The notes beneath the pieces are model-generated. The model worked only from the letters and a program-made list of their open reading frames with translations. It had not been told where the DNA came from and made no database searches. From Cyclobacteriaceae bacterium (GTDB lineage: Bacteria > Bacteroidota > Bacteroidia > Cytophagales > Cyclobacteriaceae): DNA of 64,000 bases. Positions 1 through 64,000 of the stretch are shown here, in pieces. The number at the start of each line of letters is the position of its first letter. Within the stretch, counting starts at the first letter, position 1. The position numbers and the translations under genes are program-made. The DNA is taken from contig JALHOT010000006.1 of the NCBI GenBank assembly GCA_022842845.1, positions 110,526-174,525 on the forward strand. The letters run 5' to 3'.

Positions 1-1
1 C

Positions 2-220
2 TTACCCCAAAGTCTTCCTGATGGCGCCCGAGCCAGCGCCAGTTCATTTGCTCGAGGTATTACCATGATGTTGATGATGTTACTGCTAGGATTACTGCAT
101 TATGGGGCACTGCAAATTAGTTGGGCACTTTGGATCCTAACACCTCTGCTTGGACTTATTGCCTATTATATGTTAAAGTCCTATCGATCTTTAAGCTGGA
201 AAGAACTTCAGACATCTTAA
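2..220 (+). CDS. 3' end of a membrane protein (partial, runs off the left edge)
   Basis: Open frame from position 2 (LPQSLPDGARAS...MMLMMLLLGLLHYGALQISWALWILTPLLGLIAYYML...KELQTS) to TAA at 218-220. Hydrophobic and followed by a terminator. Confidence 0.65.
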   Translation, partial: LPQSLPDGARASASSFARGITMMLMMLLLGLLHYGALQISWALWILTPLLGLIAYYMLKSYRSLSWKELQTS

Positions 221-247
221 GACAAATCAGTAACAATCTCTAAAATT

Positions 248-276
248 AAAAATGCGGGGAATACCCGCATTTTTTT
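248..276. terminator. Bidirectional intrinsic terminator
   Basis: AAAAATGCGGG-GAATA-CCCGCATTTTTTT hairpin with A/T tracts on both sides, between convergent genes. Confidence 0.85.
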
Positions 277-296
277 GTAAACATTCTGGCTTAAGA

Positions 297-1124
297 TTAC
301 AAATCCGACTTTTTCAATTTCAAGTAGCTCAAGTAATTAAAGGCAACAGTCCAGCATAAAACAATGGCTACTGAGGAAATGCTCACGTAATCCTGAATTT
401 CCTGAAACACGTAACGAGGAAATGGAATGGCCACCAAATTACTGATCGACTCCATCGGAAAAAAGGGGATTGCCCATGCCACATAGTCATCAATGTTGGC
501 CTTAATGATAAACTCAATCATAAATGAGAGACTCAGAATTACGATAGTTAGACCCGAACGCTGAATCAGCAAGCCCAACATTAGTGTATATGATAGAAAG
601 GCAAAGATTTCGAGAAAATAAGCACCTAAAAATCCAATATCAGTAAATAAGTAAGACAATTCCAAATCAGGTGTATAGATAAGCCCTGTCACCATCACAA
701 TCAGGAATATCATTACACAGCTCAATACGCTTAACAATACATTGGTAAAAATTTTAGATAGCAAGAATTCTGTACGACTCAAACCATCAATAATATTTTG
801 GCGTATGGTTCGGTAAGTAAATTCGTTAGTAACAGAAATTACCACCATAAAAGCAAGGATCAGTTTAAAGAACCCACTGATGTAGATCAGGTTTTGCCAG
901 ATATCTGGAAAGTGATAGAGTGGAATCCTGTTTATTTTAATCACACTACCAAATTCTGCGCCTTTTGAAGCTAACCATTTGAGAAATTCCATTCCACTGG
1001 CTGTAGTGAAACCAAGTGTTATAAAATACAAACCAACTACTACCCAAAATGTACGGTAGCTTGTTAGTTTCTTCAAGTCAATTGTTAACAGATGAAGCAT
1101 GGTGGCTAACTTTATTTGTTTCAA
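297..1124 (-). CDS. ABC transporter permease
   Basis: Multi-TM protein with the NEFTYRTIRQNIIDGLSR motif typical of ABC-2 permeases; adjacent to an ABC ATPase. Confidence 0.85.
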   Translation of the reverse strand: MKQIKLATMLHLLTIDLKKLTSYRTFWVVVGLYFITLGFTTASGMEFLKWLASKGAEFGSVIKINRIPLYHFPDIWQNLIYISGFFKLILAFMVVISVTNEFTYRTIRQNIIDGLSRTEFLLSKIFTNVLLSVLSCVMIFLIVMVTGLIYTPDLELSYLFTDIGFLGAYFLEIFAFLSYTLMLGLLIQRSGLTIVILSLSFMIEFIIKANIDDYVAWAIPFFPMESISNLVAIPFPRYVFQEIQDYVSISSVAIVLCWTVAFNYLSYLKLKKSDL

Positions 1125-1153
1125 AAATTTTTACAGTAATAATGGGAGCATTA

Positions 1154-2050
1154 CTACTTTTTATTATCGGCAAGTATTTCCAAAAATTGTTTTTCTAAAC
1201 TCTTCTTTTGAGTGGCCAGGTAAGAAACTACTATACCCTTATTGAATAGAAACTTATTCAAGTCGTGGCTATGGAAACCATCGTTCATTTGTACAGCATA
1301 GTTTGCACCCTCTTTCTTTACTGATTTAGCACCCTCAAACTTCTGTAAGATCAAGGCGAGGTCGTCATGGTAAGCATTAACCTCAACCAATTCCTCTCCT
1401 CTACCAACATCATCTACCGGGCCGCTATGTACTAATTGTCCTTTTCGCAACACTGCATAATGGGTACAAACCTTTTGCACTTCGTCTAATAAATGACTTG
1501 CTAAAATGATGGTTTTACCATCGGCTGCAATGCGTTTTATAATTTGTCTGATCTCAGCAATACCCATGGGATCTAAACCGTTGGTAGGTTCATCCAGAAT
1601 CAGAATTTCAGGATCGCTGACCAGAGCAGAGGCAATGGCCAGGCGTTGTTTCATACCTAGCGAATACGTTTTATACTTATCGTCTTTTCGGGCAGTAAGC
1701 TCAACAACCTCAAGCACCTTTGCTATGTTGGCAGGATCGGCCTGCTTAATTGTGGCATTAAGCTCAAGGTTCTTTTGTCCGCTGAGGTATGGATAAAAAA
1801 TTGGGTGTTCTAACACAGCCCCAATTCGTTTTCTGATGGTATGCGAGGGTGCTTCACCAAACCAGCTAAACTCACCAGCCGAAGGATTGGTAACACCCAT
1901 GAGCATGCCCAATGTTGTGGTTTTACCGCTTCCATTGGGGCCGAGCATACCGAATACCTGACCTGCTTTAACTTCCAGATTTAGTTGATTTACCGCACAA
2001 AGCTTCCCAAAGTTTTTGGTAAGTCCTTTTACTGATAGTACTGTTTGCAT
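1154..2050 (-). CDS. ABC transporter ATP-binding protein
   Basis: Walker A GPNGSGKTT, signature YSLGMKQ, Walker B ILILDEP, H-loop SHLL. Confidence 0.95.
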   Translation of the reverse strand: MQTVLSVKGLTKNFGKLCAVNQLNLEVKAGQVFGMLGPNGSGKTTTLGMLMGVTNPSAGEFSWFGEAPSHTIRKRIGAVLEHPIFYPYLSGQKNLELNATIKQADPANIAKVLEVVELTARKDDKYKTYSLGMKQRLAIASALVSDPEILILDEPTNGLDPMGIAEIRQIIKRIAADGKTIILASHLLDEVQKVCTHYAVLRKGQLVHSGPVDDVGRGEELVEVNAYHDDLALILQKFEGAKSVKKEGANYAVQMNDGFHSHDLNKFLFNKGIVVSYLATQKKSLEKQFLEILADNKK

Positions 2051-2078
2051 AGGGAATGAAGTGTTTTAACCAACGCTT

Positions 2079-2699
2079 TTAATTATGATCGTTCTCTTTA
2101 TCCTCCTTTTTGCTGACCTTATCATCGCCACCAAAAGCTTTAATCATTTTACCAATATCAGCGCTCTGGTTTAATGTTTGGAAAAACTGAGGGACTTTAC
2201 TCACTGCCACACTTCCTAAAATATCCAACACATACAAATCAGTGTCATCATTTACCAATACAATAGTGCCGGCTACCTTCCCCGCTTTCTCTTTTAAATA
2301 GATATCGAAATTTCGGCCATCCATCCGACTGGTCATGATCTCTTCGTATCCTTCTTTTTTATAGTCGGCAACTAAAGTTTTGAATTTTGAGCTTGTAAAC
2401 TTTGCTTCTTCCTTACCTATAGCGAGAAACTTCATTTTCTCAATATCCTTAATCAACTCATCAAATTCTTTACTCTCCTGCTGATTTAACATCTTCAGAG
2501 TGTTTTTATAAAAGAATAAGGCAAGAGCATCTTGATTAGCGTCATGCAAAGCCTGCGTGGTTTTACTTTGGCCGAAAGCAAACGAACTACAAATCATGAT
2601 GCAAAGAAAAACACCAGCTACTTTCATACTCATCATATTTTCTATATAAGTGTAAATGACTCTCGAAATATTACAAGCTGGTTGAAGTAATTTTTCCAC
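2079..2699 (-). CDS. DUF4252-family exported protein (true start probably the downstream MMSMK)
   Basis: Signal peptide, YEEIMTSR-type motif, paralogous to the two neighbours. Confidence 0.7.
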   Translation of the reverse strand: MEKLLQPACNISRVIYTYIENMMSMKVAGVFLCIMICSSFAFGQSKTTQALHDANQDALALFFYKNTLKMLNQQESKEFDELIKDIEKMKFLAIGKEEAKFTSSKFKTLVADYKKEGYEEIMTSRMDGRNFDIYLKEKAGKVAGTIVLVNDDTDLYVLDILGSVAVSKVPQFFQTLNQSADIGKMIKAFGGDDKVSKKEDKENDHN

Positions 2700-3147
2700 T
2701 TGTAAAATGAGCAGGGTTAATATGCCCCTTCATTTCAAAAACAATCACTTCGTTTCCCTCATCAACAATAATCACATAGCGCTCATCCCTTGCACCTGGC
2801 GCTAGCAAAACGCTAATATGCTCTCCATTATCTCGCACATCCATTAAATTCTCAAATCGGTTTTCTACTAAAAACTTCTTGTAGCCCTGTACTGAAAGAT
2901 GTTGATCACTGAAAGCAGACTTCGGAATAGAAATGAATTCAATACTGCGAATACTCGAAACTGCCTCTTGAAAGGGTTCATCATCAATCATTTTTATAGC
3001 CAGCCTGGCCAACAAACCATTTAACTTGAAAGCATGTACGTCTGCTTCCCCTTTAAACTTTTTCTTTAATACATGCAGGCCACTACTTTGCGTGTACCCC
3101 AACAGGCTTGTCATTAAAAATACCAATGTTACTATTAGAGTCCTCAT
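2671..3147 (-). CDS. DUF4252-family exported protein
   Basis: Signal peptide, FENLMDVRD motif, operon context. Confidence 0.7.
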   Translation of the reverse strand: MRTLIVTLVFLMTSLLGYTQSSGLHVLKKKFKGEADVHAFKLNGLLARLAIKMIDDEPFQEAVSSIRSIEFISIPKSAFSDQHLSVQGYKKFLVENRFENLMDVRDNGEHISVLLAPGARDERYVIIVDEGNEVIVFEMKGHINPAHFTSGKITSTSL

Positions 3148-3211
3148 AATGTATGGGTTTAAAAAAGTGAGGTCTGCTTTTAACAGACCTCACTCTTTGT
3201 GTGTGATTTAT

Positions 3212-3745
3212 TTATTGCTTCTTCTTATCGATATTCTCAAGCTTATCAAGGCCCTCAATATCCATGCGCTTACCAATACGGCTAACCTGCTTCAGATCAA
3301 TTTCACCATAGAGAGTCATTACCATAAAATCTGTGGTGCCGCCCATAACCATAATGAGCTCTGAGATTTTACCCTTGCCATCATCTTTGATCAAGAACTT
3401 CATATCCTGATCCTTATCGCGAACAGTCATTAACTCTTCGTAATCTTTCACGGGAATCAAAGTAAAAGCTTCTTTGTAAAGTTCACGGGCATTGCGTGCA
3501 TCTTCTTTAGCCAAAATCCGTAAGCCTTTAATCTTACTAATCGCTTCAACTACTTCTTTGTCCTCAGCTGTTTCAACCTCCATGTTAGTAAAGAGGCTAA
3601 ACATTTTACTACTCACAGTTACCTGACTAAAACTATCATCATTTTGATATTTAGCAAAGAACTTAGAGATGGCATCACTCTGCGCCATACTTACTCCGTA
3701 GCCGGCCAACATCATCAATATTAACATCAACTTTTTCATATTCAT
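3212..3745 (-). CDS. DUF4252-family exported protein
   Basis: Signal peptide; FSQVTVSSKMFSLF and YEELMTVRDKDQDMKF motifs. Confidence 0.8.
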   Translation of the reverse strand: MNMKKLMLILMMLAGYGVSMAQSDAISKFFAKYQNDDSFSQVTVSSKMFSLFTNMEVETAEDKEVVEAISKIKGLRILAKEDARNARELYKEAFTLIPVKDYEELMTVRDKDQDMKFLIKDDGKGKISELIMVMGGTTDFMVMTLYGEIDLKQVSRIGKRMDIEGLDKLENIDKKKQ

Positions 3746-3788
3746 CAGTTTTTTAAATTTTCAATTTATTTTAGTTCACTTGACTGTT

Positions 3789-4301
3789 TCAGCTGTCAAT
3801 CTTTTGTTCTTCTTTTGACTGGATCTTACTTTTTGCTTCGTTCAATAAGTTGATGTTCGCTGTTGCTTTCTGACCCTTACTGAAGTTTTTAGAAATTAAC
3901 TGTAACGCTTTCTTTGTTTCTTCAAAAGCTTTTTTAGGATCATCGTAGGTGTCCGTCAGTTCCTGAGGTTGCGAGTCCCTTATTTGGGTTCTCACCAGCC
4001 AGAAGGAAGCCAGCACCACACTTATTCCCGCAGCAATCCTTAAACTACTGTATAAGAGACTCCTTACTTTAGTAGTTGTTGGTTCAAGTTTTCTTTTCAA
4101 TTCGCCATCGAACGATACATCTGTGATCATTTGTTGGCGTTGCTGCTCAAAGTATCTGAACAAAGAGGCTGATTCTTTGAGGTGCTGTGGAACATCTGAC
4201 TGATGAAAAAAATCGCGCAAGGTCTTTTCCTCTTCCAGGCTTGTTTCGCAGGCCCAATACTTTTCCAGCAATTGTTCTATTTTCTTAGAGTCCATAGGCA
4301 T
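3789..4301 (-). CDS. Putative anti-sigma factor (single TM)
   Basis: N-terminal IEQLLEKYWACETSLEEEKTL motif, one TM segment, overlaps the ECF sigma gene. Confidence 0.75.
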   Translation of the reverse strand: MPMDSKKIEQLLEKYWACETSLEEEKTLRDFFHQSDVPQHLKESASLFRYFEQQRQQMITDVSFDGELKRKLEPTTTKVRSLLYSSLRIAAGISVVLASFWLVRTQIRDSQPQELTDTYDDPKKAFEETKKALQLISKNFSKGQKATANINLLNEAKSKIQSKEEQKIDS

Positions 4302-4797
4302 TTGCTTTTACTAGTTTTTCACGAACGGCATTCCGTGCTCTGAACAGGTTTACTTTTACCTGATTCATATCCAGTTCCAGAATGTCGCAGATTTCATTGT
4401 AGCTATACCCCTCCACATCGCGAAGGTGCATTACCTGCCTTTGCTTTTCAGGTAAGGCAGCCATTAATTGGTTTACTCGCTGCATACTTTCACGTAGTTC
4501 AGTTGATTCGTGAGGCGTTAACGCTTCGTTACGAACATCAAAACTTCCATCAATCGATTGGGCCTGTCTTCGGTTATTAGAGCGTATGCGATCCAAGGAT
4601 AGATTTTTAGTGATGCGCATGCACCAAGCCTCCATATTTTGGATTTCTGCCATTTGCTCTCTACCGTTCCAAACCCGGATCATTACTTCCTGCACTACAT
4701 CCTTCGCTTCATCTTCGCTGCCCACTAGGCGCAAAGCAAAACGAAAAAGCTTGTTTTTTGCTGGTAAAACGCGATTTTGGAAAGATTCGAAATTCAT
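4285..4797 (-). CDS. ECF sigma-70 factor
   Basis: Region 2 (EAKDVVQEVMIRVW) and region 4 HTH (LPEKQRQVMHLRDVEGYSYNEIC...QVKVNLFRAR). Confidence 0.93.
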   Translation of the reverse strand: MNFESFQNRVLPAKNKLFRFALRLVGSEDEAKDVVQEVMIRVWNGREQMAEIQNMEAWCMRITKNLSLDRIRSNNRRQAQSIDGSFDVRNEALTPHESTELRESMQRVNQLMAALPEKQRQVMHLRDVEGYSYNEICDILELDMNQVKVNLFRARNAVREKLVKANAYGL

Positions 4798-4817
4798 TCG
4801 GTTTTGAATTCAAGTAC

Positions 4818-4845
4818 TAGACGACATGACCCCTACGATGTTACA
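4818..4845 (-). promoter_or_regulatory. ECF-type promoter (TGTAAC-N16-CGTCTA) upstream of the ECF sigma gene
   Basis: Minus strand reads TGTAAC-atcgtaggggtcatgt-CGTCTA, matching the classical ECF -35 AAC / -10 CGT consensus with 16-nt spacing, 20 nt before the ATG. Confidence 0.7.
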
Positions 4846-4894
4846 AAAGATTTTAAAATATTTACCCGCCATCGTATCTTTTGCCCTTTAGGTT

Positions 4895-5119
4895 ATGAAA
4901 GACAGCGATAATATCATCTTATTCAAGAAGTATAACTCAACAATTGAAGCCAACCTGGTCAAAACTAAGCTGGATGCATACGGTATTCCTTGTTTTTTGA
5001 CCAATGAAACAATTTCATCTCTATACTCCCTCCCCTATATGAAAGGAATGGAGGTTGGCTTATATATCTTTGAGAATGACAAAGTAAGGGTTGAGGAAGT
5101 AATGAACGAAGAAGATTAG
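4895..5119 (+). CDS. DUF2007-like (putative signal-transducing) small protein
   Basis: IEANLVKTKLDAYGIPCFLTNE motif. Confidence 0.75.
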   Translation: MKDSDNIILFKKYNSTIEANLVKTKLDAYGIPCFLTNETISSLYSLPYMKGMEVGLYIFENDKVRVEEVMNEED

Positions 5120-5166
5120 ACTTCTCTATAACAAAATCGCTTAAAATCTGTATTTATAAAAATTTC

Positions 5167-8100
5167 TTGACTAGCCATATGATGAATAGAAGTAAAGCCT
5201 TCTGGATTAAACTCATTTTCGGAATTATTGCAATCCCCTGCCTGGTTTTTAGCATCCTGATCGGTATACTTTTTTGGAAACAAGAAGCTATTGTACAAGA
5301 CCTCGTAAGCACCATAAACCAAGATTTTGTAGGTGAACTTAGACTAGAAGGTAGCCATATTTCACCCTTTGCCAACTTCCCTTATATATCCATCGACCTG
5401 GATGAGGTGAGCGTGTACGAAAGCAAAGACACTGCCACCAAGGCCCTATTAAAAATCAGCGACATCTATATTGGTTTTGATATGTGGTCTTTATTAGGCG
5501 GCTCGGTAGATATCAAAGCCATTAAGCTTCGCGGTGGATTTATCACCCTAGTACAACACACAGATGGAAGCTTTAACATCACCAATGCCTTGTCTCCCAA
5601 AAAGAAGATTGATGATGCTGGAGAAGAGTTTCATATGCACCTGAAGCGCATTGAATTAATCAACATTGATCTGATGAAGGTGAATGAAGAGAATAACCTG
5701 GTTCTCGAAACATTTATAGACGATGCCGTATCCACTTTTAAGACCAGTGAAAACCATATTTACGCTTCTCTGGATAGTCGCTTTTTGCTAAACGTGATTA
5801 TGGATGGAGATACCACCTTCATTAAACACAAACATTTTGATATTAATACGGAGCTGGATTATCTGAGCGATGAACAAAAATTAATCATTCAACCTTCTGA
5901 AGTAAAACTTGAACAAGCTCTTTTTAAAATGGATGGCAGCATCGACATTGATGACGACATGCATCTTGATATTAACTTCCATGGTAACAAACCTAACTTC
6001 GACCTGTTTCTTGCCTTTGCACCAGAAGAATTGGCTCCTGCTTTAGCTCGTTACGATAATGCCGGTAAAATATTTTTTGAAGCCAGCATAAAAGGAAAAT
6101 CAATTAATGGTCATAATCCCTTAGTAGTAGCTGACTTTGGCTGCGAAGATGCCTTCTTTGATAATACCGTTACAAAGAAACGCCTGGATGACCTTTACTT
6201 TAAAGGACATTTTACTACCGGAGAAAAACGTAACGCCTCCACCATGCAGTTTTCATTAGTTGATTTCTCCGCTAAGCCGGAGGCAGGAACATTTAGTGGA
6301 AATCTGATGGTTAAAAATTTCGAGTCTCCTGAAATTGATATGCAATTGAAGTCTGACTTCGACCTTGACTTCCTTTCTAAGTTTCTCAATATAAATGACC
6401 TAAAGGATTTAAAAGGAAGAGTAGCGCTAACTATGAATTTTCACGACATTATTGATTTGTCTAACCCTGAAAAGAGTATTGAAAAGCTAAACGAATCTTA
6501 CTTTACTGAACTTACAGTAGAAAATTTAAGCTTCACATCCCCTGACTTTCATTTGCCGGTGAGCGATATTGATATCAAGGCCACGATGGATGGGCATGAG
6601 GCTGTCATCGAACATTTTCGTATAAAGGTAGGAGATTCTGACATTGCCATAAAAGGGAGCATCAGTGACTTACCTGCTATTCTGCATCACACCGCAGCGC
6701 CTGTGAGCGCTGTCATGGAAGTAAAATCAAGTTTAATAGATATTAAACAACTCAGTGCTTTTGATACTGCCAAGCAAAAACCTGTAGATGAAAAAATTAA
6801 AGACTTGAGTCTTAAACTCCGCTTCAATAGTTCAGCCAAAGCCTTTACAGAATCACCCAACTTACCCATTGGAGAATTCTTTGTTGAAGACTTATTTGCT
6901 CAATTCACACATTACCCACACAAATTCCACGACTTCCATGCCGATGTTTTTATTGATAACCAGGATTTTCGCATTGTCGATTTTACAGGGATGATCGATA
7001 AGAGTGATTTTCATTTTACAGGTAAACTCAAAAATTACGATTTGTGGTTTAACGAAGATCCACTAGGAGACACGAAGGTTGAGTTCAACCTAACTTCAGA
7101 TTTACTCCAGCTAGAAGACTTGTTCTCTTATGGAGGAGAAAACTATGTTCCTGAAGATTATCGTCATGAAGAATTCAAAAAGCTTAAAATTCATGGCTTT
7201 GCTGATTTACATTTTCAAAAAGGATTACAATCCTCTGATGTATATATTGATAAACTTGAAGCCCTAATGAAGGTACATCCAATTAAATTTGAAAGATTTA
7301 AGGGACGCATTCATTATGAAAAAGAACATCTACTGGTCGAGAACTTTGGGGGACAGATCGGAAACAGCCAGTTTGAGGTGGACTTACATTATTACCTTGG
7401 CACAGATGAGACTATAAGAAAAAGGGATAATCACTTTAGCATTAGTGGTCCACGTTTGGATTTTGATCAATTATTCAATTACAACCCTCCACCTGCCAAT
7501 AGCCAAAGCAAGCCGGAAGATCACGAAGCTGTTTTCAATATCTACGACCTTCCCTTCACAGATATGACCTTCAATGCAGACATCAAGCATGTTAACTATC
7601 ATCGTTACTTATTGGATGATTTTTATCTAAAAGGACGAACTCAAAAGAACCACTACATCTATTTGGATACGATGTCGTTAAAAGCTGCTGGTGGTCAAAT
7701 TAATCTCCATGGCTATTTCAATGGTGCTGACAGAAATAAAATTTACTTTAGTCCTGTAATGAAGCTGCATAAAGTTGATCTTGACAAGCTTCTTTTTAAG
7801 TTTGAAAATTTTGGGCAAGATCATCTGGTATCTGAAAATCTGCATGGTAAGCTTAGCGGAACCATTAGTGGAAAAATTCATATGCATGCTGATATGGTAC
7901 CTATCATTGATGATTCAGAAATTCACCTGGATGTGGATGTTACACAAGGAAGATTGGAGCACTATGCTGCCTTAGATGCGCTTTCCGATTATTTCAAGGA
8001 TAAAAACTTATCGAAGGTTTTGTTTGATACACTGCAAAACAAACTTGATCTAACAAAAGGCGTTCTATCTATTCCAAAGATGACTATCAACTCAACCTTA

Positions 8101-8349
8101 GGCTTTATTGAAATCTCCGGTAAGCAAGATATGAACATGAACATGGAATATTACTTGCGTGTTCCCTGGAAGCTGGTAACCCAGGTAGGATCACAAAAAT
8201 TATTTGGAAGTGATGCAAAACCACAGGAAGAAGATCAGATCCAGTATAAAGATGAAACAAAACGCATCCGTTTTATCAATTTGAAGATTACAGGAACGCC
8301 CGATAATTATAAGATATCCTTGGCCAAGGATAAGAATCAGTATAACTAA
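5167..8349 (+). CDS. AsmA-like envelope protein
   Basis: N-terminal TM anchor, long beta-rich body, C-terminal AsmA-like motif (IPKMTINSTLGFIEISGKQDMNMNMEYYLRVP). Confidence 0.75.
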   Translation: MTSHMMNRSKAFWIKLIFGIIAIPCLVFSILIGILFWKQEAIVQDLVSTINQDFVGELRLEGSHISPFANFPYISIDLDEVSVYESKDTATKALLKISDIYIGFDMWSLLGGSVDIKAIKLRGGFITLVQHTDGSFNITNALSPKKKIDDAGEEFHMHLKRIELINIDLMKVNEENNLVLETFIDDAVSTFKTSENHIYASLDSRFLLNVIMDGDTTFIKHKHFDINTELDYLSDEQKLIIQPSEVKLEQALFKMDGSIDIDDDMHLDINFHGNKPNFDLFLAFAPEELAPALARYDNAGKIFFEASIKGKSINGHNPLVVADFGCEDAFFDNTVTKKRLDDLYFKGHFTTGEKRNASTMQFSLVDFSAKPEAGTFSGNLMVKNFESPEIDMQLKSDFDLDFLSKFLNINDLKDLKGRVALTMNFHDIIDLSNPEKSIEKLNESYFTELTVENLSFTSPDFHLPVSDIDIKATMDGHEAVIEHFRIKVGDSDIAIKGSISDLPAILHHTAAPVSAVMEVKSSLIDIKQLSAFDTAKQKPVDEKIKDLSLKLRFNSSAKAFTESPNLPIGEFFVEDLFAQFTHYPHKFHDFHADVFIDNQDFRIVDFTGMIDKSDFHFTGKLKNYDLWFNEDPLGDTKVEFNLTSDLLQLEDLFSYGGENYVPEDYRHEEFKKLKIHGFADLHFQKGLQSSDVYIDKLEALMKVHPIKFERFKGRIHYEKEHLLVENFGGQIGNSQFEVDLHYYLGTDETIRKRDNHFSISGPRLDFDQLFNYNPPPANSQSKPEDHEAVFNIYDLPFTDMTFNADIKHVNYHRYLLDDFYLKGRTQKNHYIYLDTMSLKAAGGQINLHGYFNGADRNKIYFSPVMKLHKVDLDKLLFKFENFGQDHLVSENLHGKLSGTISGKIHMHADMVPIIDDSEIHLDVDVTQGRLEHYAALDALSDYFKDKNLSKVLFDTLQNKLDLTKGVLSIPKMTINSTLGFIEISGKQDMNMNMEYYLRVPWKLVTQVGSQKLFGSDAKPQEEDQIQYKDETKRIRFINLKITGTPDNYKISLAKDKNQYN

Positions 8350-8369
8350 ATGACATATCTCCAGTATAC

Positions 8370-10427
8370 ATGATCCGCTTTATAATACTTATCAGCTCCT
8401 GTCATATCCTCTACTCTTCCAAAGTTATAGCACAAGATTCAACCCGCTATCTGAATGAAGTTACCGTAAGCGCCTTTAGAAGCAATCGACCCCTTGCTGA
8501 AGTAGCCGGTGCTGTAGCCACATTAGACTCGAAAAGTTTAAATAGATTTTCAAATACTAATCTGTTGCCTGCGGTCAATACAATTCCAGGTATTCGGATG
8601 GAAGAAAGATCTCCTGGCAGTTATCGATTTTCAGTACGGGGAAGTTTATTGAGGTCACCCTTTGGTGTCAGAAATGTAAAATTCTATTGGAATGGTCTTC
8701 CCCTTACTGACGGGGGTGGAAATACCTATTTGAACTTACTCGACTTCAATGCGATTGGATCGATGGAGATAATTAAAGGACCTGGTGCCAGTTTATATGG
8801 TGCCGGTACCGGTGGGGTTGTATTGCTCAATAGTCCGCCAGCAACCGATGAGTCAAGTCAGTTATCGGTACAAGTGGGAAGTGATGGATTATTTCGCTTG
8901 CAAGCCAGCAAATCATTTAATATATCCCCAAAATCATATCTCAATACGAGAGTAGCCTTACAACAAGCAGATGGTTATAGGGAACAGTCTGCTATGAGTC
9001 GAATGAGTGCAGGTGTAGATTGGCGATATGCAATTGGAGAAAAAAGTACTTTAACCACTTCATACCTTTACAGCAACCTATATTACGAAACGCCTGGCGG
9101 CCTTACAAAAGATCAATTTGAAGCAGACCCCCGACAAGCGAGACCCAGGAGTGGTCCATTCCCGGGTAGTGCGGAACAACAGGCATCCGTCACAAATAAA
9201 ACACATCTAGTTTCCAGTCTCTACGAAACTACTATTCAATCGAATATACTGGTAAATATAGGAGCCATTGCATCTTATACAGATTTTGCCAATCCTACCA
9301 TTCGTAATTATGAAGAAAGAACTGAAAGTAATATTGGCGCAAGAACTGAAATTCAATACCAACATAAAATTGGAGATATAAAGAACAAAATAATTTTGGG
9401 AGGTGAATACCAATACTTCTATTCTCCGATTACAGTTTCTACCAATAGTGGTGGTACCTTAGGAACCCTCCAAACAGAAGATCTCTTAAAGTCTTCCGGG
9501 GGACTTGCCTTTGTACAATCAGAGGCAGATTTAACTAAGAATATTTTTGTTACACTAGGGGCTAGTGTAAACATGCTTCGCTATGATCTAACGCGAGAAT
9601 TTCCTGCGCCTTCGATTCAACAGATAAGAAACTTTTCGCCTGCCCTGTTCCCAAGGCTTGGACTAGTAAAACAATTCAATAGAGCAGTTGCTTTACACGC
9701 AAGTATCAGTAGTGGCTTCTCCCCTCCTTCTCTGGCTGAAGTAAGGCCTTCGACTGGTACTTTTAATAACATCCTCAATCCGGAAACAGGATTGAACACA
9801 GAGCTTGGCATTCGAGGTAAAATAAAGAAGAGACTTTCTTTTGATCTAAGCGTTTATTCATTTCGATTAAAGGAAGCAATCGTGATTCAACGGAATGCGG
9901 ATGGAGCAGAGTATTTTGTAAATGCAGGAGAACTTAATCAACAAGGGCTGGAACTAAGTCTTAATTACCCAAGTATTCGTATTGTTGAGAACTTACTGCA
10001 GGCAGATCTATTTTTGACTTATGCGAGTCAGCAATATTTTTTTAACGATTACGTACAAGATGGCAATGATTACACCGATAACAGAGTTACCGGAGTGGCA
10101 CCCAATACCTTAAGTGCAGGAATAGACTTATTGATCAGAGATAAGTTTTATGTAAATGGAAGTGCCTATTACTATGATCATATTCCCTTAAACGATGCGA
10201 ATAGTGTATATGCTCCCTTTGTGTGGATCGTGAATACAAGAGTAGGTTACAAGCATAGTGGCAAGCTACCCTTCGAAGTATTCGTTACTGCAGATAATCT
10301 TTTGAGTGAGAACTATAGCTTAGGTCACGATCTAAACGCTATAGGTGGGCGTTATTACAATGCTGCTGCAAAGCGTAACTATTCTTTAGGGCTGATTATA
10401 AAACCTACTCTAAAAAGAGGTATATAA
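8370..10427 (+). CDS. TonB-dependent receptor
   Basis: LNEVTVSA TonB-box region, plug motifs (PGIRMEERSPGSYRFSVRGS; MEIIKGPGASLYG), beta-barrel, LNPETG motif. Confidence 0.9.
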   Translation: MIRFIILISSCHILYSSKVIAQDSTRYLNEVTVSAFRSNRPLAEVAGAVATLDSKSLNRFSNTNLLPAVNTIPGIRMEERSPGSYRFSVRGSLLRSPFGVRNVKFYWNGLPLTDGGGNTYLNLLDFNAIGSMEIIKGPGASLYGAGTGGVVLLNSPPATDESSQLSVQVGSDGLFRLQASKSFNISPKSYLNTRVALQQADGYREQSAMSRMSAGVDWRYAIGEKSTLTTSYLYSNLYYETPGGLTKDQFEADPRQARPRSGPFPGSAEQQASVTNKTHLVSSLYETTIQSNILVNIGAIASYTDFANPTIRNYEERTESNIGARTEIQYQHKIGDIKNKIILGGEYQYFYSPITVSTNSGGTLGTLQTEDLLKSSGGLAFVQSEADLTKNIFVTLGASVNMLRYDLTREFPAPSIQQIRNFSPALFPRLGLVKQFNRAVALHASISSGFSPPSLAEVRPSTGTFNNILNPETGLNTELGIRGKIKKRLSFDLSVYSFRLKEAIVIQRNADGAEYFVNAGELNQQGLELSLNYPSIRIVENLLQADLFLTYASQQYFFNDYVQDGNDYTDNRVTGVAPNTLSAGIDLLIRDKFYVNGSAYYYDHIPLNDANSVYAPFVWIVNTRVGYKHSGKLPFEVFVTADNLLSENYSLGHDLNAIGGRYYNAAAKRNYSLGLIIKPTLKRGI

Positions 10428-10428
10428 C

Positions 10429-11190
10429 TTATTGGTTGCTGGTCAGCCAGCGCATGAAACGAGTAAAGAGTCCGACAGATTCTTGCTTCTGCTTTTTTGC
10501 TGGAGACTTTTTAGGCTCTTTTGCCACCTTTGTCTTTTCGGTTCGTGCAGGAACTTTCGCTTGCCTTGTTTTAAGATAGTTCTGTTTTCTAAGCTCCTTT
10601 CTTTTCTCCTCCTCTGCCTTTTTTCTCTCTTCCGCTTCGCGCAATTCTCTTTCTCTTGCTTCGGCTAAAGGATTGCGTTTAGGGCGTTCAGTTCTTTTCC
10701 TATCTATTGTCTTTCTCTCTCTACCTTTAGGCTTTTGCTCCGCGTTAGCATCCATTAATTCTGCAGCGTTAGCATCCGCAGTAACTTCTTCCTTCTTTTT
10801 CTTTTCAGGCAACTCTATTTTACCCAAAACTTTCAAACCACTTAGTTCAACCTTTGGAGCCCGAATGATGTCAGGGAGCTCTTGCGATTCTGTATCAGTT
10901 GATTCCGCTGATAGGCTCTCCGTTACTATTGGGTCAGGGAGAGAGGTCTCGGATACCACTACTTCCTCAATAGTAATTATTTCGTTTTGCGGCTCGTCAA
11001 CCTGTTCTGCTATAGCCTTCACCTCAGCTTCCAGCATAGTAGGCGCAAAATGATTTATAACTATGCTAACATGAGCATCTTCAATTTTAGTATTGGCATT
11101 GTCTTCAAGTACAACCGATTGTTCAGCCATAAAAGCTACAATGGCCGATGGCTTAATAGATAGTTTGCGTGCCAATTGAGCAAGTCTCAT
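10429..11190 (-). CDS. Hypothetical protein with an IF-2 N-terminal-like HTH and a charged low-complexity tail
   Basis: Starts MRLAQLARKLSIKPSAIVAFM, resembling IF2_N; contains LSGLKVLGKIELP as in Bacteroidota IF-2 N-terminal regions; no GTPase domain. Confidence 0.6.
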   Translation of the reverse strand: MRLAQLARKLSIKPSAIVAFMAEQSVVLEDNANTKIEDAHVSIVINHFAPTMLEAEVKAIAEQVDEPQNEIITIEEVVVSETSLPDPIVTESLSAESTDTESQELPDIIRAPKVELSGLKVLGKIELPEKKKKEEVTADANAAELMDANAEQKPKGRERKTIDRKRTERPKRNPLAEARERELREAEERKKAEEEKRKELRKQNYLKTRQAKVPARTEKTKVAKEPKKSPAKKQKQESVGLFTRFMRWLTSNQ

Positions 11191-11247
11191 ACAGAAAATG
11201 TTAAATCACCGGCAAATATATTGGCAATCAAGCGTTTAAAAAAGTGC

Positions 11248-11469
11248 CTACAAAAAGTGCGTGCGCAAAGTTTCATAGGCAAGCTCCACCTCCAAATGAA
11301 CAGGCGCGTCATTAATGCTTTGGTAATTCAACTCGACAATACTCCTGCGGGTATTTTGCGGGTCAGGATAAATACGCCCTATGCAAGCCTTGTTGATAAG
11401 CTCAGTCTTAGATTCTTCATCCTGCAAGACAGGCAGTTCTATAAAATTGCTCATAATTTTTGTCTCCAT
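11248..11469 (-). CDS. Small hypothetical protein
   Basis: 73-aa ORF overlapping the arfB stop, same strand, protein-like composition. Confidence 0.55.
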   Translation of the reverse strand: METKIMSNFIELPVLQDEESKTELINKACIGRIYPDPQNTRRSIVELNYQSINDAPVHLEVELAYETLRTHFL

Positions 11470-11849
11470 TTTTTCTTCTCGCCTTGCAGCTTTTTCTCCG
11501 AAAACCTCTTTTCCTTAGAGGATTTAGTTGGTTTGGTCTTCTTTCTAACTTTTGGTTTAGTAAAAGCCTTCTTTAAAAGCTGATCCAACTTTAGCATGGC
11601 AGCTTCTTTGTTAGCCAGCTGTGATCTGTGTTCCTGAACACTAATTAGTAATTCTCCGTCTGTGGTGAGCTTGGAGGCTAATTTTATCAAAAGGGTTTCA
11701 CGCTCGCTTTCAGACAATAACGCAGATTGCTTTATATCAAAACGCAGGGTAACCTTACTATTGACCTTGTTCACATTTTGCCCTCCCGGACCGCTACTTC
11801 TGGAAGTCAGGAACTGCAACTCAGGCAAAAGCTTGGAGGCCGTTAACAT
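11451..11849 (-). CDS. arfB: Alternative ribosome rescue aminoacyl-tRNA hydrolase ArfB
   Basis: SRSSGPGGQNVNKVNSKV GGQ motif, SQLANK motif, basic C-terminal tail. Confidence 0.92.
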   Translation of the reverse strand: MLTASKLLPELQFLTSRSSGPGGQNVNKVNSKVTLRFDIKQSALLSESERETLLIKLASKLTTDGELLISVQEHRSQLANKEAAMLKLDQLLKKAFTKPKVRKKTKPTKSSKEKRFSEKKLQGEKKKWRQKL

Positions 11850-11861
11850 GATAGTTAAAAA

Positions 11862-13616
11862 TTACTTTTTAACGACCGTGAACTCTACACGTCTGTTGTT
11901 GGCGCGACCCGCTTCTGACTCGTTCGTATCGATGGGTTTTGTTTCGCCATAACCATGAGCCGTTAATCGGTAGCTATCTATGCCCTGACTAATAATATAG
12001 TCAACCACAGACTGCGATCGACCTTGCGAAAGATTGAGGTTGTAGTCATCTGAGCCCTTGCTATCGGTATGACCTGATATCTCAATCTCCACCGTCTTGT
12101 TTTGTTTTAGAAAGTCAACCACTTTATTCAACTCCGTGAAAGACTCACTCTTCAAACTTGTTTTATCAAAATCGAAGTAAATGTTTTTCAAGCGGACAGT
12201 AAGTCCTACTTCAATTGGTGCCAGAAATAAATCTTTAAACAAGGGGGTGTTGTCTTCTGAGTCCGACACTACACTATCGACAGCATTCAGGTAGCCCTCT
12301 GCTTTGGCGGTGATCATGTAAGTACCGAGGCCAGGGAGTTCTTGCTCATACTTACCACCTTGCGCATTCGTCTTCATTGCCGATCCTCTTTTGGTCAAAG
12401 CTTGAATCTCGACTGACGTAGTAATAGGTTGTTCTGTTTTTTTATCAAACGTAGTACCGGTTACCAATAACTTCTTAGCAATAGGCGTTAGGTAAATATC
12501 TATGGTAATAGTGGTGTCGTTACCTAAGGCCGGTAATGTAAAGCTTTGTTCATTGGGCAAAAAATTATCAGCTGAAGTAGACACAGTATACTTATTCACT
12601 TCGGGTATACGTGTTTCATACTTACCATCAGTCTTGGTCTTCAATTTCTGCGAGCTTTCACCAGCCTTCACTTCTACAGTTGCCACTATTGGGGCATTGG
12701 TCTTTTGATTATAAACAGTGCCGTTAACAATCACCTTTACATCGCGGGGTAACAGTTTAAATAAATCAAGGTTACCGCCATCGATGGTTGAATTAGCCCG
12801 GCTGGTAAACACATTGCCCTGCTTATCCATACAGAAGTAAAGTTCTTCAGCTGCTGTATTAATGGCAGGCCCCATATTAACCGGAGGCGACCATTTTTGC
12901 CAGCTATTGTCTAATCGCTTGGTTTTATAAATATCTAGTTTGCCCCGTTTGCCTGGGGCGTTGCGATCGCTGGCGAAATACAAGGTTTCATCATCGGCCC
13001 CAAGAAAGGGACCACAGTCGTCATCCTTTACAGAAATATTGAGCTTCACTGGTTTCGTCCATTTACCATCAGCTTGCTGATTGCTTACATACAAACTGCT
13101 GCGTGTACTGGTAGGTATTTCACTGAAAAAAAGAATGATATGCTTTGCATCTGAGGAGATCGATGCACCGTAAAAACGTCCCTTGTTCATTTCTTCAAAA
13201 CCAGGTATCTCAATTTCTGAAAGAGCTCCACCCGCACTAACTATTGAAAATCCTTTTGAATCCTTTCTGCGACCACCTTTAATAAATAAAGATCCATCGG
13301 GCATTGTAGTAAAAACCTGGTTGCTGCGGTGTGCGTTAAAAGGAGCTCCAAGGTGTTGTGCTACGCCCCATTCACCTTTGTCGTTGAGTGTACTCACCCA
13401 AATATCGTCACTGCCTTCTTTGCCGTAATTATTCTCCGGATGGTTGTGAACGAAGAAATAAAGTTTGTCTCCATCCTGTGAAAGTATGGGGGCCGCTTCG
13501 TGGTAATGCGTGTTTACTTCTTTACTAAGCTTTACCAGTTCATAGCGCGCAGAAAACTGCTGGGCTAAAATGCTGGTGCTGATCAGTGAAAAGATAAATA
13601 AAACAAATACTCTCAT
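11862..13616 (-). CDS. OmpA-family protein with PD40 beta-propeller and carboxypeptidase-regulatory-like repeats
   Basis: C-terminal OmpA domain (NIYFDFDK...EISGHTD...NLNLSQGRSQSV...NRRVEF); PD40 repeats (APILSQDGDKLYF). Start moved to MRVF at 13616, which gives a signal peptide. Confidence 0.85.
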   Translation of the reverse strand: MRVFVLFIFSLISTSILAQQFSARYELVKLSKEVNTHYHEAAPILSQDGDKLYFFVHNHPENNYGKEGSDDIWVSTLNDKGEWGVAQHLGAPFNAHRSNQVFTTMPDGSLFIKGGRRKDSKGFSIVSAGGALSEIEIPGFEEMNKGRFYGASISSDAKHIILFFSEIPTSTRSSLYVSNQQADGKWTKPVKLNISVKDDDCGPFLGADDETLYFASDRNAPGKRGKLDIYKTKRLDNSWQKWSPPVNMGPAINTAAEELYFCMDKQGNVFTSRANSTIDGGNLDLFKLLPRDVKVIVNGTVYNQKTNAPIVATVEVKAGESSQKLKTKTDGKYETRIPEVNKYTVSTSADNFLPNEQSFTLPALGNDTTITIDIYLTPIAKKLLVTGTTFDKKTEQPITTSVEIQALTKRGSAMKTNAQGGKYEQELPGLGTYMITAKAEGYLNAVDSVVSDSEDNTPLFKDLFLAPIEVGLTVRLKNIYFDFDKTSLKSESFTELNKVVDFLKQNKTVEIEISGHTDSKGSDDYNLNLSQGRSQSVVDYIISQGIDSYRLTAHGYGETKPIDTNESEAGRANNRRVEFTVVKK

Positions 13617-13709
13617 GCTTTTAGGTTTGGGGTAAAACAAAAGTAATCTGGTTTTCACCAGATTACCAGGCCATAGAATTATCAAAACCGTTTGAACAAC
13701 GGTGTATCA

Positions 13710-14177
13710 TTAAAAGAAAAAGAACACTGTTCTTCCGCTTTGAAGAATGGTAGCAATAATCACTACCAAGGCAATGGTATTGAAAATAGCCAATCGCTTG
13801 TGCTTAGCCAGGCTTTCTTTCATACGCTTCGAAGTAGTTCTGGCCAGGGTAATTAATACAACAGCTATCAGCATACCTATCAGGTGCTCAACTGCCCAAT
13901 AGCGCAGATCCGCTTGCTTCATGGTGTTTTCATTAAACTGCACGTTAGGGCTCACAAAATACAAAATCAAGCCCAGTAAAAACTGTATGTGCGTGGTTAT
14001 CAAAAGCCCTAAACTTAAGGCATTGTCCAGTTGGCTGAATGGCTTGTTTCTTAGAAAATCCATAAAGGATCTAACAATAACCACCACCAGGAGTACTAAA
14101 ACAAGATAACGGAGACCAGAATGACCATGGAAAAGTCCTGTATACATAAGCAAAGGATTAAAAATCGAAATTAGCAT
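13710..14177 (-). CDS. Four-TM membrane protein (cytochrome b-like hypothetical)
   Basis: HSGLRYLVL, THIQFLLGLILY and WAVEHLIGM motifs with conserved-looking His residues. Confidence 0.65.
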   Translation of the reverse strand: MLISIFNPLLMYTGLFHGHSGLRYLVLVLLVVVIVRSFMDFLRNKPFSQLDNALSLGLLITTHIQFLLGLILYFVSPNVQFNENTMKQADLRYWAVEHLIGMLIAVVLITLARTTSKRMKESLAKHKRLAIFNTIALVVIIATILQSGRTVFFFF

Positions 14178-14203
14178 AGCTTTTCGAGACTTCCGAAAAA
14201 TCT

Positions 14204-14211
14204 TACTTTTG
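14204..14211 (+). promoter_or_regulatory. Bacteroidota housekeeping -7 promoter element (TAnnTTTG)
   Basis: TACTTTTG 12 nt upstream of the ion-channel ATG. Confidence 0.55.
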
Positions 14212-14223
14212 TTTAACTGATTT

Positions 14224-15186
14224 ATGAAGCGTCTCTACCTCATTTTGCTGCTTTTGAGCGGCTTTTTATCTGCTCTGGCTCAAGATGAAGCTTCGACAGA
14301 GGCACCTGACACTGTTAAGGCTGGTGCTTATATCATCAATATCCACGATATCAATTTCAGGGATAAAGAGTATACCATTCGATTTTGGTTGTGGATGCTA
14401 TATGACAATCCTTCCTTTGATTTCTCCACGCAAATAGATATTCCTAACGCTAAGGATATCGAAAAACCAGAACCTTTGATGGACCTGGTGGATGGACAAA
14501 CATGGCAGCTCATGAAAATGAAGTGCACCATGAAGCAGAATTGGAAAGTAGATGACTTCCCCTTCGACAAACAACACCTTACGGTGCATGTAGAGAATAC
14601 GGTCTATGATAATAATGCCCTTGTCTATGTGCTTGACCACGATGGAAGCGCTTACGACCGAGAATTGACCATAGATGGATGGAACATCAGTAAATTCGAA
14701 ATAACTACCTCTACCAACGAATACACGACAGTGTTTGGTGATCCTTCTTCGGATGCACTGCATTCAGAATATGCATCCTTTAACATTAATATGGATATTG
14801 AACGCGATGCCTGGGGCCTTTTCGCCAAAATATTCATCGGTATGTACATCGCATTTCTTATATCTATCATCAGTTTTTCTCTTAGACCTTCAGAACTAGA
14901 GCCGCGCTTTGGCTTACCCGTGGGTGGATTGTTTGCAGCTGTGGGTAATAAATACATCATTGATTCATTATTACCCGAGTCTACTAGTTTCACGCTGGTT
15001 GACACCCTGCACACCGTTACTTTTTTAGGCATTCTGGCCACCTTACTGGTATCGGCTTTGTCATTAAAATACTTCGACAACGAGCAATTTGACAAAAGTG
15101 CTAAGGCCAACCGCCTTGGCTCTCGGCTTGTTATCGGCCTCTATGTGATTATTAACCTGGTTTTAGTAGGCTTGGCCATCTATTGA
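14224..15186 (+). CDS. Prokaryotic pentameric ligand-gated ion channel (Cys-loop/Pro-loop superfamily)
   Basis: Signal peptide, beta-sandwich ECD with the Pro-loop motif DFPFDKQ, pre-M1 Arg (ERDAW), four TM helices and M2-M3 loop LP. Confidence 0.8.
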   Translation: MKRLYLILLLLSGFLSALAQDEASTEAPDTVKAGAYIINIHDINFRDKEYTIRFWLWMLYDNPSFDFSTQIDIPNAKDIEKPEPLMDLVDGQTWQLMKMKCTMKQNWKVDDFPFDKQHLTVHVENTVYDNNALVYVLDHDGSAYDRELTIDGWNISKFEITTSTNEYTTVFGDPSSDALHSEYASFNINMDIERDAWGLFAKIFIGMYIAFLISIISFSLRPSELEPRFGLPVGGLFAAVGNKYIIDSLLPESTSFTLVDTLHTVTFLGILATLLVSALSLKYFDNEQFDKSAKANRLGSRLVIGLYVIINLVLVGLAIY

Positions 15187-15223
15187 TAGCCATGCAACCT
15201 AACATGCATTCGGTTGAAATGCC

Positions 15224-15231
15224 TATTTTTG
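15224..15231 (+). promoter_or_regulatory. Bacteroidota -7 promoter element
   Basis: TATTTTTG 19 nt upstream of the cystathionine beta-synthase ATG. Confidence 0.55.
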
Positions 15232-15250
15232 CAGCTGATATCATTAATCT

Positions 15251-16624
15251 ATGAAAATTTATAATTCTATCGTTGAAACCATTGGCAATACCCCTATGGT
15301 TAAATTGAATAAGCTTGGCAAAGATCTGCCCGGAACTTTTTTAGCAAAGGTGGAGTATTTCAATCCTGGCAATTCAACGAAAGATCGCATGGCCCTTAAA
15401 ATGGTTGAGGATGCCGAAAAAGCGGGCATTTTGAAACCAGGTGGTACAATCATTGAAGGAACTTCAGGCAATACAGGTATGGGCCTGGCGCTGGCGGCCG
15501 TTGCTAAAGGTTACAAGTGCATCTTTACCATGGCTGACAAACAATCGCAGGAGAAGATTAATATTCTTCGGGCTGTGGGTGCAGAAGTGGTAGTGTGCCC
15601 TACCAATGTGGAGCCGGATGACCCGCGTTCATATTATTCGGTGGCACGAAAACTAAACAAAGAGATTCCCAACTCTATCTATCCTAATCAATACGATAAT
15701 CCCTCCAATGCACAGGCGCATTATGAGACGACTGGTCCGGAAATCTGGGATCAAACTGATGGAAGCCTTACGCATTACATTGCCAGCGTAGGTACTGGCG
15801 GATCAATGTGCGGCACAGCTCGTTACTTAAAAGAGAAGAATAAGAATATTGTAACAGTAGGGATTGATACCTATGGTTCCGTTTTCAAGAAATATAAAGA
15901 GACCGGCATTTTCGATGAAAATGAAATTTATCCGTACCTCACAGAAGGTTTCGGTGAAGATATATTGCCTAAGAACGTCAACTTTGATTTAATAGATACC
16001 TTCATTAAAGTAACGGATAAGGATGGTGCCCTTATGACGCGCAGACTGGCCAAAGAGGAAGGCCTTTTTGTGGGCTGGTCTTGCGGCTCGGTAATGCATG
16101 GTGCGCTGGAATATGCTAAAGAGCATATGAAGAAAGGTGACATCTATGTGTTGTTATTACCAGATCATGGAACACGCTACCTGGCCAAGGTATACAACGA
16201 TCAGTGGATGCGTGACCATGGATTCCTCGATTCACGCAGCTTTGGCACTGCCCGCGACATTATCAATTCTCGCAATGGTAAAAACAGCTTGCATACTGTT
16301 AGCAAAACAACTAAGGTGAGCGATGCTATTTTATTGATGAGCAGAGAGGGTATCGATCAGATTCCTGTAACAGAAAACGGTCAGTTTGTAGGAAGCGTCA
16401 GCTCAGCTGCTCTGCTGGAAAAAATCATCAGTGATGCCAACCTGCAGCAAAAGCAAGTAGGCGAAGTATTGGAAAAGTCAATGCAATTTATTGCCCCAGA
16501 TAGCACGCTGGATGTTTTGTCTTCCTTGTTGAATAAAGAAACTAAAGCAGTGCTTGTTCGCGATGAGTCTCAAAACGTACACATCATTACGCAACACGAT
16601 GTTCTGAAAGCTATTGCACAATAG
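15251..16624 (+). CDS. Cystathionine beta-synthase (PLP-dependent) with C-terminal CBS domains
   Basis: KVEYFNPGNSTKDR PLP lysine, EGTSGNTG, GTGGS phosphate loop, C-terminal CBS pair. Confidence 0.9.
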   Translation: MKIYNSIVETIGNTPMVKLNKLGKDLPGTFLAKVEYFNPGNSTKDRMALKMVEDAEKAGILKPGGTIIEGTSGNTGMGLALAAVAKGYKCIFTMADKQSQEKINILRAVGAEVVVCPTNVEPDDPRSYYSVARKLNKEIPNSIYPNQYDNPSNAQAHYETTGPEIWDQTDGSLTHYIASVGTGGSMCGTARYLKEKNKNIVTVGIDTYGSVFKKYKETGIFDENEIYPYLTEGFGEDILPKNVNFDLIDTFIKVTDKDGALMTRRLAKEEGLFVGWSCGSVMHGALEYAKEHMKKGDIYVLLLPDHGTRYLAKVYNDQWMRDHGFLDSRSFGTARDIINSRNGKNSLHTVSKTTKVSDAILLMSREGIDQIPVTENGQFVGSVSSAALLEKIISDANLQQKQVGEVLEKSMQFIAPDSTLDVLSSLLNKETKAVLVRDESQNVHIITQHDVLKAIAQ

Positions 16625-16636
16625 AGTGGGCACAGC

Positions 16637-18145
16637 ATGAGAGGGTGTTTGGTAGGGTTAGCATTTTGGGTAAGCAGCATGCAGCTGTATGCCCAAAATG
16701 CTCTGCCTGACAGTCTTGCGCTACAATTTGAAAGTGTTGTACATGACTCAGCTTTTATCAACAAGCTGAACTTGATGGCTTTTAATAAACTAAAGACAAG
16801 TCCTACAGCCGCACGAAGTATCAGCACTTATGCATTAACCGAAAGCAATAGCATTCATTACACCGCAGGGTATGCCAGGGCATTATCAATAACTGGAAGT
16901 ACCTATTGGTACGAAGGTGTATATGAGATAGCTCAAAATTATTACTTGGCAGCAGCAAGGCAGTATCAATCCATTAATGATAGCCTTGGCTTAGGCAAAA
17001 CGTACAACAACATTGGTGAGGTTTACAAAAAGCTGAAGCAGTATGACAAATCGCTGGAGTACCAACTGCTTGCTTTGCAAATCCTTAAAAATGAGCCCGA
17101 AAGCTTACGATTAAACTTGTATAATATTGCTGAGACCTATATCGGTTTGCAGCAATATGAAAAAGCGCAAGATTACTTAAATCGTGCGCTTGATCTGGCC
17201 AAACTGAGCAATGATAAGCGAGTGGTGGCCTACTGTTATTGGAGCTACGGGCTTATCAAAGCTGATAACGGAAAACTAACGGAAGCTATAGGCTTCTATC
17301 TTTTAAGTGAGCAAATCTGGAGTGAATTAGGTGAGAAAAGATCCCTCATTCAAACCCATCAGGATATAGCCCATGCCTACAGAGGTTTGGGTAATTATAT
17401 AAAAGCTGAAGAATACCTGGATAAGGCACAATCACAGATTGCAGATATAAAAGCCAGGGACCTGCAGGCCAGAAACTTCTTATACAAATTCAAGCTTGAT
17501 TCTAGTCAGCAAAATTTTGAGAAAGCTCTCTATAACCTATATCACTACAATCAACTGAGTGATAGTTTATACACCAGCAACAAAGCAGAGCAGATAAACA
17601 GATTACAAACCATCTATGAATCAGAAAACAGAGATCGTGAAAACGCGGTACTCAGAACAGAAACAACTTTGCGAAATGCTGAACTAAAATCACAAAGAGT
17701 TATTATTATTGGTGTCGGCACTGGCCTTTTTTTAAGCAGTATACTATTGGTATTAGTATTCATCCAAAGACAACGAATTCTTAAGGTTAATAAGTTACTC
17801 AACGATAAAAGTCAGGAAGTTCAAACTCAGGCAGAAAGCCTGTTAAAACTTAATAACGAATTGCAACAGCTCAATAAAAAATTAGAAAGCATTGTCGAGG
17901 AGAGAACATCTCAGATCAAAAACCAAAATCAACGGCTCGCAGAATATACTTTTATCAATGCTCATAAACTGCGAGCACCTGTTGCCAGCATACTTGGTTT
18001 GATCAACTTATTACCGACTGCTTCGGTAGAAGAGCGCATACAGATTTCAAAATTCCTCAAAAACTGTGGAGAGGATTTGGATACAATAATACGTGAACTT
18101 GGTAGAAACCTTGAAGGCGCTATCGTTGAAAAGGAAGATCGTTAA
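16637..18145 (+). CDS. TPR-repeat membrane sensor with a HisKA-like helix but no HATPase domain
   Basis: TPR repeats, one TM, coiled coil, H-box FINAHKLRAPVASILGL, then stop about 50 aa later. Confidence 0.75.
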   Translation: MRGCLVGLAFWVSSMQLYAQNALPDSLALQFESVVHDSAFINKLNLMAFNKLKTSPTAARSISTYALTESNSIHYTAGYARALSITGSTYWYEGVYEIAQNYYLAAARQYQSINDSLGLGKTYNNIGEVYKKLKQYDKSLEYQLLALQILKNEPESLRLNLYNIAETYIGLQQYEKAQDYLNRALDLAKLSNDKRVVAYCYWSYGLIKADNGKLTEAIGFYLLSEQIWSELGEKRSLIQTHQDIAHAYRGLGNYIKAEEYLDKAQSQIADIKARDLQARNFLYKFKLDSSQQNFEKALYNLYHYNQLSDSLYTSNKAEQINRLQTIYESENRDRENAVLRTETTLRNAELKSQRVIIIGVGTGLFLSSILLVLVFIQRQRILKVNKLLNDKSQEVQTQAESLLKLNNELQQLNKKLESIVEERTSQIKNQNQRLAEYTFINAHKLRAPVASILGLINLLPTASVEERIQISKFLKNCGEDLDTIIRELGRNLEGAIVEKEDR

Positions 18146-19413
18146 TCCTTTACAATTTCAATTTCAACCCTTACGTTTTCCTGGGCGCGAGCACTCAACT
18201 TATCGTGAATCGACTTTTTGCCACCCCAAGCCTTCACCTCACAACGCGAAGCATCGATGCCCTGGGAGATCAAATACGCTTGAATAGCTGAAGCCCTGGC
18301 ACCTGATAGTTCTTTCGCAGAACCCCAAGATTCTCTTGATCCGTTCAAAGAAAACAAATCATCTGTACCATCTCCCCAGTAGATAATCTTACCGGCATGA
18401 TTACCATTGGTATGCCCGTGCAGACGAATTGCGCACTTAGGATTCTCTTTCATCATTTCTACAAGTGCATTTACTTCAAACTTGGATTCTGGACGCATAA
18501 TAGCCGCATCTCTGAAATAAAACACATTGTATAAAATGGCGAAATCACCTTTCTTCAACCTGACTAGTTCAAAAGGCACGATAGTTCGTCCTTTCTCATC
18601 AATTCTAATAGCACTATCTCCAGGGTCGGCATTGAATTTAATATCACGCTGTGCTTTTCTATAGCCAGTAGCTTGAGCCACCAGGGTAACCATACCTGAC
18701 TTATTTTTTAGCTCAGTAACCTTTACTTGCATATTAGCTTCATACCCCTTCACTACGCGTGCTTTGTCGGGATCAACCACATCTACTTTGGCTTTAACAG
18801 GAACTTTGTCAGTAAATCGTACCACTTCAAATACAAAATTCTTGCCGGGTGCATCTTCATCATAATCACTTGCTAAAGGAAAAGGCTCTTGCGCTAGAGC
18901 AGGCACCTCAGCAACGGTTGCTTCAATAACCTCCACTACATCTGGCGTTGTTACAGGCATTGATTCCTCGGGCTTGCTTGGTACTTCCTTAGGCTGATCT
19001 TTGGCTACTATAGTCTGTATTTTTTGATTTGTCTCAGGATTGACATCGCGCAAAGAGGTAGTCTCTTCTTTGGCCCCTATGTCGCCATGGTATACCCAGG
19101 CATCTGACAATTCTGTTTCACTCCTCAGCCTCATGGCCTCGGAGCTAGCCACTGATCTGTCGGTGGTAGTCAAACAGTACACGTAGTAAAGATTCCGACT
19201 GGGGTTCATTTCATACTTGGCTGATATGTTCAGCTTTTTGGAAGCATGGTTAACGAACTTAACCGCATTGCGCTGTTTGGCAAAGGCGCCAATCACGACA
19301 TAATGAGGAATCGAATCCGGTGTCGATAAAGACCCAGAACGTGCAAAAAGATCTAAGCAGGAGAGCAAAAAAATCAGCATCAAAGCCCTGCAAAAAAATG
19401 GAGAAGGTTTCAT
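18142..19413 (-). CDS. OmpA-family protein with an N-terminal SPOR-like domain
   Basis: YVVIGAFAKQRNA (SPOR-like); C-terminal OmpA (NVFYFRDAA...LHGHTN...LSGARA...NVRVEIEI). Confidence 0.75.
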   Translation of the reverse strand: MKPSPFFCRALMLIFLLSCLDLFARSGSLSTPDSIPHYVVIGAFAKQRNAVKFVNHASKKLNISAKYEMNPSRNLYYVYCLTTTDRSVASSEAMRLRSETELSDAWVYHGDIGAKEETTSLRDVNPETNQKIQTIVAKDQPKEVPSKPEESMPVTTPDVVEVIEATVAEVPALAQEPFPLASDYDEDAPGKNFVFEVVRFTDKVPVKAKVDVVDPDKARVVKGYEANMQVKVTELKNKSGMVTLVAQATGYRKAQRDIKFNADPGDSAIRIDEKGRTIVPFELVRLKKGDFAILYNVFYFRDAAIMRPESKFEVNALVEMMKENPKCAIRLHGHTNGNHAGKIIYWGDGTDDLFSLNGSRESWGSAKELSGARASAIQAYLISQGIDASRCEVKAWGGKKSIHDKLSARAQENVRVEIEIVKD

Positions 19414-19518
19414 GAGCTTGTTTGTTTAAAGCCAAAACGTTAACCAACAGGAGTTGTTTATTATACGAATATAGTAAAGAATTAAATATGTACAACTAAA
19501 ATTCTATATTTCAAGTAC

Positions 19519-21867
19519 TTACATTTTAGATATCACCTCGAAAGACCGGGCGATGGAGTAGCCGTCACTATCCACAAGGGTAAGTATATGTCTTCCCCTT
19601 TCTGGCCGGATGGCCATCTGATGGGAACCGCGGGTGCTCCCTAAAAACTGGCCATCAAGGTGCCAGTAAACCGTCATATTATGCTGATTATGAGCCAATT
19701 CTATAACAATTTGACCCTGTTGGCCATCCAGCATACGCGGGATAAACACCTTGGCATTTGCCTTTGGGTACACCAGATCCATCGCAGCTTGCGGCTCTAC
19801 ACATCCTGGCATGGGTGGGGGAAGACTTTTATAGCTTAGGTTTTTTGCTCTGAAATAATATTCTTGAACGGCTGGCAACACAAACCAATCTTCATGTTCC
19901 ATTTCATTAACAGAGGCACAACGGGAATTAACCCGGTATTTTCGATCTGCCGAAAGATGAATCAATTGATGGAAGGGGCAAACAGATGGACTTTGAGTAC
20001 TTTTCACCGCATAGAGGCTGTCAATAGATGAGCAATGGGGGCCAGCCTTAAAACCACTCAAAGAACAGGTTGGTGTTAGCTGCATTTCCAACATAGGCTT
20101 TACAAACCAGGTGGTAGAGGGCAGCAATCCATAGATTGAAAACAAGAGAGGAGCCGCTGCATCTGTACCTGTTAAGCCAGGCCTTCCTTCGCCATCTGCA
20201 TTACCTACCCAAACACCTACCGTAAATTCCGGAGTCACCCCTACGGCCCATCCGTCACGAAATCCATAACTGGTGCCTGTCTTCCAGGCAATCTTTTTTG
20301 AATTGCTAAAGTAACGCCAGCCTGTTTCTTCTCCTGGTCTGTATACTTCTGTTAGCGTTTCAAAAGTTTGGTAGATAGCGGCCGCGCTTAGCCACTGAAC
20401 ACTTTGTAAAACTTGATTCGCGTTTGTATCGCTCTTCGGAAAAATGGTAGCAGGCCGCCAATCGTTCGTTGAATACTTTCTGGCACCGGGCCTTGTAAAG
20501 TAATTACCCAAGACCCTCGCCATGGAAGCATACATACTGGCTACATCCCAAAGCTTACCCTCAGCACCACCCAATATCAACGAAAGTCCATAATGATCTG
20601 GCGACTGGTTAAGCGTTGACATGCCCATTCCCTTCAGAAGGGTATGAAATTTTTCATAACGATATTCCTTGAGCAAATGCACAGCTGGAATATTCAAGGA
20701 GCGAATTAATGCTTTATCGGCTGGCACTGCACCGTCATAGTCTTTGGAAAAATTTTTAGGTGAGAAACCATTAATGTAGGTAGGCACATCGGGTAACAAA
20801 GTCTTGGGAAGTATCTTTCCTTCATCCAGTGCGGCTGCATATAGAAAAGGTTTTAAGATACTACCGGTGCTTCTGGGCGATTGAATGATATCAACTTCAC
20901 TTTGGTGCTGGCCCGGGGCATTTATATTGCCTGCATAAGCTAATACTTTGCCTGATTGGTTATGAATAACGATGGCTGCAGCATTGTTAATTTTATTAGG
21001 CGATAAATTTGTTTGATGCTGTTCCAGTAATTGCTCAACTCTTTCTTGCAAAGCGAAAGAAATGGTAGTTGTTAATTTGCTTCTTTCCGCTGATGATTTG
21101 TCTAATTGAAGCAGTACATGCCTTGCATGGCGTGGCAAAGCCTGAGGCCTGTCTGGAATAGGTTCATTTTTCGCCAGGGTGCACGTTATTTCATCAATGA
21201 TGCCATTCACTTTCAAACGATCGAGTAAGACATCACGTTTTTTCTTTAGTGTTTGAGAATTTTTTCCTGGATGAAGTAAGGAAGGTGCATTCGGTAACAC
21301 TGCTAATAAGGCAGCTTCGCCCCAGGAAACATCTTGCATGCCTCTTCCAAAATAACGCCAGCTGGCGGCATCAAGCCCGACCACATTACCGCCAAAGGGT
21401 GCGTGGGAGGCGTATAAGGCAAGTATTTCTTCTTTTGAATATCTGAACTCTAAGCGTGTAGCAAGTATGAGCTCAATCATTTTCTGAAAAAAAGATCGGT
21501 CCTTTCCTTTTCTGGCCATCCTGATGACCTGCATACTGATGGTACTTCCCCCACTCACGATGTGTCCCGCCTGTATGTTTTGTTGGGTGGCACGGGACAA
21601 TGCTAAAAAATCAATACCAAAATGATCGAAAAATCTTTTGTCTTCGTAAGCAAGGAGGGCTTGCACATATTTTGCTGGCAGCGTGTCAACTGCTGGAAAG
21701 CGCCATTGACCGTCTGCAGCAATAGAAGCTGTCAGGAGCGCGCCATTATTGGATAACAAGACTTTAGAATACGGATCCTTGAAAAGCTTAGCCGTCAAAG
21801 AAAAATAATAGGCAACCATCAAGAGCGATAAAGCGATGGCTGATCCAATCTTTAACCTATTACGCAT
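19519..21867 (-). CDS. pbpC: Penicillin-binding protein 1C
   Basis: Transglycosylase motifs (EDKRF, GGSTISMQVIR), transpeptidase STGSILKP and KTGTS, C-terminal PBP1C domain. Confidence 0.92.
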   Translation of the reverse strand: MRNRLKIGSAIALSLLMVAYYFSLTAKLFKDPYSKVLLSNNGALLTASIAADGQWRFPAVDTLPAKYVQALLAYEDKRFFDHFGIDFLALSRATQQNIQAGHIVSGGSTISMQVIRMARKGKDRSFFQKMIELILATRLEFRYSKEEILALYASHAPFGGNVVGLDAASWRYFGRGMQDVSWGEAALLAVLPNAPSLLHPGKNSQTLKKKRDVLLDRLKVNGIIDEITCTLAKNEPIPDRPQALPRHARHVLLQLDKSSAERSKLTTTISFALQERVEQLLEQHQTNLSPNKINNAAAIVIHNQSGKVLAYAGNINAPGQHQSEVDIIQSPRSTGSILKPFLYAAALDEGKILPKTLLPDVPTYINGFSPKNFSKDYDGAVPADKALIRSLNIPAVHLLKEYRYEKFHTLLKGMGMSTLNQSPDHYGLSLILGGAEGKLWDVASMYASMARVLGNYFTRPGARKYSTNDWRPATIFPKSDTNANQVLQSVQWLSAAAIYQTFETLTEVYRPGEETGWRYFSNSKKIAWKTGTSYGFRDGWAVGVTPEFTVGVWVGNADGEGRPGLTGTDAAAPLLFSIYGLLPSTTWFVKPMLEMQLTPTCSLSGFKAGPHCSSIDSLYAVKSTQSPSVCPFHQLIHLSADRKYRVNSRCASVNEMEHEDWFVLPAVQEYYFRAKNLSYKSLPPPMPGCVEPQAAMDLVYPKANAKVFIPRMLDGQQGQIVIELAHNQHNMTVYWHLDGQFLGSTRGSHQMAIRPERGRHILTLVDSDGYSIARSFEVISKM

Positions 21868-21924
21868 AGGATCAAAGATAAAGCTTAATAGACAGACAAA
21901 TAATAGAAGAACTACAAAATGCGT

Positions 21925-22758
21925 CTAGCGTTTCCGGAAGATTTTAGCTTCTTCGTCCACGAGTTCAAACTTAGTATAGTTTATCCACGAAAGCATGGTG
22001 TCGTAAAAGCCAATAACGAAAAGCCCCCCTGGATTTAAAGCATCATAGAATTTATCGAGCAGTTTTACTTTAGCAGGATTATCGAAATAAATCATGACGT
22101 TTCGGCACAAAATCAAGTCATAAGTTGATTTAACGGGATCTGTAATAAGATTATGAAACTCATAGGTAGCATAGTTCTTTAACTCATCCACCATGGTAGC
22201 CTCAGCCCCTTCGGTAACATAATACTTCGTAAAATCGCTGTAAATATTGTACTGCTTAAAATTAGCCTCATTCTCGATCATTTTTATTTTATGGTACCGG
22301 CCATTTTTGGCTTCTTCCATAGCCTGCTTATTGATATCCGTGGCAAGTGCTTTCGTTTTATGTCTTAAGCCAATCTCTCCTAGTAATATAGCCATCGAAT
22401 AGACTTCTTCACCCGTAGAACACCCGGCATGCCAGATGGATAAACTCTCATGATTTTTAAAATCATCCTTTAACCTGTGTTTAAGGTGCTTCCAAAAAAT
22501 TGGGTCACGAAACATAGAGGTCATGCCTACGCTAACCTCATTCATAAAGACATGTATGAAAGAGCTATCCTTTAGTAATCTTACCCATAAGCCATGAATC
22601 GAGTCAAAATTGTAAAGATTGAGCAACCTAACGATCCGCCTTCTTAATGATTTAGGTTCATAACAAGTAAAATCTATACCGTATCGTGTTAAAATACTTT
22701 GGGCTAGTGATCTAACTTCTTCTTCTGATACATCCACTGATGTTGCATTCTTCTCCAT
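21925..22758 (-). CDS. cheR: Chemotaxis methyltransferase CheR
   Basis: IWHAGCSTGEEVYSMA, DLILCRNVMIYFD, LNPGG. Confidence 0.93.
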   Translation of the reverse strand: MEKNATSVDVSEEEVRSLAQSILTRYGIDFTCYEPKSLRRRIVRLLNLYNFDSIHGLWVRLLKDSSFIHVFMNEVSVGMTSMFRDPIFWKHLKHRLKDDFKNHESLSIWHAGCSTGEEVYSMAILLGEIGLRHKTKALATDINKQAMEEAKNGRYHKIKMIENEANFKQYNIYSDFTKYYVTEGAEATMVDELKNYATYEFHNLITDPVKSTYDLILCRNVMIYFDNPAKVKLLDKFYDALNPGGLFVIGFYDTMLSWINYTKFELVDEEAKIFRKR

Positions 22759-22768
22759 TCATGTTTTA

Positions 22769-25624
22769 TTAAACTACTGCCATAACTGGTACTCGATCTT
22801 CAACTACCCTAATCAGTACAAAGACCAACCTTGCTATATTTCCCTCTAAATTTCTTATAACCGTTAAGGATGATTCGAAAGTAGCAGCCTTCCCCTTATA
22901 GCTAAAAGGAATAAGAACAGTGGAATGATCTTGTTTTAAAACCTCATCTTTCATGTTAGCAAACACGTCATGATAATATTCTTCTACAAAATCATTAAAT
23001 ACTTTACCCCTCAGCTCAGTACGGGATAAAGCAAAAAACTTCATAAACTTATCATTGGCTGTTTTACAACTGAAGTCTTCGTTGAATTCAATAATAGGAA
23101 GTGTTGCCTTTAAAGATCCCACCAATGAAGAAAGATCATTAATCTTTTCTTTTTCTTGTGTGGTGAATTGAGCAAACATCATAATCTTCTCTGGCACTTC
23201 AGTATCTACAATAATGGGATTGAAAGTACCTGTCAACCATAATTCTCTGCCTTCTTTATTTTTAAGCCTGAATTCGCCTGAGAAAAACTTACCCAGTCTT
23301 AAATTATCCCACATCATGTGTACAGTGGGCTCATCTTGCATTATATCAAGGTAATTAGCGCCTTGTAACTCTTCACCTTTAAAGCCCATTACAGCCATAA
23401 AGATGTCGTTGCCTCTGATAAACTTACCTTCGACATTAAATTCTGCTGAGGCAATTGTGTTGTTAATAGCCGATAGATAACTGGTTAACTCTAATTGTTT
23501 TCGCTCAGCCTGCTTCTCTAATTCTTTCTGCTTGGTAACATCCACACCAAACTCAATTATTTTAATGAGATCACCTTTTAAGTCAACAACCGGGTAATCC
23601 ATGAGCTTCAGGCAATGAACGTTACCCAATTTATCAAAACGTTTAAATTCACCACTTTGCAATCCATTTACTTCAATCTCATGGAGCAACTTTGTGAATA
23701 TATGTTCCTTCCTAGATACGATACTGTATGACCTGCCTATTAAATCATTGATTTCATAACCAAGTAAATGAGCATAATTATCATTGACCTCAATGATATT
23801 ACCTTCCAAATCCAACTCCATGATGGCATTGGATTTACTCAGGGCTTTCATCTTTTGGTGAAAATCCAAAGCCCGCATTTTGGTATCTGTAATATCAGCT
23901 TGTATAGAAATATACTTTACCACATCACCTTCCTCATTGGTGACAGGGTTGATAGCTAGCGAAACCCAATAAGTTTCACCCTGTTTATTATAGTTTAATA
24001 TCTCTTCAAAAACAGGTTTCTTCTCGGCAATGATATGTCTCAACTTTCTAACAGTGTCTTTATCAGTAAGCGGACCTTGCAATAAATGACCAGGTTTTTT
24101 GCCTATAATCTCGTGCGGCTCGTAACCAGTCATTTTGGTAAAACCTTCATTGACATACTCTGTTAATCCGTTGGCATCAGTAATAATAACCGAATTATCA
24201 GTATTGTTTGCCACCAGCGAAAGTCTTTCAAATTCAATTTCCTTGCTCTTCTTACCTGTTATATCCTGAATCATGCAGAGCACCTTCTCAACTTCTTGCT
24301 GCGCATTGATCATTGGTGTAAATGTGATGCTTAACCAGACAGATTCGCCCTGTTTATCGTATGTCTCAAAATCTCCTGACTTAATTTTACCACTCACGAA
24401 TTCCTGCCATGCCATTAACTGCTTTCTCATCAGCAGAGAGTAATCCTTATTCAATAAGTCTGCCACTTCACATTTTAAAAAAGAAGCTAACAGGGGATTA
24501 GCTTTGATGAGCTTGCCTGATAATGAAAACTCAGCAGTGGCCAAGGTAGAATCAATTGCATTAATGATGCCTGATAGCTCAGTTTGTTTGCGAGCCATTT
24601 CCTCTTGAGTGGCGGCAAGCTCCTCAAGATTCTGTTTCATCTCCTCTTCTCTTGTCTGGAGCTCTGCTGTGAGTGATTTAGATTCATTCAATAAAGACTG
24701 TGTGCGTTGATATCCTTTCATGGAAGCCATTTCGGAAGCAATATTTTCTACAACCCGCTTCAGAAACTCCACTTGATGTGGCTTCATTACTTCAAAAAGT
24801 GCCAATTCAATAGCTCCGTAGAATTGCTCATTGAATATCAAAGGAGCCACTACAATATTTCTGGGGGTGGCCTCTCCTAAACCAGAGGTAATTTTTACGT
24901 AGCTGGAAGGAACATCCGTAATAAAGACAAAGTCCTTTTCAAGCATGCATTGACCCAAAATACCCTCCCCCTCATTAACCCTTCTTTCGATAAACTTTTT
25001 CCTATCATAAGCATAACAGGCTATCATTTCTAAATATCGACCGCTTTGCAGATCGGATTCTTCAAGAAATAAAGCTGCTTGGTTAGCCCCAAGATATTTA
25101 ACAAGCTGGCTTACAATTTTCTGACTGTATTGTCCTAATTCAGTTTTATCACGTAAAATTTCGCTAAAGCGAGCCAAGCCATCATTCACCCAGTTACGCT
25201 TGCTTTCTTCTTCCTTCAATTGTTGCAACTGCCCTCTTACTGCACTCAAAGCCTCGCCAATAGCGTCATCTTTTAGCAGATCATCCATTTTACCCTGGGT
25301 ATCGGAAGAATCAATTTGCTTAATGTACTGAGCCGTTAAATTTAATTTTCTCTCAATCAGTTTTTGATTCTCCTGTAGATGATCAAAAGATTGTAGTGTT
25401 AGAACACCACCCTTTGCTTTGTTTTTACCAAGTAATGCGTTCGTTTCATTAAGTAAATATTGCCCGAGCTTTGAAATCAGGTTGAGCATCCACACCAAGG
25501 AAATAAAAGCTCCCAATGTACCCACTAGTATCAAGCTGAAGTGCTGATGAAAAAAAGCCAGTATAGCGGTTAGTCCTATAAAAGAGACCAGTAATGAAAC
25601 GGCAAGCTGAATTTTAAGCTTCAT
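22769..25624 (-). CDS. Membrane-anchored HAMP-like/GAF/coiled-coil/multi-PAS protein without an output domain
   Basis: Two N-terminal TMs, GAF (ACYAYDRKKF...GILGQC), coiled coil EEEMKQNLEELAATQEEM, about five PAS domains; no kinase, MA or cyclase motifs seen. Confidence 0.8.
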   Translation of the reverse strand: MKLKIQLAVSLLVSFIGLTAILAFFHQHFSLILVGTLGAFISLVWMLNLISKLGQYLLNETNALLGKNKAKGGVLTLQSFDHLQENQKLIERKLNLTAQYIKQIDSSDTQGKMDDLLKDDAIGEALSAVRGQLQQLKEEESKRNWVNDGLARFSEILRDKTELGQYSQKIVSQLVKYLGANQAALFLEESDLQSGRYLEMIACYAYDRKKFIERRVNEGEGILGQCMLEKDFVFITDVPSSYVKITSGLGEATPRNIVVAPLIFNEQFYGAIELALFEVMKPHQVEFLKRVVENIASEMASMKGYQRTQSLLNESKSLTAELQTREEEMKQNLEELAATQEEMARKQTELSGIINAIDSTLATAEFSLSGKLIKANPLLASFLKCEVADLLNKDYSLLMRKQLMAWQEFVSGKIKSGDFETYDKQGESVWLSITFTPMINAQQEVEKVLCMIQDITGKKSKEIEFERLSLVANNTDNSVIITDANGLTEYVNEGFTKMTGYEPHEIIGKKPGHLLQGPLTDKDTVRKLRHIIAEKKPVFEEILNYNKQGETYWVSLAINPVTNEEGDVVKYISIQADITDTKMRALDFHQKMKALSKSNAIMELDLEGNIIEVNDNYAHLLGYEINDLIGRSYSIVSRKEHIFTKLLHEIEVNGLQSGEFKRFDKLGNVHCLKLMDYPVVDLKGDLIKIIEFGVDVTKQKELEKQAERKQLELTSYLSAINNTIASAEFNVEGKFIRGNDIFMAVMGFKGEELQGANYLDIMQDEPTVHMMWDNLRLGKFFSGEFRLKNKEGRELWLTGTFNPIIVDTEVPEKIMMFAQFTTQEKEKINDLSSLVGSLKATLPIIEFNEDFSCKTANDKFMKFFALSRTELRGKVFNDFVEEYYHDVFANMKDEVLKQDHSTVLIPFSYKGKAATFESSLTVIRNLEGNIARLVFVLIRVVEDRVPVMAVV

Positions 25625-25628
25625 AATA

Positions 25629-26234
25629 CTAGCTGGCTAGATGAATTCTACCTTCAGGTACTGACTCAAATATCTTAGAGCTGAGTTTCCATAAAAACTG
25701 AGGATGAACCCTTTCACTCACATTAAACTGAAACGTAGTATTAGAAAGTATCATGGCAGAACGATCCATCCCTTCTACTTCTCTTTCCATAAAATTTTCC
25801 AATTCCTCTGCCTTCATTCTTTTCAACATGGGAACATCGCCATACACTTCTAATTTCAGATTATTCGAAAGTTCTGAAATAACAGATGCTGAAATAATGT
25901 TATCAATTTCCATCAGTAAAGCATCGTTCAACTGGTGGCTGACAAAACCAAAGGTTTGGGAAGTTATCTTAACAATTTCTGACGTTTCGTCAGCGTTAAG
26001 AATCAGATACGATTTACCCGAAAGGTCACCAATTAATTTAGTCACCAACACAATAATTTCTCCATCCTCGTCAGAAATACAAGAGAAGTCGTTAGCATGC
26101 CTTACCAATACCGATTGTGTATTGGTAATTTTCACAGACTTACCAATGAAGGAAGAAAAGGCATCAGAAGCACGCTGAAAGCCCTGATTCATAATGTGGA
26201 TAATAAATTTTTCACGCTCTCTGTTATGATCCAT
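25629..26234 (-). CDS. cheC: CheC-family CheY-P phosphatase
   Basis: Second-half motif E-I-D-N-x22-P is intact; CheC-like spacing of helices and strands; che operon context. Confidence 0.82.
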   Translation of the reverse strand: MDHNREREKFIIHIMNQGFQRASDAFSSFIGKSVKITNTQSVLVRHANDFSCISDEDGEIIVLVTKLIGDLSGKSYLILNADETSEIVKITSQTFGFVSHQLNDALLMEIDNIISASVISELSNNLKLEVYGDVPMLKRMKAEELENFMEREVEGMDRSAMILSNTTFQFNVSERVHPQFLWKLSSKIFESVPEGRIHLAS

Positions 26235-26245
26235 AGCTGTAGGGC

Positions 26246-28036
26246 TTAGTTAAGAGAAAAGTTTTTAGATGCTCTGCCATGTGAAGACAGACTGAAAATA
26301 AAATGGAGAATGAAGGGCACATTCAACACCAAACAAACATTGCCGCTGCCAAGAATTGTAACGCCACCAATAAACTTGATTTTATCAACAGGTTTCATCA
26401 ATGGTTTTTCAACAATTTCCTTTTGTTGCAACAGTTTATCCACTACAAAACCTACCGTTCTGTTGTTAAAGCTTACGACTACTATATCTAATTTTTCTTC
26501 AGGATGAACCAGATCATGTGTCTTTTGTAAAGCATTATTAGATTGGCCTATCACTGTTGGATCATAGTCAAAAACGTCCTTAAGAAAAACGATAGAAATA
26601 TTTTTACCCAAATGAGAAGCTACTAAACCTCCACCTGCCTTGTGTATATCAGATCGATATAAAGAAATGACTGATTCTGTATAAGCAAGGGGTATAGCAT
26701 AAACCTCATCTTTCAATTCGAACAGTAGACAAGATTTAACAGCCATTGATGAAGGGAGCGTAAGCTGAATAGTGGTTCCGACACCTGGCTCACTTATTAC
26801 TTTAATCTCTCCGCCTATGGTATCAAGTGTTTTGCGTACCACATCCATGCCAACACCTCGACCTGCAATAGCTGTTACCTGGTCCATGGTGGAAAAGCCA
26901 GGCTCGAAAATCAACAGGCTTAACTCGTCAGTAGTCATGCGTGATACGTCTTCTTCCGTTACCAACCCTTTGGCAATAGCTTTTGACTTTATCCTATCAT
27001 AGTTCAAACCTTTACCATCGTCTTTGATTTCGATGATCACCGCATCAGTTTCTCCGCGAGCTGTTAACCAAACGGTTCCTTCTTTGGGTTTACTTGCAGC
27101 CAAACGTTCTTCAGGGCTCTCGATACCATGCCCCACAGAGTTGCGCACAATATGAATCAATGAGTCACTGATCACTTGCAACACATTCCTGTCAATTTCC
27201 GTGTCGGTGCCTTCAAGTTTCAATACCACGTTCTTCTTTTCAATAGTGGCAGCATCACGTACCACTCTATGAAACTTATTAAATAAAAATCCTACCTGCA
27301 CTAAACGAACATCCATTACTGAATACTGAAGGTCAGAACTTATCCTGCTTAACCGGGCATATTCGTTAGAACCCTGCAAACCACTGGCCGCGCGAGAAGC
27401 CAATATTCTATCCTTTTCAATAATCAGCTCTCCCACAAGATTTAGCAGATTATCAAGCTTTCTGACAGGCACTTGTACCAGATCAGAAAAGGAAAGCTTA
27501 TTATCCGATTCGTCCGGAGATTCAGACTCTTCTTCATCAGAAGGCTGATTGCCAACCCCAATGGCCTCCGGTACGAATGGACTTTGAACAGAAGTCTCCA
27601 GCCCCACCGGATTCTCCTGTTTTTCTTCAATTACTTCTTTTACTTTATCCTCATTAGCACGTTTTACAATAACTTCAAGCTTGGTTTTGATGCCTTTGTA
27701 CTTTACTTCCTTACCATCTCTCACAGAATTTACCAAAGCCCCTAATGTATCAGCTGCTTTAAATAATGATCCAAACAAAGACTCGTCTAGTATAATTTTT
27801 CCCTCTCTTACTTCACCAAACAAATCTTCCAGAACGTGGGCCATTTCTGCTATGCCGGTATACCCCATGCCTGCGGCATTGCCTTTTAGGGTATGCGTTA
27901 TGCGAAAAAGTGCATGCACAGTATTTTTATCGCTGCGACTTTTTTCCAGTACAGTAAGAAGTCTGTTAATTTCTTCAAAGTTCTCGAGCGCTTCTGCTAA
28001 AAAGATCTCTTTATATTCTTCTTCCTTGTTGCTCAT
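26246..28036 (-). CDS. cheA: Chemotaxis histidine kinase CheA (no P2 domain)
   Basis: HPt HTLKGNAAGMG, dimerisation LDNLLNLVGELII, N box RNSVGHG, G1 DDGKG, G2 GRGVGMDVV, C-terminal CheW-like domain. Start set to MSNKEEEY (28036), just after the cheB stop. Confidence 0.95.
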   Translation of the reverse strand: MSNKEEEYKEIFLAEALENFEEINRLLTVLEKSRSDKNTVHALFRITHTLKGNAAGMGYTGIAEMAHVLEDLFGEVREGKIILDESLFGSLFKAADTLGALVNSVRDGKEVKYKGIKTKLEVIVKRANEDKVKEVIEEKQENPVGLETSVQSPFVPEAIGVGNQPSDEEESESPDESDNKLSFSDLVQVPVRKLDNLLNLVGELIIEKDRILASRAASGLQGSNEYARLSRISSDLQYSVMDVRLVQVGFLFNKFHRVVRDAATIEKKNVVLKLEGTDTEIDRNVLQVISDSLIHIVRNSVGHGIESPEERLAASKPKEGTVWLTARGETDAVIIEIKDDGKGLNYDRIKSKAIAKGLVTEEDVSRMTTDELSLLIFEPGFSTMDQVTAIAGRGVGMDVVRKTLDTIGGEIKVISEPGVGTTIQLTLPSSMAVKSCLLFELKDEVYAIPLAYTESVISLYRSDIHKAGGGLVASHLGKNISIVFLKDVFDYDPTVIGQSNNALQKTHDLVHPEEKLDIVVVSFNNRTVGFVVDKLLQQKEIVEKPLMKPVDKIKFIGGVTILGSGNVCLVLNVPFILHFIFSLSSHGRASKNFSLN

Positions 28037-28046
28037 ACGCCTGCAT

Positions 28047-29087
28047 TTATAAACAGCTGACAATAAAACCTGATATTTGTGCGAGGGGGACAATTTGCTT
28101 TACAGCTCCATATTCAAAAGCAGCTTTAGGCATACCATACACAACCGATGAGTCCTCATCCTGCGCAATAGTGTATCCTCCCATATTTTTAATCTTGGCC
28201 ATGCCTAACATTCCATCCTTACCCATTCCGGTAAGTATGACACCTATGCTCCTGCTTCCATAGGTGTCGGCAACAGAGTCAAAAAGGCAATCGATTGAGG
28301 GATAATTAAACTCTTCAAATTTTTTATTGGTATAGGTAATCATTGGTTGCCCGGTGATCATATTTTTTTCGATGCAGGTATTTGACTCCCCGTTGGCTAC
28401 ATAAATATTTCCGCCCTTGAGGGTTTCACCTCTTCTACCCAGTTTTACAGGTAAGGGACTATTTTCATTTAACCTTTCTGAAAATGTTTCTAAAAACCGT
28501 GGGGGCATGTGCTGTGCTATGACCACTGGAATTTGAAGATTTCGAGGTAGGTTATTGATAATTAACTCTACCGCACCGGGTCCACCAGTTGAGGCACCAA
28601 TAACGATGATATCGTAATTAAGTGTTTGGGTGAAAGTATGGGTGTGTGTATTTTTATTTGACTGCTGGCGGTTTTTCAGCAGGTTAGTATCCGTAAGCGA
28701 AGCTTCACGAATAAGTTTTAATAGAGGATAATTAAATGCATTTCGGCTATCTGCATCGGTTGGTTTGTCAATAAACTCGAAAGCACCATACTGCAGGGCA
28801 TCAAAAATGCGTGAATTGGTTTTGTTCAATGAACTTAAGACGATGATAGGTGTGGGCCGCTTATCCATAACCGCCTTCACCAGGTACATACCATCATACT
28901 CAGGCATCACCATGTCAGTAATAACCACATCAGGCTTTAACTCCAAAGCCATATCGCTCCCTACCCTGCCGTCTTTCGCTGTACCAACTATTTCAATTGA
29001 AGCATCTGCACTAATCAGATCCGTAATTAACTTACGCATCAGGGCAGAGTCATCAACAACAAGGGTACGAATGCGCTCGGCAGACAT
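28047..29087 (-). CDS. cheB: Chemotaxis methylesterase CheB (REC + esterase)
   Basis: REC TDMVMP; catalytic GASTGG (Ser), QHMP (His), LTGMGKDG (Asp). Confidence 0.95.
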   Translation of the reverse strand: MSAERIRTLVVDDSALMRKLITDLISADASIEIVGTAKDGRVGSDMALELKPDVVITDMVMPEYDGMYLVKAVMDKRPTPIIVLSSLNKTNSRIFDALQYGAFEFIDKPTDADSRNAFNYPLLKLIREASLTDTNLLKNRQQSNKNTHTHTFTQTLNYDIIVIGASTGGPGAVELIINNLPRNLQIPVVIAQHMPPRFLETFSERLNENSPLPVKLGRRGETLKGGNIYVANGESNTCIEKNMITGQPMITYTNKKFEEFNYPSIDCLFDSVADTYGSRSIGVILTGMGKDGMLGMAKIKNMGGYTIAQDEDSSVVYGMPKAAFEYGAVKQIVPLAQISGFIVSCL

Positions 29088-29099
29088 GGTATAGAGAGA

Positions 29100-29456
29100 T
29101 TAAGCGTTAGTAACTGCTTGAACTAATTGTTCATTGGTGAATGGTTTCACTATATAAGCGCGTGCACCCAGTCGAAGTCCTTCATTTACAACAGATTCTT
29201 GACCAACAGCACTAATCATAACCACTTTTGATTTAAGACCTTCTTCCTGATACACCTTCAAAATATCTGTCCCGATCATATCAGGAAGAATATTATCCAG
29301 TGTGATCAAATCAGGCTGCAGTTCAAAAGCCAAATCGATAGCTTCTTCTCCATTAGCAGCCTGACCAACAACGCTGTACCCATTACCCTCCAGCGCATCT
29401 TTAATTAAGGTGCGCATGTAAAGAGAATCATCTACTATTAGAACACTCTTAGCCAT
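29100..29456 (-). CDS. cheY: Single-domain response regulator CheY
   Basis: IVDDS, LDNILP (phospho-Asp), MISAVGQ, IVKPF; Bacillus/Thermotoga/archaeal-type CheY features. Confidence 0.9.
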   Translation of the reverse strand: MAKSVLIVDDSLYMRTLIKDALEGNGYSVVGQAANGEEAIDLAFELQPDLITLDNILPDMIGTDILKVYQEEGLKSKVVMISAVGQESVVNEGLRLGARAYIVKPFTNEQLVQAVTNA

Positions 29457-29471
29457 GGTAGTTTAGTTTAA

Positions 29472-29909
29472 TTAATAAATTTTATATTCATTACTTTGTG
29501 AAAAACGAACTGTCATTGTTCCGGTCTTGGCATCAAACTTTGCAGATCGACTTTGTATTCCTCCAACATCTTGTGCAGCGATATAAATTCTTTGTTGAAT
29601 GAGCTGCTCAAGTACTGAGCTTGCATTTTGGGCACCTACTTCATAGCCTGTAGCGATAACATTTGCACCCCCCACCACTTTGGCTCTCAAATTAAGCAGG
29701 TCGCTGCCCAAAGCCTTAAACTGTTTTAGTAGTTCTGCAACAACGGTTGGTACATGTTGTGGAAGCAATATGTGAGCTCCTCCAGAAATACCAGTTTGGC
29801 GATCTTGGAGAAATAAACCAATACAAGAACCAAGCCCCAAACAATTGTATGTTGTTTCTTCATGGTTACTAACTACCAACTCATCAATATTTAATTTATA
29901 CTCCGTCAT
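29472..29909 (-). CDS. cheD: Chemoreceptor glutamine deamidase CheD
   Basis: GLGSCIG (catalytic Cys), GAHILLP (His), AKVVGGA, DVGG..SR motifs. Confidence 0.88.
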   Translation of the reverse strand: MTEYKLNIDELVVSNHEETTYNCLGLGSCIGLFLQDRQTGISGGAHILLPQHVPTVVAELLKQFKALGSDLLNLRAKVVGGANVIATGYEVGAQNASSVLEQLIQQRIYIAAQDVGGIQSRSAKFDAKTGTMTVRFSQSNEYKIY

Positions 29910-30418
29910 GCTGCAGTTGCCTTCTTCAAGTTTGTCGTTAACTCCTGATCTACCACTTTAAAGATGTCAATCAGAATAATTAAGCGCTCACCGGTTTTGA
30001 TAATGCCTTTGATATAATTTACCTCAGCATTAGCATCTGCGATGATACCCACTGACTCATCAAGGTCATTGGCATTGACTGAAATTGTATTGGGTACTTC
30101 ATTGACCAGAAGGCCCATCTTTAAATCCTCGCTTTCTACCACAAGCGTATAGCGCTTGCCTGAAAGTTGCGTTTCAGTTCTTTGCAAGTTGAATCGTTCT
30201 TCTAAATCAAAAATGGCAATTACATTTCCTCTAATATTGGCCACACCCTTCACATAATGCGGTGTTTGTGGCATTTTCGTAATATTAGGCGTAATGACTA
30301 CCTCTTTAATCTGATCGATTCTTAATCCATATTCTTCCTGACCCAATTTAAAAACTACAATCTGCAGTGTTCTTTGGGTATTGTTTTCAGTTTGTTTTGA
30401 TGCAGTTACTTCGGCCAT
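29906..30418 (-). CDS. cheW: Chemotaxis adaptor CheW
   Basis: VVFKLGQEEYGL, PHYVKGVANIRGNVI. Confidence 0.95.
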   Translation of the reverse strand: MAEVTASKQTENNTQRTLQIVVFKLGQEEYGLRIDQIKEVVITPNITKMPQTPHYVKGVANIRGNVIAIFDLEERFNLQRTETQLSGKRYTLVVESEDLKMGLLVNEVPNTISVNANDLDESVGIIADANAEVNYIKGIIKTGERLIILIDIFKVVDQELTTNLKKATAA

Positions 30419-30446
30419 ACCTAATTATTTAAGGGTTTATCGATCG

Positions 30447-30490
30447 AGGTCATCATCCATCGATTGTTAACACAACCGATGGATGCACCT
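30447..30490. other. Strong intergenic stem-loop between the MCP gene and cheW, without a U-tract
   Basis: CATCCATCG...CGATGGATG perfect 9-bp arms, inner TTGT/ACAA and outer AGGT/ACCT pairs. Confidence 0.6.
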
Positions 30491-30498
30491 GAGCCTTT

Positions 30499-33099
30499 TT
30501 ACTTTCTTAGTTTAAACTGTTGAATTCCTGCTTGTAGTTCGGCAGCTACCGCAGATAGTTCATCACCCGCTTTAGCTATTTCCAACATACCAGAACTCAT
30601 CTGCTGGCTTGAGCTTGCCACTTGCTGTGTACCGGCAGCTGTCTCTTCAGATACCACTACGATCTGTTCTATGTTCTTCACAACAGTAGAGATAGCTTCC
30701 TTCTGTGTGCTGGTGGCTGATTGAATCTCTTTAGAAGAAGAGAAGGTTTCTTCACTCGTTTTGGCTATTTCCTGGAATATAACCTCAGCTTCAACGCTTG
30801 ACTTATTACCTTCCTTCACGCTGCTTTCCATGATTTCGATTGCCTTACCAGCAGCCTGTGTATCTTTCTGCACATCACCGATAATCTTCTCAATCTCTAC
30901 AGCAGATCTTCTGGAATCTTCTGCCAATTTTCTAATCTCTTCAGCCACCACTGCAAATCCACGGCCTGCATCTCCGGCTCTCGCTGCTTCAATGGCTGCA
31001 TTCAAAGCCAGTAAATTAGTTTGGCTGGCAATGTCAGTTATTACGTTCAGGGTACGGCCGATCTCCTCGGTACGTTTAGTGAGTACACTGATTGATTGTG
31101 AAGTCTGTCCGGCTGAATCCTTTATACCATTCATGTTGTTAACAAGTACTTTTACAGTTCTCATACCCTGGTTAGAACTTTCTAATCCTTTCTCAGCCGC
31201 TTTGTTAATCAGATTAGCCTTTTTCTCCATGTCATTTGAAGAACTCATCACATGGTTAATCAATTTAGAAGACTCATCAGTGCGAGAAGCCTGATCTTGC
31301 GCTCCTTTTGCCATTTGAGAAATGGCTGTAGCTACTTCGGCAGTATTACGCTTCATGTCATCTGTCTTTTTCTGCAAGAGATCAGAAGATTTAGCCACTA
31401 CATCTGAACCCTGGCTGATTTGCCCTAACACTGAGTTTAGATTATCAAGTGTTCTATTTACCTCGGCAGTCAAACCTCCATTATCAACTGCAGTGTTACA
31501 ACGTAGACTTAAGTCACCTTTCGACATGGCCTTGATGACGCGAATTACTTCAGTCATGTCCAATGCATACTTCACAACCTTATAGGGTTTGCCATCAGCA
31601 TCTTTGATAGGATTATAAGAGGCCTGAATATAAATCTCATCACCACTCTTCGTAATGCGCGTATAGGTTCCTACAAAATACTCACCACGGTTCAACGTAT
31701 CCCAGAAACTTCTGTATTCGGAACTCCGCGCATATTCAGGATCAACAAACATGCGATGGTGTTTACCTTTTAGTTCATTAATAGTATAACCAAGGGTCTT
31801 TAAGAAGTTATCGTTGGCATCAATGATCGTTCCGTCCATATTGAAGGAGATAACCGCGTTTGACATACCAATGGCTGCCAGTTGTCCTTCATAATCAATA
31901 TTTTTAAGTTTTTGTGCGGTGATGTCGTTCGCAAGCTTTATAACTTTTATGACATTGCCTTTATCATCTTTCATGGGCGTATAATTCGCCTGAAGCCAGA
32001 TGTCATTTCCATCCTTTGTCTTACGCTTAAACTCACCTGTTTGAGGATGACCATTTCTTAGGTTTACCCAAAGTTGTTGATATGCCTGGGAGCTCACGTA
32101 TGCAGGATCGCAAAAAATACGGTGATGTTTACCTTGAATCTCATCAAGGGTATACTTCATCGTATTTAAAAAAAGATCATTTGCCTTAATAACATTTCCA
32201 TCAGGTGTAAATTCGATATAGGCGTTAACAGCATTGATGGCACTCATGGTACCTTCTAATTCTTGCTGTTTCACCACTTGCTCTGTGATAACATAGCGTA
32301 CACCAATGTACTTGATCGGTTTACCATTAGGTCCCAAAACAGGAGCAATCAAAGCATCCACCCAATAAGCTGATCCATCTTTACATCTGTTCTTGATAAT
32401 GCCTCTGAATATCTTACCCTTTCCAATAGTAGCCCACAACTCCTTGAACACACTCTTAGGCATATCAGGATGACGGAACATGCTATGCGGTTGGCCGATA
32501 CACTCCTCGCGAGTATACTGCGATACCTCACACAATAAATCGTTAACATAAGTAATGTCTCCTTTTAGGTCGGCTTCAGAAACCACACATGCCACATTAA
32601 TCTGATCCATGCGGGTTTTTAGCTCTCGCTGCAAATCTTCAAGTTCCAAAGTGGACTTCTTTTGAACTGTAACATCCTTTACGTATAAAGTGCTTTGCAC
32701 TCTATCACCCGCAACAGCCTTTGTCACAGAAACTGCACACCAGAAACTATCTGATACACCACGCTTAACTTGCAATTCAACTTCTTCTCCACTCGATAAG
32801 GCTTGAATTTTAATTACTTGCTCTGGTGCAAATAAGGCAGATAAAGAATTACCAATTATCTGATTCTTATCTACTGCAAAAAGTGTAGCAGCCGATTTAT
32901 TAATGCTCAATAGCTGACCACCCTGATCAAACGTAATAATACCATCTACTGCCTGATCGTAAGCATCCACCTGTGCTTTCAATAAGTTTTCAATCTCGGT
33001 TAAGCGTTTACGAATCTCAGTAGAAGACTCTGACTTTGCAGCAGGGGCACTTCCTCCAGTACCACCATTTTCCTTATCCTGATAATAATTTGGTTTCAT
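30499..33099 (-). CDS. Soluble multi-PAS methyl-accepting chemotaxis protein, 44-heptad class
   Basis: No TM; four PAS domains, one with RHPDMP; hairpin tip [34 protein letters not shown]; manual count gives about 22 heptads per arm. Confidence 0.93.
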
Positions 33100-33133
33100 A
33101 AATCTTGATTTAACGATGTGTGTCTAGTTTAAT

Positions 33134-33301
33134 TTATAAGAGGCCTGCGGCATGTCCGATCATTACCAGGAACCAGGCAAGAGAGTATATAATAAAGAGT
33201 ATAGGGATAGTCCATGCAGCTATTACCAGAAACTGAATAAACCCTGAGCGCAGTGGCATCCATGTTTTATTGAGTCTGATCAATAGGGCCTTGTTCATCA
33301 T
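33134..33301 (-). CDS. 55-aa hydrophobic membrane peptide (not in the ORF track)
   Basis: Manual translation MMNKALLIRLNKTWMPLRSGFIQFLVIAAWTIPILFIIYSLAWFLVMIGHAAGLL*. The ATG lies 2 nt after the upstream stop, and the ORF fills the gap before the MCP. Confidence 0.7.
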   Translation of the reverse strand: MMNKALLIRLNKTWMPLRSGFIQFLVIAAWTIPILFIIYSLAWFLVMIGHAAGLL

Positions 33302-33303
33302 AA

Positions 33304-33828
33304 TTAGTTAAGACAAGTATGGTGAAAATCGAAATCGCTCACAGTGGGATATTTGATGACTGTAAGTTGCCTTGTTTGCCAGGTGTAGGGTCTTTGAGAA
33401 AATTGAATAAGCTCATTACCTTCTTTAATTAGCTTCTGTATTACAGGCCCCAAACTATCAGCCACCTCACCTTGTTGCTCAGCTCTTTCCAGCATCTCTT
33501 TGCGCACCATCGCATTTGTGTTAGTCCAACGCTCACCCTTCATGATTTTATAAAAAAGTGTTCTGGATGCTTGCGTAGATTTGCAAAAGCTTACAACAGC
33601 AGCATCATCGGCAAATGACCGAATTGCTTGTAGGAGTAATTGAGAAGACTTACCAACAGTTATGATTAATAAATGATGTTGATGGCTCATCATCATTACT
33701 TCATGATAATATGTACTCAAACCACCGAGATAAGCCAATACCTGCGTTTCATTGAAATTAGCCTTATGTCGAAGTTGATGAGGTATCAAATTCAGGTCAA
33801 TTTCTGCCGATGTAATAATAGCCTCCAT
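33304..33828 (-). CDS. Hypothetical protein, first gene of the che operon
   Basis: 174-aa ORF on the same strand, downstream of a terminator and a regulatory motif; no recognisable motif. Confidence 0.7.
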   Translation of the reverse strand: MEAIITSAEIDLNLIPHQLRHKANFNETQVLAYLGGLSTYYHEVMMMSHQHHLLIITVGKSSQLLLQAIRSFADDAAVVSFCKSTQASRTLFYKIMKGERWTNTNAMVRKEMLERAEQQGEVADSLGPVIQKLIKEGNELIQFSQRPYTWQTRQLTVIKYPTVSDFDFHHTCLN

Positions 33829-33923
33829 ACCTGTTGTTTTTTATGTAAAGATGGCTTTGATCCTAGCGTAACTCAATCCGCGAATACTTGTATTTTAATC
33901 TCCTGTTATCTACCGAAAATCAA

Positions 33924-33939
33924 TCAGTAGAACTACGTA
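33924..33939. promoter_or_regulatory. 16-bp pseudo-palindromic operator, copy 1 (TCAGTAGAACTACGTA)
   Basis: About 96 bp upstream of the che operon start; 15/16 identical to the reverse complement of the copy at 49190. Confidence 0.7.
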
Positions 33940-33974
33940 GTGCTGCTTGTCATTTTTGAATGAACTGTATGGGC

Positions 33975-34012
33975 AAAAAAATAGCGCCACTCCCCAACAG
34001 AGAATGACGCTA
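33975..34012 (-). terminator. Intrinsic terminator after the PAS kinase
   Basis: Minus strand TAGCGTCATTCTC-tgttg-GGGAGTGGCGCTA followed by T7. Confidence 0.85.
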
Positions 34013-34044
34013 GTTCCTAACCTCCTAAAACAATATTTATATGT

Positions 34045-35229
34045 TTATTCAGACTGATTAAGCAGCTTTTTTCGATTGATCAACTTACCCTTAGGACTAT
34101 TGGGAATATATACCTTGAAAACACTTCCGAAACCCACTTCAGAATTAAGACTTATGTTTCCTCCTAATTGCTCTACCCCTTCTTTCGCTATATACAAGCC
34201 TAAACCTGCGCCTTTAGAATGCACGGAGGCCTTGTAAAACATATTAAAGATCGATTCAAAATACTGTTTGGCAATACCAATACCATTGTCGTGTATTTCA
34301 ATCAATACTGCATCGGAGGTAACCTCCGTAGTAATGTTTATAAATGAGTGTGCTTTATTGACATCGACAAACTGAATGGCATTTCTGATCAGGTTATCCA
34401 AAACAATTTCAATTCTATCTGAATCGTTATAAAATAAACTTGATCCCCTGACACTCACTTGGATTTTGATTTTTCCGAAGCTTTCATCTCCGCAATGGTT
34501 ATTGATAATTTTCCAAATCAATGATTCAAAATCAATCTTTTCACTATGAATATTTTTATAAGTTGTTTTAGAGAAACTTATAATGTCATGAATGATTTTG
34601 TCTAACTTATGAGTACTGGTCTCAATTTTATCTGCATACTCTACCAAAGTATTATCTTTCGAATCCATTCTGATAAGATTGACTAAGCCCATAATCGTAG
34701 TTAATGGCGCCCGTAAATCATGGGAGGTGCTATATAGAAACTTCTCCATCTGATGGTTAATCTTGGCCAGCTGTTGGTTTTTCAACTCCAGGTTCTGCTC
34801 AAAAGCCACCCTTTCAGAAATATCAAGAGCAGTCCAGTTAATCATGGGTTCTCCCAGTTCGTTAGTTTGTATTTGAACATTCACAAGGGCGACAATCTTC
34901 TTTCCACTTAAGGATTTGAAGTTAACAGCTAAACCCTGCACCCGATGTTCGCGTATTACACGGCTCTTTAATTTTTCGTATTCGGAGGGATCATGAAAAA
35001 GATCAGCAATAATAAATCCTTTGGCTCTTTTGTACTGGTTGAATCCAAAAGTTTCTACAAAAAGTCTGTTGCTGAACTGGAGTTGATCTTGTAGGGAGGA
35101 GCGAAAGATGATTTCAAAAGTATTATCAACAAACGAGCGATATAGGTTACGGAGTCTTAGGGCCTGCTTCCTGCGCTCTAAATCCTCCTCACTGCCATCT
35201 TTAATTAAATCTTGGTTCACCGCAATCAT
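34045..35229 (-). CDS. Cytoplasmic PAS sensor histidine kinase (HisKA)
   Basis: PAS, H-box SHDLRAPL, N box NLIRNAI, G1 DNGIGI, G2 GAGLGL. Confidence 0.92.
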   Translation of the reverse strand: MIAVNQDLIKDGSEEDLERRKQALRLRNLYRSFVDNTFEIIFRSSLQDQLQFSNRLFVETFGFNQYKRAKGFIIADLFHDPSEYEKLKSRVIREHRVQGLAVNFKSLSGKKIVALVNVQIQTNELGEPMINWTALDISERVAFEQNLELKNQQLAKINHQMEKFLYSTSHDLRAPLTTIMGLVNLIRMDSKDNTLVEYADKIETSTHKLDKIIHDIISFSKTTYKNIHSEKIDFESLIWKIINNHCGDESFGKIKIQVSVRGSSLFYNDSDRIEIVLDNLIRNAIQFVDVNKAHSFINITTEVTSDAVLIEIHDNGIGIAKQYFESIFNMFYKASVHSKGAGLGLYIAKEGVEQLGGNISLNSEVGFGSVFKVYIPNSPKGKLINRKKLLNQSE

Positions 35230-35301
35230 ATCTGCCCGATTTCACAACAAAGTTGGATCAGAAAAGCAGTGTAATCAATACAAAGAATTCAGGAATTTTA
35301 A

Positions 35302-35317
35302 TGGGTATAAATACGTA
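35302..35317. promoter_or_regulatory. 16-bp operator, copy 2 (TGGGTATAAATACGTA)
   Basis: About 73 bp upstream of the 35229 start; matches TnnGTAnAAnTACGTA. Confidence 0.55.
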
Positions 35318-35332
35318 GGTAATGTGTTACAC

Positions 35333-35986
35333 TTAGTTGATGATTTGTAACTGCCTTGCCTTCTTTACCAATTCGATAGCATTTTTTACAGTAAACTTTT
35401 TCATCAGGTTGGCTCGATGCGTCTCGACCGTACGCGGGCTGATGAATAATTTATCAGCCATTTGCTGACTAGTCAACCCTTCATCAATGAGTTGTATAAT
35501 CTCAACTTCTCTATTGGTGAGCTTCACTATTTCCTCGGGTTGTCTTTTACGCGTAACATTTTGCTTATACTTAGTCAAAATAACTTCTTGCACCTTCTGA
35601 CTGAAATATGTCTTGCCTTGTAAAATAGCCCGAACGGCATACTCTAATTCTTGTCCACTTTCGCTTTTCACTACATATCCTTTCACACCACTTTCAATAC
35701 AACGGCTTATGTAGTCCTCATCGTCATACATGGACAGCATGAGGATATTAGCATTGCTATCCATGTCAAGCACTTTTTTGGCAGCATCCATACCATTCAT
35801 GTCGGGCATGGAAATATCTAAGATTAAAAGATTGGGTTTAAGGGCAGCATATTTGTCAATGGCTTCCTGGCCATTAGATGCTTCGCCCACTACATGAAAA
35901 TCCTTTGCCTGTTTTAAAAGATTCTTTACGCCTTCACGAATCATCGCGTGGTCATCTGCCAATACTATCGTATACTTATTAGACAT
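35333..35986 (-). CDS. NarL/FixJ-family response regulator (REC + LuxR HTH)
   Basis: LADDH, LDISMP, GYVVK; HTH LTNREVEIIQLIDEGLTSQQMADKLFISPRTVETHRANLMKK. Confidence 0.95.
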   Translation of the reverse strand: MSNKYTIVLADDHAMIREGVKNLLKQAKDFHVVGEASNGQEAIDKYAALKPNLLILDISMPDMNGMDAAKKVLDMDSNANILMLSMYDDEDYISRCIESGVKGYVVKSESGQELEYAVRAILQGKTYFSQKVQEVILTKYKQNVTRKRQPEEIVKLTNREVEIIQLIDEGLTSQQMADKLFISPRTVETHRANLMKKFTVKNAIELVKKARQLQIIN

Positions 35987-35999
35987 TCAATTTTCCATT

Positions 36000-37400
36000 T
36001 TATTTGATCGGTACTTCTGCAATAATAAGCGTTCCCCGCTTATTATCACTCTCGATGGTCAATTTACCACCCATCATTTCAGTACGTTCGCGCATATTAA
36101 CAAGGCCATGGTGCGGCTTCCCATCATTCACAGGTTTGATTCCAATGCCATTGTCTTCCACTATGAGTCTTATGTTCTCCTGATTACTCATCAGTTGGAG
36201 ACTGATGGTGCTGGCTTGTGCATGTCGTATAGCATTGTTAATAGCCTCTTGTGCAATTCTATAGAAATTCACCTTTTGATTCTGCTCAACTGCCGGCACC
36301 TCACCTGTTTGTTGAAAGGTAACAGCTACGGTTAATGTTTCATGGATCTGCTTGCAGAGCGACTTTAAGCAGGTACTCAGATCAAAATCTTTCAGCTTAG
36401 AGGGTAAGAGATTTTCTGAAATTCTTACAGATTCTTGTATGGCCTCATCCATCAATTTACTGATATCAACAGCTTTGTTTTTATCACTCACAAGCATATT
36501 GATATTCATTTTAATAGCATTGAGCATTTGACCCAAGCCATCATGCAGATCTTTGGCGATACGGCTGCGCTCCTTTTCCTGGCCTTCAATTAAGGCAGCC
36601 ACCCGTGTATTTTCAAATTCTCGCAGCAAGCGGGCATGTTCTACCTTCTCCGTTAAGTCTTTAAACACCAACACATAACCAATTTGCTCTCCCCTTTTAT
36701 CAGTAATGGTACTAATGGTTCCATCTCCGATGGGTATTAACTTATTCTTTAACCGCAAAGATAAGCCCACCTGCAGGGTGTTGACTTCCTTCCCTAAAAC
36801 ACATTGAATAGGGTTTACCGGAAAATCTAAAGTCGTATCGTTTTGCAGAGGTAATATTTCTGTAATACTTTTTCCAATTGCAGTTTCCAGCTGCACAGCG
36901 GTAAGACTTTCGGCCGCAGTATTGAGGTAGGTTACATTAAACTGACTATCTACAATAACCAGGGCATCGCTCATGGCACGCACCGTAGCGTAATATTTCT
37001 CTTCGCTCTTTCTCAGTCTTGACTCAATATCATGCTTGTATAAAGCCATTTCAAGCACCGTAAAAATTTCCCGATCTTCAAAAGGCTTGGTTAAATAGCC
37101 ATAAGGCTCCGTTATTTTAGCGCGCTGGATGGTATCCTTATCGGTAAGGGCAGTGATGTAAATGACAGGAAGATTAAATCTGGTTTTGATTACACCTGCG
37201 GTTTGTATACCATCGATTTCACCGTTGAGCATGATATCCATCAATACTAAATCAGGCTTGGTGTGCTCCAGAAACTGGAGCGCCTTTTCTCCAGCATCCA
37301 GTATACCATAAACATGGTATCCTTCGCTCTCCAAAGTTTTTTGAAGGTGATAGGCAACAATAAAGGAGTCCTCTACAATCAGGATACCAGCTTTAGACAT
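36000..37400 (-). CDS. Hybrid REC-PAS-HisKA_3 sensor kinase
   Basis: N-terminal REC (MDIML), PAS, H-box ERSRIAKDLHDGLGQ, RIAQEAINNA, EDNGIG, GLVNMRER. Confidence 0.92.
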   Translation of the reverse strand: MSKAGILIVEDSFIVAYHLQKTLESEGYHVYGILDAGEKALQFLEHTKPDLVLMDIMLNGEIDGIQTAGVIKTRFNLPVIYITALTDKDTIQRAKITEPYGYLTKPFEDREIFTVLEMALYKHDIESRLRKSEEKYYATVRAMSDALVIVDSQFNVTYLNTAAESLTAVQLETAIGKSITEILPLQNDTTLDFPVNPIQCVLGKEVNTLQVGLSLRLKNKLIPIGDGTISTITDKRGEQIGYVLVFKDLTEKVEHARLLREFENTRVAALIEGQEKERSRIAKDLHDGLGQMLNAIKMNINMLVSDKNKAVDISKLMDEAIQESVRISENLLPSKLKDFDLSTCLKSLCKQIHETLTVAVTFQQTGEVPAVEQNQKVNFYRIAQEAINNAIRHAQASTISLQLMSNQENIRLIVEDNGIGIKPVNDGKPHHGLVNMRERTEMMGGKLTIESDNKRGTLIIAEVPIK

Positions 37401-37496
37401 AGTGAGGGGTCAAATATTTAAACTAAACTAAATATATATAAACATGTGTGATTACATAATTCGTCATTATAAAACTTGACAATAATCAGTTGAATA

Positions 37497-40400
37497 CTAA
37501 GCCTCAATTTTAAAATCAATTTCAAACTTAGTGCCTTGCATTCGTTCAATTTTTACCTCTGCTTTTAATTGTTTGATAAATATTTCCAGCAATTCCATAC
37601 CAAAAGATCCATGCAAACCAGGTTTGATGTCTGCCGGAAGTGAAATGCCATTATCCGCAACCTGAAGGGTACAACTATTGCCTTGCCTTTTGAATTGAAT
37701 GGCAATTACACCAGATAGCTTATTTTTAAAGGCATGCTTATAGGCATTGACTACCAACTCGTTTACAATTAAACCACAATGGATGGCATAATCTAAATTG
37801 ATCTCTGCAGATTGGATGTCGACAGTCAAATCAATTTGTTTGTCCTGTTGCGCCATACTCACCTGTAAATCACGGATTAAACGCATCAGATAATCCTGCA
37901 CGTTTACCTGGTTAATGGAGCCTGTTTGCAACAAACGCTCGTGAATTAAAGCCACCGAACGTATTCTTTGTCGCATGTTATCCAGGAAGTCGCGCGACTC
38001 AGAAGGATTCATGCTGGCCATCTTGATAAAGATAATTGAGGATATCAGCTGAAGATTATTTTTGACCCTATGATGGATTTCCTTGATCAAAAGATCTTTT
38101 TCCTTCAAGGCATCGATCAATTGTAACTCAACCATTTTTTGATCGGTTACGTCTATGATCACGCCATTCCAGAGCACCCTGCCATCAGACATTTCGCTTG
38201 GGCGGCTCCTTCTTCGGAACCATCGCCAATCGCCATTCATTTGTTTAAAGCGATACTCAATATCAAAAACAGTAAGATTGGCATTTACTTCGTCTGTCTT
38301 ACGCTGGTTCTCTAGCTGATCATCTGGATGGATATGTGCTTCAAAAAGACCTGGATTGTCCAACAACTCCTGTACACTAAGTCCGGTAATGCCTTCTATA
38401 CCTGAGCTGAAATAAATGTATCTGCTCTCCTCCTTGTTTGATGGAAACTCTTCAAATTGATAAATGGCCACCCTCGGTAAATTATCACTGATTACTCTGA
38501 TACGCTCTCTACTCTCTTGCATTACATATTCAGCCTCCTTTAATTCTGTGATATTGTTGAGTGTAGTAATCACACTCATCACCTCTCCGCTGTCATCCAA
38601 ACGGGGAATCACATCTACCAAAAGCCAAATCCTCTCGTTTTTAGTCGGCTTGTTGACACCCATGACCACCCCTTTAATAGATTTCTTTGTACGGATGGCT
38701 ACAGGCACTGGCAATTCTTCAAAAGGGAAGGGTGCTCCATTTTCGCGGACGTGCTTCCAACGTGGATCATAAGAAGTCATACCAATTAATTGATCCTCTG
38801 TTAAACCCAATAAGTCCAAACCAGCTTGATTACTTGAAATAATCTCTGTATCTAAGCTTTGAACCAATACTCCTATGGTTAAATCACGAATGAGTGTTCT
38901 GTATCGATGTTCACTTTCTACAAGTGCTATCGCCTTTTGCTGTCGGTCAAACTCTGCATCAATGGCTTGAACGGCAAATGCAATATTTTCGGTTACCTCT
39001 TGCAGCAGGTTAATCTCCTTATCGGTAAAGAAATCCAGCTCATCTTTATAAAGTGTGAAAACAGCGATTACTTCCTTACCAATAACAATAGGAATAGCTA
39101 TGCTTGAACGGTAATTACGCTTCAGGGCTTCTTCACGCCATAAGTTATAAGCACTATCAGCGGCATTATTGATATTATTATTCACCGCTATTCTTTTCTC
39201 TCTGGCTGCAATACCTGTTGGGCCCCAACCGGCCGGCACATCTAAAATAGATATGGCTGGTATACTATCAAAATAATGATTTTCATGTCCACTCCATACC
39301 AGTGGCTCAACTTCTTGCAATTCATTATTCACCAAGCCTATCCAGGCCATCCTAAAGTTTCCGTATGTGATCGCTATATCGCAAACTTTCATAAATACCT
39401 CCTTCTTGGTACTCGCATGGACCACCATTTGGTTGATCTGACTCGTTACCAGATACAAGCGATTTGACTTGACCAATTCTTTTTCTGCTAACACCCTGGC
39501 GGTGATGTCCTCCATAATAGACAAATGAATGCCCGGTAAAATATTACTTACGGCACTATAGCGTGTGCTGAGAATTTTTCCCGTCTTGGTTTTTAAGTCA
39601 ATAGTACCTGCTTGTCGTCCCTCCTTTAAGAATTCCTGAAACGGATCTTGTTGCGCTGATTCATGGACAGTCACTTGGGCTACATTCAAGTGCACAAATT
39701 CTTCTGATGAATATTCTAATAGTTTAAGTGCAGCTTCATTACCACTGAGGTAATTGCCATGATCATCAGCCAGGATAATGGCATTGATGGCGTTATCGAA
39801 AATTGCTTTTAAACGTGACTGGCTTTCCTGTAGTTCCTCTTGTGCAAGCCTATGACTTGTCACATCAAAAATTACAGTGTACCACAAGGTAGATCCGTCT
39901 GCTTGCCGTTTTGGGGTACCCCTTGCCTCTAACCACTTTAATTTACCTGAGGATGTAGTAATACGCCATTGCCAGTGCCAGTGGCTTAGAGTTCTTCCCG
40001 ATTCCATGACAGAGGAAAACAAACCTTGCACATCGTCAGGGTGTACCATATCCCAAAGTACTTTTGCACTTTTCATCGACTCCTCAGGGTCGATTTCCCA
40101 AATTGTATAACAGCCGTTACTCATATAAGCAACAACATCATTACCATCTGGATAAAGTATGTATTGAAATATAGCACCGGGAATATTTTCGGTCATAGAC
40201 CTATAACGCTCCTCGCTGTCTTTTATAATCTGATTCTTTACCTCTTCTTCAGTAACATCATAATTAACACCAATCATCCTAAAAGGATTACCCTCGGCAT
40301 CATATTCTGGACTGCCAAAACCTTTCACGTACCTTATGGAAGCATCCGATTTTCTTGTAATCCTAAATACTATATCAAAATTTTTCTTCTCGGTTATGGC

Positions 40401-43400
40401 ATCTTGAACCTGTTTATTAAAATAGACACGATCCTCTTCCAACACTAATTCATTAAAGAATGAAAAGTCAATATCACGTCCTTCAGGTACGCCAAATATT
40501 TTATATTCCTGACTGTCCCAAATGATTCTTTCAGACTGGACATAGAACTCCCAAATGCCCATATTACCAGACTGCGTTGCCAACAGCAGACGATTATAGA
40601 CTTTCCCCAGCTCAATTTCGTTCAACTTCTGTTCAGTGGTATCAAGGCCTACACATTGAATACAAATAGGCTTACCTGCTTCATCCTGCAAGGCCACATA
40701 TTCCCAGTCAGTCCAGAAGTAACCACCAGCAGGATTGGGTTTTCGTAAAGAAACCGTTTGAACCTGTCCGGGATTTCGCAAGCACTTAGCCACCACTTCT
40801 AAACAATTGCCATGATCGTCAGTCAATATTGTTGACAGGGCATTGACTCCTATAATTTCTTCAGCTTTCAAACCAAACTTTTCATAAAACTTTTGGTTGG
40901 CAAAAGTATAGTTCCCCTGCAAGTCAGTTCTAATCAAAAAGCTTGATTGCGAATTGACCAGGGATTCAAAATAGCGCTTGCTTTGAAAGAGCTCTTGTTC
41001 TGCATTTTTCCTGGCAGAAATATCTGAAGCATTAAAAGACACACCAATGATCTCTCCCCGTTTATTGCGAACAGGTAAATACCTGATTTGATTCCAATAC
41101 TTAATAATAGGACTAAACGCAACTTCCCTTTCTATAGTAACGGACTCGCCCGACAATGCCATTTTGAAATTGCGAATCAAATCCTCCGCTAAATCCGGTG
41201 GTGTAAAATCCAGAATACTATCACCTATGTGTACTTCTCTTTGATAGATCCTGTTGGCACCTAAGGCTGCAGATTGATTAAAAGAACGAATCTTAAGTTC
41301 AGGATCTAGTAAGAAGGTTGCATCTGTAGAGGCATTAAGCACTGCATTTAATTCATCGTACACATTTTGTAACGACTGTTCTGATTGCTTCCTCTCAGTA
41401 ACATCCAAGAAACTCGCCACTGCTCCAATTAAAGTTCCTTTATAATCGAATAATGGTGCAGCATTTACGTTAAGCCACTTCAACTTTTCACCTGGGGCTA
41501 GGATGCCGTGCTCTACACTAATTGCTTGTTTCTTTTCTCGCAAGGCAATTGCTAAAGGTAATTTATCCTCTGGGTAAAGATTACCAGCCTCGTCTACTTG
41601 TCGCCAATCTTTCGAAGCAAAATACCGGTGTTCAATTTCTTCACTTTCAAGTGACAAGATATCGGCTGCTGTTTGATTAGCATAAGTGATGTCTCCGTTT
41701 ACATCAACCACTACTAATCCGCTAATCATGGTCTGGAAAATACTATGGAGTTTAGCTTCTGATGCTTGAAGCGCTAATTCGAGTTTCTTCCTTTTCGTAA
41801 TATTAATAGCAAGACCATCCCAGATTGTTTTCCCATCGGGCAGCCTTCGTGGATTTGAACGTGTTTGAATCCACTTAGTCTTTCCACTCGGGGTAAGTAT
41901 CCGGTATTCATGTTCAAAAGGTGTCAGGTCTCGTCTTGAAATTTCACCCTTCTGCAACATGGCTTCTAAATCGTTGGGCAACACCATGTTAAAACCAAGC
42001 ATCGGATCCTTTGCGAGCATATCAGCCGATATTTCAAACAAATCGTTTACCCCGCTACTTGCATAAGGGAAACTTTCTATTTCACCTTTTTCATTAACAA
42101 CATATTGATAAATGATTCCATCATTCAAGTTATTAGTAATGCTTCTCAATCGCTCCTCATCTTCTGCAATCTTCTTTTGGGCTTCTAGTTTTTCAGTAAT
42201 GTTCAGTGAAATACCTCCTACTGCGAATATATTATTCAAAGCATCTCTCAGCGGGAATTTATATTCAAGGAAAGTTTGTCCTTGCACAAGATGTTCAAAC
42301 TGCAGGGTTTCACCAGTATCCACAATGTGCTTATCTCTTACCCTGCACCAATCCGAAAATTCTTTATCAAAAATATCATAATCAGTATAACCTGCATGAA
42401 GGTCTTTATCCTTCATAAAATCTTTATACATTTTATTATAGAAAGTGTAGCGCCCTTCGAGATCTTTAATGAAGGTAACCATCGGTGCATGATCCATAAA
42501 TGTCTGCAAAGCTTGTTCGCTCCTTTGCATATCTTCCATGGCTTTTTTTAGACCTGTGATATCCGACTCAACAGCCATGTAACCGAGCAAGACACCTTCG
42601 TTAGATTTCAAAGGCTGCACCTCTATATCAAGCCAATATTTTCTGCCTGATTTGGAGTAGTTCAATAACTCTACCTTAAAGCTTTCTTCTTGCTTGAGAT
42701 AAGCCCTCATCTTGGCGATGGTTGCCTGATCGGTTTCCGGACCTTGTAGAAAAGAACCAGGCTTTTTGCCAATCACTTCTTCGAAAGCATACTCAGTTAT
42801 TTTTTCAAAACCCTTATTTACCCAGGTTATTAACCCTTTAGGATCTGTAAATATGACTGCATTGTTAGTTCTACTGGCAATAAGAGCAAGCTTTTCAACT
42901 TGGGCTGATAGCCGTTTTTTATCTGTAATATCCGTTGAAACAAAACTAACCCCTATTACCTGTTCATTCTCGTTTAGTATTGGATAATGCCTGAATAGCC
43001 ACCAAGAAGACTCCATACCAGGTACTTCCAGGTTAAACTCTCTTTCTGCTACCTGACCAGATAAGCCCAATGAGAAATCAGCATAGAATACATCCTTAGT
43101 CGATGGCAAAATATAATCGGCTATATTTTGGCCTTGAAACATTTCCGTGTTGAAAACAACCTTGGCATTTTGTGCAGCTACTCTGTTAAAGTCAAGAATA
43201 TTGGCATTATGATCCAATAAAATGGTGGAATCTGATTTACTATCAAAAAACGCACGCAATCGTCTTTGGGATTCAGTGAGTTTTAATTCAACTAACTTCC
43301 GATGGGTGACATCAGAAATATAACCATGCCACAATATGCTTCCGTCTGCTTCACGCTCTGGTGAGGCCTTGCCCTCGACCCATATAACATCACCATTGGA

Positions 43401-45530
43401 TAAAATGACACGGTATTCATCATACCATAGTGTCAAACTTTTAGCAGAATCTTCAATAGTTTTTTGCACATGGAGCAAATCGTCTGGGTGTATCACATTA
43501 AAAACACTTGATGCATCTTGGACCAGTGTTGCTGAATCTGCACTGTAAAAATAATTTACTGCTTCACTGGTATAAGGAAAGTGAGAAGTGCCATCAGGCC
43601 TTAGCCGATATTGATAGATAAATCCAAGTAGATGTTTGGCAATGTTATCAAATCGATCAAGTATTTCTGTTTTTACCTGATCTGCTTTCTTACGATCTGT
43701 TATATCACGTAAAACGATAGAACCCTTCAAGTCTCCGCTGGCATCAACAAAAAGACTTGAGCTTATCTCAGCAGTAAAGATTTCCCCTCCTTTACGCTTC
43801 ATCAACAATTCTCCTACATAAAATCCTTGCTCCTCTCGTTTCTGCAGGATTGCCTTTACTTTGACAGGATCCTCGGCCACCAGGCCCTCACGACCAAGCA
43901 TCATTATTTCTTGCTCGCTCATGTTAAAAATTTTACAAGCCGCAGGATTAGCAGATAATATTTTACCGTTCGGTTCGGTAAATAATATGGCATCGCCACT
44001 ATTTTCAATGATCAGTCTATTTCTTATTTCACTTTCAACTAAAATAGATTGATCAGCCTTCTGTCTTGTAATATCTTGTAAATAACCATACCAATAGTTT
44101 TTACCATTCTTTTCAACATAAGGATTCGAGTGACCTGCAATCCATTTCGTTAATCCATCTTTTGTAATTACCCGAAATTCGTAAGTCCATGGCTCATCGG
44201 AATAAAATGCATCTTTAATTGATGCATTCAATCCAACAAGATCAGCTGAGTGTACCATGGAAAATAAAGCATGGCTATCCTTGACTAGCGTATCGGCACT
44301 GATCCCAAGTAATGATTCGCAGCCTGCACTTACAAAAGGGAAAACTGCTTCCTCCTTATCAGTCAAATAAAAATTATAAATAACACCCGGAACGTTTTCA
44401 GAAAGACGTTTAAATAGTTCTGTGGTATCAATTAGTGTTTGTTCAACCTTTTTTACTTCAGAGATGTCATGAAAATTAACGAAGAGACCCAGTGGGCTTG
44501 GATAGATAAAAATCCTAAAAGCCTGGTTTGGGTCTAATACATTTACGTGATCAAGATGCTTACTTTGTTTAGTTATTAACACCTCCTGATAAGCTTCAAG
44601 AAGTTCGTTGCCCTGCATAAAAGGAAATAAGTCCACTATACTTTTTCCAATCATTTCTGTTGGCTCCATTTTCGCCATTGAAGAAAAAACTGAATTAACC
44701 ATCGTAAACCTAAGGTCATGATCCAAGGCAAAGAAGCCATCGGTTATGCCACTGAGCATCATATCCATTTGATCGGCCATGATATTGTGCTCTTTCTCCC
44801 TTCTTTTACGCTGTGTGATATCATTTCTGACAGAAAGAAAATCCGTTATCTTACCATATTCATTCACATAAGGCATAATAAACGTGTCAACCCAATAATA
44901 GCTACCGTCTTTAGCCTGGTTGCGGACTTCAGCATGCCAGGTTTTTCCCTGACTGATCGTCTTCCACATGTCTACCCAAAATTCTTTGTTGTGGTAATGA
45001 GAGTTAATAATACGATGATTCTTTCCTAACAACTCATATCTGGAGTATCCACTAATGGCTACGAATTTTTCATTCACAAAGGTGATGTTGCCTTTGCTAT
45101 CAGTCATTGAAACGATGCAAGAATTTTGAATCGCTTCTTTAAAAAAGTGGTCTTTGGAAACAACGGATAAAGGGTTTTGATTTATTATCTCATGCTGCTT
45201 TTCATGGCACTCTATTAAAACATAACGCTTTTTATGTTGGTTAAGTGGATGGAGGATAAGATCATATTGTTTTGATTCACCATTTCTTCTCGTAATGTTA
45301 CCATTAGTAATTTTCTTGCTCTTAGCCTTCAGTGCTTTTAATTGCCTGATAATAGTAAGATCTGACAGTAAAGTATCAAGGGTACTTGCCTTTAAAAACT
45401 TTTCGGTATAGCCAAAAGATTTAACGGCAGGCCTATTCGCCTCCACAATCAAGAGGCTCTTGCTATCAACAACAAGTAATGGAATGAGATGTGTGCTAAA
45501 GTACGATGGGAGCTGATATGGTGCTTTCAT
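37497..45530 (-). CDS. Giant (2677 aa) cytoplasmic multi-PAS/GAF sensor kinase, HisKA_2 type
   Basis: Roughly 18 PAS/PAC modules plus one GAF (AWIGLV), H-box EIHHRVKNNLQ, IVNELVVNAYKHAF, ADNGIS, FGMELL. Confidence 0.92.
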   Translation of the reverse strand: MKAPYQLPSYFSTHLIPLLVVDSKSLLIVEANRPAVKSFGYTEKFLKASTLDTLLSDLTIIRQLKALKAKSKKITNGNITRRNGESKQYDLILHPLNQHKKRYVLIECHEKQHEIINQNPLSVVSKDHFFKEAIQNSCIVSMTDSKGNITFVNEKFVAISGYSRYELLGKNHRIINSHYHNKEFWVDMWKTISQGKTWHAEVRNQAKDGSYYWVDTFIMPYVNEYGKITDFLSVRNDITQRKRREKEHNIMADQMDMMLSGITDGFFALDHDLRFTMVNSVFSSMAKMEPTEMIGKSIVDLFPFMQGNELLEAYQEVLITKQSKHLDHVNVLDPNQAFRIFIYPSPLGLFVNFHDISEVKKVEQTLIDTTELFKRLSENVPGVIYNFYLTDKEEAVFPFVSAGCESLLGISADTLVKDSHALFSMVHSADLVGLNASIKDAFYSDEPWTYEFRVITKDGLTKWIAGHSNPYVEKNGKNYWYGYLQDITRQKADQSILVESEIRNRLIIENSGDAILFTEPNGKILSANPAACKIFNMSEQEIMMLGREGLVAEDPVKVKAILQKREEQGFYVGELLMKRKGGEIFTAEISSSLFVDASGDLKGSIVLRDITDRKKADQVKTEILDRFDNIAKHLLGFIYQYRLRPDGTSHFPYTSEAVNYFYSADSATLVQDASSVFNVIHPDDLLHVQKTIEDSAKSLTLWYDEYRVILSNGDVIWVEGKASPEREADGSILWHGYISDVTHRKLVELKLTESQRRLRAFFDSKSDSTILLDHNANILDFNRVAAQNAKVVFNTEMFQGQNIADYILPSTKDVFYADFSLGLSGQVAEREFNLEVPGMESSWWLFRHYPILNENEQVIGVSFVSTDITDKKRLSAQVEKLALIASRTNNAVIFTDPKGLITWVNKGFEKITEYAFEEVIGKKPGSFLQGPETDQATIAKMRAYLKQEESFKVELLNYSKSGRKYWLDIEVQPLKSNEGVLLGYMAVESDITGLKKAMEDMQRSEQALQTFMDHAPMVTFIKDLEGRYTFYNKMYKDFMKDKDLHAGYTDYDIFDKEFSDWCRVRDKHIVDTGETLQFEHLVQGQTFLEYKFPLRDALNNIFAVGGISLNITEKLEAQKKIAEDEERLRSITNNLNDGIIYQYVVNEKGEIESFPYASSGVNDLFEISADMLAKDPMLGFNMVLPNDLEAMLQKGEISRRDLTPFEHEYRILTPSGKTKWIQTRSNPRRLPDGKTIWDGLAINITKRKKLELALQASEAKLHSIFQTMISGLVVVDVNGDITYANQTAADILSLESEEIEHRYFASKDWRQVDEAGNLYPEDKLPLAIALREKKQAISVEHGILAPGEKLKWLNVNAAPLFDYKGTLIGAVASFLDVTERKQSEQSLQNVYDELNAVLNASTDATFLLDPELKIRSFNQSAALGANRIYQREVHIGDSILDFTPPDLAEDLIRNFKMALSGESVTIEREVAFSPIIKYWNQIRYLPVRNKRGEIIGVSFNASDISARKNAEQELFQSKRYFESLVNSQSSFLIRTDLQGNYTFANQKFYEKFGLKAEEIIGVNALSTILTDDHGNCLEVVAKCLRNPGQVQTVSLRKPNPAGGYFWTDWEYVALQDEAGKPICIQCVGLDTTEQKLNEIELGKVYNRLLLATQSGNMGIWEFYVQSERIIWDSQEYKIFGVPEGRDIDFSFFNELVLEEDRVYFNKQVQDAITEKKNFDIVFRITRKSDASIRYVKGFGSPEYDAEGNPFRMIGVNYDVTEEEVKNQIIKDSEERYRSMTENIPGAIFQYILYPDGNDVVAYMSNGCYTIWEIDPEESMKSAKVLWDMVHPDDVQGLFSSVMESGRTLSHWHWQWRITTSSGKLKWLEARGTPKRQADGSTLWYTVIFDVTSHRLAQEELQESQSRLKAIFDNAINAIILADDHGNYLSGNEAALKLLEYSSEEFVHLNVAQVTVHESAQQDPFQEFLKEGRQAGTIDLKTKTGKILSTRYSAVSNILPGIHLSIMEDITARVLAEKELVKSNRLYLVTSQINQMVVHASTKKEVFMKVCDIAITYGNFRMAWIGLVNNELQEVEPLVWSGHENHYFDSIPAISILDVPAGWGPTGIAAREKRIAVNNNINNAADSAYNLWREEALKRNYRSSIAIPIVIGKEVIAVFTLYKDELDFFTDKEINLLQEVTENIAFAVQAIDAEFDRQQKAIALVESEHRYRTLIRDLTIGVLVQSLDTEIISSNQAGLDLLGLTEDQLIGMTSYDPRWKHVRENGAPFPFEELPVPVAIRTKKSIKGVVMGVNKPTKNERIWLLVDVIPRLDDSGEVMSVITTLNNITELKEAEYVMQESRERIRVISDNLPRVAIYQFEEFPSNKEESRYIYFSSGIEGITGLSVQELLDNPGLFEAHIHPDDQLENQRKTDEVNANLTVFDIEYRFKQMNGDWRWFRRRSRPSEMSDGRVLWNGVIIDVTDQKMVELQLIDALKEKDLLIKEIHHRVKNNLQLISSIIFIKMASMNPSESRDFLDNMRQRIRSVALIHERLLQTGSINQVNVQDYLMRLIRDLQVSMAQQDKQIDLTVDIQSAEINLDYAIHCGLIVNELVVNAYKHAFKNKLSGVIAIQFKRQGNSCTLQVADNGISLPADIKPGLHGSFGMELLEIFIKQLKAEVKIERMQGTKFEIDFKIEA

Positions 45531-45605
45531 GTTGCCTATTGTAGGTGTTACAATACAATAGGAAATGTAGCCATTAAAAAACTTTAAAACAGCCGTGCAA
45601 GTACG

Positions 45606-45621
45606 TAGGTAGATTTACGTA
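45606..45621. promoter_or_regulatory. 16-bp operator, copy 3 (TAGGTAGATTTACGTA)
   Basis: About 76 bp upstream of the giant kinase start; overlaps a second TACGTA. Confidence 0.55.
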
Positions 45622-45642
45622 ATTACCTTTGAATAAGATGAA

Positions 45643-46026
45643 TTAAATAGAACTAGCGGCAAAGGGTCTAGCAGCTTTTTTGAAATCTGCCTGGTCCCCT
45701 AATTCGTGCTTTGTAAAGTGATCGACAATATCCGCCTTATAATTAAGCTTAACCGCTAAGGCCTTACAATAAGCTGCTTCGTCAGCATGGATCTGGCCAT
45801 CCGCTTTGATGATGCGAAGTGCCCAGTACAATATGTCTGCCCGCGTGGGGGCATCTTTAAAGTCGTTTAAATTAACAGGGTGAGCTGCTTCTTGAATAGC
45901 ATGGTTATTCAAGCCTGCTTCTGCTAACAGGCTTTTTAATACATCTTTCTCTGTTTCATCAAACTTACCATCGATCGTTGCCAGGTGCACGAGTAGGTTT
46001 AATTTTTTTCGGATTACTTCTTCCAT
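45643..46026 (-). CDS. TerB-family (tellurite resistance/DjlA-like) protein
   Basis: Duplicated motif ATIDGKFDETE / IKADGQIHADE. Confidence 0.75.
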   Translation of the reverse strand: MEEVIRKKLNLLVHLATIDGKFDETEKDVLKSLLAEAGLNNHAIQEAAHPVNLNDFKDAPTRADILYWALRIIKADGQIHADEAAYCKALAVKLNYKADIVDHFTKHELGDQADFKKAARPFAASSI

Positions 46027-46074
46027 AAAAGGGTCATTTCGGCCTCAAGTTAATGGATTTAATAGAGTTACACA

Positions 46075-46090
46075 TCGGTGAAACTACGTA
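46075..46090. promoter_or_regulatory. 16-bp operator, copy 4 (TCGGTGAAACTACGTA)
   Basis: In the divergent gap between the TerB-like gene and the TPR kinase; 13/16 identical to copy 1. Confidence 0.6.
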
Positions 46091-46176
46091 TGTAGAATTG
46101 ATGATTTAAATCAATTCCTTGCTTAATCTTCTATAAAAAATGAAAAATTGTCTATCTTAGAAGTTGTAGTAGCCCC

Positions 46177-48078
46177 ATGATTCGCGCTGTAAGTATTTTT
46201 ATTTTTACCTGCATTGTTCTAGGTGCGCACTGTGTTAATAGTCAAATTTTAACAGATAGTTTACGAAAAGAATTAAAGAAAGAGCATGTTGACACAGTTC
46301 GGATAAAACTACTGCTTGCTTTTTCAGAAAATCAGATGTTTAGCAATTCTGATAGTGCCTTGTATTATGCCAACAAGGCCCTGGCTTTGGCCAACAGCAT
46401 TGGAAATACAGCCGGATCAATTGCAGCCATTAACAAAGTAGGACGCGCCTATTGGTCTAAAGGCAATCTTCAAGAAGGTCTCCGCTATTTTTTACAATCG
46501 CTGAAATTGGCTGAGCAGGAACAGCTACCCGAATTCATAGCACTCAACCAAGGCAGCATAGGACTTATCTTCTCCGGTTCGGGACTATACACCAAAGCCA
46601 TTGATTATTACAAAAATGCCCTGCTTTATTATCAACAAGAAAAAAATTACGAGCGTATAGCCGTACTGTATAACAATACAGGGAAAGGCTTTTTAAATAT
46701 GAATCAAACAGATTCTGCTGAATACTATTTTCTTGTATCTGATAGTGTAAAAAGAGTTCATGGCATTAACCTGCCCATCACAAGCTTTAATTTAGCCGAT
46801 CTCTATTTTCAGCTGGGGAAACTAAAGGAAAGCCTTGTATGGCTTGTTATCTGCGAGGCTGAAAGCCATACACGCAATGATGTAAGAGCCTTAATCCGCT
46901 GCTACCAGCTTCGAGCTGAAATTGCGCTGAAAGAGGGGGATTATACAAAGGCAGAAGACCTGGCTAAACAGGCGGTAAGCATGGCTAATGAAACCCGAAT
47001 TAAAGAATTGATTTACATTACGTACCGGACCTACTCTTCTGTACTCCATAAGTTAAGAAAGCACGAGACTGCCTACGACTATTTTGAACTCTACACGCAC
47101 TACCGCGACAGCCTGCAAAGCATTAATACGCAAAACTCTTTGCTTGCCTATGAGTTTCTACTCAATGAGCAAGAGATTAAAAGTTTAAAAGCACAGCAAA
47201 AAATACAAGAAGAAAACAGCGAAAGAGAAAGACTGATCATGGCTGGTTTGCTTGTACTGCTCATCATCATTGCCTCCCTTGCCTATTATTTATTCAGATC
47301 CAGAGAACAACGTAAAAAATTAAATTTACAATTATCCCAACGGAACGAGGCCATCTCGCAGCAAAACAAGCTCCTTAGCGAAAAGGCAGAAAAACTTCAG
47401 GCCTTAAATAATTTTCGCAATACTATACTTTCAGTTATTACCCATGATTTAAGAGGGCCTTTTACTTCCCTGCAAAGTTTGTTAAACAGCTCACTTAAGG
47501 AGCAGCTAAGCACGCAGGATGTCGAAATGATTTTAATAGAACTCAGCAAACAATTAAGAACTATCACCGCTTTAACAGACACCCTGCTTACCTGGGGTAG
47601 CTCGCATCGGGATAATTACGAGATCAGTCTTAAAGAAATTGATTTAAATACCTTCTTCACAGAACAAGTACTTTTCTTTCAGGACAATGCCAAAGCCAAA
47701 AAAATTACACTGCGCAACGAGGTATACAATACCTTTAGATTGCAGGCAGATGAGAATATACTTAGCGTAATTATCAGAAACTTTATCAGCAATTCCTTAA
47801 AGTATTGTAATGCTGGTGATACCATTAGCCTGCAAGCCCAGATCAGTGGTGACTATATACTGCTTGAAGTGGTGGACAGTGGACCGGGTATTCCGAAAGA
47901 AGTATTGAGTCGTTTACTTTTCAATCCGGTACAATCCAAAGCCGATGGCAGTGGTTATAAGGGTGCGGGCATAGGCCTGGTATTGTGTTCTGAGCTGGCC
48001 AAGCGTATGCAGGGAAGTATTAGACTTGAGAGTGAAGAAGGTAAAGGCACCAGAGCCCTCTTTCGTTTCCCCAAATAA
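46177..48078 (+). CDS. TPR-repeat membrane sensor histidine kinase
   Basis: Signal peptide, TPRs, TM, H-box THDLRGP, NFISNSLKY, DSGPG, GAGIGL. Confidence 0.9.
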   Translation: MIRAVSIFIFTCIVLGAHCVNSQILTDSLRKELKKEHVDTVRIKLLLAFSENQMFSNSDSALYYANKALALANSIGNTAGSIAAINKVGRAYWSKGNLQEGLRYFLQSLKLAEQEQLPEFIALNQGSIGLIFSGSGLYTKAIDYYKNALLYYQQEKNYERIAVLYNNTGKGFLNMNQTDSAEYYFLVSDSVKRVHGINLPITSFNLADLYFQLGKLKESLVWLVICEAESHTRNDVRALIRCYQLRAEIALKEGDYTKAEDLAKQAVSMANETRIKELIYITYRTYSSVLHKLRKHETAYDYFELYTHYRDSLQSINTQNSLLAYEFLLNEQEIKSLKAQQKIQEENSERERLIMAGLLVLLIIIASLAYYLFRSREQRKKLNLQLSQRNEAISQQNKLLSEKAEKLQALNNFRNTILSVITHDLRGPFTSLQSLLNSSLKEQLSTQDVEMILIELSKQLRTITALTDTLLTWGSSHRDNYEISLKEIDLNTFFTEQVLFFQDNAKAKKITLRNEVYNTFRLQADENILSVIIRNFISNSLKYCNAGDTISLQAQISGDYILLEVVDSGPGIPKEVLSRLLFNPVQSKADGSGYKGAGIGLVLCSELAKRMQGSIRLESEEGKGTRALFRFPK

Positions 48079-48107
48079 CTTGTTTATTCAAGCATTAATA
48101 TATCTTA

Positions 48108-48668
48108 TTGTATTCTTTTAACGAAGCACTGAATAGCTTGTCGCTTATGGATATGAAAGAAATTGTTAAGCAGTTTTTACAATCGGAAAAACAGCTATCT
48201 GACAAACAATTACTCTGGCAAGAGAAAACCCGACCACTGATCAAATCGGTGCTGGAAAAAATTAAGAATCAACTCATGCTCGACATAGAGGTAGAAGAAG
48301 ATGATTCAGTGGTAAATCATGAAAGCATCTATTTGTCATTTGGTAAAAAGCCCAGCGGACTGTATGACAACAAAGAAAACTTCTTCAATGAGCAAGCCAG
48401 CCTCAATGGCTTTATCACTAAGAACGGAGCAGAACTCTTTTACTCCATTGGCTACCGGGGCGAGGTCATTGTCTGGATGTCTTATCCCTTTGTAGAAGGG
48501 GTGATTGAGGAAGAAGAGAAGTTACATAAAATTCGTGTTGCCGAGCAGGAAAATATCGATCAGGCAAGCATAGAAGAAGACATCCAGTACTTTCTCACCC
48601 ATGTTACGCATTGGAATCTCGGTAAAATCGGGCAGGAAAAGATTGGGTTCAGAATTAACGGACAATAA
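48108..48668 (+). CDS. Hypothetical protein (start may be MDMKE, slightly downstream)
   Basis: 186-aa ORF with protein-like composition following the kinase. Confidence 0.65.
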   Translation: MYSFNEALNSLSLMDMKEIVKQFLQSEKQLSDKQLLWQEKTRPLIKSVLEKIKNQLMLDIEVEEDDSVVNHESIYLSFGKKPSGLYDNKENFFNEQASLNGFITKNGAELFYSIGYRGEVIVWMSYPFVEGVIEEEEKLHKIRVAEQENIDQASIEEDIQYFLTHVTHWNLGKIGQEKIGFRINGQ

Positions 48669-48934
48669 ATCTTTTTTAAAAAATCACTCGTACTGGCAGA
48701 TTGGTTTATGTTTCTGTTTTAAAGCAAAACGATAAAACTATAGGCTACCCTTTATACTTGTTGAATAAAAAAGTGAAAAAGGAAATCAATCAAGATCAAA
48801 GCAGCAACGAGATGCTACAGGCAGCGATAAAATATTAGTTACGTTAATGGTAGCGTACGTAAAGCGTTTGAGAAACTCCAGACAGGATAAAGCCAACTTC
48901 TACATGGCGCGGCTTATGGCGAGATTGGCTGTTG

Positions 48935-49138
48935 TTATTGTGATAGCTTCAATTGCAGAGCCAGGATCATACACTGTGTTTTTAAGTGATGCTCTGTGTT
49001 CACAGGGGCATTGCTTAACCACTGTTGTAACCACTGGCGGTGGCTTACATTTTTTTGATTATTAACACTTACTTCTGTGTCTAGAGAAATTGAATTAAAT
49101 TCTTGTGCAGAAGATACTGAGGAATTTTTGTGCGCCAT
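48935..49138 (-). CDS. Small hypothetical protein (67 aa)
   Basis: ATG start with the best copy of the 16-bp motif 52 bp upstream; no homology recognised. Confidence 0.4.
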   Translation of the reverse strand: MAHKNSSVSSAQEFNSISLDTEVSVNNQKNVSHRQWLQQWLSNAPVNTEHHLKTQCMILALQLKLSQ

Positions 49139-49189
49139 GTAGCCTTATTTAAGTAAACAAATTTATCCCGAATTCTCGGGTGAAATACT

Positions 49190-49205
49190 TACGTAGTTCT
49201 ACAGA
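49190..49205. promoter_or_regulatory. 16-bp operator, copy 5 (TACGTAGTTCTACAGA)
   Basis: Reverse complement TCTGTAGAACTACGTA differs from copy 1 at one position. Confidence 0.7.
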
Positions 49206-49387
49206 TATACGGATTGTAAGAAAAGCTTGATTTTCAATCAATATTGAGCGCATCAAGGGCCCTCAAAATACCTTTTCATTGAAATTGAAGCGATTTAGAC
49301 CATTTTAAAGCCAAGTATGCCCCTTTCTGTCGGATGTTAAAAGTAATGTTTCGAAGAAATTGTCAAGCTCAACTACGTAGAAAGCAT

Positions 49388-49552
49388 CAAATCCTGACGA
49401 AGCTGTAGAGGAAGGCTGCCTCCAATAGAGCTATGGTACTTACCGGTAAGGCTCAAAGCCTAGTAGGTGTTGTGCTTAGTATGAAGTGTTGAGCGCTCAC
49501 TTGTTGCTGTGCAGCCCCTATTGTGTGATGAATAGATGGCTTAATCAGGGAC
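49388..49552 (+). ncRNA. ssrS: Probable 6S RNA (6S-Flavo-like)
   Basis: Long-range pairing: CCTGA/TCAGG and AAGCTGT/ATGGCTT closing stems, purine-rich central bubble, GGCTGC/GCAGCC inner stem; about 165 nt, intergenic. Resemblance to Bacteroidota 6S RNA is from memory; no covariance search was run. Confidence 0.65.
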
Positions 49553-49599
49553 AAACCATCTTCTTGCAAGCAAGTATGGAACCGAATTCCCCCGAAGAA

Positions 49600-49620
49600 G
49601 CGCAAGCGTTACGCTTGTGC
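49600..49620. repeat. REP-like palindrome GCGCAAGCG-TTA-CGCTTGTGC
   Basis: Near-perfect hairpin; related copies at 49707 and 51086. Confidence 0.7.
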
Positions 49621-49706
49621 CGTGAATGATAGGAGCAATGAAATAATGTAGTTTTGATTGTAAATGACTAGAATGAAGTCGGTGGGAAAAATAGTTAGAT
49701 TAGGAA

Positions 49707-49727
49707 GCACAAGCGTGACGTTTGCAC
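49707..49727. repeat. REP-like palindrome GCACAAGCG-TGA-CGTTTGCAC
   Basis: Degenerate inverted copy of the 49600 element. Confidence 0.6.
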
Positions 49728-49746
49728 TTGGTGGGGAGTTAGGGGA

Positions 49747-51081
49747 TCATAATCTCACTACAACACCTGCTGAAAATAATAAGGAAGAAATGGGTTGAAT
49801 AAAAACATCACTCACTTGGTTAACAAACACAGTTGCATTCGTAATCTTTTTTGAAAACTCTATTCTAAGGTTTGCCCTAAAGAAGTCCACGTTTGATGTT
49901 AAGTAGATTCTCTCGTTCAAATATGCCCGTAGTCCTAAACCCGTTGTATAAGTAAATGAGCGGGCAGGGGCATTTTCGTATTCTATCCTATACTTATATG
50001 TTTTGTTAATAGCAATTCCGTGAATCACATGATATTTAGAACTTAGCCGCATTGCTCCACCCATAATCTTCCATTCAGCAAGTAATTTATTGGTTAGTTT
50101 AAATGACCGAAAGCAACCCAAATTCAAACTGAAAGCATTCCAATCCTCACCTTTTCCAGACCAACTGCTACTCCGATCAAAGCGATGATTCTCTGCCGCA
50201 GCGTTAATATTATAACCAAAATTGCTAAACCTAAGGTTTGCAATAAATCCGAATTTATTTTCGGCAGCCCTTTGCGAGTAGATTGCTTCAAAATGAAATC
50301 CAGCTCTGGCATAACCTGATTTATCACTAACTGCGGTACTGGCAAACTTACCGATAGGCATGTTTATCCCTGTGTTGAATGCTAGCTTCTTTCCAGACCA
50401 ATCTTCTACCACAATTTCTTGTTTAAGTTTCGGCTGGATTCCGCTTTCTACGCATAAGTTATATGCCTTGAAGTACTTTATGAGTGGATCAGCCTCGTAG
50501 GATATATTCAAGTGATCGCTACTTCCTTGACAATTTACTTGCGATTGCAATTGCATCAGGTAAGACTTATTGAATGCAGTTTGGTTTGAATTGACAATAA
50601 ACTTCTTGTATATAAGTTGTTGGGGAGCATTATTGTCAATGCTGAAAAAAAATCTTCTGTTCGATATGTCGAAATACGAATATAAGGTTCCTTTTCCTTC
50701 AACCAGTACTTTGAGAAACAATTCCTCCGAACTCCATACAGGCTGGCGATTTGAAGTTATCTGATTGAGGTTATCACCTGATCTGTCAATTTGAATTCTC
50801 ATGGCGATAAATCTCTCCCTGTTTTCAATGACAAATTCCTTGATAGAATCAATTGTCCCAATTTCAATCGGGGATTCCTCCGTGATTTTGTAATGTAAAT
50901 TTGTCGGGTTATAAATGCCTTTCTGAGTTTTGATAAGACAATCAATCCTTTTGCCATTCCGTTTAATGATGTAACCTCTCTCATATGCATTTTGAGCATT
51001 GACAAAGAATGGAATAAATAAAATGGCAATTAAAGTTCTATTAAAAAAACGTATGTTCATTTTGTTAATGCGTGAAAACAA
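49747..51081 (-). CDS. Exported/outer-membrane beta-barrel-like hypothetical protein
   Basis: Signal peptide, GYIIKRNGKRIDCLI N-terminal domain, C-terminal amphipathic beta strands ending FSAGVVVRL (likely start MNIRFF). Confidence 0.65.
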   Translation of the reverse strand: MFSRINKMNIRFFNRTLIAILFIPFFVNAQNAYERGYIIKRNGKRIDCLIKTQKGIYNPTNLHYKITEESPIEIGTIDSIKEFVIENRERFIAMRIQIDRSGDNLNQITSNRQPVWSSEELFLKVLVEGKGTLYSYFDISNRRFFFSIDNNAPQQLIYKKFIVNSNQTAFNKSYLMQLQSQVNCQGSSDHLNISYEADPLIKYFKAYNLCVESGIQPKLKQEIVVEDWSGKKLAFNTGINMPIGKFASTAVSDKSGYARAGFHFEAIYSQRAAENKFGFIANLRFSNFGYNINAAAENHRFDRSSSWSGKGEDWNAFSLNLGCFRSFKLTNKLLAEWKIMGGAMRLSSKYHVIHGIAINKTYKYRIEYENAPARSFTYTTGLGLRAYLNERIYLTSNVDFFRANLRIEFSKKITNATVFVNQVSDVFIQPISSLLFSAGVVVRL

Positions 51082-51085
51082 AAAA

Positions 51086-51107
51086 GGTCCAAGCGGACGC
51101 TTGAACC
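51086..51107. repeat. REP-like palindrome GGTCCAAGCG-GA-CGCTTGAACC
   Basis: Shares the CAAGCG/CGCTTG core with the 49600 and 49707 hairpins. Confidence 0.55.
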
Positions 51108-51246
51108 GGTTATTTCTTTATGTATGCTTACAAGTGTAGTCAAAAAAATTCATTAATCATTTCCTTTGATAAAAAGTCACCAATATGTTCACCTACACTT
51201 TTTACAGTAATTCAAGCTGTAATTAGGTTCCGACAACCCCTACTCG

Positions 51247-51265
51247 TCCTCGTTTGCAACGAGGA
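51247..51265. repeat. Palindrome TCCTCGTT-TGC-AACGAGGA (second REP-like family)
   Basis: Perfect 8-bp inverted repeat. Confidence 0.55.
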
Positions 51266-51389
51266 TTATCGAGAAATGTGTTTGTTACACAACTATACAA
51301 TAACATACTACAAAGTCTTCTCAAATAATTTTATTGCTATAAATTCGCTGATCTCCCGCATCCTAATGGGTTGCTACACATAAAAATAA

Positions 51390-51422
51390 AAAACCCTTAA
51401 ATCATTTCTAATTCAAGGGTTT
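51390..51422 (-). terminator. Hairpin directly downstream of the tRNA 3' fragment
   Basis: AAACCCTT...AAGGGTTT inverted repeat followed by a T-tract on the minus strand. Confidence 0.55.
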
Positions 51423-51424
51423 CA

Positions 51425-51446
51425 GAGGTTCCGAGCGGATTCGAAC
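51425..51446 (-). mobile_element. Attachment site: 22-bp 3'-end fragment of tRNA-Cys
   Basis: Minus strand GTTCGAATCCGCTCGGAACCTC gives the T-loop, T-stem 3' arm, acceptor 3' strand CGGAACC and discriminator U. There is no anticodon or D-arm upstream, so it is a fragment; it lies 165 bp from the integrase. Confidence 0.8.
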
Positions 51447-51565
51447 TATAATTACTACACTTAATCATACTTTACTTAAAAACCTCTTTTCAATTAAATA
51501 AATGCGCTTTTGGAGCATTATTTAGTAATTTAAGTAAAGTTTAGTAAAGCCAAATAAAGAAGTTT

Positions 51566-51585
51566 GTTACACATTTCGTTACACA
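51566..51585 (+). repeat. Tandem GTTACACA direct repeats (putative integrase arm sites)
   Basis: GTTACACA at 51566-51573 and 51578-51585, between att and the integrase ATG. Confidence 0.6.
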
Positions 51586-51610
51586 CTATTTTTGGTAAAC
51601 CCTTCAAGAA

Positions 51611-52876
51611 ATGAATATTCAGTTTAAGCTTAGGCGCTCTGGAAAACTCGACCCAAAAATCATCTTGTTTCTTTTTGACCCCAGATTTAAGGATAGAAAG
51701 TTTGTCTATTCAACATCACTTTCAATTGAGGAAAAGGACTGGGATAAAAGGAGAAGTCGACCTAAGCAGATTCCTGGCAGTCGAAATGAATACGACATAA
51801 TTAACATCAATAAGCGACTTGATCTAATCGCTGAAAAAGTTAAAGAGTATCTGAGTAAAAGATATGATGAAGTTCGATTAAGTAAACCAGATCTTAATGC
51901 ATTCTTAGCAAAGACATTGGAGGGAGAATCAACCTCAAAGAGTGAAGATTCCACCTTCTATACTATTTGGGAGAACTTGATTTCTACTACGAAAAATCCT
52001 AAAACGGGAAGTCCAATAACGCGAGGTACTATTAGATCCAAAAGGCAAACTCTTGAATTACTAAAAGAATATTTCAAAGCTAAAAAGAAGGATGCCTCCT
52101 TTACTTTACTTGATATAGAATTCTATCATTCATTTGATGAGTTCATGCGAAAAAAAGAACTAAATGATAATACAAGAGGAAAGCATTTTAAAGAAATAAA
52201 AGCAATTTTAAGAGAAGCAGAAGACCGTGACATTCCAGTAAACAGGGCTTATCTAAAAAAGAGTTTTAAAGTTATTCGCTCCAACCCAGACAATGTGTAT
52301 TTGAATGAAGACGAAATAAGAAAAATATATAAACTTGAGCTAACCCCAGGCCAGTCTAGGCAAAGAGATCTATTTGTTATGGCATGTTACGTGGGGGCAC
52401 GCCATAGTGATTGGAGCCAGATCAATAAAGGCAACATTGTAAAAGAAGGAGGTAAAGAGATGCTTCGAATTAAACAGACTAAGACTGGGGATATTACTCA
52501 TATCCCCATTCATTCAGCCGTAAATGCAATATTGAATAAGTATAACGGGTTCCCACCTAAAGTAATAGCCAATCAAAAGTTCAATGAGGCTCTAAAAACA
52601 ATTTGTAGAAAAGCTGAGTTAGGCGTTGTGAAAATTGGGAATGATCTAGTTGAAAAGTCAGAAATGATCACTACGCATACAGCCAGAAGATCTTTTGCTA
52701 CAAATGCATACTTATCTAGGTCTATGGACGTATATCAAATTATGAAGTGTACCGGACATAAATCCGAATCATCATTCCTTCGATACCTAAAGTTAGATGG
52801 TAAAGACTATGCTATACAAGCTGCCGATTCAAAGTTTTTTAAGGATGATTCTTGGGCAATTCTAAAGATAGCATAG
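51611..52876 (+). CDS. Tyrosine recombinase/integrase (Bacteroidota phage-integrase type)
   Basis: Catalytic R (YVGARHSD), K (KTG), HxxR (HTARRSFAT), H/Y (GHKSESSFLRY); N-terminal arm-binding and SAM-like regions. Confidence 0.95.
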   Translation: MNIQFKLRRSGKLDPKIILFLFDPRFKDRKFVYSTSLSIEEKDWDKRRSRPKQIPGSRNEYDIININKRLDLIAEKVKEYLSKRYDEVRLSKPDLNAFLAKTLEGESTSKSEDSTFYTIWENLISTTKNPKTGSPITRGTIRSKRQTLELLKEYFKAKKKDASFTLLDIEFYHSFDEFMRKKELNDNTRGKHFKEIKAILREAEDRDIPVNRAYLKKSFKVIRSNPDNVYLNEDEIRKIYKLELTPGQSRQRDLFVMACYVGARHSDWSQINKGNIVKEGGKEMLRIKQTKTGDITHIPIHSAVNAILNKYNGFPPKVIANQKFNEALKTICRKAELGVVKIGNDLVEKSEMITTHTARRSFATNAYLSRSMDVYQIMKCTGHKSESSFLRYLKLDGKDYAIQAADSKFFKDDSWAILKIA

Positions 52877-52897
52877 CAAATTTTTAATATTAGAATT

Positions 52898-53452
52898 ATG
52901 GATAATAAAAATGAATACAAAGATTTATTTTTCAGTGCCCTAGAATTTACAAAAGCCTTAGGACTAAATCCAAGCAATCCGGCTAGGTATTCCGCCCTAA
53001 GTCAAAAAGAAGTCACTCTCGAAGAATTAGAAAGGATCAAAAATACATTGAGATTTTTTTGCGAAAAAAATGAGATTTCGCCAAAGGATAACTGTATCAA
53101 AATTAACCTTCTTTTAAAAGAAATAGTTGAAGATATAATACAGATACCATTGCTATTTGTTACAGGTAATTACTACATATATGATCCATACTCCCTTGAA
53201 TTTATAAACCAATACAGCTTTGACCAACAATCTGCAAAAAGCCACCTAGAAAATAATCCAGAACCAAACAGCAAAATGAAATTTCATTGTTGGTTATCAA
53301 CATACCAACATTTTATTATAGATCTTACAATTAAGGCAGATCTGGATTTGGATATTCTTTTTTGTGCAGGTACCATGCCTAATTTAAGATACATACCAAT
53401 AGTAATAGGAGAGGAATACATTGATAAAATTGGAGGAGTGAAACATGCTTAA
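52898..53452 (+). CDS. Hypothetical protein, possible papain/transglutaminase-like fold
   Basis: Cys (DNCIKIN), His (FHCWL) and Asp (IIDLT) in the order and spacing of a C-H-D triad. Confidence 0.5.
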   Translation: MDNKNEYKDLFFSALEFTKALGLNPSNPARYSALSQKEVTLEELERIKNTLRFFCEKNEISPKDNCIKINLLLKEIVEDIIQIPLLFVTGNYYIYDPYSLEFINQYSFDQQSAKSHLENNPEPNSKMKFHCWLSTYQHFIIDLTIKADLDLDILFCAGTMPNLRYIPIVIGEEYIDKIGGVKHA

Positions 53453-53678
53453 GATTTAATTGGTCTCTCAAGGAATAACTAGTATTTTCAATTAAGCTCC
53501 TAGGCAGCCAATCTGCATATAATTACATAATTAAAAAGGACATTCATTTTGGTGCGAAATCAGGGGGATACAAAACGCAGAATCTCCACGATTGCAAAAA
53601 CTGAAAATTTGTTACTCCAAAGTCAATGGATGAAGATTTCTATCATTATTATAATCGATGTATTTAAATTTCTGCAAA

Positions 53679-55079
53679 TTATTCCCCCAACCATCTATAT
53701 GCTCTTCTGAACCCTCTTCTTTCTGCTTCATTCACTTTTTTAGCATAAAATTCACCGCTTTCAAAATCGATTTTTGTTTTGTCATATTGCTGGTCAAAAG
53801 GTAAGTGATAAATCTTCTCTTTGGTGGCAGGGTTTATATTACATTTTATGCAAGGATATCCAAAATCTAATTCAATCCCCTCTTTAACTTTAATATTCAG
53901 AGTTTTACTAAATTCCCGGGCTATATCTGACAAGACTGTTGATGTCACTATTGTTCCAATTATTTTACCACTGTTGTAATCTTCTAAAAAGGAATGTAAA
54001 TTACATTCCTTACTCCCTGAAAAATCCATGTAGTGTTTAACAGTTGTGCCGAATAATTGGTTTATATGGTTTTCTCTAATCGGAATTTTTTTTGCCTTTG
54101 ACCAATATTTACACTGAATGACTTCTGTAATATTATCTTTAGTGCAAACTAGATCCCTACCAAGATCTTCTAAGCCTTTTTCAATTCCAAAGTATTGAAC
54201 CTTATAACCTTCCCTTTCATATAAATAGCCGATGTACCGCTCATAATCACGTCCAATTTGCCATGGTGATTTATTGCTAGACCAATAACGATCAAGTGCT
54301 TTCTGATTACGTTCCGTTTGGTTTAGTTTAAGATATTCACCTTTTTGAATATAATTTAAAACAGGATCTTCATTTTCTTCAAGTTCCTTTTCAGAGTATA
54401 ATGCTTCTAATAGTTGATCAGAATTAATTCCAATGTATTCGGAAAGCCAAGGAAATAAAGACTCATAGTATTTAATAGTGTATTTCATTATTAAGTACTC
54501 TTTCTTAAAGAGAGCTTTTTCCTTTGTGATTTCCTTAATTCTTTCAGCCTGTTTTAAAGCAGGCCTATTTTTTCTCTCTAAGTAACTGGCATAAATATTA
54601 TCTAAATTTTCGTAGTAGTCTGAAATCGCTTTTGCTAGCCACGGAAAGCCAATTTCCTTTTCTGAAATTATTTTTTGAATATCTTCTTCAATTTTTATAG
54701 GTAATTCTTTACACTTTGTAAGCCTAGCTATACGAAGGTCAATTTCAAACTCTTCATTTATCTTTTTTACCTGCTCCTCATGAATTTTTGTTAAATTTTC
54801 AATCTCATTTTTTTGGCTTTTAATACTGAAATCAAATTCTTCTTTTAGCGAATAATAATCAGATGATAATTTTACATTATCATTTTCTGTGATCGTATTT
54901 TTTCTAGAAATTTCTTCCTTTTCCCTGAGTAAGGTTTGAACCATTATTTGATTTTTGTTAAGAGCCTTTTGAAGATCAGAAATAGTTTTTTCTAATCCAT
55001 TTATTTTTTCCTCCTTCACCTTCAGTAAAGCAGATAGCTCATTTACTTTATTTTTATTGAAAATATCCATTATTCGCAT
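53679..55079 (-). CDS. Mrr-like PD-(D/E)xK restriction endonuclease with an N-terminal coiled coil and a C-terminal IKxNI/IYH ('sunset'/Ada-like) domain
   Basis: GRDYERYIGYLY...GRDLV...IQCKYW nuclease motifs; C-terminal IKCNI...KIYHLP...QYDKTKI...GEF...EAERRGFRRA. Confidence 0.8.
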   Translation of the reverse strand: MRIMDIFNKNKVNELSALLKVKEEKINGLEKTISDLQKALNKNQIMVQTLLREKEEISRKNTITENDNVKLSSDYYSLKEEFDFSIKSQKNEIENLTKIHEEQVKKINEEFEIDLRIARLTKCKELPIKIEEDIQKIISEKEIGFPWLAKAISDYYENLDNIYASYLERKNRPALKQAERIKEITKEKALFKKEYLIMKYTIKYYESLFPWLSEYIGINSDQLLEALYSEKELEENEDPVLNYIQKGEYLKLNQTERNQKALDRYWSSNKSPWQIGRDYERYIGYLYEREGYKVQYFGIEKGLEDLGRDLVCTKDNITEVIQCKYWSKAKKIPIRENHINQLFGTTVKHYMDFSGSKECNLHSFLEDYNSGKIIGTIVTSTVLSDIAREFSKTLNIKVKEGIELDFGYPCIKCNINPATKEKIYHLPFDQQYDKTKIDFESGEFYAKKVNEAERRGFRRAYRWLGE

Positions 55080-55173
55080 TTATCGCATATGCTCGGTTTT
55101 GCAGCGTCACATTTATTCATTGAAACTAATTAAAAAAAGCAATGATGCATAGCAGTTGACTTGCATTAACAAG

Positions 55174-55518
55174 CTATTTATTGAAGGTCTTAACAAATTC
55201 CCTCTCCCTTCTTTTCTCTTCAATGCGGGGTTTAATCAAGTATCTTGCAATAGCGAATATAACTTCATCTCTTTGGAGTATAATTTTTAAAGAGGGCTCG
55301 AGATATTCCTTCATGAATTCAAAGAAGTACTCTTGATCGCTTTTACCTTTTTCTACCTTCAAAAGAGATTCCTTGAAATACTGTTCCCACTTAGGTGAAA
55401 CATGAAAAGTCTTTATTAGGTATTCGAAATAGATCGGAATGTCTGTTACTTCAAAAAGTTGAAGATCTTCCGGTATGATACTTAGGCGTTTCATCCTGGT
55501 CACTAAATTCCTTCCCAT
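55174..55518 (-). CDS. Hypothetical protein
   Basis: 114-aa ORF on the same strand as the nuclease. Confidence 0.6.
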   Translation of the reverse strand: MGRNLVTRMKRLSIIPEDLQLFEVTDIPIYFEYLIKTFHVSPKWEQYFKESLLKVEKGKSDQEYFFEFMKEYLEPSLKIILQRDEVIFAIARYLIKPRIEEKRREREFVKTFNK

Positions 55519-55776
55519 GTCCCAAAGTTGGGATCACCAAAGCATTCAGTCAAATCAGGAATGAACTTTTCTTGACAACTGATGTCGCAAATATGGATTG
55601 AAAGAATTATTTGAATTTTACTGGCTTAGTATTAAAAAGAAAAGAAGGAAAAAAATCCGTTGGAACCTTCAAGCCTTTGCTGACTATTTAGAAAAAGAAT
55701 CCAGGTATTCTTTCGGCCTTGAAATATCATCCGAAAGAAAAAAGTAAATTGGTTATCTTCATAAATAGAATATTAC

Positions 55777-56067
55777 TTGATGCAGGAGCCATTAGAGGGT
55801 TTGGAAGAATGTACCCATTATCATGTTCATTCATGGGCATTAATGGGGTTCCGTTATGTTATTTGTGATAATAAGGGTGACTATTCAATTATAACGCCCT
55901 GCCTCTTTGATATACCTTACGAATTTCTAATTCGATATTCGAATCAATATATAATCCCAATATCCGATGAACAATGTTTTGAAATGGCAGAGGGAGTCGA
56001 TGAGTTTTACTTTTATACGCATCCACTTGAAAGAATTTTAGAATGTGTGTCGATACAGAGCAACTAA
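55777..56067 (+). CDS. Hypothetical protein overlapping the SRAP gene
   Basis: 96-aa ORF whose stop overlaps the SRAP start. Confidence 0.55.
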   Translation: MMQEPLEGLEECTHYHVHSWALMGFRYVICDNKGDYSIITPCLFDIPYEFLIRYSNQYIIPISDEQCFEMAEGVDEFYFYTHPLERILECVSIQSN

Positions 56068-56813
56068 CTAAATCTGCTGATTACTATGGAAGCCACTACC
56101 TGACTCAAGAACAGCTAGAGAAGGAAAGAGCTGAAATCGAGGAATATCTTGATTTGAAGGCGTATCACTCTAATGGGTATAGTCATCCATTGCTTCCGGT
56201 AATTACAAATGAGAAACCTAATCGTTTCCAGATGTTTAGGTGGGGCTTAATCCCCTTTTTTATCAAAACAGAAAAGGATGCTGAACAAATTAAGAAAAAA
56301 TGCCTCAATGCCATGGGGGAGACTATCTGGGAACGTCCTTCCTACAGGGAAGCATCCAAAAAGAGACGCTGCCTAATTGTCCTTGATGGATTTTTCGAAC
56401 ACCATGCCTACAATGGGAAGAAATATCCGTTTTTCATCAGCCTTAAAAATGATGAACCCATGACTGTCGCGGGTTTATGGGAGCAATGGGAAAACAAAGT
56501 AACTGGGGAAGTAAAACACACCACTACTATTGTTACTACTGTCGGAAATGATATGATGAGTTTTATTCATAACTCAAAAAGGACAGAAGAAGTAGGCCCT
56601 CGAATGCCATTAATCCTACCCAAAGAACTTATGCGGGATTGGCTACGGCCAATCAATGATAATGCGGACAAGGAGTTACTAAAGGAGTTAATTAAACCCT
56701 TTGAAACAGACGAGATGCAAGCTTGGCCGGTAAGGCAATTACTTGGGAAAAATGGAGTTGGTAATTCCCCTTTTGCCAAGGAGCCATTTTACTATGAGGA
56801 ATTACCGATTTAG
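56043..56813 (+). CDS. SOS response-associated peptidase (SRAP/HMCES family)
   Basis: N-terminal MC, FRWGLIP, RRCLIVLDGFFE, GLWEQW, IHN...RMPLIL. Confidence 0.9.
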   Translation: MCVDTEQLTKSADYYGSHYLTQEQLEKERAEIEEYLDLKAYHSNGYSHPLLPVITNEKPNRFQMFRWGLIPFFIKTEKDAEQIKKKCLNAMGETIWERPSYREASKKRRCLIVLDGFFEHHAYNGKKYPFFISLKNDEPMTVAGLWEQWENKVTGEVKHTTTIVTTVGNDMMSFIHNSKRTEEVGPRMPLILPKELMRDWLRPINDNADKELLKELIKPFETDEMQAWPVRQLLGKNGVGNSPFAKEPFYYEELPI

Positions 56814-56831
56814 AAAATAGCAATAATATTT

Positions 56832-57608
56832 TTAGCACAATATTTTTCCTGTTTCAAGGTCAATCTCTACATCAACTTCGAAAACATTGTATAATGGTTC
56901 ATTCCTCAATATCATTCCAATTGCATCTCTGTCGGCAAGGGAAATATTATACCCATAAATTATTCCCTTTAGTGCTGAACAAGGAATAAAGTATGTACTG
57001 TCATGAGGACGGTATTCTTCTTTACCATTGAAATCAAGATAAATCCTGACCTCCCTTTCATATTTCCAATTTAGATCTTTAGCTGATAAAATAGGAATGT
57101 TTGAATCGTACCCTATTTCACCATTCTTCTCCCAAAGCGTTAATTCTGGTTTAATTCCATACCTTATTTCATTTAACCTAAAACCACTATGCACATCTGC
57201 CAAACTTTCCATTAATATATGCTTATCATAAACCAAACAAAGACCTGTGTGCTTGTTTGCGTAATGTGCCCACATTAATGATTCTGTTGCAGTTTTTGAA
57301 AAGCATGTGATCCTATATTTAGTCAATTCATTCTCATACCAATAACGCATATAGAATTTAAAGAAATTACTCTTCAATTTTCTTGGATCTAAGTTCCAAA
57401 AGTATTGATCCAATTTCTTATTAATTATAAATTTCTCAATTGCCTTCGTGCTTGGTTTAAAGTCGATATTTTTAATTTTAACAATTCCCTCCAACTGGTC
57501 ATTCATTAAATCTGGTTGATTGAAATGAAGTTGACTCAGAATTAAATTTTTATACGTAAACTCGTTAGTCGACACGAACTTGTAGAGATATTCTTTTTTG
57601 GAATTCAT
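56832..57608 (-). CDS. DUF2971 domain protein
   Basis: ITCFS...LMWAHYANKHTGLCL and K...WKYEREVR motifs. Confidence 0.85.
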   Translation of the reverse strand: MNSKKEYLYKFVSTNEFTYKNLILSQLHFNQPDLMNDQLEGIVKIKNIDFKPSTKAIEKFIINKKLDQYFWNLDPRKLKSNFFKFYMRYWYENELTKYRITCFSKTATESLMWAHYANKHTGLCLVYDKHILMESLADVHSGFRLNEIRYGIKPELTLWEKNGEIGYDSNIPILSAKDLNWKYEREVRIYLDFNGKEEYRPHDSTYFIPCSALKGIIYGYNISLADRDAIGMILRNEPLYNVFEVDVEIDLETGKILC

Positions 57609-57697
57609 AATTATCGTTTTTCAATTTCTGAAACTCCTATCAAAGCCCTTTCCCAAACTTTGTATAAGAACCACATTGAATACATTCTGCCATATCT

Positions 57698-59008
57698 TTA
57701 TGCTAAGATTGTTTCTATTGCTTTTTTGAGTTTACTACCAAGAGCATCAAATGATGTCATCGACCAAAAGGGTATCTCTACTACCTTTACCTTAATAAGC
57801 TGGTTATCGTCAAAACCTGACTGAATTTCGAAAGTATCGATAGCAGCATTATTTTCGGTAGCATTCGGATAAATCAGCATTACTTCATGACAACCCCTGC
57901 GATAAGCATAGCTTAGCACCTGATATAAGTCTGATTGAGAAACACCCTTTTTCTTATCTGCATAAGAGTATTCTCTGATTTTATACTTTGCATCTACAAT
58001 GATTTTTCTTCCTGTTGCCCCTTCTGTCAGGAAGATATCATGTTGCATTTGGAAAGCATCTGGATTTGATGCCAGGTAGGCATTTGATTTTTGATACTCC
58101 ACCTTCCATTGATCAGAGAAATGAGCCTCAAGGAAACCTGCCAAGAAATCCTCAAAGATGTATTCCATAGGGAATAATAAACACCATTGAGAAAAGTTAT
58201 AGGTGTTGTGTGAATAGATTTGCTGGTTGAGGATGGTCTTGCTCATTTCCATGATGAGTGTGTAGTCATCAAAGAAAGGATTCAGTTTTACTGAATTAAC
58301 ATCCATTATGGTGACCGGTGTGTCCTCTACTTCATCTAATACAAATACAATCTCCTGAAGTAGTCTCTGATTCTCTTGAAACTTTGTTTGATTTAACAAA
58401 AGGCGTGAGCAGTACTTAATGATTCTGTTTACTTTATTATCATAAAGGAATGGCTCATGATCCACCTCAATCTGATGATAATTCCCTGTAACCACACTCT
58501 TATTGATGTACCTGCCAAAATTAATACTACCCCTTGGTGTGGTTACTCTTTCTTCCACAGCCTGATATTGCATGAAGGGATGCGTGGATATGGTATCTAA
58601 AAACTGTGTAGCAATCAGGTAAATGATTAATTCCGGAAAGGTATCAATGTCTGAATTGTCGAGATTGGCCTGGTTGAAAGGAAAACGCCATTTGCGACAG
58701 TAGGAAAACCAATAAAAGATATGCTTAAGCATCAGATTCTTGTCCGGACTCTGAAGGCCCTTAAACACTTTAGGATAAATCTCAATCAGTTCATTCTCGT
58801 GTTGAATGAAGCCTATGTAGTTATTGGCTCTTACTGTATTATCATCAAATTGAAGAAAGGGCTGATACTTATTATCAATAGTTTCATCAATATCATCCTC
58901 TTGGGTCTCTTCTCTACTGCGCTGCTGCCAGATAGTGCGAAGAAAATCCTTTAGTTCATCCTTTCTCTGAACGTTTTGCCATTTACCATATTCGAAAAGT
59001 GGGCTCAT
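57698..59008 (-). CDS. mcrC: McrC-family nuclease subunit
   Basis: LLFPMEYIFEDF, QHDIFL...IIVDAKYK (PD-D/ExK), SDLYQVLSYA; overlaps mcrB. Confidence 0.88.
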   Translation of the reverse strand: MSPLFEYGKWQNVQRKDELKDFLRTIWQQRSREETQEDDIDETIDNKYQPFLQFDDNTVRANNYIGFIQHENELIEIYPKVFKGLQSPDKNLMLKHIFYWFSYCRKWRFPFNQANLDNSDIDTFPELIIYLIATQFLDTISTHPFMQYQAVEERVTTPRGSINFGRYINKSVVTGNYHQIEVDHEPFLYDNKVNRIIKYCSRLLLNQTKFQENQRLLQEIVFVLDEVEDTPVTIMDVNSVKLNPFFDDYTLIMEMSKTILNQQIYSHNTYNFSQWCLLFPMEYIFEDFLAGFLEAHFSDQWKVEYQKSNAYLASNPDAFQMQHDIFLTEGATGRKIIVDAKYKIREYSYADKKKGVSQSDLYQVLSYAYRRGCHEVMLIYPNATENNAAIDTFEIQSGFDDNQLIKVKVVEIPFWSMTSFDALGSKLKKAIETILA

Positions 59009-60777
59009 TCAGCTTTTGAGAGAATGTCCCAGGAATAGGTCTTTGAATTATAGCTTACGGACCAATCCGTGTCTTTGAAAATATCGCTCACCAAGTTGAT
59101 CTTACCGGAAAAGTACTCCATTAATAAAGGGATCACCTTGTTTCTAAGCGTTAGTTCAATGCTACTACCATTCATGAAATAGGCATGACCTATTAGATAA
59201 TCAGAAGAGTTTTTGAGGGAGTAAATCTTTTCATTGATCTTTTCTAATAAAGCCGCTGCTTCTGGATTATAGCCTTCATACATCGGATAAAAACCCCTAA
59301 ACTCAAATCGCCTGCGCAATGCGATATCAATTAAAGCAATTGACTTATCGGCTGTGTTCATGGTGCCTATTACGTACAGGTTTGAAGGAATACCAAAATC
59401 TCTCTCTCCATTAGGCAATGATACTCGAAGCTCATTGTCTCTTCCTATACGTTTATCATCTTCCAATAAGGTGATAAGCTCCCCAAACACTTTTGAAATG
59501 TTTGCTCGGTTTATCTCATCAATGACAAGCACATAATTTAAGAGGTCAACTTTCGACTTTTCATTCTTACCAATAGACCAAAGCTTATCTAAAAGAGGAA
59601 CGTAATAATATTTTAGACCGCTCGTAAATTGCCGTGTACCTTCGTACAATTCCTTTATTGTATCAAGGCTTAATGTATGCTCTGTACCACCAGATTGCTT
59701 TCTGAAACCAAGATTGCTTGGATTAATATCGGTTATCCAAAAGGAGGCCTTATCGGAAGCCATTTTAATTTCTATTTCTTCACCATTCTCTTGAAGCGGT
59801 CGAAGGAAAGTAGAAATAACTTGTTCAAAAGGTTTTAGCGTTTCACTTGGCTCTCTGTTACTTAGGTAGTTTTGCTCGGCACGCTTACATATCTTATAAA
59901 ATATTCCCTCCCATTTTCTAAACTGCAATTGGCTGGTTCCTGTTAATTCAGGTTTAATACCCACCATAAAGTCCTCATAGGTGTAGTTTTGATGAAAGGT
60001 GACGAACTCAATTTGACCCTCCTTACGGAGTCGATCAAATTCAGCTTTATTCGACTTATGATCGGATGATTTACCATTAGCTAAAGTTACTGCCAAATCA
60101 ATGCTGTTATAGGTCTTCCCTGTACCTGGAGGGCCGTAAAGTATCGTGTTCAAACTAAATCTTCTAATGTTACTTGAACCATCAAAAGTAGGCCTCAAAG
60201 CAGACTGCAAAAGATTATTGCGACACTCCATGACACGCTCGAGATTACGAAGAAATCGCTCTTCAGGAATGAAAAAATCATTTTCTAATTTAAGTTCGCG
60301 AATGAGATCATCAACTTGGGGCTTATCCCTCATCAAAAAAGTACGAAGGTTTTTGGTATAGTTATTGGTATCAAAGTATACTCGTGCTTTGTTAGAAACC
60401 TCACGCTTAGCATTAGGAAAGATTTTATAAAGACCTTCATAAAAGGGCAAATGCTCTTCCTTGGCTGGAGCGTTGTATACCCACTCAATATAGTTTAAGG
60501 GTTCCTCAGGATTTTGCATGTTTACAACAAAGCCAAAAGACCTTGTCTTATTCTTCCAGTCGTTAGGTATATAAAACCCAATAAATATATAATGACTACC
60601 TGGGAACCAATACCCGCGTTCTAATCGACTTTCACCCTCATCATCTTCTTCACTTCGCCTACTGCCACGTGACCTAAGGCTGAAGACAAATTCAGGATGA
60701 TTGGCACGATAATCAAGTAAATCATTTAAAAGTTGATCATTAAGTTCAACTATCCTTTTTTCAATTTCAGCTTCCAT
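59005..60777 (-). CDS. mcrB: McrB-family AAA+ GTPase with a non-canonical N-terminal domain
   Basis: GPPGTGKT, FVTFHQNYTYEDF, LVIDEINRAN, GTMNTADKS, LRRRF. Confidence 0.92.
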   Translation of the reverse strand: MEAEIEKRIVELNDQLLNDLLDYRANHPEFVFSLRSRGSRRSEEDDEGESRLERGYWFPGSHYIFIGFYIPNDWKNKTRSFGFVVNMQNPEEPLNYIEWVYNAPAKEEHLPFYEGLYKIFPNAKREVSNKARVYFDTNNYTKNLRTFLMRDKPQVDDLIRELKLENDFFIPEERFLRNLERVMECRNNLLQSALRPTFDGSSNIRRFSLNTILYGPPGTGKTYNSIDLAVTLANGKSSDHKSNKAEFDRLRKEGQIEFVTFHQNYTYEDFMVGIKPELTGTSQLQFRKWEGIFYKICKRAEQNYLSNREPSETLKPFEQVISTFLRPLQENGEEIEIKMASDKASFWITDINPSNLGFRKQSGGTEHTLSLDTIKELYEGTRQFTSGLKYYYVPLLDKLWSIGKNEKSKVDLLNYVLVIDEINRANISKVFGELITLLEDDKRIGRDNELRVSLPNGERDFGIPSNLYVIGTMNTADKSIALIDIALRRRFEFRGFYPMYEGYNPEAAALLEKINEKIYSLKNSSDYLIGHAYFMNGSSIELTLRNKVIPLLMEYFSGKINLVSDIFKDTDWSVSYNSKTYSWDILSKAE

Positions 60778-60900
60778 CGTTCTTATAAAGATATCTATTA
60801 AAACAAAGGCGATAATTCAATGTCAAAGTACTTTCAAATAATACTACCTAACACATTAGTAACAATACTTCTACGGGAGTAATCAAACTAAATATTTCAA

Positions 60901-63459
60901 CTAAACTGGAAACATATTAATGAATTCCTTTGGAACTAGACCATTTTCGCAATCGGACTTCAATTCAAAAGCCATGAATTGATTTTCTTTATACTTACTT
61001 AAGTATTCAAGCAACTTATTTCTATTTTTATATTCAGTAAGACTAGTCAAGAACGTCTCAAATTCTTCATAGCTATCAAAAACCTTGAATAAATAGGGTT
61101 CAAAAACAAATTCATAAGAATGATTTGGAATTGAGGCAGGTCTAATTAATAAATTTAAATATCCAGTATACTTCCCACTAAGAATAAATTCTTTCAATGC
61201 AACGATTACACTAGTATTTAACACAACATTATTCTCCGTATTAATATCATGATAATTATTATAGAAAATTCTCATGCCAGAATTATCAATCTCTTGAATT
61301 GTGTTTAGATAACTCTTAAATAAATAAGAATTTATTTCTTCCAACTCCTCTTTAGATAATATAAAGGAATAACTTGGCTCTTTAAGATACTTATAAACAT
61401 AACTAAAGATCAGATTACTTCTTCCATGAAATGTAAAATCATCATTTCTAAATAAACTTTGAAAATATCTTTTCACTTCCAATTTGTCTGCAAAGTAACT
61501 TTTGATAAATCTGTTATCAAAATCAAAAAATTTATCAAACAAATCCTTTGGAATAGGAATTCCGATAGATTCAATTTTTAATAGAATAAAAATTGAATTC
61601 TCATAACCCAATCTAGTAGATATCAGAGATGGAAATTTTGTTCTTAAATAATTAAAGATTAAAATAGGCTTGGACCCAACACCATTCATTAAGAGAATAC
61701 TTTCCACATATTTCTTCCATTCCACTTGATTTAAGTGTTTTAAGAAATCCTCAAATTCTGAAGCTTTAAGTACTCTATTGTCAAAAATCAATTTGAAGTA
61801 TATATGAAAATAGTCAGCATTTCTCAAGGAATTAAGAGGCAATTCAATATGATCATACGCAAACCCACCCACCTTCCGATTTTCAAAAAGAAAAACGAAA
61901 GCATCTACAATGGTGTCAATATCATATGATGAAAGATGATACTTATTATTTTTATGAATTTCATTCTGCAATAGATGCCGTTTTAGTAATGGAACATCTT
62001 CCTTTAAGCCTGATTTCGATAATGATAAATAGCTTATTTGATTTATTATCTTAATTGCTGACCAATCTAAATAAACACGATTAAATTTATAAAAATGTGA
62101 AAGTACTTGTGGATATCTAAATCTTAGTAATTCCAAAATAAAGAGTTCTTCTCTAACAAGTTCAGTAGATGCCTTATTGAAACTAAATCTTAAGTGCTGT
62201 TTGAATCGCTCAACATCTCGATGGCTAGTAATAAATTTCCGGAAAATAGAAATTTCCGCAGAATAACTTTCAAGCTTGTTATTAAATGCAAGTTCATGAA
62301 TAAGGAATTCATTTAGATTATCAATCAAATAGTCTTGATTGACTTCTGGTAATACATATTCAAAGTCGAATATCTTATCAATGAATTTATGAGGATTATA
62401 CTTAGTGAACTGCCTTATCGCATTTGTAACATATCCCCTATCGAAGGCAGTTAAGTAAACAGTATTCCGGAAATTTGCTGTATTTCTAATAAGTTTAAAG
62501 AATTCAACAATTTCCTTTTGATCGAGCCTATCAAGATCATCGCATATTACTATTACTTGACGCCTAATTCTTCTTAATGCCTGATTAATCAATTCAAAAT
62601 CATTTCCTACTGTTGAAGATTCTGATATAACGTCATTAAATGAGTCAAGCAGTCTAGTGGCTATGTTGGATTCCGTATTGGATATTGATGCATAATAGCG
62701 ATCAAATAAAGATTCAATGTTTGCATCATACTTATTCAACGATGATTTAAACTCTTGAAAGAAATTATGAATTAATGATTCATTTGAATAGTTCAACCAT
62801 GGTTGAAATCTAATAATGATCTTGCTTTTGGGGTCTAATGAATTTTGAATTAAATTCAAGAAAGACGACTTCCCACCGGCCCACTCACTTATTATTGCAA
62901 TGGAGTAGGATTCATTGAAAAAACTCCTATTAATTTCATACGCAATCCGTTCAGCAAATATTGATCGATTTAATTTATCTTCTGAGCTATTTTTAATTGG
63001 CCGAACTAGGTGAAGAATTGAACTATTTACGTCTTTATTTCTACCAAAAGTATTAGCCAATATGGAAATTAACTCAAATAATCCAATAAGCACAAATAAA
63101 TCAAAGTACTTTATAGTATAATTAACTGGGTAGTACTGCCAAGATCTGTAGAAAAAACGATCTGCAAAATAAATTGTTAATATGCATATCAATAAAAATA
63201 ACCATTTGCTATTTGATAATTGCCTTCTCCATATCCGAAAACAATAAAATATAGCAGCCGTAACTATCCATATAATAAAAACCAAATTTGTACTTGATTC
63301 TTGTCTTACTAACTTAAACCAAAGACTAAGTTGTGACGTTGCTAAAAGTATTGTTATACTGTCATGAAAGAGTATATAAATAGAGAGTATGCTAAGCCAA
63401 ATAAAAAACCTTTTCGTCATAAACTCTCCTGATAAAAGATTCTTAAATTTTATAAACAT
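60901..63459 (-). CDS. KAP-family P-loop NTPase with N-terminal TM helices and a long C-terminal region
   Basis: DKLNRSIFA, Walker A variant SEWAGGKSS, FQPW, Walker B ICDDLDRL, FIDKIFD. Start uncertain (63510, 63459 or 63420). Confidence 0.85.
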   Translation of the reverse strand: MFIKFKNLLSGEFMTKRFFIWLSILSIYILFHDSITILLATSQLSLWFKLVRQESSTNLVFIIWIVTAAIFYCFRIWRRQLSNSKWLFLLICILTIYFADRFFYRSWQYYPVNYTIKYFDLFVLIGLFELISILANTFGRNKDVNSSILHLVRPIKNSSEDKLNRSIFAERIAYEINRSFFNESYSIAIISEWAGGKSSFLNLIQNSLDPKSKIIIRFQPWLNYSNESLIHNFFQEFKSSLNKYDANIESLFDRYYASISNTESNIATRLLDSFNDVISESSTVGNDFELINQALRRIRRQVIVICDDLDRLDQKEIVEFFKLIRNTANFRNTVYLTAFDRGYVTNAIRQFTKYNPHKFIDKIFDFEYVLPEVNQDYLIDNLNEFLIHELAFNNKLESYSAEISIFRKFITSHRDVERFKQHLRFSFNKASTELVREELFILELLRFRYPQVLSHFYKFNRVYLDWSAIKIINQISYLSLSKSGLKEDVPLLKRHLLQNEIHKNNKYHLSSYDIDTIVDAFVFLFENRKVGGFAYDHIELPLNSLRNADYFHIYFKLIFDNRVLKASEFEDFLKHLNQVEWKKYVESILLMNGVGSKPILIFNYLRTKFPSLISTRLGYENSIFILLKIESIGIPIPKDLFDKFFDFDNRFIKSYFADKLEVKRYFQSLFRNDDFTFHGRSNLIFSYVYKYLKEPSYSFILSKEELEEINSYLFKSYLNTIQEIDNSGMRIFYNNYHDINTENNVVLNTSVIVALKEFILSGKYTGYLNLLIRPASIPNHSYEFVFEPYLFKVFDSYEEFETFLTSLTEYKNRNKLLEYLSKYKENQFMAFELKSDCENGLVPKEFINMFPV

Positions 63460-63469
63460 TCCAGATTTT

Positions 63470-64000
63470 CTAATCATTCCATTCAACTGGTTTAGCAAGT
63501 TGATACCCACTAGCTTTAGTTACTATTGGTGGGAGTTGACTCTCTGCTAATTTCTTTCTACCAATTACCATCCAACCCTTTGCCGCAGCAGCCACTGTTT
63601 GGTTATGACGTTTAGGAGGGAAGGCAACAAAAACTCTTTTCTGTCTAAATAAATCGTGGACGGCACGAACGGGAGGCACCAAGTCGCTGTCACCGGAAAT
63701 AAGCATCGCGGTATCATAACGATCTTGGAAGGCATCTACGATAATATGAGTGGCAATATTTACATCAGTCATTTTCTCGTTTTGATCGAGCCACAAATGA
63801 CCGCATCTTTTACATTCTACTTTGTTTGATTGATAATGACCATATATTAACTCTACACCCTGACACTCCAAAGCCTCTAAATAGGTTGTTTGCCTTTTCT
63901 GTTTACTTGGATTATTGGTAACCCGTGAAGTGAAGTACTTAACACCAACTATTTGTTGTGTAGGCTTTAATAGATTTTGAGCAAGCAAATAGACATTAAG
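63470..64000 (-). CDS. NYN-domain (LabA/DUF88, PIN-like) nuclease, 5' partial
   Basis: EKMTDVNIA, LISGDSDLVP; the frame stays open to the window edge. Confidence 0.88.
   Translation of the reverse strand, partial: LNVYLLAQNLLKPTQQIVGVKYFTSRVTNNPSKQKRQTTYLEALECQGVELIYGHYQSNKVECKRCGHLWLDQNEKMTDVNIATHIIVDAFQDRYDTAMLISGDSDLVPPVRAVHDLFRQKRVFVAFPPKRHNQTVAAAAKGWMVIGRKKLAESQLPPIVTKASGYQLAKPVEWND

Follow-up and report, generated by a model that had tools for sequence, protein, structure and literature searches.

The window analysed here, a 64-kb stretch of DNA, contains a chemosensory operon on the minus strand (33099-21925) with the gene order MCP-CheW-CheD-CheY-CheB-CheA-CheC-[TM-GAF-PAS]-CheR. The initial annotation had described a one-strand series of these genes with tiny gaps and intact catalytic motifs, and every gene that it named was found. 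The spacings from MCP to CheR are 80, -4, 15, 12, 10, 11, 4 and 10 nt, the reading frames are all open and the catalytic residues are intact. The features of the operon and of the region upstream are as follows:

45643..46026, minus strand: TerB-like protein, 127 aa (Pfam TerB, 9.6e-7)
36000..37400, minus strand: REC-PAS-HisKA_3-HATPase kinase, 466 aa (Pfam)
35333..35986, minus strand: REC-LuxR (NarL-type) transcription regulator, 217 aa (Pfam REC and GerE)
34045..35229, minus strand: soluble HisKA/HATPase kinase of the upstream cluster, 394 aa (Pfam)
33982..34012, minus strand: intrinsic-terminator-like hairpin, 14-bp stem and T-run (read from sequence)
33304..33828, minus strand: accessory gene heading the unit, 174 aa (no Pfam match)
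30499..33099, minus strand: MCP, soluble chemoreceptor, 866 aa (Pfam, four PAS and MCPsignal)
29906..30418, minus strand: CheW, single domain, 170 aa (Pfam CheW, 9.3e-33)
29472..29909, minus strand: CheD receptor deamidase, 145 aa (Pfam CheD, 3.3e-16; top NCBIfam model CheD_Thtga)
29100..29456, minus strand: CheY, single-domain response regulator, 118 aa (Pfam REC, 4e-26)
28047..29087, minus strand: CheB methylesterase with N-terminal REC, 346 aa (CheB_methylest, 4.2e-60, and REC)
26246..28036, minus strand: CheA, 596 aa (Pfam Hpt, H-kinase_dim, HATPase_c and CheW)
25629..26234, minus strand: predicted divergent CheC-family CheY-P phosphatase, 201 aa (NCBIfam CheC_Thtogales, 2.4e-8)
22769..25624, minus strand: membrane-anchored TM-GAF-5xPAS sensor, 951 aa (Pfam GAF and PAS; predicted TM)
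21925..22758, minus strand: CheR methyltransferase without TPR domain, 277 aa (Pfam CheR, 5.5e-39, and CheR_N)

The region 33304-33828, at the top of the interval assigned to the operon, is not MCP but a gene of its own (174 aa), set apart from the MCP by a 204-nt spacer. Its product matched a HemA-like family in hhalign (97.7% probability, E=1.6e-12) and is predicted to be a degenerate homologue of the glutamyl-tRNA reductase N-domain that has lost the catalytic Cys. The position of this gene is kept in five close relatives at about 30% identity, and the HemA-like family fills its slot in L006, L009, L011, L015 and L025. The 951-aa sensor has predicted TM segment(s) in a hydrophobic N-terminus, a GAF domain, a coiled coil and five PAS domains, and it lacks a transmitter domain. 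Its PAS domain at 466-584 is of the LOV type (CagFbFP, 1e-24), in which GKKPGHLLQG replaces the Cys motif, leaving no photoactive Cys. About half of the relatives have a GAF/PAS sensor gene between those for CheC and CheR, with a predicted TM in 47 of 48. The proposal that the output runs through unknown genes inside the operon found no support, one of these being a transmitter-less sensor and the other the putative glutamyl-tRNA reductase N-domain homologue.

The contig was assigned to the Cytophagales, which answers a doubt about its Bacteroidota origin, because the top CheA matches are 72-75% identical and share upstream synteny. When nearly all the window ORFs of at least 120 aa were searched with Pfam, none was a flagellar, archaellar, CheF or gld/spr gene, in agreement with the reported absence of fliM, fliY, cheF and flagellar genes. 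CheV, PP2C, SiaB and SiaC genes were likewise absent from the window.

Signalling proteins and class of the pathway

The MCP consists of four PAS domains, a short HAMP-like linker and a 44H signalling domain. The tip is at D710 and is followed by a C-arm of 156 residues, i.e. 22 heptads, which bears out the count of about 22+22 heptads made earlier; the top PDB match was the 44H receptor TM1143 (2CH7), which has 153 residues beyond the tip. QQ/EE methylation pairs had been noticed before, and two consensus QQ sites lie at 821-830 and 828-837. No TM segment was found in this MCP, indicating a soluble receptor, and the receptor was soluble in all 70 related operons checked, 69 of which have a C-arm of 154-159 aa and the remaining one of 175 aa. 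The second PAS domain (PAS2) matched the Aer-type FAD-PAS (E. coli Aer PAS 8DIK, 2.4e-27; also MmoS 3EWK) and carries a 13-residue motif that includes RHPDMP.

CheA comprises P1 (Hpt), an acidic linker, P3, P4 and P5, and neither a P2 domain (Pfam) nor a REC domain was detected. The H48, N, G1 and G2 boxes are kept (HTLKG, HIVRNS, DDGKG and GRGVG), and the start was placed at ATG 28036 and not at TTG 28093 because the homologue alignments span residues 1-596. Compared with PDB entries, CheA scored 262 bits against P3-P5 of T. maritima and 240 bits against E. coli. CheD has an intact Cys/His pair (GLGSC...GGAH), CheB retains its Ser, His and Asp motifs (GASTGG, QHM and GMGKDG) and scores 345 bits with the NCBIfam model, exceeding the cut-off, and CheR keeps GCSTGEE. 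The CheY translation shows D9/D10, D54, S83 and K104, and its top PDB matches were the CheY proteins of P. horikoshii and T. maritima. The CheC is divergent and on its own has no Pfam match; its identity rests on the NCBIfam model and on a match of the family profile to T. maritima CheC 1XKR (4.1e-14). The first E-x2-N-x22-P active site is degenerate and only the second is kept, as E109, N112 and P135, which are invariant in 22 relatives.

In the published classification, F1 is recognised by auxiliary CheC and CheD and a 44H receptor, with no fixed gene order (PMC9321776 S1 Table). The gene content and receptor class of the window fit these markers, whereas those of F9, ACF and Tfp are absent from the operon. 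Furthermore, CheY, CheA, CheC and CheD scored best against Thermotoga and archaeal models or structures. As judged from sequence, the best explanation is a functional chemosensory pathway that belongs to class F1 by descent and composition. The F1 assignment from 44H, CheC and CheD thus stood as a marker set, but a 44H receptor by itself does not specify F1, being also used by F9. The likeness to archaeal che operons did not stand: gene order is non-diagnostic, and nothing is specifically archaeal because CheY is as close to that of Thermotoga as to that of archaea.

Conservation and neighbourhoods in Bacteroidota

At least 338 species genomes contain a CheA relative, and the comparison covered the best 80 loci. 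These 80 are all from Bacteroidota and show an identical gene order, with order and sequence kept across several orders of bacteria; CheD is missing from about half of the relatives. Among the carriers are the non-flagellated gliders Chryseolinea, Ohtaekwangia, Fulvivirga and Marivirga and the gliding genera Aureispira and Reichenbachiella. Descriptions of the carrier genera or families give them as non-flagellated or gliding, and Bacteroidetes in general are considered to lack flagella (PMC6767994). Of the operon's proteins CheY is the best conserved, with a median identity of 76% (range 67 to 93%) compared with 55% for CheA over 76 related loci. The operon is best explained as a member of a lineage conserved across non-flagellated Bacteroidota. 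It is not peculiar to this genome, and the widespread lineage is already labelled in public annotation (RefSeq, Persicobacter); in the literature, no paper describing the system and no functional study was found.

Flagellar, archaellar, CheF or gliding genes do not recur in the 80 best related loci, and the recurrent neighbours of the che operon were signalling modules every time. A SpoIIE-PP2C gene, together with SiaB-like and SiaC or with STAS and RsbW-like genes, adjoins cheR in 16 loci, the SiaB-like proteins of these relatives being DUF6272. Locus L038 encodes a REC-PP2C protein, and in two Persicobacter species a gene placed between cheA and cheB encodes a CheC-REC-PP2C fusion (62% mutual identity). 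A ParA-like ATPase gene is directly upstream of MCP in 27 relatives. The upstream genes of the window also recur: among the 59 relatives with enough flank, 13 have a REC-kinase gene of the 466-aa type no more than 7.5 kb upstream of MCP, and 22 have, upstream of the operon, a response regulator of 200-232 aa that was classed as LuxR-type because it is homologous to the window protein. In Marivirga (L059, L063, L069, L070 and L076) a homologue of the 466-aa kinase stands divergent beside MCP (tblastn, 35-37% identity, 98-99% coverage), and 21 related loci contain a member of the 394-aa kinase family. The TerB-like family directly adjoins the che operon in 10 relatives, whereas in the window a 2677-aa PAS kinase gene stands between the two.

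Proposed output and comparison with known systems

The best reading is an adaptive redox sensor of F1 origin whose output is regulatory and not flagellar. The soluble multi-PAS 44H receptor would form a cytoplasmic array with CheW and CheA, and this array may report the intracellular redox or energy state, because one receptor PAS is of the Aer-type FAD-PAS; further cues possibly come from the co-operonic membrane-anchored GAF/PAS protein. CheA would pass phosphoryl groups to CheY and CheB, CheR, CheB and CheD would use the QQ sites for adaptation, and CheY-P would be dephosphorylated by the single-site CheC. In the window genome the output is probably the adjacent pair, in which the 466-aa REC-kinase is a candidate phospho-acceptor or relay and the 217-aa REC-LuxR regulator a candidate transcriptional output; a PP2C partner switch encoded elsewhere could also serve. 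In other clades the output would be the PP2C partner-switch set adjoining or fused into the operon. The link of the upstream cluster to the che unit is one of neighbourhood, because the strong terminator at 33982..34012 separates them.

The initial annotation had proposed co-option for gliding reversal, transcription or development. A non-flagellar output is very probable and this part is plausible, with the comparative evidence speaking foremost for regulatory modules, namely PP2C partner switches and a NarL-type two-component system; direct genomic evidence for gliding was not obtained. A regulatory cascade specifically is favoured tentatively, at slightly under an even chance. The CheY-P phosphatase and full adaptation set, which are typical of seconds-scale behavioural pathways, speak against it, as do the terminator and the lack of PP2C, SiaB and SiaC genes in the window. 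Moreover, the modules differ between clades while free CheY is universal and most conserved, which argues for an additional shared target.

A gliding output is considered possible though rather unlikely. Here CheY-P would bind a conserved T9SS/Gld part (e.g. cytoplasmic GldL or the adhesin track) and alter speed or reversals, resulting in surface energy taxis or aerotaxis, with the neighbouring regulatory modules as side branches. Many carriers glide, the kit for fast signalling is complete (CheR, CheB, CheD and a CheC whose active site is invariant), and the universal CheY implies one conserved partner. There are precedents in the re-targeting of F1 to another motor via CheF in archaea (PMC7289035) and in the reported binding of a REC protein to the T9SS motor subunit PorL (PMC5005315), and how sensory cues control T9SS gliding is said to be poorly understood (PMC12422006). 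However, genes of the gld, spr or T9SS machinery do not recur around the operon in the 80 loci, a FliM-N-like docking motif is absent from the window and related loci, and the gene fusions favour PP2C over a motor. Flavobacterium johnsoniae and similar well-studied gliders are not known to need che genes for gliding, which also counts against this output.

Direct control by CheY-P of another non-flagellar process (differentiation, aggregation, contact-dependent predation machinery or exopolysaccharide), with the neighbours unrelated, is improbable. Myxococcus chemosensory systems are reported to control development and other functions (PMC3945109) and the predatory Aureispira is among the carriers, but the neighbourhoods show no sign of such machinery and this is a residual category. 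It is very improbable that this is an ordinary flagellar F1 operon in a host that, unlike described Cytophagales, has flagellar genes elsewhere. F1 systems usually drive flagella or archaella and 64 kb of the genome was covered, but the families of the operon-bearing relatives are described as lacking flagella, flagellar genes are neither in the window nor recurrent in the 80 loci, the sole receptor is soluble and CheA has no P2 domain. A decaying, functionless relic of a flagellar system is hardly credible, since the loss of one CheC active site, of P2 and, in about half of the relatives, of CheD is set against open frames, tight spacing, intact catalytic residues and conservation across several orders, with CheY at 67 to 93% identity.

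Several known systems come close to this operon. Like class F1 of Thermotoga maritima, Bacillus subtilis, haloarchaea and methanogens, the window has CheA/W/Y/B/R with CheC, CheD and a 44H QQ receptor. It differs in its host lineage without flagellum or archaellum, in having no FliM, FliY, CheF or CheV, in a CheA without P2, in one CheC active site instead of two, in a sole receptor that is soluble and in relatives that couple to PP2C partner switches. Soluble 44H receptors are shared with the cytoplasmic arrays of Vibrio cholerae F9 (DosM/CheW3) and R. sphaeroides. The ParA-like PpfA serves such arrays in R. sphaeroides, and a ParA-like ATPase is beside the receptor gene in relatives, whereas none was found in the window; the double signalling domain and triple CheW of the V. 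cholerae F9 system are also missing here. ACF systems (Wsp) have a regulatory, non-motility output, as favoured for this operon, but the window has no CheA-REC fusion, CheR-TPR or 40H receptors.

The Frz system of Myxococcus xanthus has a CheA-REC fusion (FrzE), the dual-REC FrzZ and CheR-TPR, and no CheC or CheD. It is reported, as here, to be a Che-type pathway whose receptor is cytoplasmic and whose host glides and has no flagella (PMC3945109 and PMC6952110); none of its fusions is in the window and the motility machines are unrelated. The SiaABC(D) threonine-phosphorylation switch of Pseudomonas aeruginosa (PMC7647112) resembles the PP2C, SiaB-like and SiaC genes after cheR in several Bacteroidota relatives, but there the module is unattached to a Che pathway, and it is absent from the window. 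The FAD-binding PAS of E. coli Aer and soluble Aer-like energy-taxis receptors is matched by PAS2, including RHPDMP; compared with E. coli Aer, the window receptor lacks a membrane anchor and has four PAS domains and a 44H instead of a 36H domain, and its flavin binding is predicted. In the sigma-B pathway of Bacillus cereus, RsbY is a REC-PP2C phosphatase that drives the partner switch. This RsbK-RsbM-RsbY module has no CheA, CheW, MCP array, CheB, CheC or CheD and the window itself has no PP2C, but its kinase, reported to be methylated on the signalling helix by a CheR-like enzyme (PMC4574943), feeds the phosphatase, a logic like that of the REC-PP2C and CheC-REC-PP2C proteins that accompany the Che lineage in the relatives.

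Layout and chemosensory class of the che operon

The chemotaxis genes proposed in the initial annotation were found in the same order by Pfam and NCBIfam searches, with their catalytic residues intact, and the operon was thereby confirmed. All the sizeable genes from 33828 to 21925 lie on the minus strand, and the gaps from the receptor (MCP) gene to cheR are 80, -4, 15, 12, 10, 11, 4, and 10 nt.

Genes of the che operon and the gene upstream, with the basis of each assignment
33828-33304, minus strand: 174-aa protein (no family match in Pfam/NCBIfam)
33099-30499, minus strand: receptor of 866 aa, four PAS and one MCP signalling domain (Pfam/NCBIfam)
30418-29906, minus strand: CheW (Pfam/NCBIfam)
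29909-29472, minus strand: CheD (Pfam, 3.3e-16, and Cys/His motif)
29456-29100, minus strand: CheY, 118 aa (Pfam/NCBIfam)
29087-28047, minus strand: CheB (Pfam/NCBIfam)
28036-26246, minus strand: CheA (Pfam/NCBIfam)
26234-25629, minus strand: CheC-like protein, 201 aa (NCBIfam; no Pfam match alone)
25624-22769, minus strand: 951-aa protein with GAF and five PAS domains (Pfam)
22758-21925, minus strand: CheR (Pfam/NCBIfam)

The start of CheA was placed at the ATG at 28036 because alignments with its relatives begin at residue 1 when it is read from there. CheA retains H48 in HTLKG and the N, G1, and G2 boxes, and the Cys/His pair of CheD, the Ser/His/Asp of CheB and the SAM motif GCSTGEE of CheR are likewise intact in sequence; D9/D10, D54, S83, and K104 of CheY were read from the translation. 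A strong hairpin followed by a T-run on the minus strand (34012-33982) terminates the upstream two-component genes, and therefore the che transcription unit starts after ~33980. A scan for sigma-70 promoters was uninformative, with 44 sites found and 46 expected. A 55-codon hydrophobic ORF (33133-33300, minus strand; MMNKALLIRLNKTWMPLRSGFIQFLVIAAWTIPILFIIYSLAWFLVMIGHAAGLL) sits in the gap that separates the 174-aa gene from the receptor gene, and could be either a chance ORF or the gene of a small membrane protein.

The chemosensory class was judged by the class markers in PMC9321776 S1 Table, which follow Wuichet and Zhulin 2010; F1 is the sole class there with both CheC and CheD, alongside 44H receptors. 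Both proteins are encoded in the window together with a 44H receptor, and the operon was assigned to F1 from these markers. The hairpin tip of the receptor at D710 is followed by 156 residues, that is 22 heptads, compared with 153 in the 44H receptor TM1143 (2CH7), which is also its best PDB match; the 44H class was judged by this C-arm length, with an inferred N-arm boundary. The 44H receptors are also found in F9, which is marked by DosM with two signalling domains and a triple-domain CheW (PMC9321776), and this class was rejected as the window has a single MCPsignal domain and a single CheW domain. The ACF class (CheA-REC fusion, CheR-TPR fusion, 40H receptor) was rejected because CheA ends at P5, a TPR is missing from CheR and the receptor is of the 44H type, and the Tfp class (CheA with 5-6 Hpt domains and REC, 40H receptor) because CheA has one Hpt and no REC (PMC9321776 S1 Table). 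The best NCBIfam model of CheA is haloarchaeal (372 bits versus 306 for E. coli) and its P3-P5 region scored slightly higher with T. maritima (262 bits) than with E. coli (240 bits), both being proxies for class only. CheA has no P2 domain, an absence common among CheA proteins. The best NCBIfam models of CheA, CheY, CheD, and CheC are haloarchaeal or Thermotogales, and the best matches of CheY are those of P. horikoshii and T. maritima; the emphasis that had been put on an archaeal likeness was not borne out. The gene order, also taken earlier as an archaeal sign, carries no weight because F1 is listed with no fixed order (PMC9321776 S1 Table).

The 201-aa CheC-like protein matched the NCBIfam Thermotogales CheC at 2.4e-8, and a profile of 22 relatives matched T. 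maritima CheC (1XKR) at fold level over residues 4-176, nearly the full length (4e-14). The T. maritima CheC was reportedly described by Park et al in 2004 as having two E-x2-N-x22-P active sites. The second of these sites is present as E109, N112, and P135, invariant in the 22 relatives, and the first is degenerate (HIMN, no Pro). Judged by its sequence, the protein is a CheC-family member with one predicted catalytic centre.

Relatives of the operon and the host contig

A CheA scan of species-representative genomes detected at least 338 relatives, and the best 80 of these, with 47-75% identity and all from Bacteroidota, are the loci studied here. Most belong to Cytophagales (Chryseolinea, Pseudochryseolinea, Ohtaekwangia, Fulvivirga, Marivirga, Reichenbachiella, and Ekhidna); Aureispira and other Saprospiraceae are also among them, as are MAGs of Sphingobacteriales, Chitinophagaceae, and Flavobacteriales. 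The order MCP-W-(D)-Y-B-A-C-(GAF/PAS)-R was retained almost everywhere among these 80 loci, with CheD in about half of them, and the operon is thus not special to this genome. Relative to the window, identity has a median of 76% for CheY, 55% for CheA and CheW, 49% for CheB, 45% for CheR, and 30% for CheC. Two paralogous copies of the operon (L016 and L021) lie ~13 kb apart on a 9.1-Mb Cyclobacteriaceae chromosome (OZ245814.1), each with its own receptor and TerB-like gene. Four tandem paralogues of 126-140 aa with a weak DUF7793 match are located between cheW and cheY in an Aureispira MAG (L046, 6076-8302), and a single copy of this protein is found in L065.

The closest of the 80 loci has upstream genes in common with the window, and therefore the window comes from a Chryseolinea-like member of Cytophagales; its placement in Bacteroidota stands. 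Flagella are regarded as generally absent from Bacteroidetes, and Fulvivirgaceae (Chryseolinea, Fulvivirga, Ohtaekwangia) are listed as non-flagellated or gliding in a taxonomic survey (PMC6767994). The sequencing runs that matched on search were drinking-water, river and freshwater metagenomes, each in part only (≤15% of words), with no RNA dataset among them. The CheC-like protein, looked up by exact sequence, matched no source contig.

Elsewhere in the window, the stretch 51611-63988, low in GC (32-36% versus about 40%), has the look of a mobile or defence island that became integrated: a tyrosine integrase opens it, and an Mrr-like nuclease, SRAP peptidase, DUF2971, McrBC (McrC and an AAA_5 McrB-like protein), and a KAP-family NTPase come after. 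A 320-aa protein (14224-15186, plus strand) showed a weak match, above threshold, to Neur_chan_LBD (29.5 bits), the ligand-binding domain of pentameric ligand-gated ion channels. The region 2079-4797 on the minus strand is a typical Bacteroidota envelope-signalling cluster, comprising an ECF sigma factor, a protein of 170 aa that matched no family, and three tandem DUF4252 proteins.

Sensory inputs and signalling neighbours

The receptor has no hydrophobic segment, and in the related operons it lacks TM segments in 70 of 70 cases, with a C-arm of 154-159 residues in 69 of them. Two consensus QQ methylation sites at 821-837 are predicted substrates for a deamidase such as CheD. The PAS2 domain of the receptor matched the MmoS PAS (3EWK; 1.9e-29) and the PAS by which E. 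coli Aer binds FAD (8DIK; 2.4e-27), the RHPDMP region included, and this resemblance to Aer suggests a redox or energy signal as the likely input. An Aer-type PAS was rejected as a family-wide trait since it was found in only 8 of the 70 operon receptors, so the sensor modules are shuffled.

The initial annotation had pointed to the unknown genes inside the operon as a possible route to the output, an emphasis that the domain content of the 951-aa protein does not support: it has predicted N-terminal TM segments, a GAF, a coiled coil and five PAS, with no transmitter domain, and is a sensor and not an output. One of its PAS is LOV-type (1e-24 to CagFbFP); a photoactive LOV was rejected, as the sequence reads GKKPGHLLQG with Gly where the adduct-forming Cys of NCRFLQ sits. 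A protein of this type occupies the slot between cheC and cheR in 40 of 78 loci, and TM segments were predicted in 47 of 48 such proteins. As for the 174-aa protein, it is homologous to the N-terminal domain of glutamyl-tRNA reductase but degenerate, having lost the catalytic Cys (hhalign probability of 97.7% with the HemA-like family), and this family is found in the same slot of five other loci (L006, 3359-4630; L009, L011, L015, and L025). The HemA-like paralogue, or its truncated remnant without Cys, upstream of a PAS-rich receptor may hint at a tetrapyrrole link.

The recurrent neighbours of the che operon in the 80 loci are signalling proteins. A ParA-like ATPase is encoded immediately 5' of the receptor gene in 27 loci and was not found in the window. 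The REC-PAS-HisKA_3 kinase, REC-LuxR regulator and soluble kinase upstream of the operon are shared by the window and its clade and lie in divergent orientation in Marivirga; where enough flank was available, a LuxR-type regulator was present in 22 and a REC-kinase in 13 of 59 loci. Other clades have, in 16 loci, a SpoIIE-PP2C phosphatase with a coiled coil next to cheR; it bears an N-terminal REC or REC-like domain in some cases and is paired either with DUF6272 (SiaB-like) and SiaC-family proteins or with a STAS protein. The STAS-type sets are those of three Aureispira loci and one Saprospiraceae locus (L046, L065, L067, L074), and an RsbW-like kinase and a SulP transporter then follow in 3 of the 4, those with long enough flank. 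The strongest case comes from two Persicobacter species, in which the che operon is carried on large plasmids and a 680-aa fusion of CheC-like, REC, coiled-coil, and PP2C domains is encoded between cheA and cheB. Its CheC-like domain shares 28% identity with the CheC of the window (E=1e-19) with the active site kept, and its PP2C is the same as that found next to cheR elsewhere. Identity between the two copies is 62% from end to end, which makes the fusion a real gene; RefSeq names it only "SpoIIE family protein phosphatase".

Fusion genes and the TerB-like gene
L081, 13826-15868: CheC-REC-PP2C fusion, Persicobacter psychrovividus pPP4
L082, 8799-10838: CheC-REC-PP2C fusion, Persicobacter sp. 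JZB09 plasmid 2
Window, 45643-46026, minus strand: TerB-like protein; family directly beside the che operon in 10 loci

The TerB-like family recurs in the kin of the window (L004, L005, L016, L017, L020, L021, L023, L028, and L043), and a TerB-like N-domain also heads a 1016-aa ABC protein 3' of PP2C modules. Between the TerB-like gene and the REC-kinase gene, 5' of the che operon, lies the gene of a 2677-aa soluble kinase with about fifteen or more PAS, GAF and a HisKA_2/HWE-type transmitter (37497-45530, minus strand). In L017, L058, and L078, and in L050, L055, and L080, stand-alone BLUF (blue-light FAD) proteins, or single-domain Hpt and REC proteins, are encoded 3' of cheR, which adds to a picture that suggests a flavin or light and phosphorelay network round the che operon.

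Output of the pathway and comparison with known systems

As its sequence shows, the window encodes all the parts of a CheA-CheY pathway, adaptation enzymes and a predicted CheY-P phosphatase included, along with a soluble receptor of flavin type and, in the same operon, a membrane sensor. The Che proteins would form a cytoplasmic array reporting the redox or energy state, and the output would be other than a flagellum. We tentatively favour a regulatory output, at somewhat short of even confidence, because the only physical links, by fusion or neighbourhood, reach REC-bearing signalling enzymes, namely the REC-kinase and its LuxR-type partner in the window and the PP2C partner switches in other loci. 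However, a profile search (hmmsearch) with PP2C (f10), SiaB-like, and SiaC families gave nothing significant in any frame of the window; it is in relatives that SpoIIE-PP2C genes of the RsbU/RsbY/SiaA-like kind adjoin the operon or are fused within it. Also against a regulatory output, the terminator stands between the two-component cluster and the che unit, and a fast target common to the carriers is suggested by the dedicated phosphatase together with a free CheY that is universal and very conserved.

These points leave the control of gliding as the main rival, though a rather doubtful one, in which the conserved free CheY would dock on the T9SS-driven gliding machinery and, with the same degree of doubt, the PP2C and two-component modules would be slower side branches. 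A regulatory output and gliding control could both be true. In agreement with the initial annotation, which saw no fliM, fliY, cheF or flagellar gene and hence no motor target, flagellar, archaellar, CheF, T9SS, and gliding genes were absent from the 64-kb window, and none was recurrent in the 80 neighbourhoods. The FliM/FliY N-terminal docking motif gave 0 matches in six frames of the window and the 80 loci, and no F1 flagellar or archaellar output through FliM/FliY or CheF was seen across this set. The F classes do not invariably control flagella (PMC9321776), and an ordinary flagellar role is improbable here; that the operon is a relic is more improbable still.

In soil, in water and on hosts, Bacteroidota rank among the major colonisers of surfaces, and the sensory steering of their T9SS-driven gliding or surface behaviour is described as poorly understood (PMC12422006). 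The operon stands for a Che pathway, complete and adapting, that is conserved across hundreds of Bacteroidota species without the usual Che target, and the comparison of loci offers testable output candidates in the CheC-REC-PP2C fusion, the REC-PP2C partner switches, the REC-kinase and LuxR-type pair, and, by elimination, the gliding machine. Several carriers are cultured, among them Marivirga, Fulvivirga, Chryseolinea, Ohtaekwangia, and Persicobacter. The genes of the operon are already named in public annotation, and a full-text literature search with targeted reading returned no account of a Bacteroidota Che pathway. The kind of system is known, and what lacks description is this variant, in which an F1-type pathway of a flagellum-less phylum combines a soluble receptor with a single-site CheC and partner-switch links. 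If CheY docks on the gliding machinery, it would be the first known sensory-to-motor link in Bacteroidota gliding, and would mean energy taxis or aerotaxis on surfaces. Both results would be instructive. A regulatory output, if true, would make this a flagellar-class (F1) system rewired to partner-switch regulation, and a gliding output would give Che systems a third type of motor besides the flagellum and the archaellum.

Follow-up and report, generated by a model that had tools for sequence, protein, structure and literature searches.

A membrane-bound GAF/PAS receptor without an output domain adjoins cheR in Cytophagales che operons and carries a candidate methyl-accepting coiled coil

To our knowledge, MCPs, whose MA domain controls CheA, are essentially the only proteins for which reversible methylation of glutamate by CheR and CheB has been described. 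On MCP methylation helices, neutralization of charge by methylation tunes helix stability; the known structure of a CheR/CheB substrate is an antiparallel four-helix bundle, and a C-terminal pentapeptide tethers CheR. Cyanobacterial phototaxis receptors of the PixJ/TaxD1 type carry a bilin-binding GAF domain and end in a normal MA domain. In the CheC-CheD complex of T. maritima (PDB 2F9Z), CheC mimics a receptor helix, an earlier example of a protein other than an MCP that imitates a methylation site. We know of no partner-switching pathway with CheR and CheB, and the literature searched contained none. The same literature held no paper on GAF-coiled-coil receptors, on CheR/CheB beyond MCPs in Bacteroidota, or on an operon such as the one described below.

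We analyzed a window of 64,000 nucleotides from a Cyclobacteriaceae bacterium (contig JALHOT010000006.1); the Cytophagales, to which it belongs, are gliding rather than flagellated. On the minus strand of the window, where all features given here lie, there is an operon in the order MCP-cheW-cheD-cheY-cheB-cheA-cheC-X-cheR. Gene X (22769..25624; open reading frame list and translation) encodes an output-less receptor of 951 aa. Pfam identified its neighbors as a soluble MCP of 866 aa that combines four PAS domains with a canonical MA domain (30499..33099; MCPsignal, E = 1.3e-40), cheW (29906..30418), cheD (29472..29909), cheY (29100..29456), cheB with a REC domain (28047..29087), cheA (26246..28093), and cheR (21925..22758; 277 aa, CheR and CheR_N). 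The preliminary description had placed the receptor between cheC and cheR. Indeed, cheR starts 10 nt downstream of the receptor stop codon, and a gene for a 201-aa CheC-like protein (25629..26234) lies upstream, ending 4 nt from the receptor start. A Pfam scan of the CheC-like protein gave no match; it was recognized by NCBIfam CheC_Thtogales (E = 2.4e-8, 34 bits versus a cutoff of 250) and in a PDB search by CheC (1XKR/2F9Z, E = 0.004 over 130 residues). CheC/CheX phosphatases combine the CheC fold with two D/S-x3-E-x2-N active-site motifs; here only the second E-x2-N site is intact (EIDN), the first being degenerate (HIMN).

The receptor reading frame is intact, and its length of 951–969 aa is conserved in several genomes. 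An AlphaFold2 monomer model of residues 1–590 (mean pLDDT 84.8) shows a hydrophobic membrane hairpin at the N terminus (residues 1–50; 25475..25624), built from predicted helices 2–24 and 29–64 with a four-residue loop between them and no periplasmic sensor domain, as expected from the earlier claim of two transmembrane segments with almost no periplasmic loop. The HAMP-like segment claimed at the same time (residues 51–120; 25265..25474) likewise appears in the model as a helix-connector-helix, with the first helix running to residue 64, a 12-residue connector (65–76), and a second helix at 77–103; Pfam HAMP (PF00672) is below significance in this protein and significant in its homologues. 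Residues 121–298 (24731..25264; Pfam and homologue alignment) comprise a conserved pre-GAF helix, EEESKRNW..GLARFSEILR, and a GAF domain (GAF_2 at 167–297, E = 1.7e-10; GAF_2 and GAF together, 165–297), modelled as an alpha/beta GAF fold at pLDDT >90, with an SGLGEA..P core that is invariant in 68 homologues. Five PAS domains fill residues 350–945 (22790..24577), with bounds of about 350–460, 466–584, 598–709, 713–830, and 831–945; TIGR00229 matched five stretches (E = 4.5e-56), and among the Pfam PAS families PAS_9 matched four. Thus the GAF domain, the roughly five PAS domains, and the coiled-coil peptide quoted in the preliminary description, ELQTREEEMKQNLEELAATQEEMARKQ (residues 321–347; 24584..24664), which lies on one long helix, are all present.

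Pfam and NCBIfam scans of the receptor (E ≤ 0.01) revealed no output domain, neither MCPsignal nor HisKA/HATPase, GGDEF, or any other, in line with the reported lack of an MA hairpin, kinase, or cyclase. MCPs are defined by an MA domain (PF00015) with a CheW/CheA-binding hairpin tip; the receptor has none and ends in a PAS domain, and its C terminus, ...EDRVPVMAVV, contains no CheR pentapeptide. It therefore differs from E. coli Tsr and Tar in lacking the MA domain and hairpin tip, and hence any known CheW/CheA binding, and in having its GAF domain after HAMP. PixJ/TaxD1-type receptors resemble it in their TM-HAMP-GAF architecture inside che-like operons, but they have the MA domain and a GAF domain that binds bilin, of which we saw no indication in the receptor. 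A truncated kinase or pseudogene is ruled out by the intact reading frame, the conserved length, and the absence of an output domain from the relatives examined. The N-terminal 470 aa had no match at E ≤ 0.01 when searched against PDB sequences. The closest structures found by Foldseek, tandem PAS, LOV, and phytochrome proteins, are generic matches. PAS2 is LOV-like (34–42% identity to LOV domains in Foldseek). We rejected it as a LOV photoreceptor since the adduct cysteine is missing: where LOV domains have GxNCRFLQG, PAS2 has GKKPGHLLQG, and in our own alignment a Gly occupies the position of the Cys. The YtvA_fam model of NCBIfam scored 108 bits against a cutoff of 250.

A phmmer search with residues 121–352 (pre-GAF helix, GAF, and coiled coil) gave 3,777 clusters at 50% identity (E ≤ 1e-30), and those that carry organism names are almost all from Bacteroidota. 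Homologues retrieved with the receptor are 38–57% identical to it (up to E = 1e-121). Members share a layout that begins with a membrane anchor or an MCP-type ligand-binding domain and continues with HAMP, GAF, and an acidic coiled coil, with or without PAS domains. We define the family by a pre-GAF helix (EE.KRNW..GLA.F.EILR), the SGLGEA..P core, and a coiled coil (..EEEM+QN.EEL.ATQEEM.RK), all three of which are present in the window's receptor. The receptor is a member of this family, which is very large and unnamed and consists of chemoreceptor-like sensors. N-terminal domains of members include PilJ, 4HB_MCP, dCache, CHASE3, and HAMP, and with these sensors, the TM-HAMP entry, multiple paralogues, and many orphan genes, the family resembles MCPs. 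Pfam detected no MCPsignal, kinase, GGDEF, or REC domain in the 240 homologues listed or the relatives scanned, and the 25 families listed for 67 diverse relatives include no output domain or MCPsignal.

Could the receptor be a passive membrane scaffold that anchors the soluble MCP/CheA/CheW array without sensing? The solubility of the operon's MCP, the predicted hairpin devoid of a periplasmic domain, and the PAS subtype that the receptor shares with this MCP would suit such an anchor. Yet family members retain an intact GAF domain and five PAS domains, in which pocket-loop residues are conserved, and relatives have the bona fide ligand-binding domains dCache, PilJ, 4HB, and CHASE3. A purely structural role fits neither observation, and we regard it as very improbable.

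The GAF domain is followed by an acidic heptad coiled coil, LTAELQTREEEMKQNLEELAATQEEMARKQTE (residues 318–349; 24578..24673), delineated by alignment and by the AlphaFold2 model. Its Glu pairs (327/328, 334/335, and 341/342) follow one another at intervals of exactly seven residues and fall on heptad positions b/c in our own register assignment. The EE pairs had been likened to methylation sites, and the resemblance is close: E334-E335-L-A-A-T339 (24608..24625), the best candidate methyl-accepting site judging from sequence, matches the classical consensus Glu-Glu-x-x-Ala-Ser/Thr exactly. As in MCPs, heptad-spaced acidic pairs and a Glu-Glu-x-x-Ala-Thr site occur in a protein encoded beside cheR/cheB. 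No segment of the family is more strongly conserved than the coiled coil, whose mean column entropy is 1.38 bits (GAF, 1.47; PAS, 1.85–2.38). A central [EQ][EQ]xxA[ST] was present in 189 of 242 family coiled coils and occurred elsewhere in the same proteins at 0.00024 per residue. By these sequence comparisons the motif is not a chance feature.

We propose, at about even chances, that the receptor is a second, membrane-bound receptor of the Che pathway, methylated by CheR at its EE ladder and in contact with the MCP/CheW/CheA array. Signals sensed by the GAF and PAS domains would pass along the long GAF-to-PAS helix. The adjacent CheR would act on a solvent-exposed Glu-Glu ladder centered on E334-E335 in EELAAT, where CheB, possibly with CheD, might act as well. 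Methylation would then neutralize charge and so adjust how stable this weakly packed coiled coil is. Contacts between proteins, plausibly through PAS-PAS or coiled-coil pairing, would convey the state of the receptor to the array of soluble, PAS-rich MCP, CheW, and CheA. The preliminary description had suggested coupling of the Che pathway to another output; nothing that we found points to such coupling. The idea of a CheR/CheB substrate, which came from the same source, is unproven and gains independent support from the comparison of sequences and loci; the receptor may be a methyl-accepting receptor of a kind not described before.

Several properties of the coiled coil and its surroundings would also agree with a different function. 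The operon's MCP has canonical methylation sites on its second methylation helix, conserved with E/Q swaps in 16 orthologues, which gives CheR, CheB, and CheD an orthodox substrate even without the receptor. The receptor may then be an unmethylated accessory sensor, with cheR adjacent because it serves the MCP; the coiled coil would be a signalling helix or a shared docking surface, playing the part that the hairpin tip of MCPs plays for CheA and CheW. In receptor families the most conserved part is often the partner-binding surface. The motif is located inside one continuous predicted helix (residues 282–360, AlphaFold2), which would imply that two such helices pair in parallel as a dimeric coiled coil rather than forming the antiparallel four-helix bundle of MCPs, and a single long helix from GAF to PAS fits an accessory sensor. 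So do the invariant Q340 and E349 and the several polar core “a” positions, which are reminiscent of dynamic signalling helices. Q-for-E swaps occur in 36% of the 242 sequences at the first pair and 10% at the fourth; the two central pairs are about 98% Glu and, unlike real methylation sites, show little E/Q interchange. A profile of the coiled coil aligned best, locally, with the first methylation helix of the MCP; we do not claim homology, as the hhalign match is non-significant (E = 0.33).

The motif also occurs in the N-terminal region of some cognate MCPs, between their PAS domains, and in tandem arrays, and a generic docking or dimerization module would explain this distribution equally well; the MCP cases again suit an accessory sensor. 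On the other hand, SpoIIE proteins join the same type of GAF domain to PAS by a linker without the EE motif, so the motif is unnecessary for a mere GAF-PAS connection. Described sensors with S-helices or tandem PAS domains, such as DosP and MmoS, resemble the receptor in its long helix between GAF and PAS, but they have enzymatic outputs and linkers without a conserved EE ladder. With the genomic distribution presented below also taken into account, we consider the accessory sensor rather unlikely.

The resemblance of the motif to the methylation consensus also allows the EE motif to be read as a decoy or tether, a substrate mimic that would bind CheR, CheB, or CheD near the array without being turned over. 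The operon also contains cheD and a gene for a CheC-like protein, and tandem arrays of the motif would suit multivalent binding. CheC is comparable in being a non-MCP che-operon protein with a helix that resembles the methylation consensus; it differs in being a small soluble phosphatase rather than a 951-aa membrane sensor, and the receptor motif, a ladder over several heptads, is conserved in thousands of receptors. Binding of the enzymes to the motif is itself putative, and the MCP-less gene cassettes described below, from which cheD and cheC are absent, would offer tethered enzymes nothing to act on. We find this explanation improbable.

The gene order MCP-cheW-cheD-cheY-cheB-cheA-cheC-like-X-cheR recurs in about 15 genomes of the Cytophagales, among them those of Chryseotalea, Chryseolinea, Ohtaekwangia, and Fulvivirga; Agaribacillus has cheR at the front. 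Chryseotalea sanaruensis Ys (NZ_BHXQ01000004.1) and Chryseolinea serpens DSM 24574 (NZ_FQWQ01000005.1) are cultured strains with the operon. The preliminary description argued from gene position for a functional link to the Che pathway and named, as an outcome that would speak against it, that orthologous operons usually lack the gene. The receptor gene is kept, and adjoins cheR, in every orthologous operon recovered, so that this outcome did not occur and the link is real.

We also sampled 80 metagenome loci chosen by the coiled-coil motif. In none of the 80 was cheA, cheW, or an MA domain detected; cheR and/or cheB was present in 14. Where enough DNA was available downstream, cheR followed within 600 nt on the same strand in 9 of 69 motif genes. 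Hence the co-occurrence of the family with cheR that had been suggested as a check was seen at the level of loci: motif genes are followed by cheR, usually together with cheB, with no cheA, cheW, or MCP nearby. About 85% of the sampled motif genes do not adjoin cheR, and this majority of orphans favors the unmethylated accessory sensor; direct adjacency at the observed frequency, in contrast, is far above expectation for a gene unrelated to CheR.

Five loci (L024, L039, L059, L064, and L071) carry a full annotated cassette consisting of the receptor, cheR, a REC-less cheB, a gene for a small GAF protein, and a gene for a GAF-PAS-PAS-SpoIIE phosphatase. Within the extent of the loci, no cheA, cheW, or MCP gene lies near any of the cassettes. 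If the receptor were a mere accessory sensor, CheR and CheB in these cassettes would be left without a visible substrate, and there the motif is the only match to the consensus. At L064, for example, EEMQAT in the receptor is the sole [EQ][EQ]xx[ASTG][ASTG] match across seven operon proteins. With their terminal SpoIIE phosphatase, the cheA-less cassettes resemble PP2C partner switching of the RsbU/SpoIIE type, from which they differ by the presence of CheR and CheB; the operon in the window contains no PP2C.

More broadly, GAF-coiled-coil receptors might form a second methyl-accepting class that is independent of the MA domain, with CheR and CheB working outside CheA/CheW arrays; we hold this wider proposal tentatively, at somewhat less than even chances. 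If true, the CheR/CheB module of Bacteroidota would work on a parallel acidic coiled coil, tuning PP2C partner-switching cassettes in some loci and a co-receptor of the Che pathway in operons like that of the window, and thousands of “PAS/GAF domain proteins” would be adaptation-competent receptors sharing one downstream partner. A real substrate in the coiled coil would make the adaptation module portable to receptors that signal otherwise, either by way of a PP2C cassette or by touching a soluble MCP. It would also assign a role to a great many sensors that lack an output, chiefly from Bacteroidota, and offer a testable handle on Che-type pathways in Cytophagales. Even without methylation, the near-invariant coiled coil points to a common partner.

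A profile search of the protein database with the short motif returned only fragments of 34–84 aa, which carry no information on architecture; one of them, P0141, led to a GAF gene outside any che context. A 594-aa protein encoded in a che cluster of Bacteroidales was considered as a divergent MCP, an assignment that Pfam, hhalign, and a PDB sequence search did not support. This cluster has a different gene order, with a distant homologue of the receptor at its head, and includes a STAS protein, a further likeness to partner switching of the RsbU/SpoIIE type.

The receptor is encoded by an ORF at 22769..25624 (-) in the window and is 951 amino acids long. Pfam places a GAF domain at residues 165-297 together with several PAS families, and NCBIfam (TIGR00229) resolves five PAS stretches; neither detects MCPsignal, HisKA/HATPase, GGDEF or any further output domain at E≤0.01. 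An AlphaFold2 model of residues 1-590, made with 68 homologues as input (mean pLDDT 84.8), contains helices 2-24 and 29-64, joined by a four-residue link, which are predicted to form a membrane hairpin without a periplasmic domain. A HAMP-like helix-connector-helix (connector 65-76, second helix 77-103), a long pre-GAF helix (121-158), the GAF fold, a single unbroken helix (282-360) and two PAS folds are also modeled, with the peptide ELQTREEEMKQNLEELAATQEEMARKQ (residues 321-347) lying mid-way along helix 282-360. These analyses confirm in full the preliminary description of a TM pair with almost no periplasmic loop, a HAMP-like segment, GAF, this peptide, about five PAS domains and no output. 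PAS2 is LOV-like (34-42% identity to LOV domains, 42% to the CagFbFP structure; YtvA_fam, 108 bits). LOV domains have GxNCRFLQG; at this position (window 24074-24103, residues 508-517), PAS2 reads GKKPGHLLQG, and the adduct cysteine is missing. PAS2 is perhaps a PAS domain of flavin or redox type. The receptor is a genuine GAF and PAS protein, and that it should be a purely structural anchor seems to us very improbable.

The minus-strand gene order is MCP-cheW-cheD-cheY-cheB (with REC domain)-cheA-CheC-like (201 aa)-receptor-cheR, with gaps of 4 and 10 nt flanking the receptor gene and a strong terminator-like hairpin (34012-33982) upstream of the operon. The MCP gene (30499..33099, -) codes for a soluble protein of 866 aa in which four PAS domains accompany a canonical MA domain; its methylation sites are textbook examples, and 16 orthologues keep them while interchanging QQ and QE. 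A scan of GTDB genomes yielded 20 related loci, among which those of a Cytophagales MAG and of Chryseotalea sanaruensis are nearest, at 85% and 67% identity. Since the same operon, receptor included, is present at all loci with sufficient flank, the link to che drawn from the position of the gene stands, and orthologous operons do not usually lack it. The cheR gene comes before the receptor gene in Agaribacillus and in one genome of the Cyclobacteriaceae.

Other features of the operon are as follows. CheY (29100-29456, -) is by far its most conserved protein (99-100% identity in the closest relatives, 73-93% in the recovered operons of Cytophagales type that are less closely related), and this suggests a strongly constrained target. 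The longest cheA ORF, taken from the TTG at 28093, shares 47 nt with cheB (28047-28093); the alignment of most relatives begins only at about residue 16-23, and the true start is therefore probably further downstream. Between the hairpin and the MCP gene lies a 174-aa ORF (33304-33828, -) without a Pfam match, which relatives keep at this place (58% identity in Chryseotalea, about 30% elsewhere).

Across 68 aligned homologues, receptor residues 319-348, within the acidic coiled coil, have the lowest mean column entropy of all segments (1.38 bits, compared with 1.47 for GAF and 1.85-2.38 for PAS); Q340 and E349 are invariant. The consensus of 242 family coiled coils, SQQxTE[EQ]MRAQEEEMRQNMEELxATQEEMxRK, contains four acidic pairs with a period of exactly seven residues. 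If the conserved hydrophobics are taken as 'd', a register of our own assignment, the pairs fall at solvent-exposed b/c positions, and polar residues occupy several 'a' positions, suggesting weak packing of the coiled coil. The classical methylation consensus is Glu-Glu-x-x-Ala-Ser/Thr. The suspected likeness of the EE pairs to methylation sites is supported in sequence by the central heptad, E-E-x-x-A-T, which matches it exactly and does so in 189 of the 242 sequences; elsewhere in family proteins the pattern occurs at 0.00024 per residue. Gln replaces Glu in 36% of the sequences at the first pair and in 10% at the fourth. The best profile-profile placement of the motif is on the first methylation helix of the operon's MCP (aligned segment EEMKQNLEELAATQEEMA), with an E value of 0.33, and we therefore claim no homology between the two.

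With moderate confidence, we propose that the receptor is a second, membrane-bound sensor of the window's Che pathway, whose coiled coil would be a putative methyl-accepting adaptation module for CheR and CheB, perhaps also CheD, and which would signal through protein contact with the soluble MCP/CheA array. The main rival, a signaling or docking helix that is never methylated, with CheR serving the MCP only, is favored by the operon's own canonical MCP, by the placement of the motif in one helix and by the almost fixed Glu at the central pairs. We consider it rather unlikely; its weakness is that cheR-cheB would have no visible substrate in cassettes lacking an MCP at the locus.

Those cassettes come from a metagenome scan with the pattern QN[ML]EE[LM]xAT, which gave at least 600 matches; che genes were sought at the best 80 loci by tblastn with the window's Che proteins. 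No cheA, cheW or MA domain was found at these best 80 of at least 600, while cheR and/or cheB were present at 14. Among the 69 motif genes of this sample with at least 1.2 kb of downstream sequence, 9 are followed, on their own strand, by cheR no more than 600 nt away. Five loci from metagenomic Bacteroidota (L024, L039, L059, L064 and L071) share one cassette: a receptor of LBD-HAMP-GAF-coiled-coil plan, cheR, REC-less cheB, a small TM-GAF protein and a GAF-PAS-PAS-SpoIIE (PP2C) phosphatase, with no cheA, cheW or MCP within about 10 kb. The sensor domains vary (PilJ in L064, dCache_3 in L071). In L064 (L064:7986-16253), a CZB protein precedes the receptor and DUF6272 ends the cassette; across its seven operon proteins, the sole match to [EQ][EQ]xx[ASTG][ASTG] is EEMQAT in the receptor coiled coil. 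The SpoIIE protein likewise links a GAF of this type to PAS but has no EE motif, and thus the motif is more than a GAF-PAS joiner. At one more locus, a receptor gene adjoins a divergently transcribed CheB-CheR-PAS-HisKA fusion gene. A decoy or tether role of the coiled coil, which would be like that of CheC towards CheD, we hold to be improbable.

Seven receptors with tails of about 95 aa (L024, L028, L030, L040, L044, L048 and L052) carry a conserved C-terminal element, [DE]DW.[VLI]AEE....[LI]...L[ED]A[LM]+IT. Its acidic-Trp start resembles pentapeptide tethers, but the element is not at the extreme C terminus and has no Phe. Six of the seven adjoin cheR; the seventh, L052, ends before the relevant downstream DNA.

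A distant Bacteroidales che cluster (L021:10001-21986), arranged unlike that of the window, is headed by a 661-aa receptor homologue whose N-terminal half shares 43% identity; next come a helical protein of 594 aa, a STAS protein, cheY, cheA, cheW, cheR, a small HisKA-HATPase, cheD, cheB and then cheR and cheB once more. No recognisable MCP or MCPsignal domain was found across the 22 kb present. The 594-aa protein has no Pfam match; its LQYHDIIWQ is reminiscent of the D-x3-Q of CheZ.

When 1.84 billion cluster representatives were searched with receptor residues 121-352 (phmmer), 3,777 clusters matched at E≤1e-30, rising to 8,169 at E≤1e-10; organism-named matches are almost all Bacteroidota. 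Relatives begin with PilJ, 4HB_MCP_1, dCache_1, dCache_3, CHASE3 or HAMP, ligand-binding modules of the kind usual in MCPs. Among 67 diverse representatives, all have GAF and 53 have PAS; MCPsignal, kinase, cyclase and receiver are absent from the 25 families listed for them. Judged by these domains, the GAF-coiled-coil family is a very large set of chemoreceptor-like sensors with no recognisable output in the members examined. Many matched proteins contain two to nine tandem GAF-coiled-coil modules. Repeat arrays are seen in P0309, P0319, P0324, P0345 and P0377; some members have 4 to 9 motif copies in tandem GAF-coiled-coil arrays, mostly about 165 aa apart, and others repeat only the motif, in five or six copies spaced 63-70 aa apart. 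In two lineages, the cognate MCP also bears the motif in its N-terminal PAS region: in the operon MCPs of a Cyclobacteriaceae MAG (L013:2848) and Fulvivirga (L014:2840), EEELRQNMEEMTATQEEM lies near residue 186, flanked by N-terminal PAS domains and distant from the MA-domain methylation helices. The GAF-coiled-coil proteins of L018, L019 and L022 have no che gene within the flanks present, and further members are orphan genes, as are many MCP genes.

In several respects the receptor would work like an MCP, but the MA domain defines MCPs and the receptor, having none, is not one. In a full-text literature search of limited coverage, we found no description of the family or motif, nor of CheR/CheB action outside MCPs in Bacteroidota. 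At stake is the existence of a second methyl-accepting receptor class.

Elsewhere in the window, a giant sensor kinase (37497-45530, -; 2,677 aa) has very many PAS domains, one GAF and a HisKA_2/HWE-type kinase. Directly downstream of it are a REC-PAS-HisKA_3 kinase, a LuxR-type response regulator and a HisKA kinase, che-operon neighbours that are conserved in relatives. A low-GC region (53679-63510; 0.32-0.36) carries defence-type genes: an Mrr-like endonuclease, McrBC (AAA_5 ATPase and McrC) and a KAP-family P-loop NTPase. A 320-aa ORF (14224-15186, +) weakly matches the neurotransmitter-gated ion channel ligand-binding domain (PF02931, E 6e-7) and may therefore encode a prokaryotic pentameric ligand-gated channel.

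Follow-up and report, generated by a model that had tools for sequence, protein, structure and literature searches.

A conserved 16-bp inverted repeat at five promoters of a Cytophagales signalling island is a candidate operator of the linked FixJ-like response regulator

FixJ, which acts on the fixK and nifA promoters of Sinorhizobium meliloti and other Alphaproteobacteria, is built of a receiver (REC) domain and a LuxR-type helix-turn-helix (HTH), with a PAS-domain kinase providing its input. At fixK it is an activator, whose two adjacent binding regions lie upstream of the -35 element and overlap it. Its DNA sites have been given as TAAGTAATTTCCCTTA, a 16-bp imperfect palindrome, and as GTAMGTAG and GTAGTTTCCC, the latter two of which are SELEX motifs (PMC4999443). 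NarL and NarP of Escherichia coli bind inverted heptamers in a 7-2-7 arrangement, 16 bp with outer TAC, which lie upstream of the -35 element, and the partner kinase of NarL is of the HisKA_3 type. At the nir promoter, a NarL 7-2-7 site is located near -69.5. For SsrB of Salmonella SPI-2, degenerate palindromes with one well-kept heptamer are functional, sites are present in the promoter of its own ssrA-ssrB operon, and its sites were discovered by the phylogenetic-footprint logic that is also used here (PMC2837388).

We analysed a 64-kb stretch of DNA (the window), which carries a signalling island with four histidine kinases, one of 2677 aa and largely made of PAS domains, and a complete che operon. 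A sequence search of sequencing runs found the sequence in DNA metagenome runs only and in no RNA-seq run. The island encodes a candidate regulator (35333..35986, minus strand) consisting of a REC domain (Pfam Response_reg, 4.1e-26) and a GerE/LuxR-type HTH (GerE, 1.9e-18), which is the domain layout of the NarL/FixJ family, and the protein gave full-length matches to the structures of VraR/LiaR, NarL, DevR and DesR. It shared 34% identity with NarL over 192 residues (1a04, E 2.6e-34), and full-length FixJ (5xso) matched it only at E 8.5e-11. No NCBIfam equivalog cut-off was reached: the NarL model scored 150.8 bits against a cut-off of 250, outside NarL proper, and the FixJ model scored 83.4 bits against 255, so the regulator is not a FixJ ortholog. 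Among solved HTH domains, that of SsrB (2jpc, helix ISIKTVETHRMNMM) was the closest. The recognition helix of the regulator, ISPRTVETHRANLM, is nearly identical to that of FixJ (ISPRTVEVHRANVM, PDB 1x3u; ISPRTVE(T/V)HRAN(L/V)M), and the base-contact residues of NarL, K188, V189 and K192, are replaced by E188, T189 and A192.

A hybrid kinase gene (36000..37400, minus strand; Pfam REC, PAS, HisKA_3 and HATPase_c) ends 13 bp upstream of the regulator gene and adjoins it in all loci. HisKA_3 kinases generally partner NarL-type regulators, and by this general rule the REC-PAS-HisKA_3 protein is likely the cognate kinase, with phosphotransfer to the regulator being predicted. The adjacent kinase is of the same type as the NarL partner and is not FixL, whereas input through PAS-domain kinases is common to the FixJ system and the window.

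The earlier note had reported five copies of a 16-bp pseudo-palindrome, all intergenic and ahead of minus-strand start codons. A scan with its pattern, TNNGTRNANNTACGTA, returned exactly those five positions in 64 kb (33924+, 35302+, 45606+, 46075+ and 49190-), where dinucleotide shuffles expect 0.04, and five or more matches were obtained in none of 100 such shuffles. All five boxes are intergenic, in a window with 7.3% intergenic DNA, and sit 48-95 bp from the downstream minus-strand start codons, which confirms both statements. Because TNNGTRNANNTACGTA was derived from the five sites themselves and is fitted to them, three independent checks were made, of which the intergenic location of all five boxes is the first. 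A pattern-free dyad search, comparing intergenic with coding DNA of the window, ranked TACGTA, ACGTAG and ACTACGTA at the top, with 8 intergenic copies of TACGTA against 0.48 expected (p 5e-8 over 23,040 dyads). We also trained a weight matrix solely on 36 sites from orthologous loci, with the window left out, and its top five matches in the 64-kb window were the five boxes, which scored 20.3, 17.7, 17.3, 16.5 and 10.8. The best scores in shuffled DNA had a mean of 11.7 and a maximum of 16.8; four boxes are thus individually significant, and the box at 46075 is weak, its score of 10.8 falling within the shuffle range. The training sites were gathered via the core GTA-N4-TAC, so that the invariance of those six positions is partly a selection effect. 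Hits occurred about once per 100 kb in unrelated low-GC loci, compared with 13.7 per 100 kb in orthologous loci. By the dyad search, the matrix and the control loci, the box is not equally common in coding or unrelated intergenic DNA, contrary to the first refuting condition in the earlier note.

In its full form the box is a 16-bp inverted repeat, TACGTAG-NN-CTACGTA, with the core GTA-N4-TAC. The boxes of the window have one strong half-site and one degenerate half, a form for which the SsrB palindromes are a precedent; perfect or near-perfect palindromes were found in orthologous kinase/regulator operon promoters (TACGTAGATCTACGTA in L005, TACGTATATCTACGTA in L001 and TACGTATTTCTACGTA in L002), and TAAGTA half-sites were also seen in orthologs. 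The geometry is the same as that of NarL/NarP sites, but the NarL heptamer is TACYYMT, and positions 4-7 of TACGTAG (GTAG) do not fit YYMT. SsrB sites differ by a 4-bp spacer (7-4-7, an 18-bp site) instead of 2 bp, as well as by heptamer sequence, host and targets (type III secretion). The SELEX motifs of FixJ match the half-site TA(C/A)GTAG and GTAGTTTCAC of the box at 46075, and this box (TACGTAGTTTCACCGA) is identical to the FixJ site at 11 of 16 positions by hand comparison. A FixJ-type recognition helix was thereby found together with a FixJ-type DNA site. The assignment of the regulator to the NarL/LuxR family, made in the earlier note, stood, whereas box and helix, the latter with E, T and A at the NarL contact positions, are closer to FixJ than to NarL. 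The window differs from the FixJ system in its Bacteroidota host with -33/-7 type promoters, in the right half-site (TACGTA-like here, CCCTTA in fixK) and in the predicted targets, which are kinases, the che operon and small genes instead of fixK or nifA; no fixK- or nifA-like gene was found among the annotated window genes. In contrast to NarL, there are no nitrate-related genes here.

Fifteen orthologous loci from Chryseotalea, Chryseolinea and relatives were analysed without the window; the DNA scanned was 64 kb for the present genome and about 20 kb for each relative. In these loci, intergenic enrichment was highest for the dyads GTA-N4-TAC, CGT-N5-TAC and TACGTA, with 31-39 copies; the two gapped dyads were present in 22 of 78 intergenic regions (p 1e-24 to 1e-26) and TACGTA in 18 of 78 (p 2e-19). 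In every locus with enough flank, boxes were located at the same three promoters, namely those of the PAS-kinase/regulator operon, the downstream kinase and the che operon, and the metagenome orthologs L089-L091 also carry boxes there. The boxes are kept across genera although the flanking proteins are just 50-85% identical, and their spacing to a -7-like element is fixed at 46-47, 69-70 or 36-37 nt. The check on orthologous promoters proposed in the earlier note thus came out in its favour in about fifteen related genomes, and the promoters share a non-random cis-element conserved at orthologous promoters, by which a regulon is recognized. The HTH of the regulator is invariant in nine orthologs, in which the REC domain and linker vary, and the regulator is the only DNA-binding (HTH) protein in the conserved cluster, always linked to boxes. 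One ortholog, L088, has the regulator and no box within 1.5 kb downstream.

A metagenome scan with the regulator alignment picked receiver-domain peptides and yielded mostly loci of an unrelated regulator family of high GC, with helix LSVKTVEAHKFNLMRK and no boxes, which served as a negative control. Two unrelated loci have FixJ-type helices, one identical and one close to that of the regulator, with the same palindrome beside the gene: in L149 (71% GC), CCACGTAGGTCTACGCAT is 16-33 bp upstream of a FixJ-helix regulator gene, and in L168 (60% GC), an HTH gene encoding the identical helix has TCCGTAGTTATACGGA at a distance of 42 bp. No further box match turned up in about 980 kb of high-GC control loci that encode other helices. 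No box was found at the similar-helix loci L098, L170 and L171, of which the last two are short contigs. A literature search on TACGTA with LuxR-type regulators and on Cytophagales chemosensory systems found nothing relevant.

Bacteroidota primary-sigma promoters, as described in Bacteroides and Flavobacterium, follow the consensus -33 TTTG / -7 TAnnTTTG, where the TAnnTTTG-like element stands 17-23 nt past a TTG-type -33 element and ahead of the start codon; our -33 and -7 assignments are pattern matches, from which the transcription starts are predicted. The best match of the window, che box 1 (33924..33939, minus strand; minus-strand read TACGTAGTTCTACTGA, matrix 20.3), precedes the 174-aa ORF, the MCP and the che genes. 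The candidate target che operon (21925..33828, minus strand; Pfam and NCBIfam, conserved synteny) comprises the 174-aa ORF, a PAS-MCP, CheW, CheD, CheY, CheB, CheA, a CheC-like protein, a PAS/GAF protein and CheR. Orthologs of box 1 were found ahead of h174/MCP genes in L001, L002, L003, L005, L006, L012, L014, L089 and L091, and in 8 of 10 loci the box is 69-70 nt upstream of the -7-like element. A half-site, che box 2 (33901..33916, minus strand, TCGGTAGATAACAGGA), lies 23 bp downstream of box 1, and such a CCGTA/CGGTA half-site is present at constant offset in all orthologous che promoters. The putative core promoter, GGATTG-N20-CATCTTTA (33846..33879, minus strand), has a -33-like GGATTG at 33874-33879 and a -7-like CATCTTTA at 33846-33853, both of which are conserved at constant distance across loci. 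The 174-aa protein was considered as the binding factor and rejected, since L002, L003, L012 and L014 keep the boxes without the gene.

The box at 35302..35317 (minus strand, TACGTATTTATACCCA, matrix 16.5) is located between the stop codon of the regulator gene and the start codon of a 394-aa histidine kinase gene (34045..35229, minus strand). This gene had been taken for a PAS kinase; Pfam identified HisKA and HATPase_c and no PAS domain, so this description did not hold. Counterparts of the box are present in L001-L007, L089, L090 and L091, frequently paired at a distance of 21-23 bp. The predicted core promoter (35248..35281, minus strand) is GTATTG-N20-CAACTTTG, with the -33 element GTATTG (35276-35281) 20 nt past the box and the -7 element CAACTTTG (35248-35255) another 20 nt on. 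A box-to-(-7) spacing of 46-47 nt, together with a [G/C]TATTG hexamer, was found in 7 of 10 loci (GTATTG in six, CTATTG in L006).

The operon of the giant kinase, the hybrid kinase and the regulator carries the box at 45606..45621 (minus strand, TACGTAAATCTACCTA, matrix 17.7). Its first gene (37497..45530, minus strand) encodes the 2677-aa multi-PAS/GAF HisKA_2 kinase, with at least 13 PAS domains by reading of the Pfam matches, and the first genes of orthologous operons encode 828-3174 aa. In 7 of 8 loci, TAnnTTT(G/C/A) follows the equivalent of this box after 36-37 nt, and the putative -7 element here is TACATTTC (45562..45569, minus strand). A weak second box (45592..45607, minus strand, TACGTACTTGCACGGC, matrix 8.3) overlaps the main one and is conserved in L001; in L002, L003 and L005, the main box is followed by a CGTA half-site.

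The weak box at 46075..46090 (minus strand) lies in a divergent region shared by a TPR kinase gene and the gene of a 127-aa TerB-like protein (45643..46026, minus strand; Pfam and synteny), for which an exact-sequence look-up returned no record. L001 has an equally placed box in its TerB promoter, TACGTATTTCCACTGA, which shows conservation in Chryseotalea, and in both the window and L001 a TA..TTGA element lies 22 nt downstream of the box. The box at 49190..49205 (minus strand; minus-strand read TCTGTAGAACTACGTA, matrix 17.3) is inside a stretch of some 90 bp with almost 100% identity to L086/L087 and diverging flanks, and a perfect -7 consensus, TAAATTTG (49158-49165), is 24 nt downstream of it. 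The ORF behind this box (48935..49138, minus strand; 67 aa) is a real conserved gene: its C-terminal 40 residues are near-identical to the 69-aa ORF of L086/L087, with three conservative changes, although the DNA has changed at many positions. These fourth and fifth sites were footprinted via homologs of a 186-aa protein, which was useful only with the close relatives L086/L087; the distant homologs P0002 and P0003 are in unrelated gene contexts. In the TerB and small-gene promoters, the -33/-7 spacing is shorter or the -7 element is imperfect. The element at 49371 is only the half-site TACGTAGAAA, which is kept in L086 and is outside the top 30 matrix matches; its reading as a sixth full box was rejected. 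The 6S RNA suggested nearby found no support, since no Rfam family matched at E <= 1 in 48600-49800 and none reached its gathering score in the window; no tRNA was found near 49371.

We propose that the boxes are probably the operators of a dimer of the regulator at 35333-35986, which would activate all five promoters. The regulator is assigned to the boxes by its linkage to them, the invariance of its HTH, the likeness of helix and sites to FixJ, and the palindromes in L149 and L168. Its phosphorylation would most probably be the work of the neighbouring REC-PAS-HisKA_3 kinase, for which the giant PAS kinase may in turn be a source of input, and the phosphorylated dimer would bind upstream of or beside the -33 element at its own operon, the downstream 394-aa kinase gene, the che operon, the TerB-like gene and the conserved 67-aa gene. 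With its own operon among the targets, positive autoregulation would result. When the G of TAnnTTTG is set at -7, the site centres would fall at about -44.5, -46.5, -58.5 and -68.5, and a second site at about -91.5 to -92.5. We infer from sequence that this protein binds, that it activates, which kinases partner it and where transcription starts. The reading of the earlier note, in which the regulator binds the box and feeds back on its own kinases and the che operon, is thus supported computationally.

A protein encoded elsewhere, either a paralogous LuxR-type regulator or another dimeric factor, is unlikely to bind the boxes while the linked regulator controls other genes. The visible portion of the genome is only 64 kb, Bacteroidota genomes hold many LuxR-type regulators, and L088 has the regulator without a nearby box; however, boxes and regulator gene travel together in about 15 genomes, one box is always directly past the regulator stop codon, HTH and box are both invariant, the same helix type stands beside the same palindrome in two unrelated lineages, and the combination of helix and box corresponds to that of FixJ with its sites. 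The regulon may be wider, or an unlinked second regulator sharing this helix may be encoded elsewhere in the genome. There is hardly any chance that the five matches are a random cluster of an AT-rich word: the pattern was fitted after the sites were seen, and TACGTA anywhere in the window (14 copies against 6.7 expected) was equalled in one of 100 shuffles, but the pattern, dyad, matrix and control-locus statistics and the positional conservation across genera refute it.

NarL-family proteins both activate and repress, and the linked regulator might bind the boxes mainly as a repressor or dual regulator, which we consider distinctly improbable. At the TerB-like and 67-aa promoters the box ends just 22-24 nt upstream of the -7-like element and therefore overlaps the -33 region, where RNA polymerase could be blocked. 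At the three best-conserved promoters, however, the boxes are 36-70 nt upstream of the -7 element and do not reach into the core promoter, all boxes leave the -7 elements and expected start sites free, and the fixed, roughly helically phased distances (24, 36, 46 and 70 nt) fit contact with polymerase. That the motif belongs to the core promoter of an alternative sigma factor, or is a terminator, a REP-like palindrome or some other structural or repeat element, is very improbable. GAAC and CGTA in the window sites bear a faint resemblance to ECF -35/-10 words, the window has an ECF sigma gene at 4285-4797, and the box at 35302 is just past a stop codon, as a terminator would be. Yet GAAC is missing from the perfect ortholog palindromes, e.g. 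TACGTAGATCTACGTA, and the element is a dyad, is present in either orientation and as tandem copies 23 bp apart, and its distance from a standard Bacteroidota -7 element takes four different values. The stem would be only 3-7 bp, is AT-rich and lacks a T-run, and the box was never found in coding DNA or scattered like a repeat family. The sigma, terminator and REP readings were rejected on the dyad symmetry, the variable -7 distance and the missing T-run.

On the preferred reading, activation by the linked regulator, a further and rather doubtful possibility is a single closed circuit made up of the che cluster and the multi-kinase block, in which a Che-type pathway would feed via REC hybrid kinases into the FixJ-like regulator, and the regulator would induce the che operon together with all its own kinases and small effector genes. 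This possibility is suggested by the conserved synteny and the shared operators, and the circuit would resemble Myxococcus Che3 or Pseudomonas Wsp, except that its output would be of the FixJ type. The host lineage glides rather than swims, and such a circuit, if true, would give a non-flagellated gliding bacterium a self-amplifying transcriptional switch that controls a behavioural or developmental state.

A regulon of a known, ordinary kind is solidly indicated. The pairing of a FixJ-type helix with a TA(A/C)GTAG half-site is extended from Alphaproteobacteria to Bacteroidota and two high-GC lineages, which is helpful, as the absence of a clean FixJ consensus has long been noted, and the matrix can be used for predicting targets of regulators with this helix. 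As Chryseotalea sanaruensis and Chryseolinea serpens are cultured, the prediction is directly testable. For a Cytophagales signalling island, the result is a predicted wiring diagram in which one regulator acts on five promoters through a defined 16-bp operator.

Five 16-bp near-palindromic boxes occupy the window at 33924 (che promoter), 35302 (394-aa HisKA kinase), 45606 (giant PAS kinase operon), 46075 (TerB-like gene) and 49190 (67-aa gene). As the earlier note had reported, there are exactly five matches to the degenerate pattern TNNGTRNANNTACGTA in 64 kb, against 0.04 expected from dinucleotide-preserving shuffles, and all five are intergenic, falling within the 7.3% of the window that a greedy ORF map leaves non-coding. 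This pattern was fitted to the sites themselves, and therefore independent support was sought. We counted all 3+3 and 4+4 dyads with spacers of 0-14 in intergenic versus coding DNA, without any preset pattern. TACGTA was the top-ranked dyad in the window, occurring 8 times in intergenic DNA, over 5 regions, where 0.48 occurrences were expected (p 5e-8), and the top 4+4 dyad was ACTACGTA (p 6e-10). A weight matrix was trained on 36 orthologous sites only, leaving the window sites out; the training sites were gathered via a GTA-N4-TAC core, and this selection accounts in part for the lack of variation at its six positions. The five boxes took the five highest matrix scores in the window (20.3, 17.7, 17.3, 16.5 and 10.8), the best score in shuffles averaging 11.7, and the matrix found no further strong sites there. 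Per 100 kb, orthologous loci contained 13.7 matches scoring at least 13, compared with about 1 for unrelated low-GC loci and 0.1 for high-GC loci. Because of the intergenic placement and the pattern-free dyad ranking, we conclude that the cluster is not due to chance and that the sequence observation is correct.

The boxes accompany a signalling block encoded mostly on the minus strand. It comprises a complete che operon (21925-33099; CheR, a PAS/GAF protein, CheC-like, CheA, CheB, CheY, CheD, CheW and a PAS-MCP by Pfam/NCBIfam), a 174-aa ORF with no known domain (33304-33828) and, by Pfam, the HisKA kinase (34045-35229), a REC + GerE regulator (35333-35986), a REC-PAS-HisKA_3 hybrid kinase (36000-37400), a 2677-aa multi-PAS/GAF HisKA_2 kinase (37497-45530) and a TerB-like protein (45643-46026), followed on the plus strand by a TPR-HisKA kinase (46177-48078). 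The gene behind the box at 35302 had been labelled a PAS kinase, a name we drop, as Pfam finds no PAS domain there. The hybrid kinase shares 83% identity with its Chryseotalea sanaruensis counterpart and 86% with that of a Cytophagales MAG, which assigns the genome to the Cytophagales (Bacteroidota). Across L001-L014, orthologous loci of Chryseotalea, Chryseolinea, Pseudochryseolinea and related MAGs whose proteins are 50-90% identical, the genes keep the order PAS-kinase, hybrid kinase, regulator, (kinase), (174-aa ORF), MCP, CheW-CheD-CheY-CheB-CheA, and the metagenome contigs L089-L091 show an identical gene order. The first kinase of the putatively regulated operon measures 828, 953, 961, 970, 2677, 2940 or 3174 aa among relatives, and this spread suggests that PAS/GAF modules are rapidly gained and lost ahead of a conserved HisKA_2 core. 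Elsewhere in the window (39% G+C), a 320-aa protein (14224-15186, plus strand) matches Neur_chan_LBD, the neurotransmitter-gated ion-channel ligand-binding domain (6e-7); it is likely to be a prokaryotic homolog of the pentameric ligand-gated channels. An ECF-type sigma factor (4285-4797), an ORF without family match and three DUF4252 proteins in a row (together 2079-4797, minus strand) form a typical Bacteroidota sigma/anti-sigma module with no relation to the boxes.

Dyad analysis restricted to 15 orthologous loci, whose 78 intergenic regions span 15.4 kb, returned CGT-N5-TAC, GTA-N4-TAC, CTA-N1-GTA and TACGTA as its top four, the first two occurring 31-39 times, spread over 22 regions, instead of the expected 2-4 times (p 1e-24 to 1e-26). 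Wherever the flank suffices, the boxes are not scattered and are confined to three places. One is 43-78 bp ahead of the PAS-kinase gene that opens the operon ending in the regulator. The second is the gap separating the regulator stop codon from the following kinase gene, which often contains a pair of boxes spaced 21-23 bp apart. The third is the promoter region of the che operon, ahead of the 174-aa ORF or the MCP gene, where a full box has a CCGTA half-site 23 bp beyond it. The motif recurs at three orthologous promoters in Chryseotalea, Chryseolinea and relatives. The TerB-gene box is retained in Chryseotalea (L001 position 532), and the box at 49190 lies within a ~90-bp block almost 100% identical between the window and the close-relative contigs L086/L087, with flanks diverged or unalignable on both sides. 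Perfect or near-perfect palindromes occur in L005 (TACGTAGATCTACGTA), L001 (TACGTATATCTACGTA) and L002 (TACGTATTTCTACGTA), from which we predict an ideal operator TACGTAG-NN-CTACGTA, that is, inverted heptamers 2 bp apart. The window pseudo-palindromes would be versions of this operator with one half degenerate.

The regulator is the sole protein of the conserved cluster with a DNA-binding domain, and its gene always has a box directly behind it, with another ahead of its operon. Among nine orthologs the receiver domain and linker are variable (57-84% identity overall), and the stretch GLT..(Q/E)MAD(K/R)LFIS(P/A)RTVETHRANLMKK is essentially invariant, which is what a conserved DNA target would predict. 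The earlier note had named it a NarL regulator; the NarL/FixJ family assignment stands and NarL proper does not, the protein reaching no NCBIfam equivalog cut-off (NarL 151 of 250 bits, FixJ 83 of 255 bits). The NarL base-contacting residues K188, V189 and K192 align with E, T and A, so that a NarL-type heptamer would not be expected. The closest recognition helices in the PDB are those of SsrB (ISIKTVETHRMNMM) and S. meliloti FixJ (ISPRTVEVHRANVM, 1x3u). Experimental FixJ sites include the SELEX classes GTAGTTTCCC and GTAMGTAG, and the fixK site is a 16-bp imperfect palindrome, TAAGTAATTTCCCTTA (PMC4999443, comparative genomics). These published sites are strikingly similar to the present boxes: TACGTAGTTTCACCGA matches the fixK site at 11 of 16 positions (counted by hand), GTACGTAG is present at 45600, and TAAGTA half-sites are common in orthologs. 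By helix and predicted site, the regulator therefore appears FixJ-like, not NarL-like. The comparative evidence supports the reading that links regulator to box, and we consider binding of the boxes by the linked regulator quite probable.

Regulators with this helix type in loci outside Cytophagales provided an independent test. L149, an unrelated contig of 71% G+C, encodes a regulator with the helix ISPRTAEAHRASVM and carries CCACGTAGGTCTACGCAT (matrix score 16.5) 16-33 bp upstream of the regulator's ATG. L168/L169 (60% G+C) encode a GerE protein whose helix, LFISPRTVETHRANLMRK, is identical to that of the window regulator; 42 bp past its gene lies TCCGTAGTTATACGGA (score 18.5), ahead of the genes for a REC protein and a PAS kinase. 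Across high-GC loci totalling about 980 kb and encoding regulators with other helices, the matrix matched nothing besides L149. Boxes were absent from three further loci with similar helices, namely L098 and two very short contigs, L170 and L171. We also observed that in L168, from an unrelated lineage, TCCGTAGTTATACGGA (1690-1705) has a weaker companion, CACGTTCGTCTACGAT (1719-1734), whose start is 29 bp further on than its own, both between the same-helix GerE gene and the REC + PAS-kinase pair; the tandem-box layout may thus be general for this helix type.

The Bacteroidota -7 consensus is TAnnTTTG, and the distance from box to -7-like element is fixed within each promoter class. It is 46-47 nt in 7 of 10 loci at the kinase promoter, where a [G/C]TATTG hexamer (GTATTG in six, CTATTG in L006) lies 20 nt past the box and the -7 element 20 nt further. 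At the che promoter it is 69-70 nt from box 1 in 8 of 10 loci, which places box 2 at ~46-47 nt. The PAS-kinase operon promoter has 36-37 nt (7 of 8 loci), the TerB-like gene 22 nt (measured to TAACTTGA in the window, to TACATTGA in L001), and the 67-aa gene, the only predicted box-controlled gene with a perfect -7 consensus, 24 nt to TAAATTTG. With the G of the -7 element set at -7, the predicted box centres fall near -44.5, -46.5, -58.5, -68.5 and -92.5, each box abutting the -33 element or lying upstream of it, clear of the -7 element and the start. Sequencing runs that contain this sequence include no RNA runs. We infer that such spacing, fixed and roughly helically phased across genera though the intergenic DNA is otherwise unalignable, is the pattern expected of an activator contacting RNA polymerase. 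The whole model of activation and autoregulation is, in our judgement, reasonably likely. An A-tract, AAAAT(A/C/T)C, is also conserved 3-6 nt past the promoter-proximal box at kinase and che promoters of most species (in the window, 35290-35301 and 33885-33900, respectively); it may act as an UP-like or DNA-bending element, or the operator may extend into it.

NarL/FixJ-type regulators usually pair with HisKA_3 kinases, and the REC-PAS-HisKA_3 gene ends 13 bp short of the regulator gene. The N-terminal receiver of this hybrid kinase could in turn be phosphorylated by the giant HisKA_2 kinase or by CheA.

The 67-aa ORF (48935-49138, minus strand) is a real gene: its C-terminal 40 residues (QKNVSHRQWLQQWLSNAP..TEHHLKTQCM.LALQLKLSQ) are nearly identical to those of a 69-aa ORF in L086/L087, with 3 conservative changes, despite many nucleotide differences. 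Its N-terminus is free to vary in the relative, and the protein has no family match. Of the half-site described at 49371 before a putative 6S RNA, the half-site itself holds, and the 6S RNA finds no support in Rfam. The half-site TACGTAGAAA is common to the window (49374-49383) and L086 (1301-1310) in unalignable surroundings, part of the 45 bp upstream also being conserved; it might be a monomer site, or a promoter remnant of the gene that followed before an island inserted. Synteny with L086 stops just past 49384, where L086 runs into a greB-like gene, and G+C falls to 32-36% from ~50 kb to the window end. This stretch encodes a tyrosine integrase (51611-52876) and a protein with an Mrr-like restriction-endonuclease domain (53679-55079), and 49385-64000 looks like an integrated island inserted beside the signalling block. 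Two copies of a short palindromic element, GCGCAAGCGTTACGCTTGTGC (49600-49621) and GCACAAGCGTGACGTTTGCAC (49708-49728), sit in a 600-bp non-coding stretch upstream of the island and could be hairpin terminators or att-like repeats.

Altogether, the predicted system has the architecture of a classical two-component regulon under autoregulation, with 16-bp inverted repeats of the LuxR type as operators. It shares the 7-2-7 geometry with NarL sites, the helix and half-site with FixJ, and the tolerance of one degenerate half-site with SsrB (PMC2837388). Our literature search found nothing on this regulator/operator system. The predicted targets are the che operon, at least three kinases, the TerB-like gene and the small gene, the adjacent TPR kinase being only a possible fourth kinase. 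The operator sequence for this Bacteroidota clade and these targets would be new, and so would a FixJ helix/half-site pairing that reaches into distant phyla.
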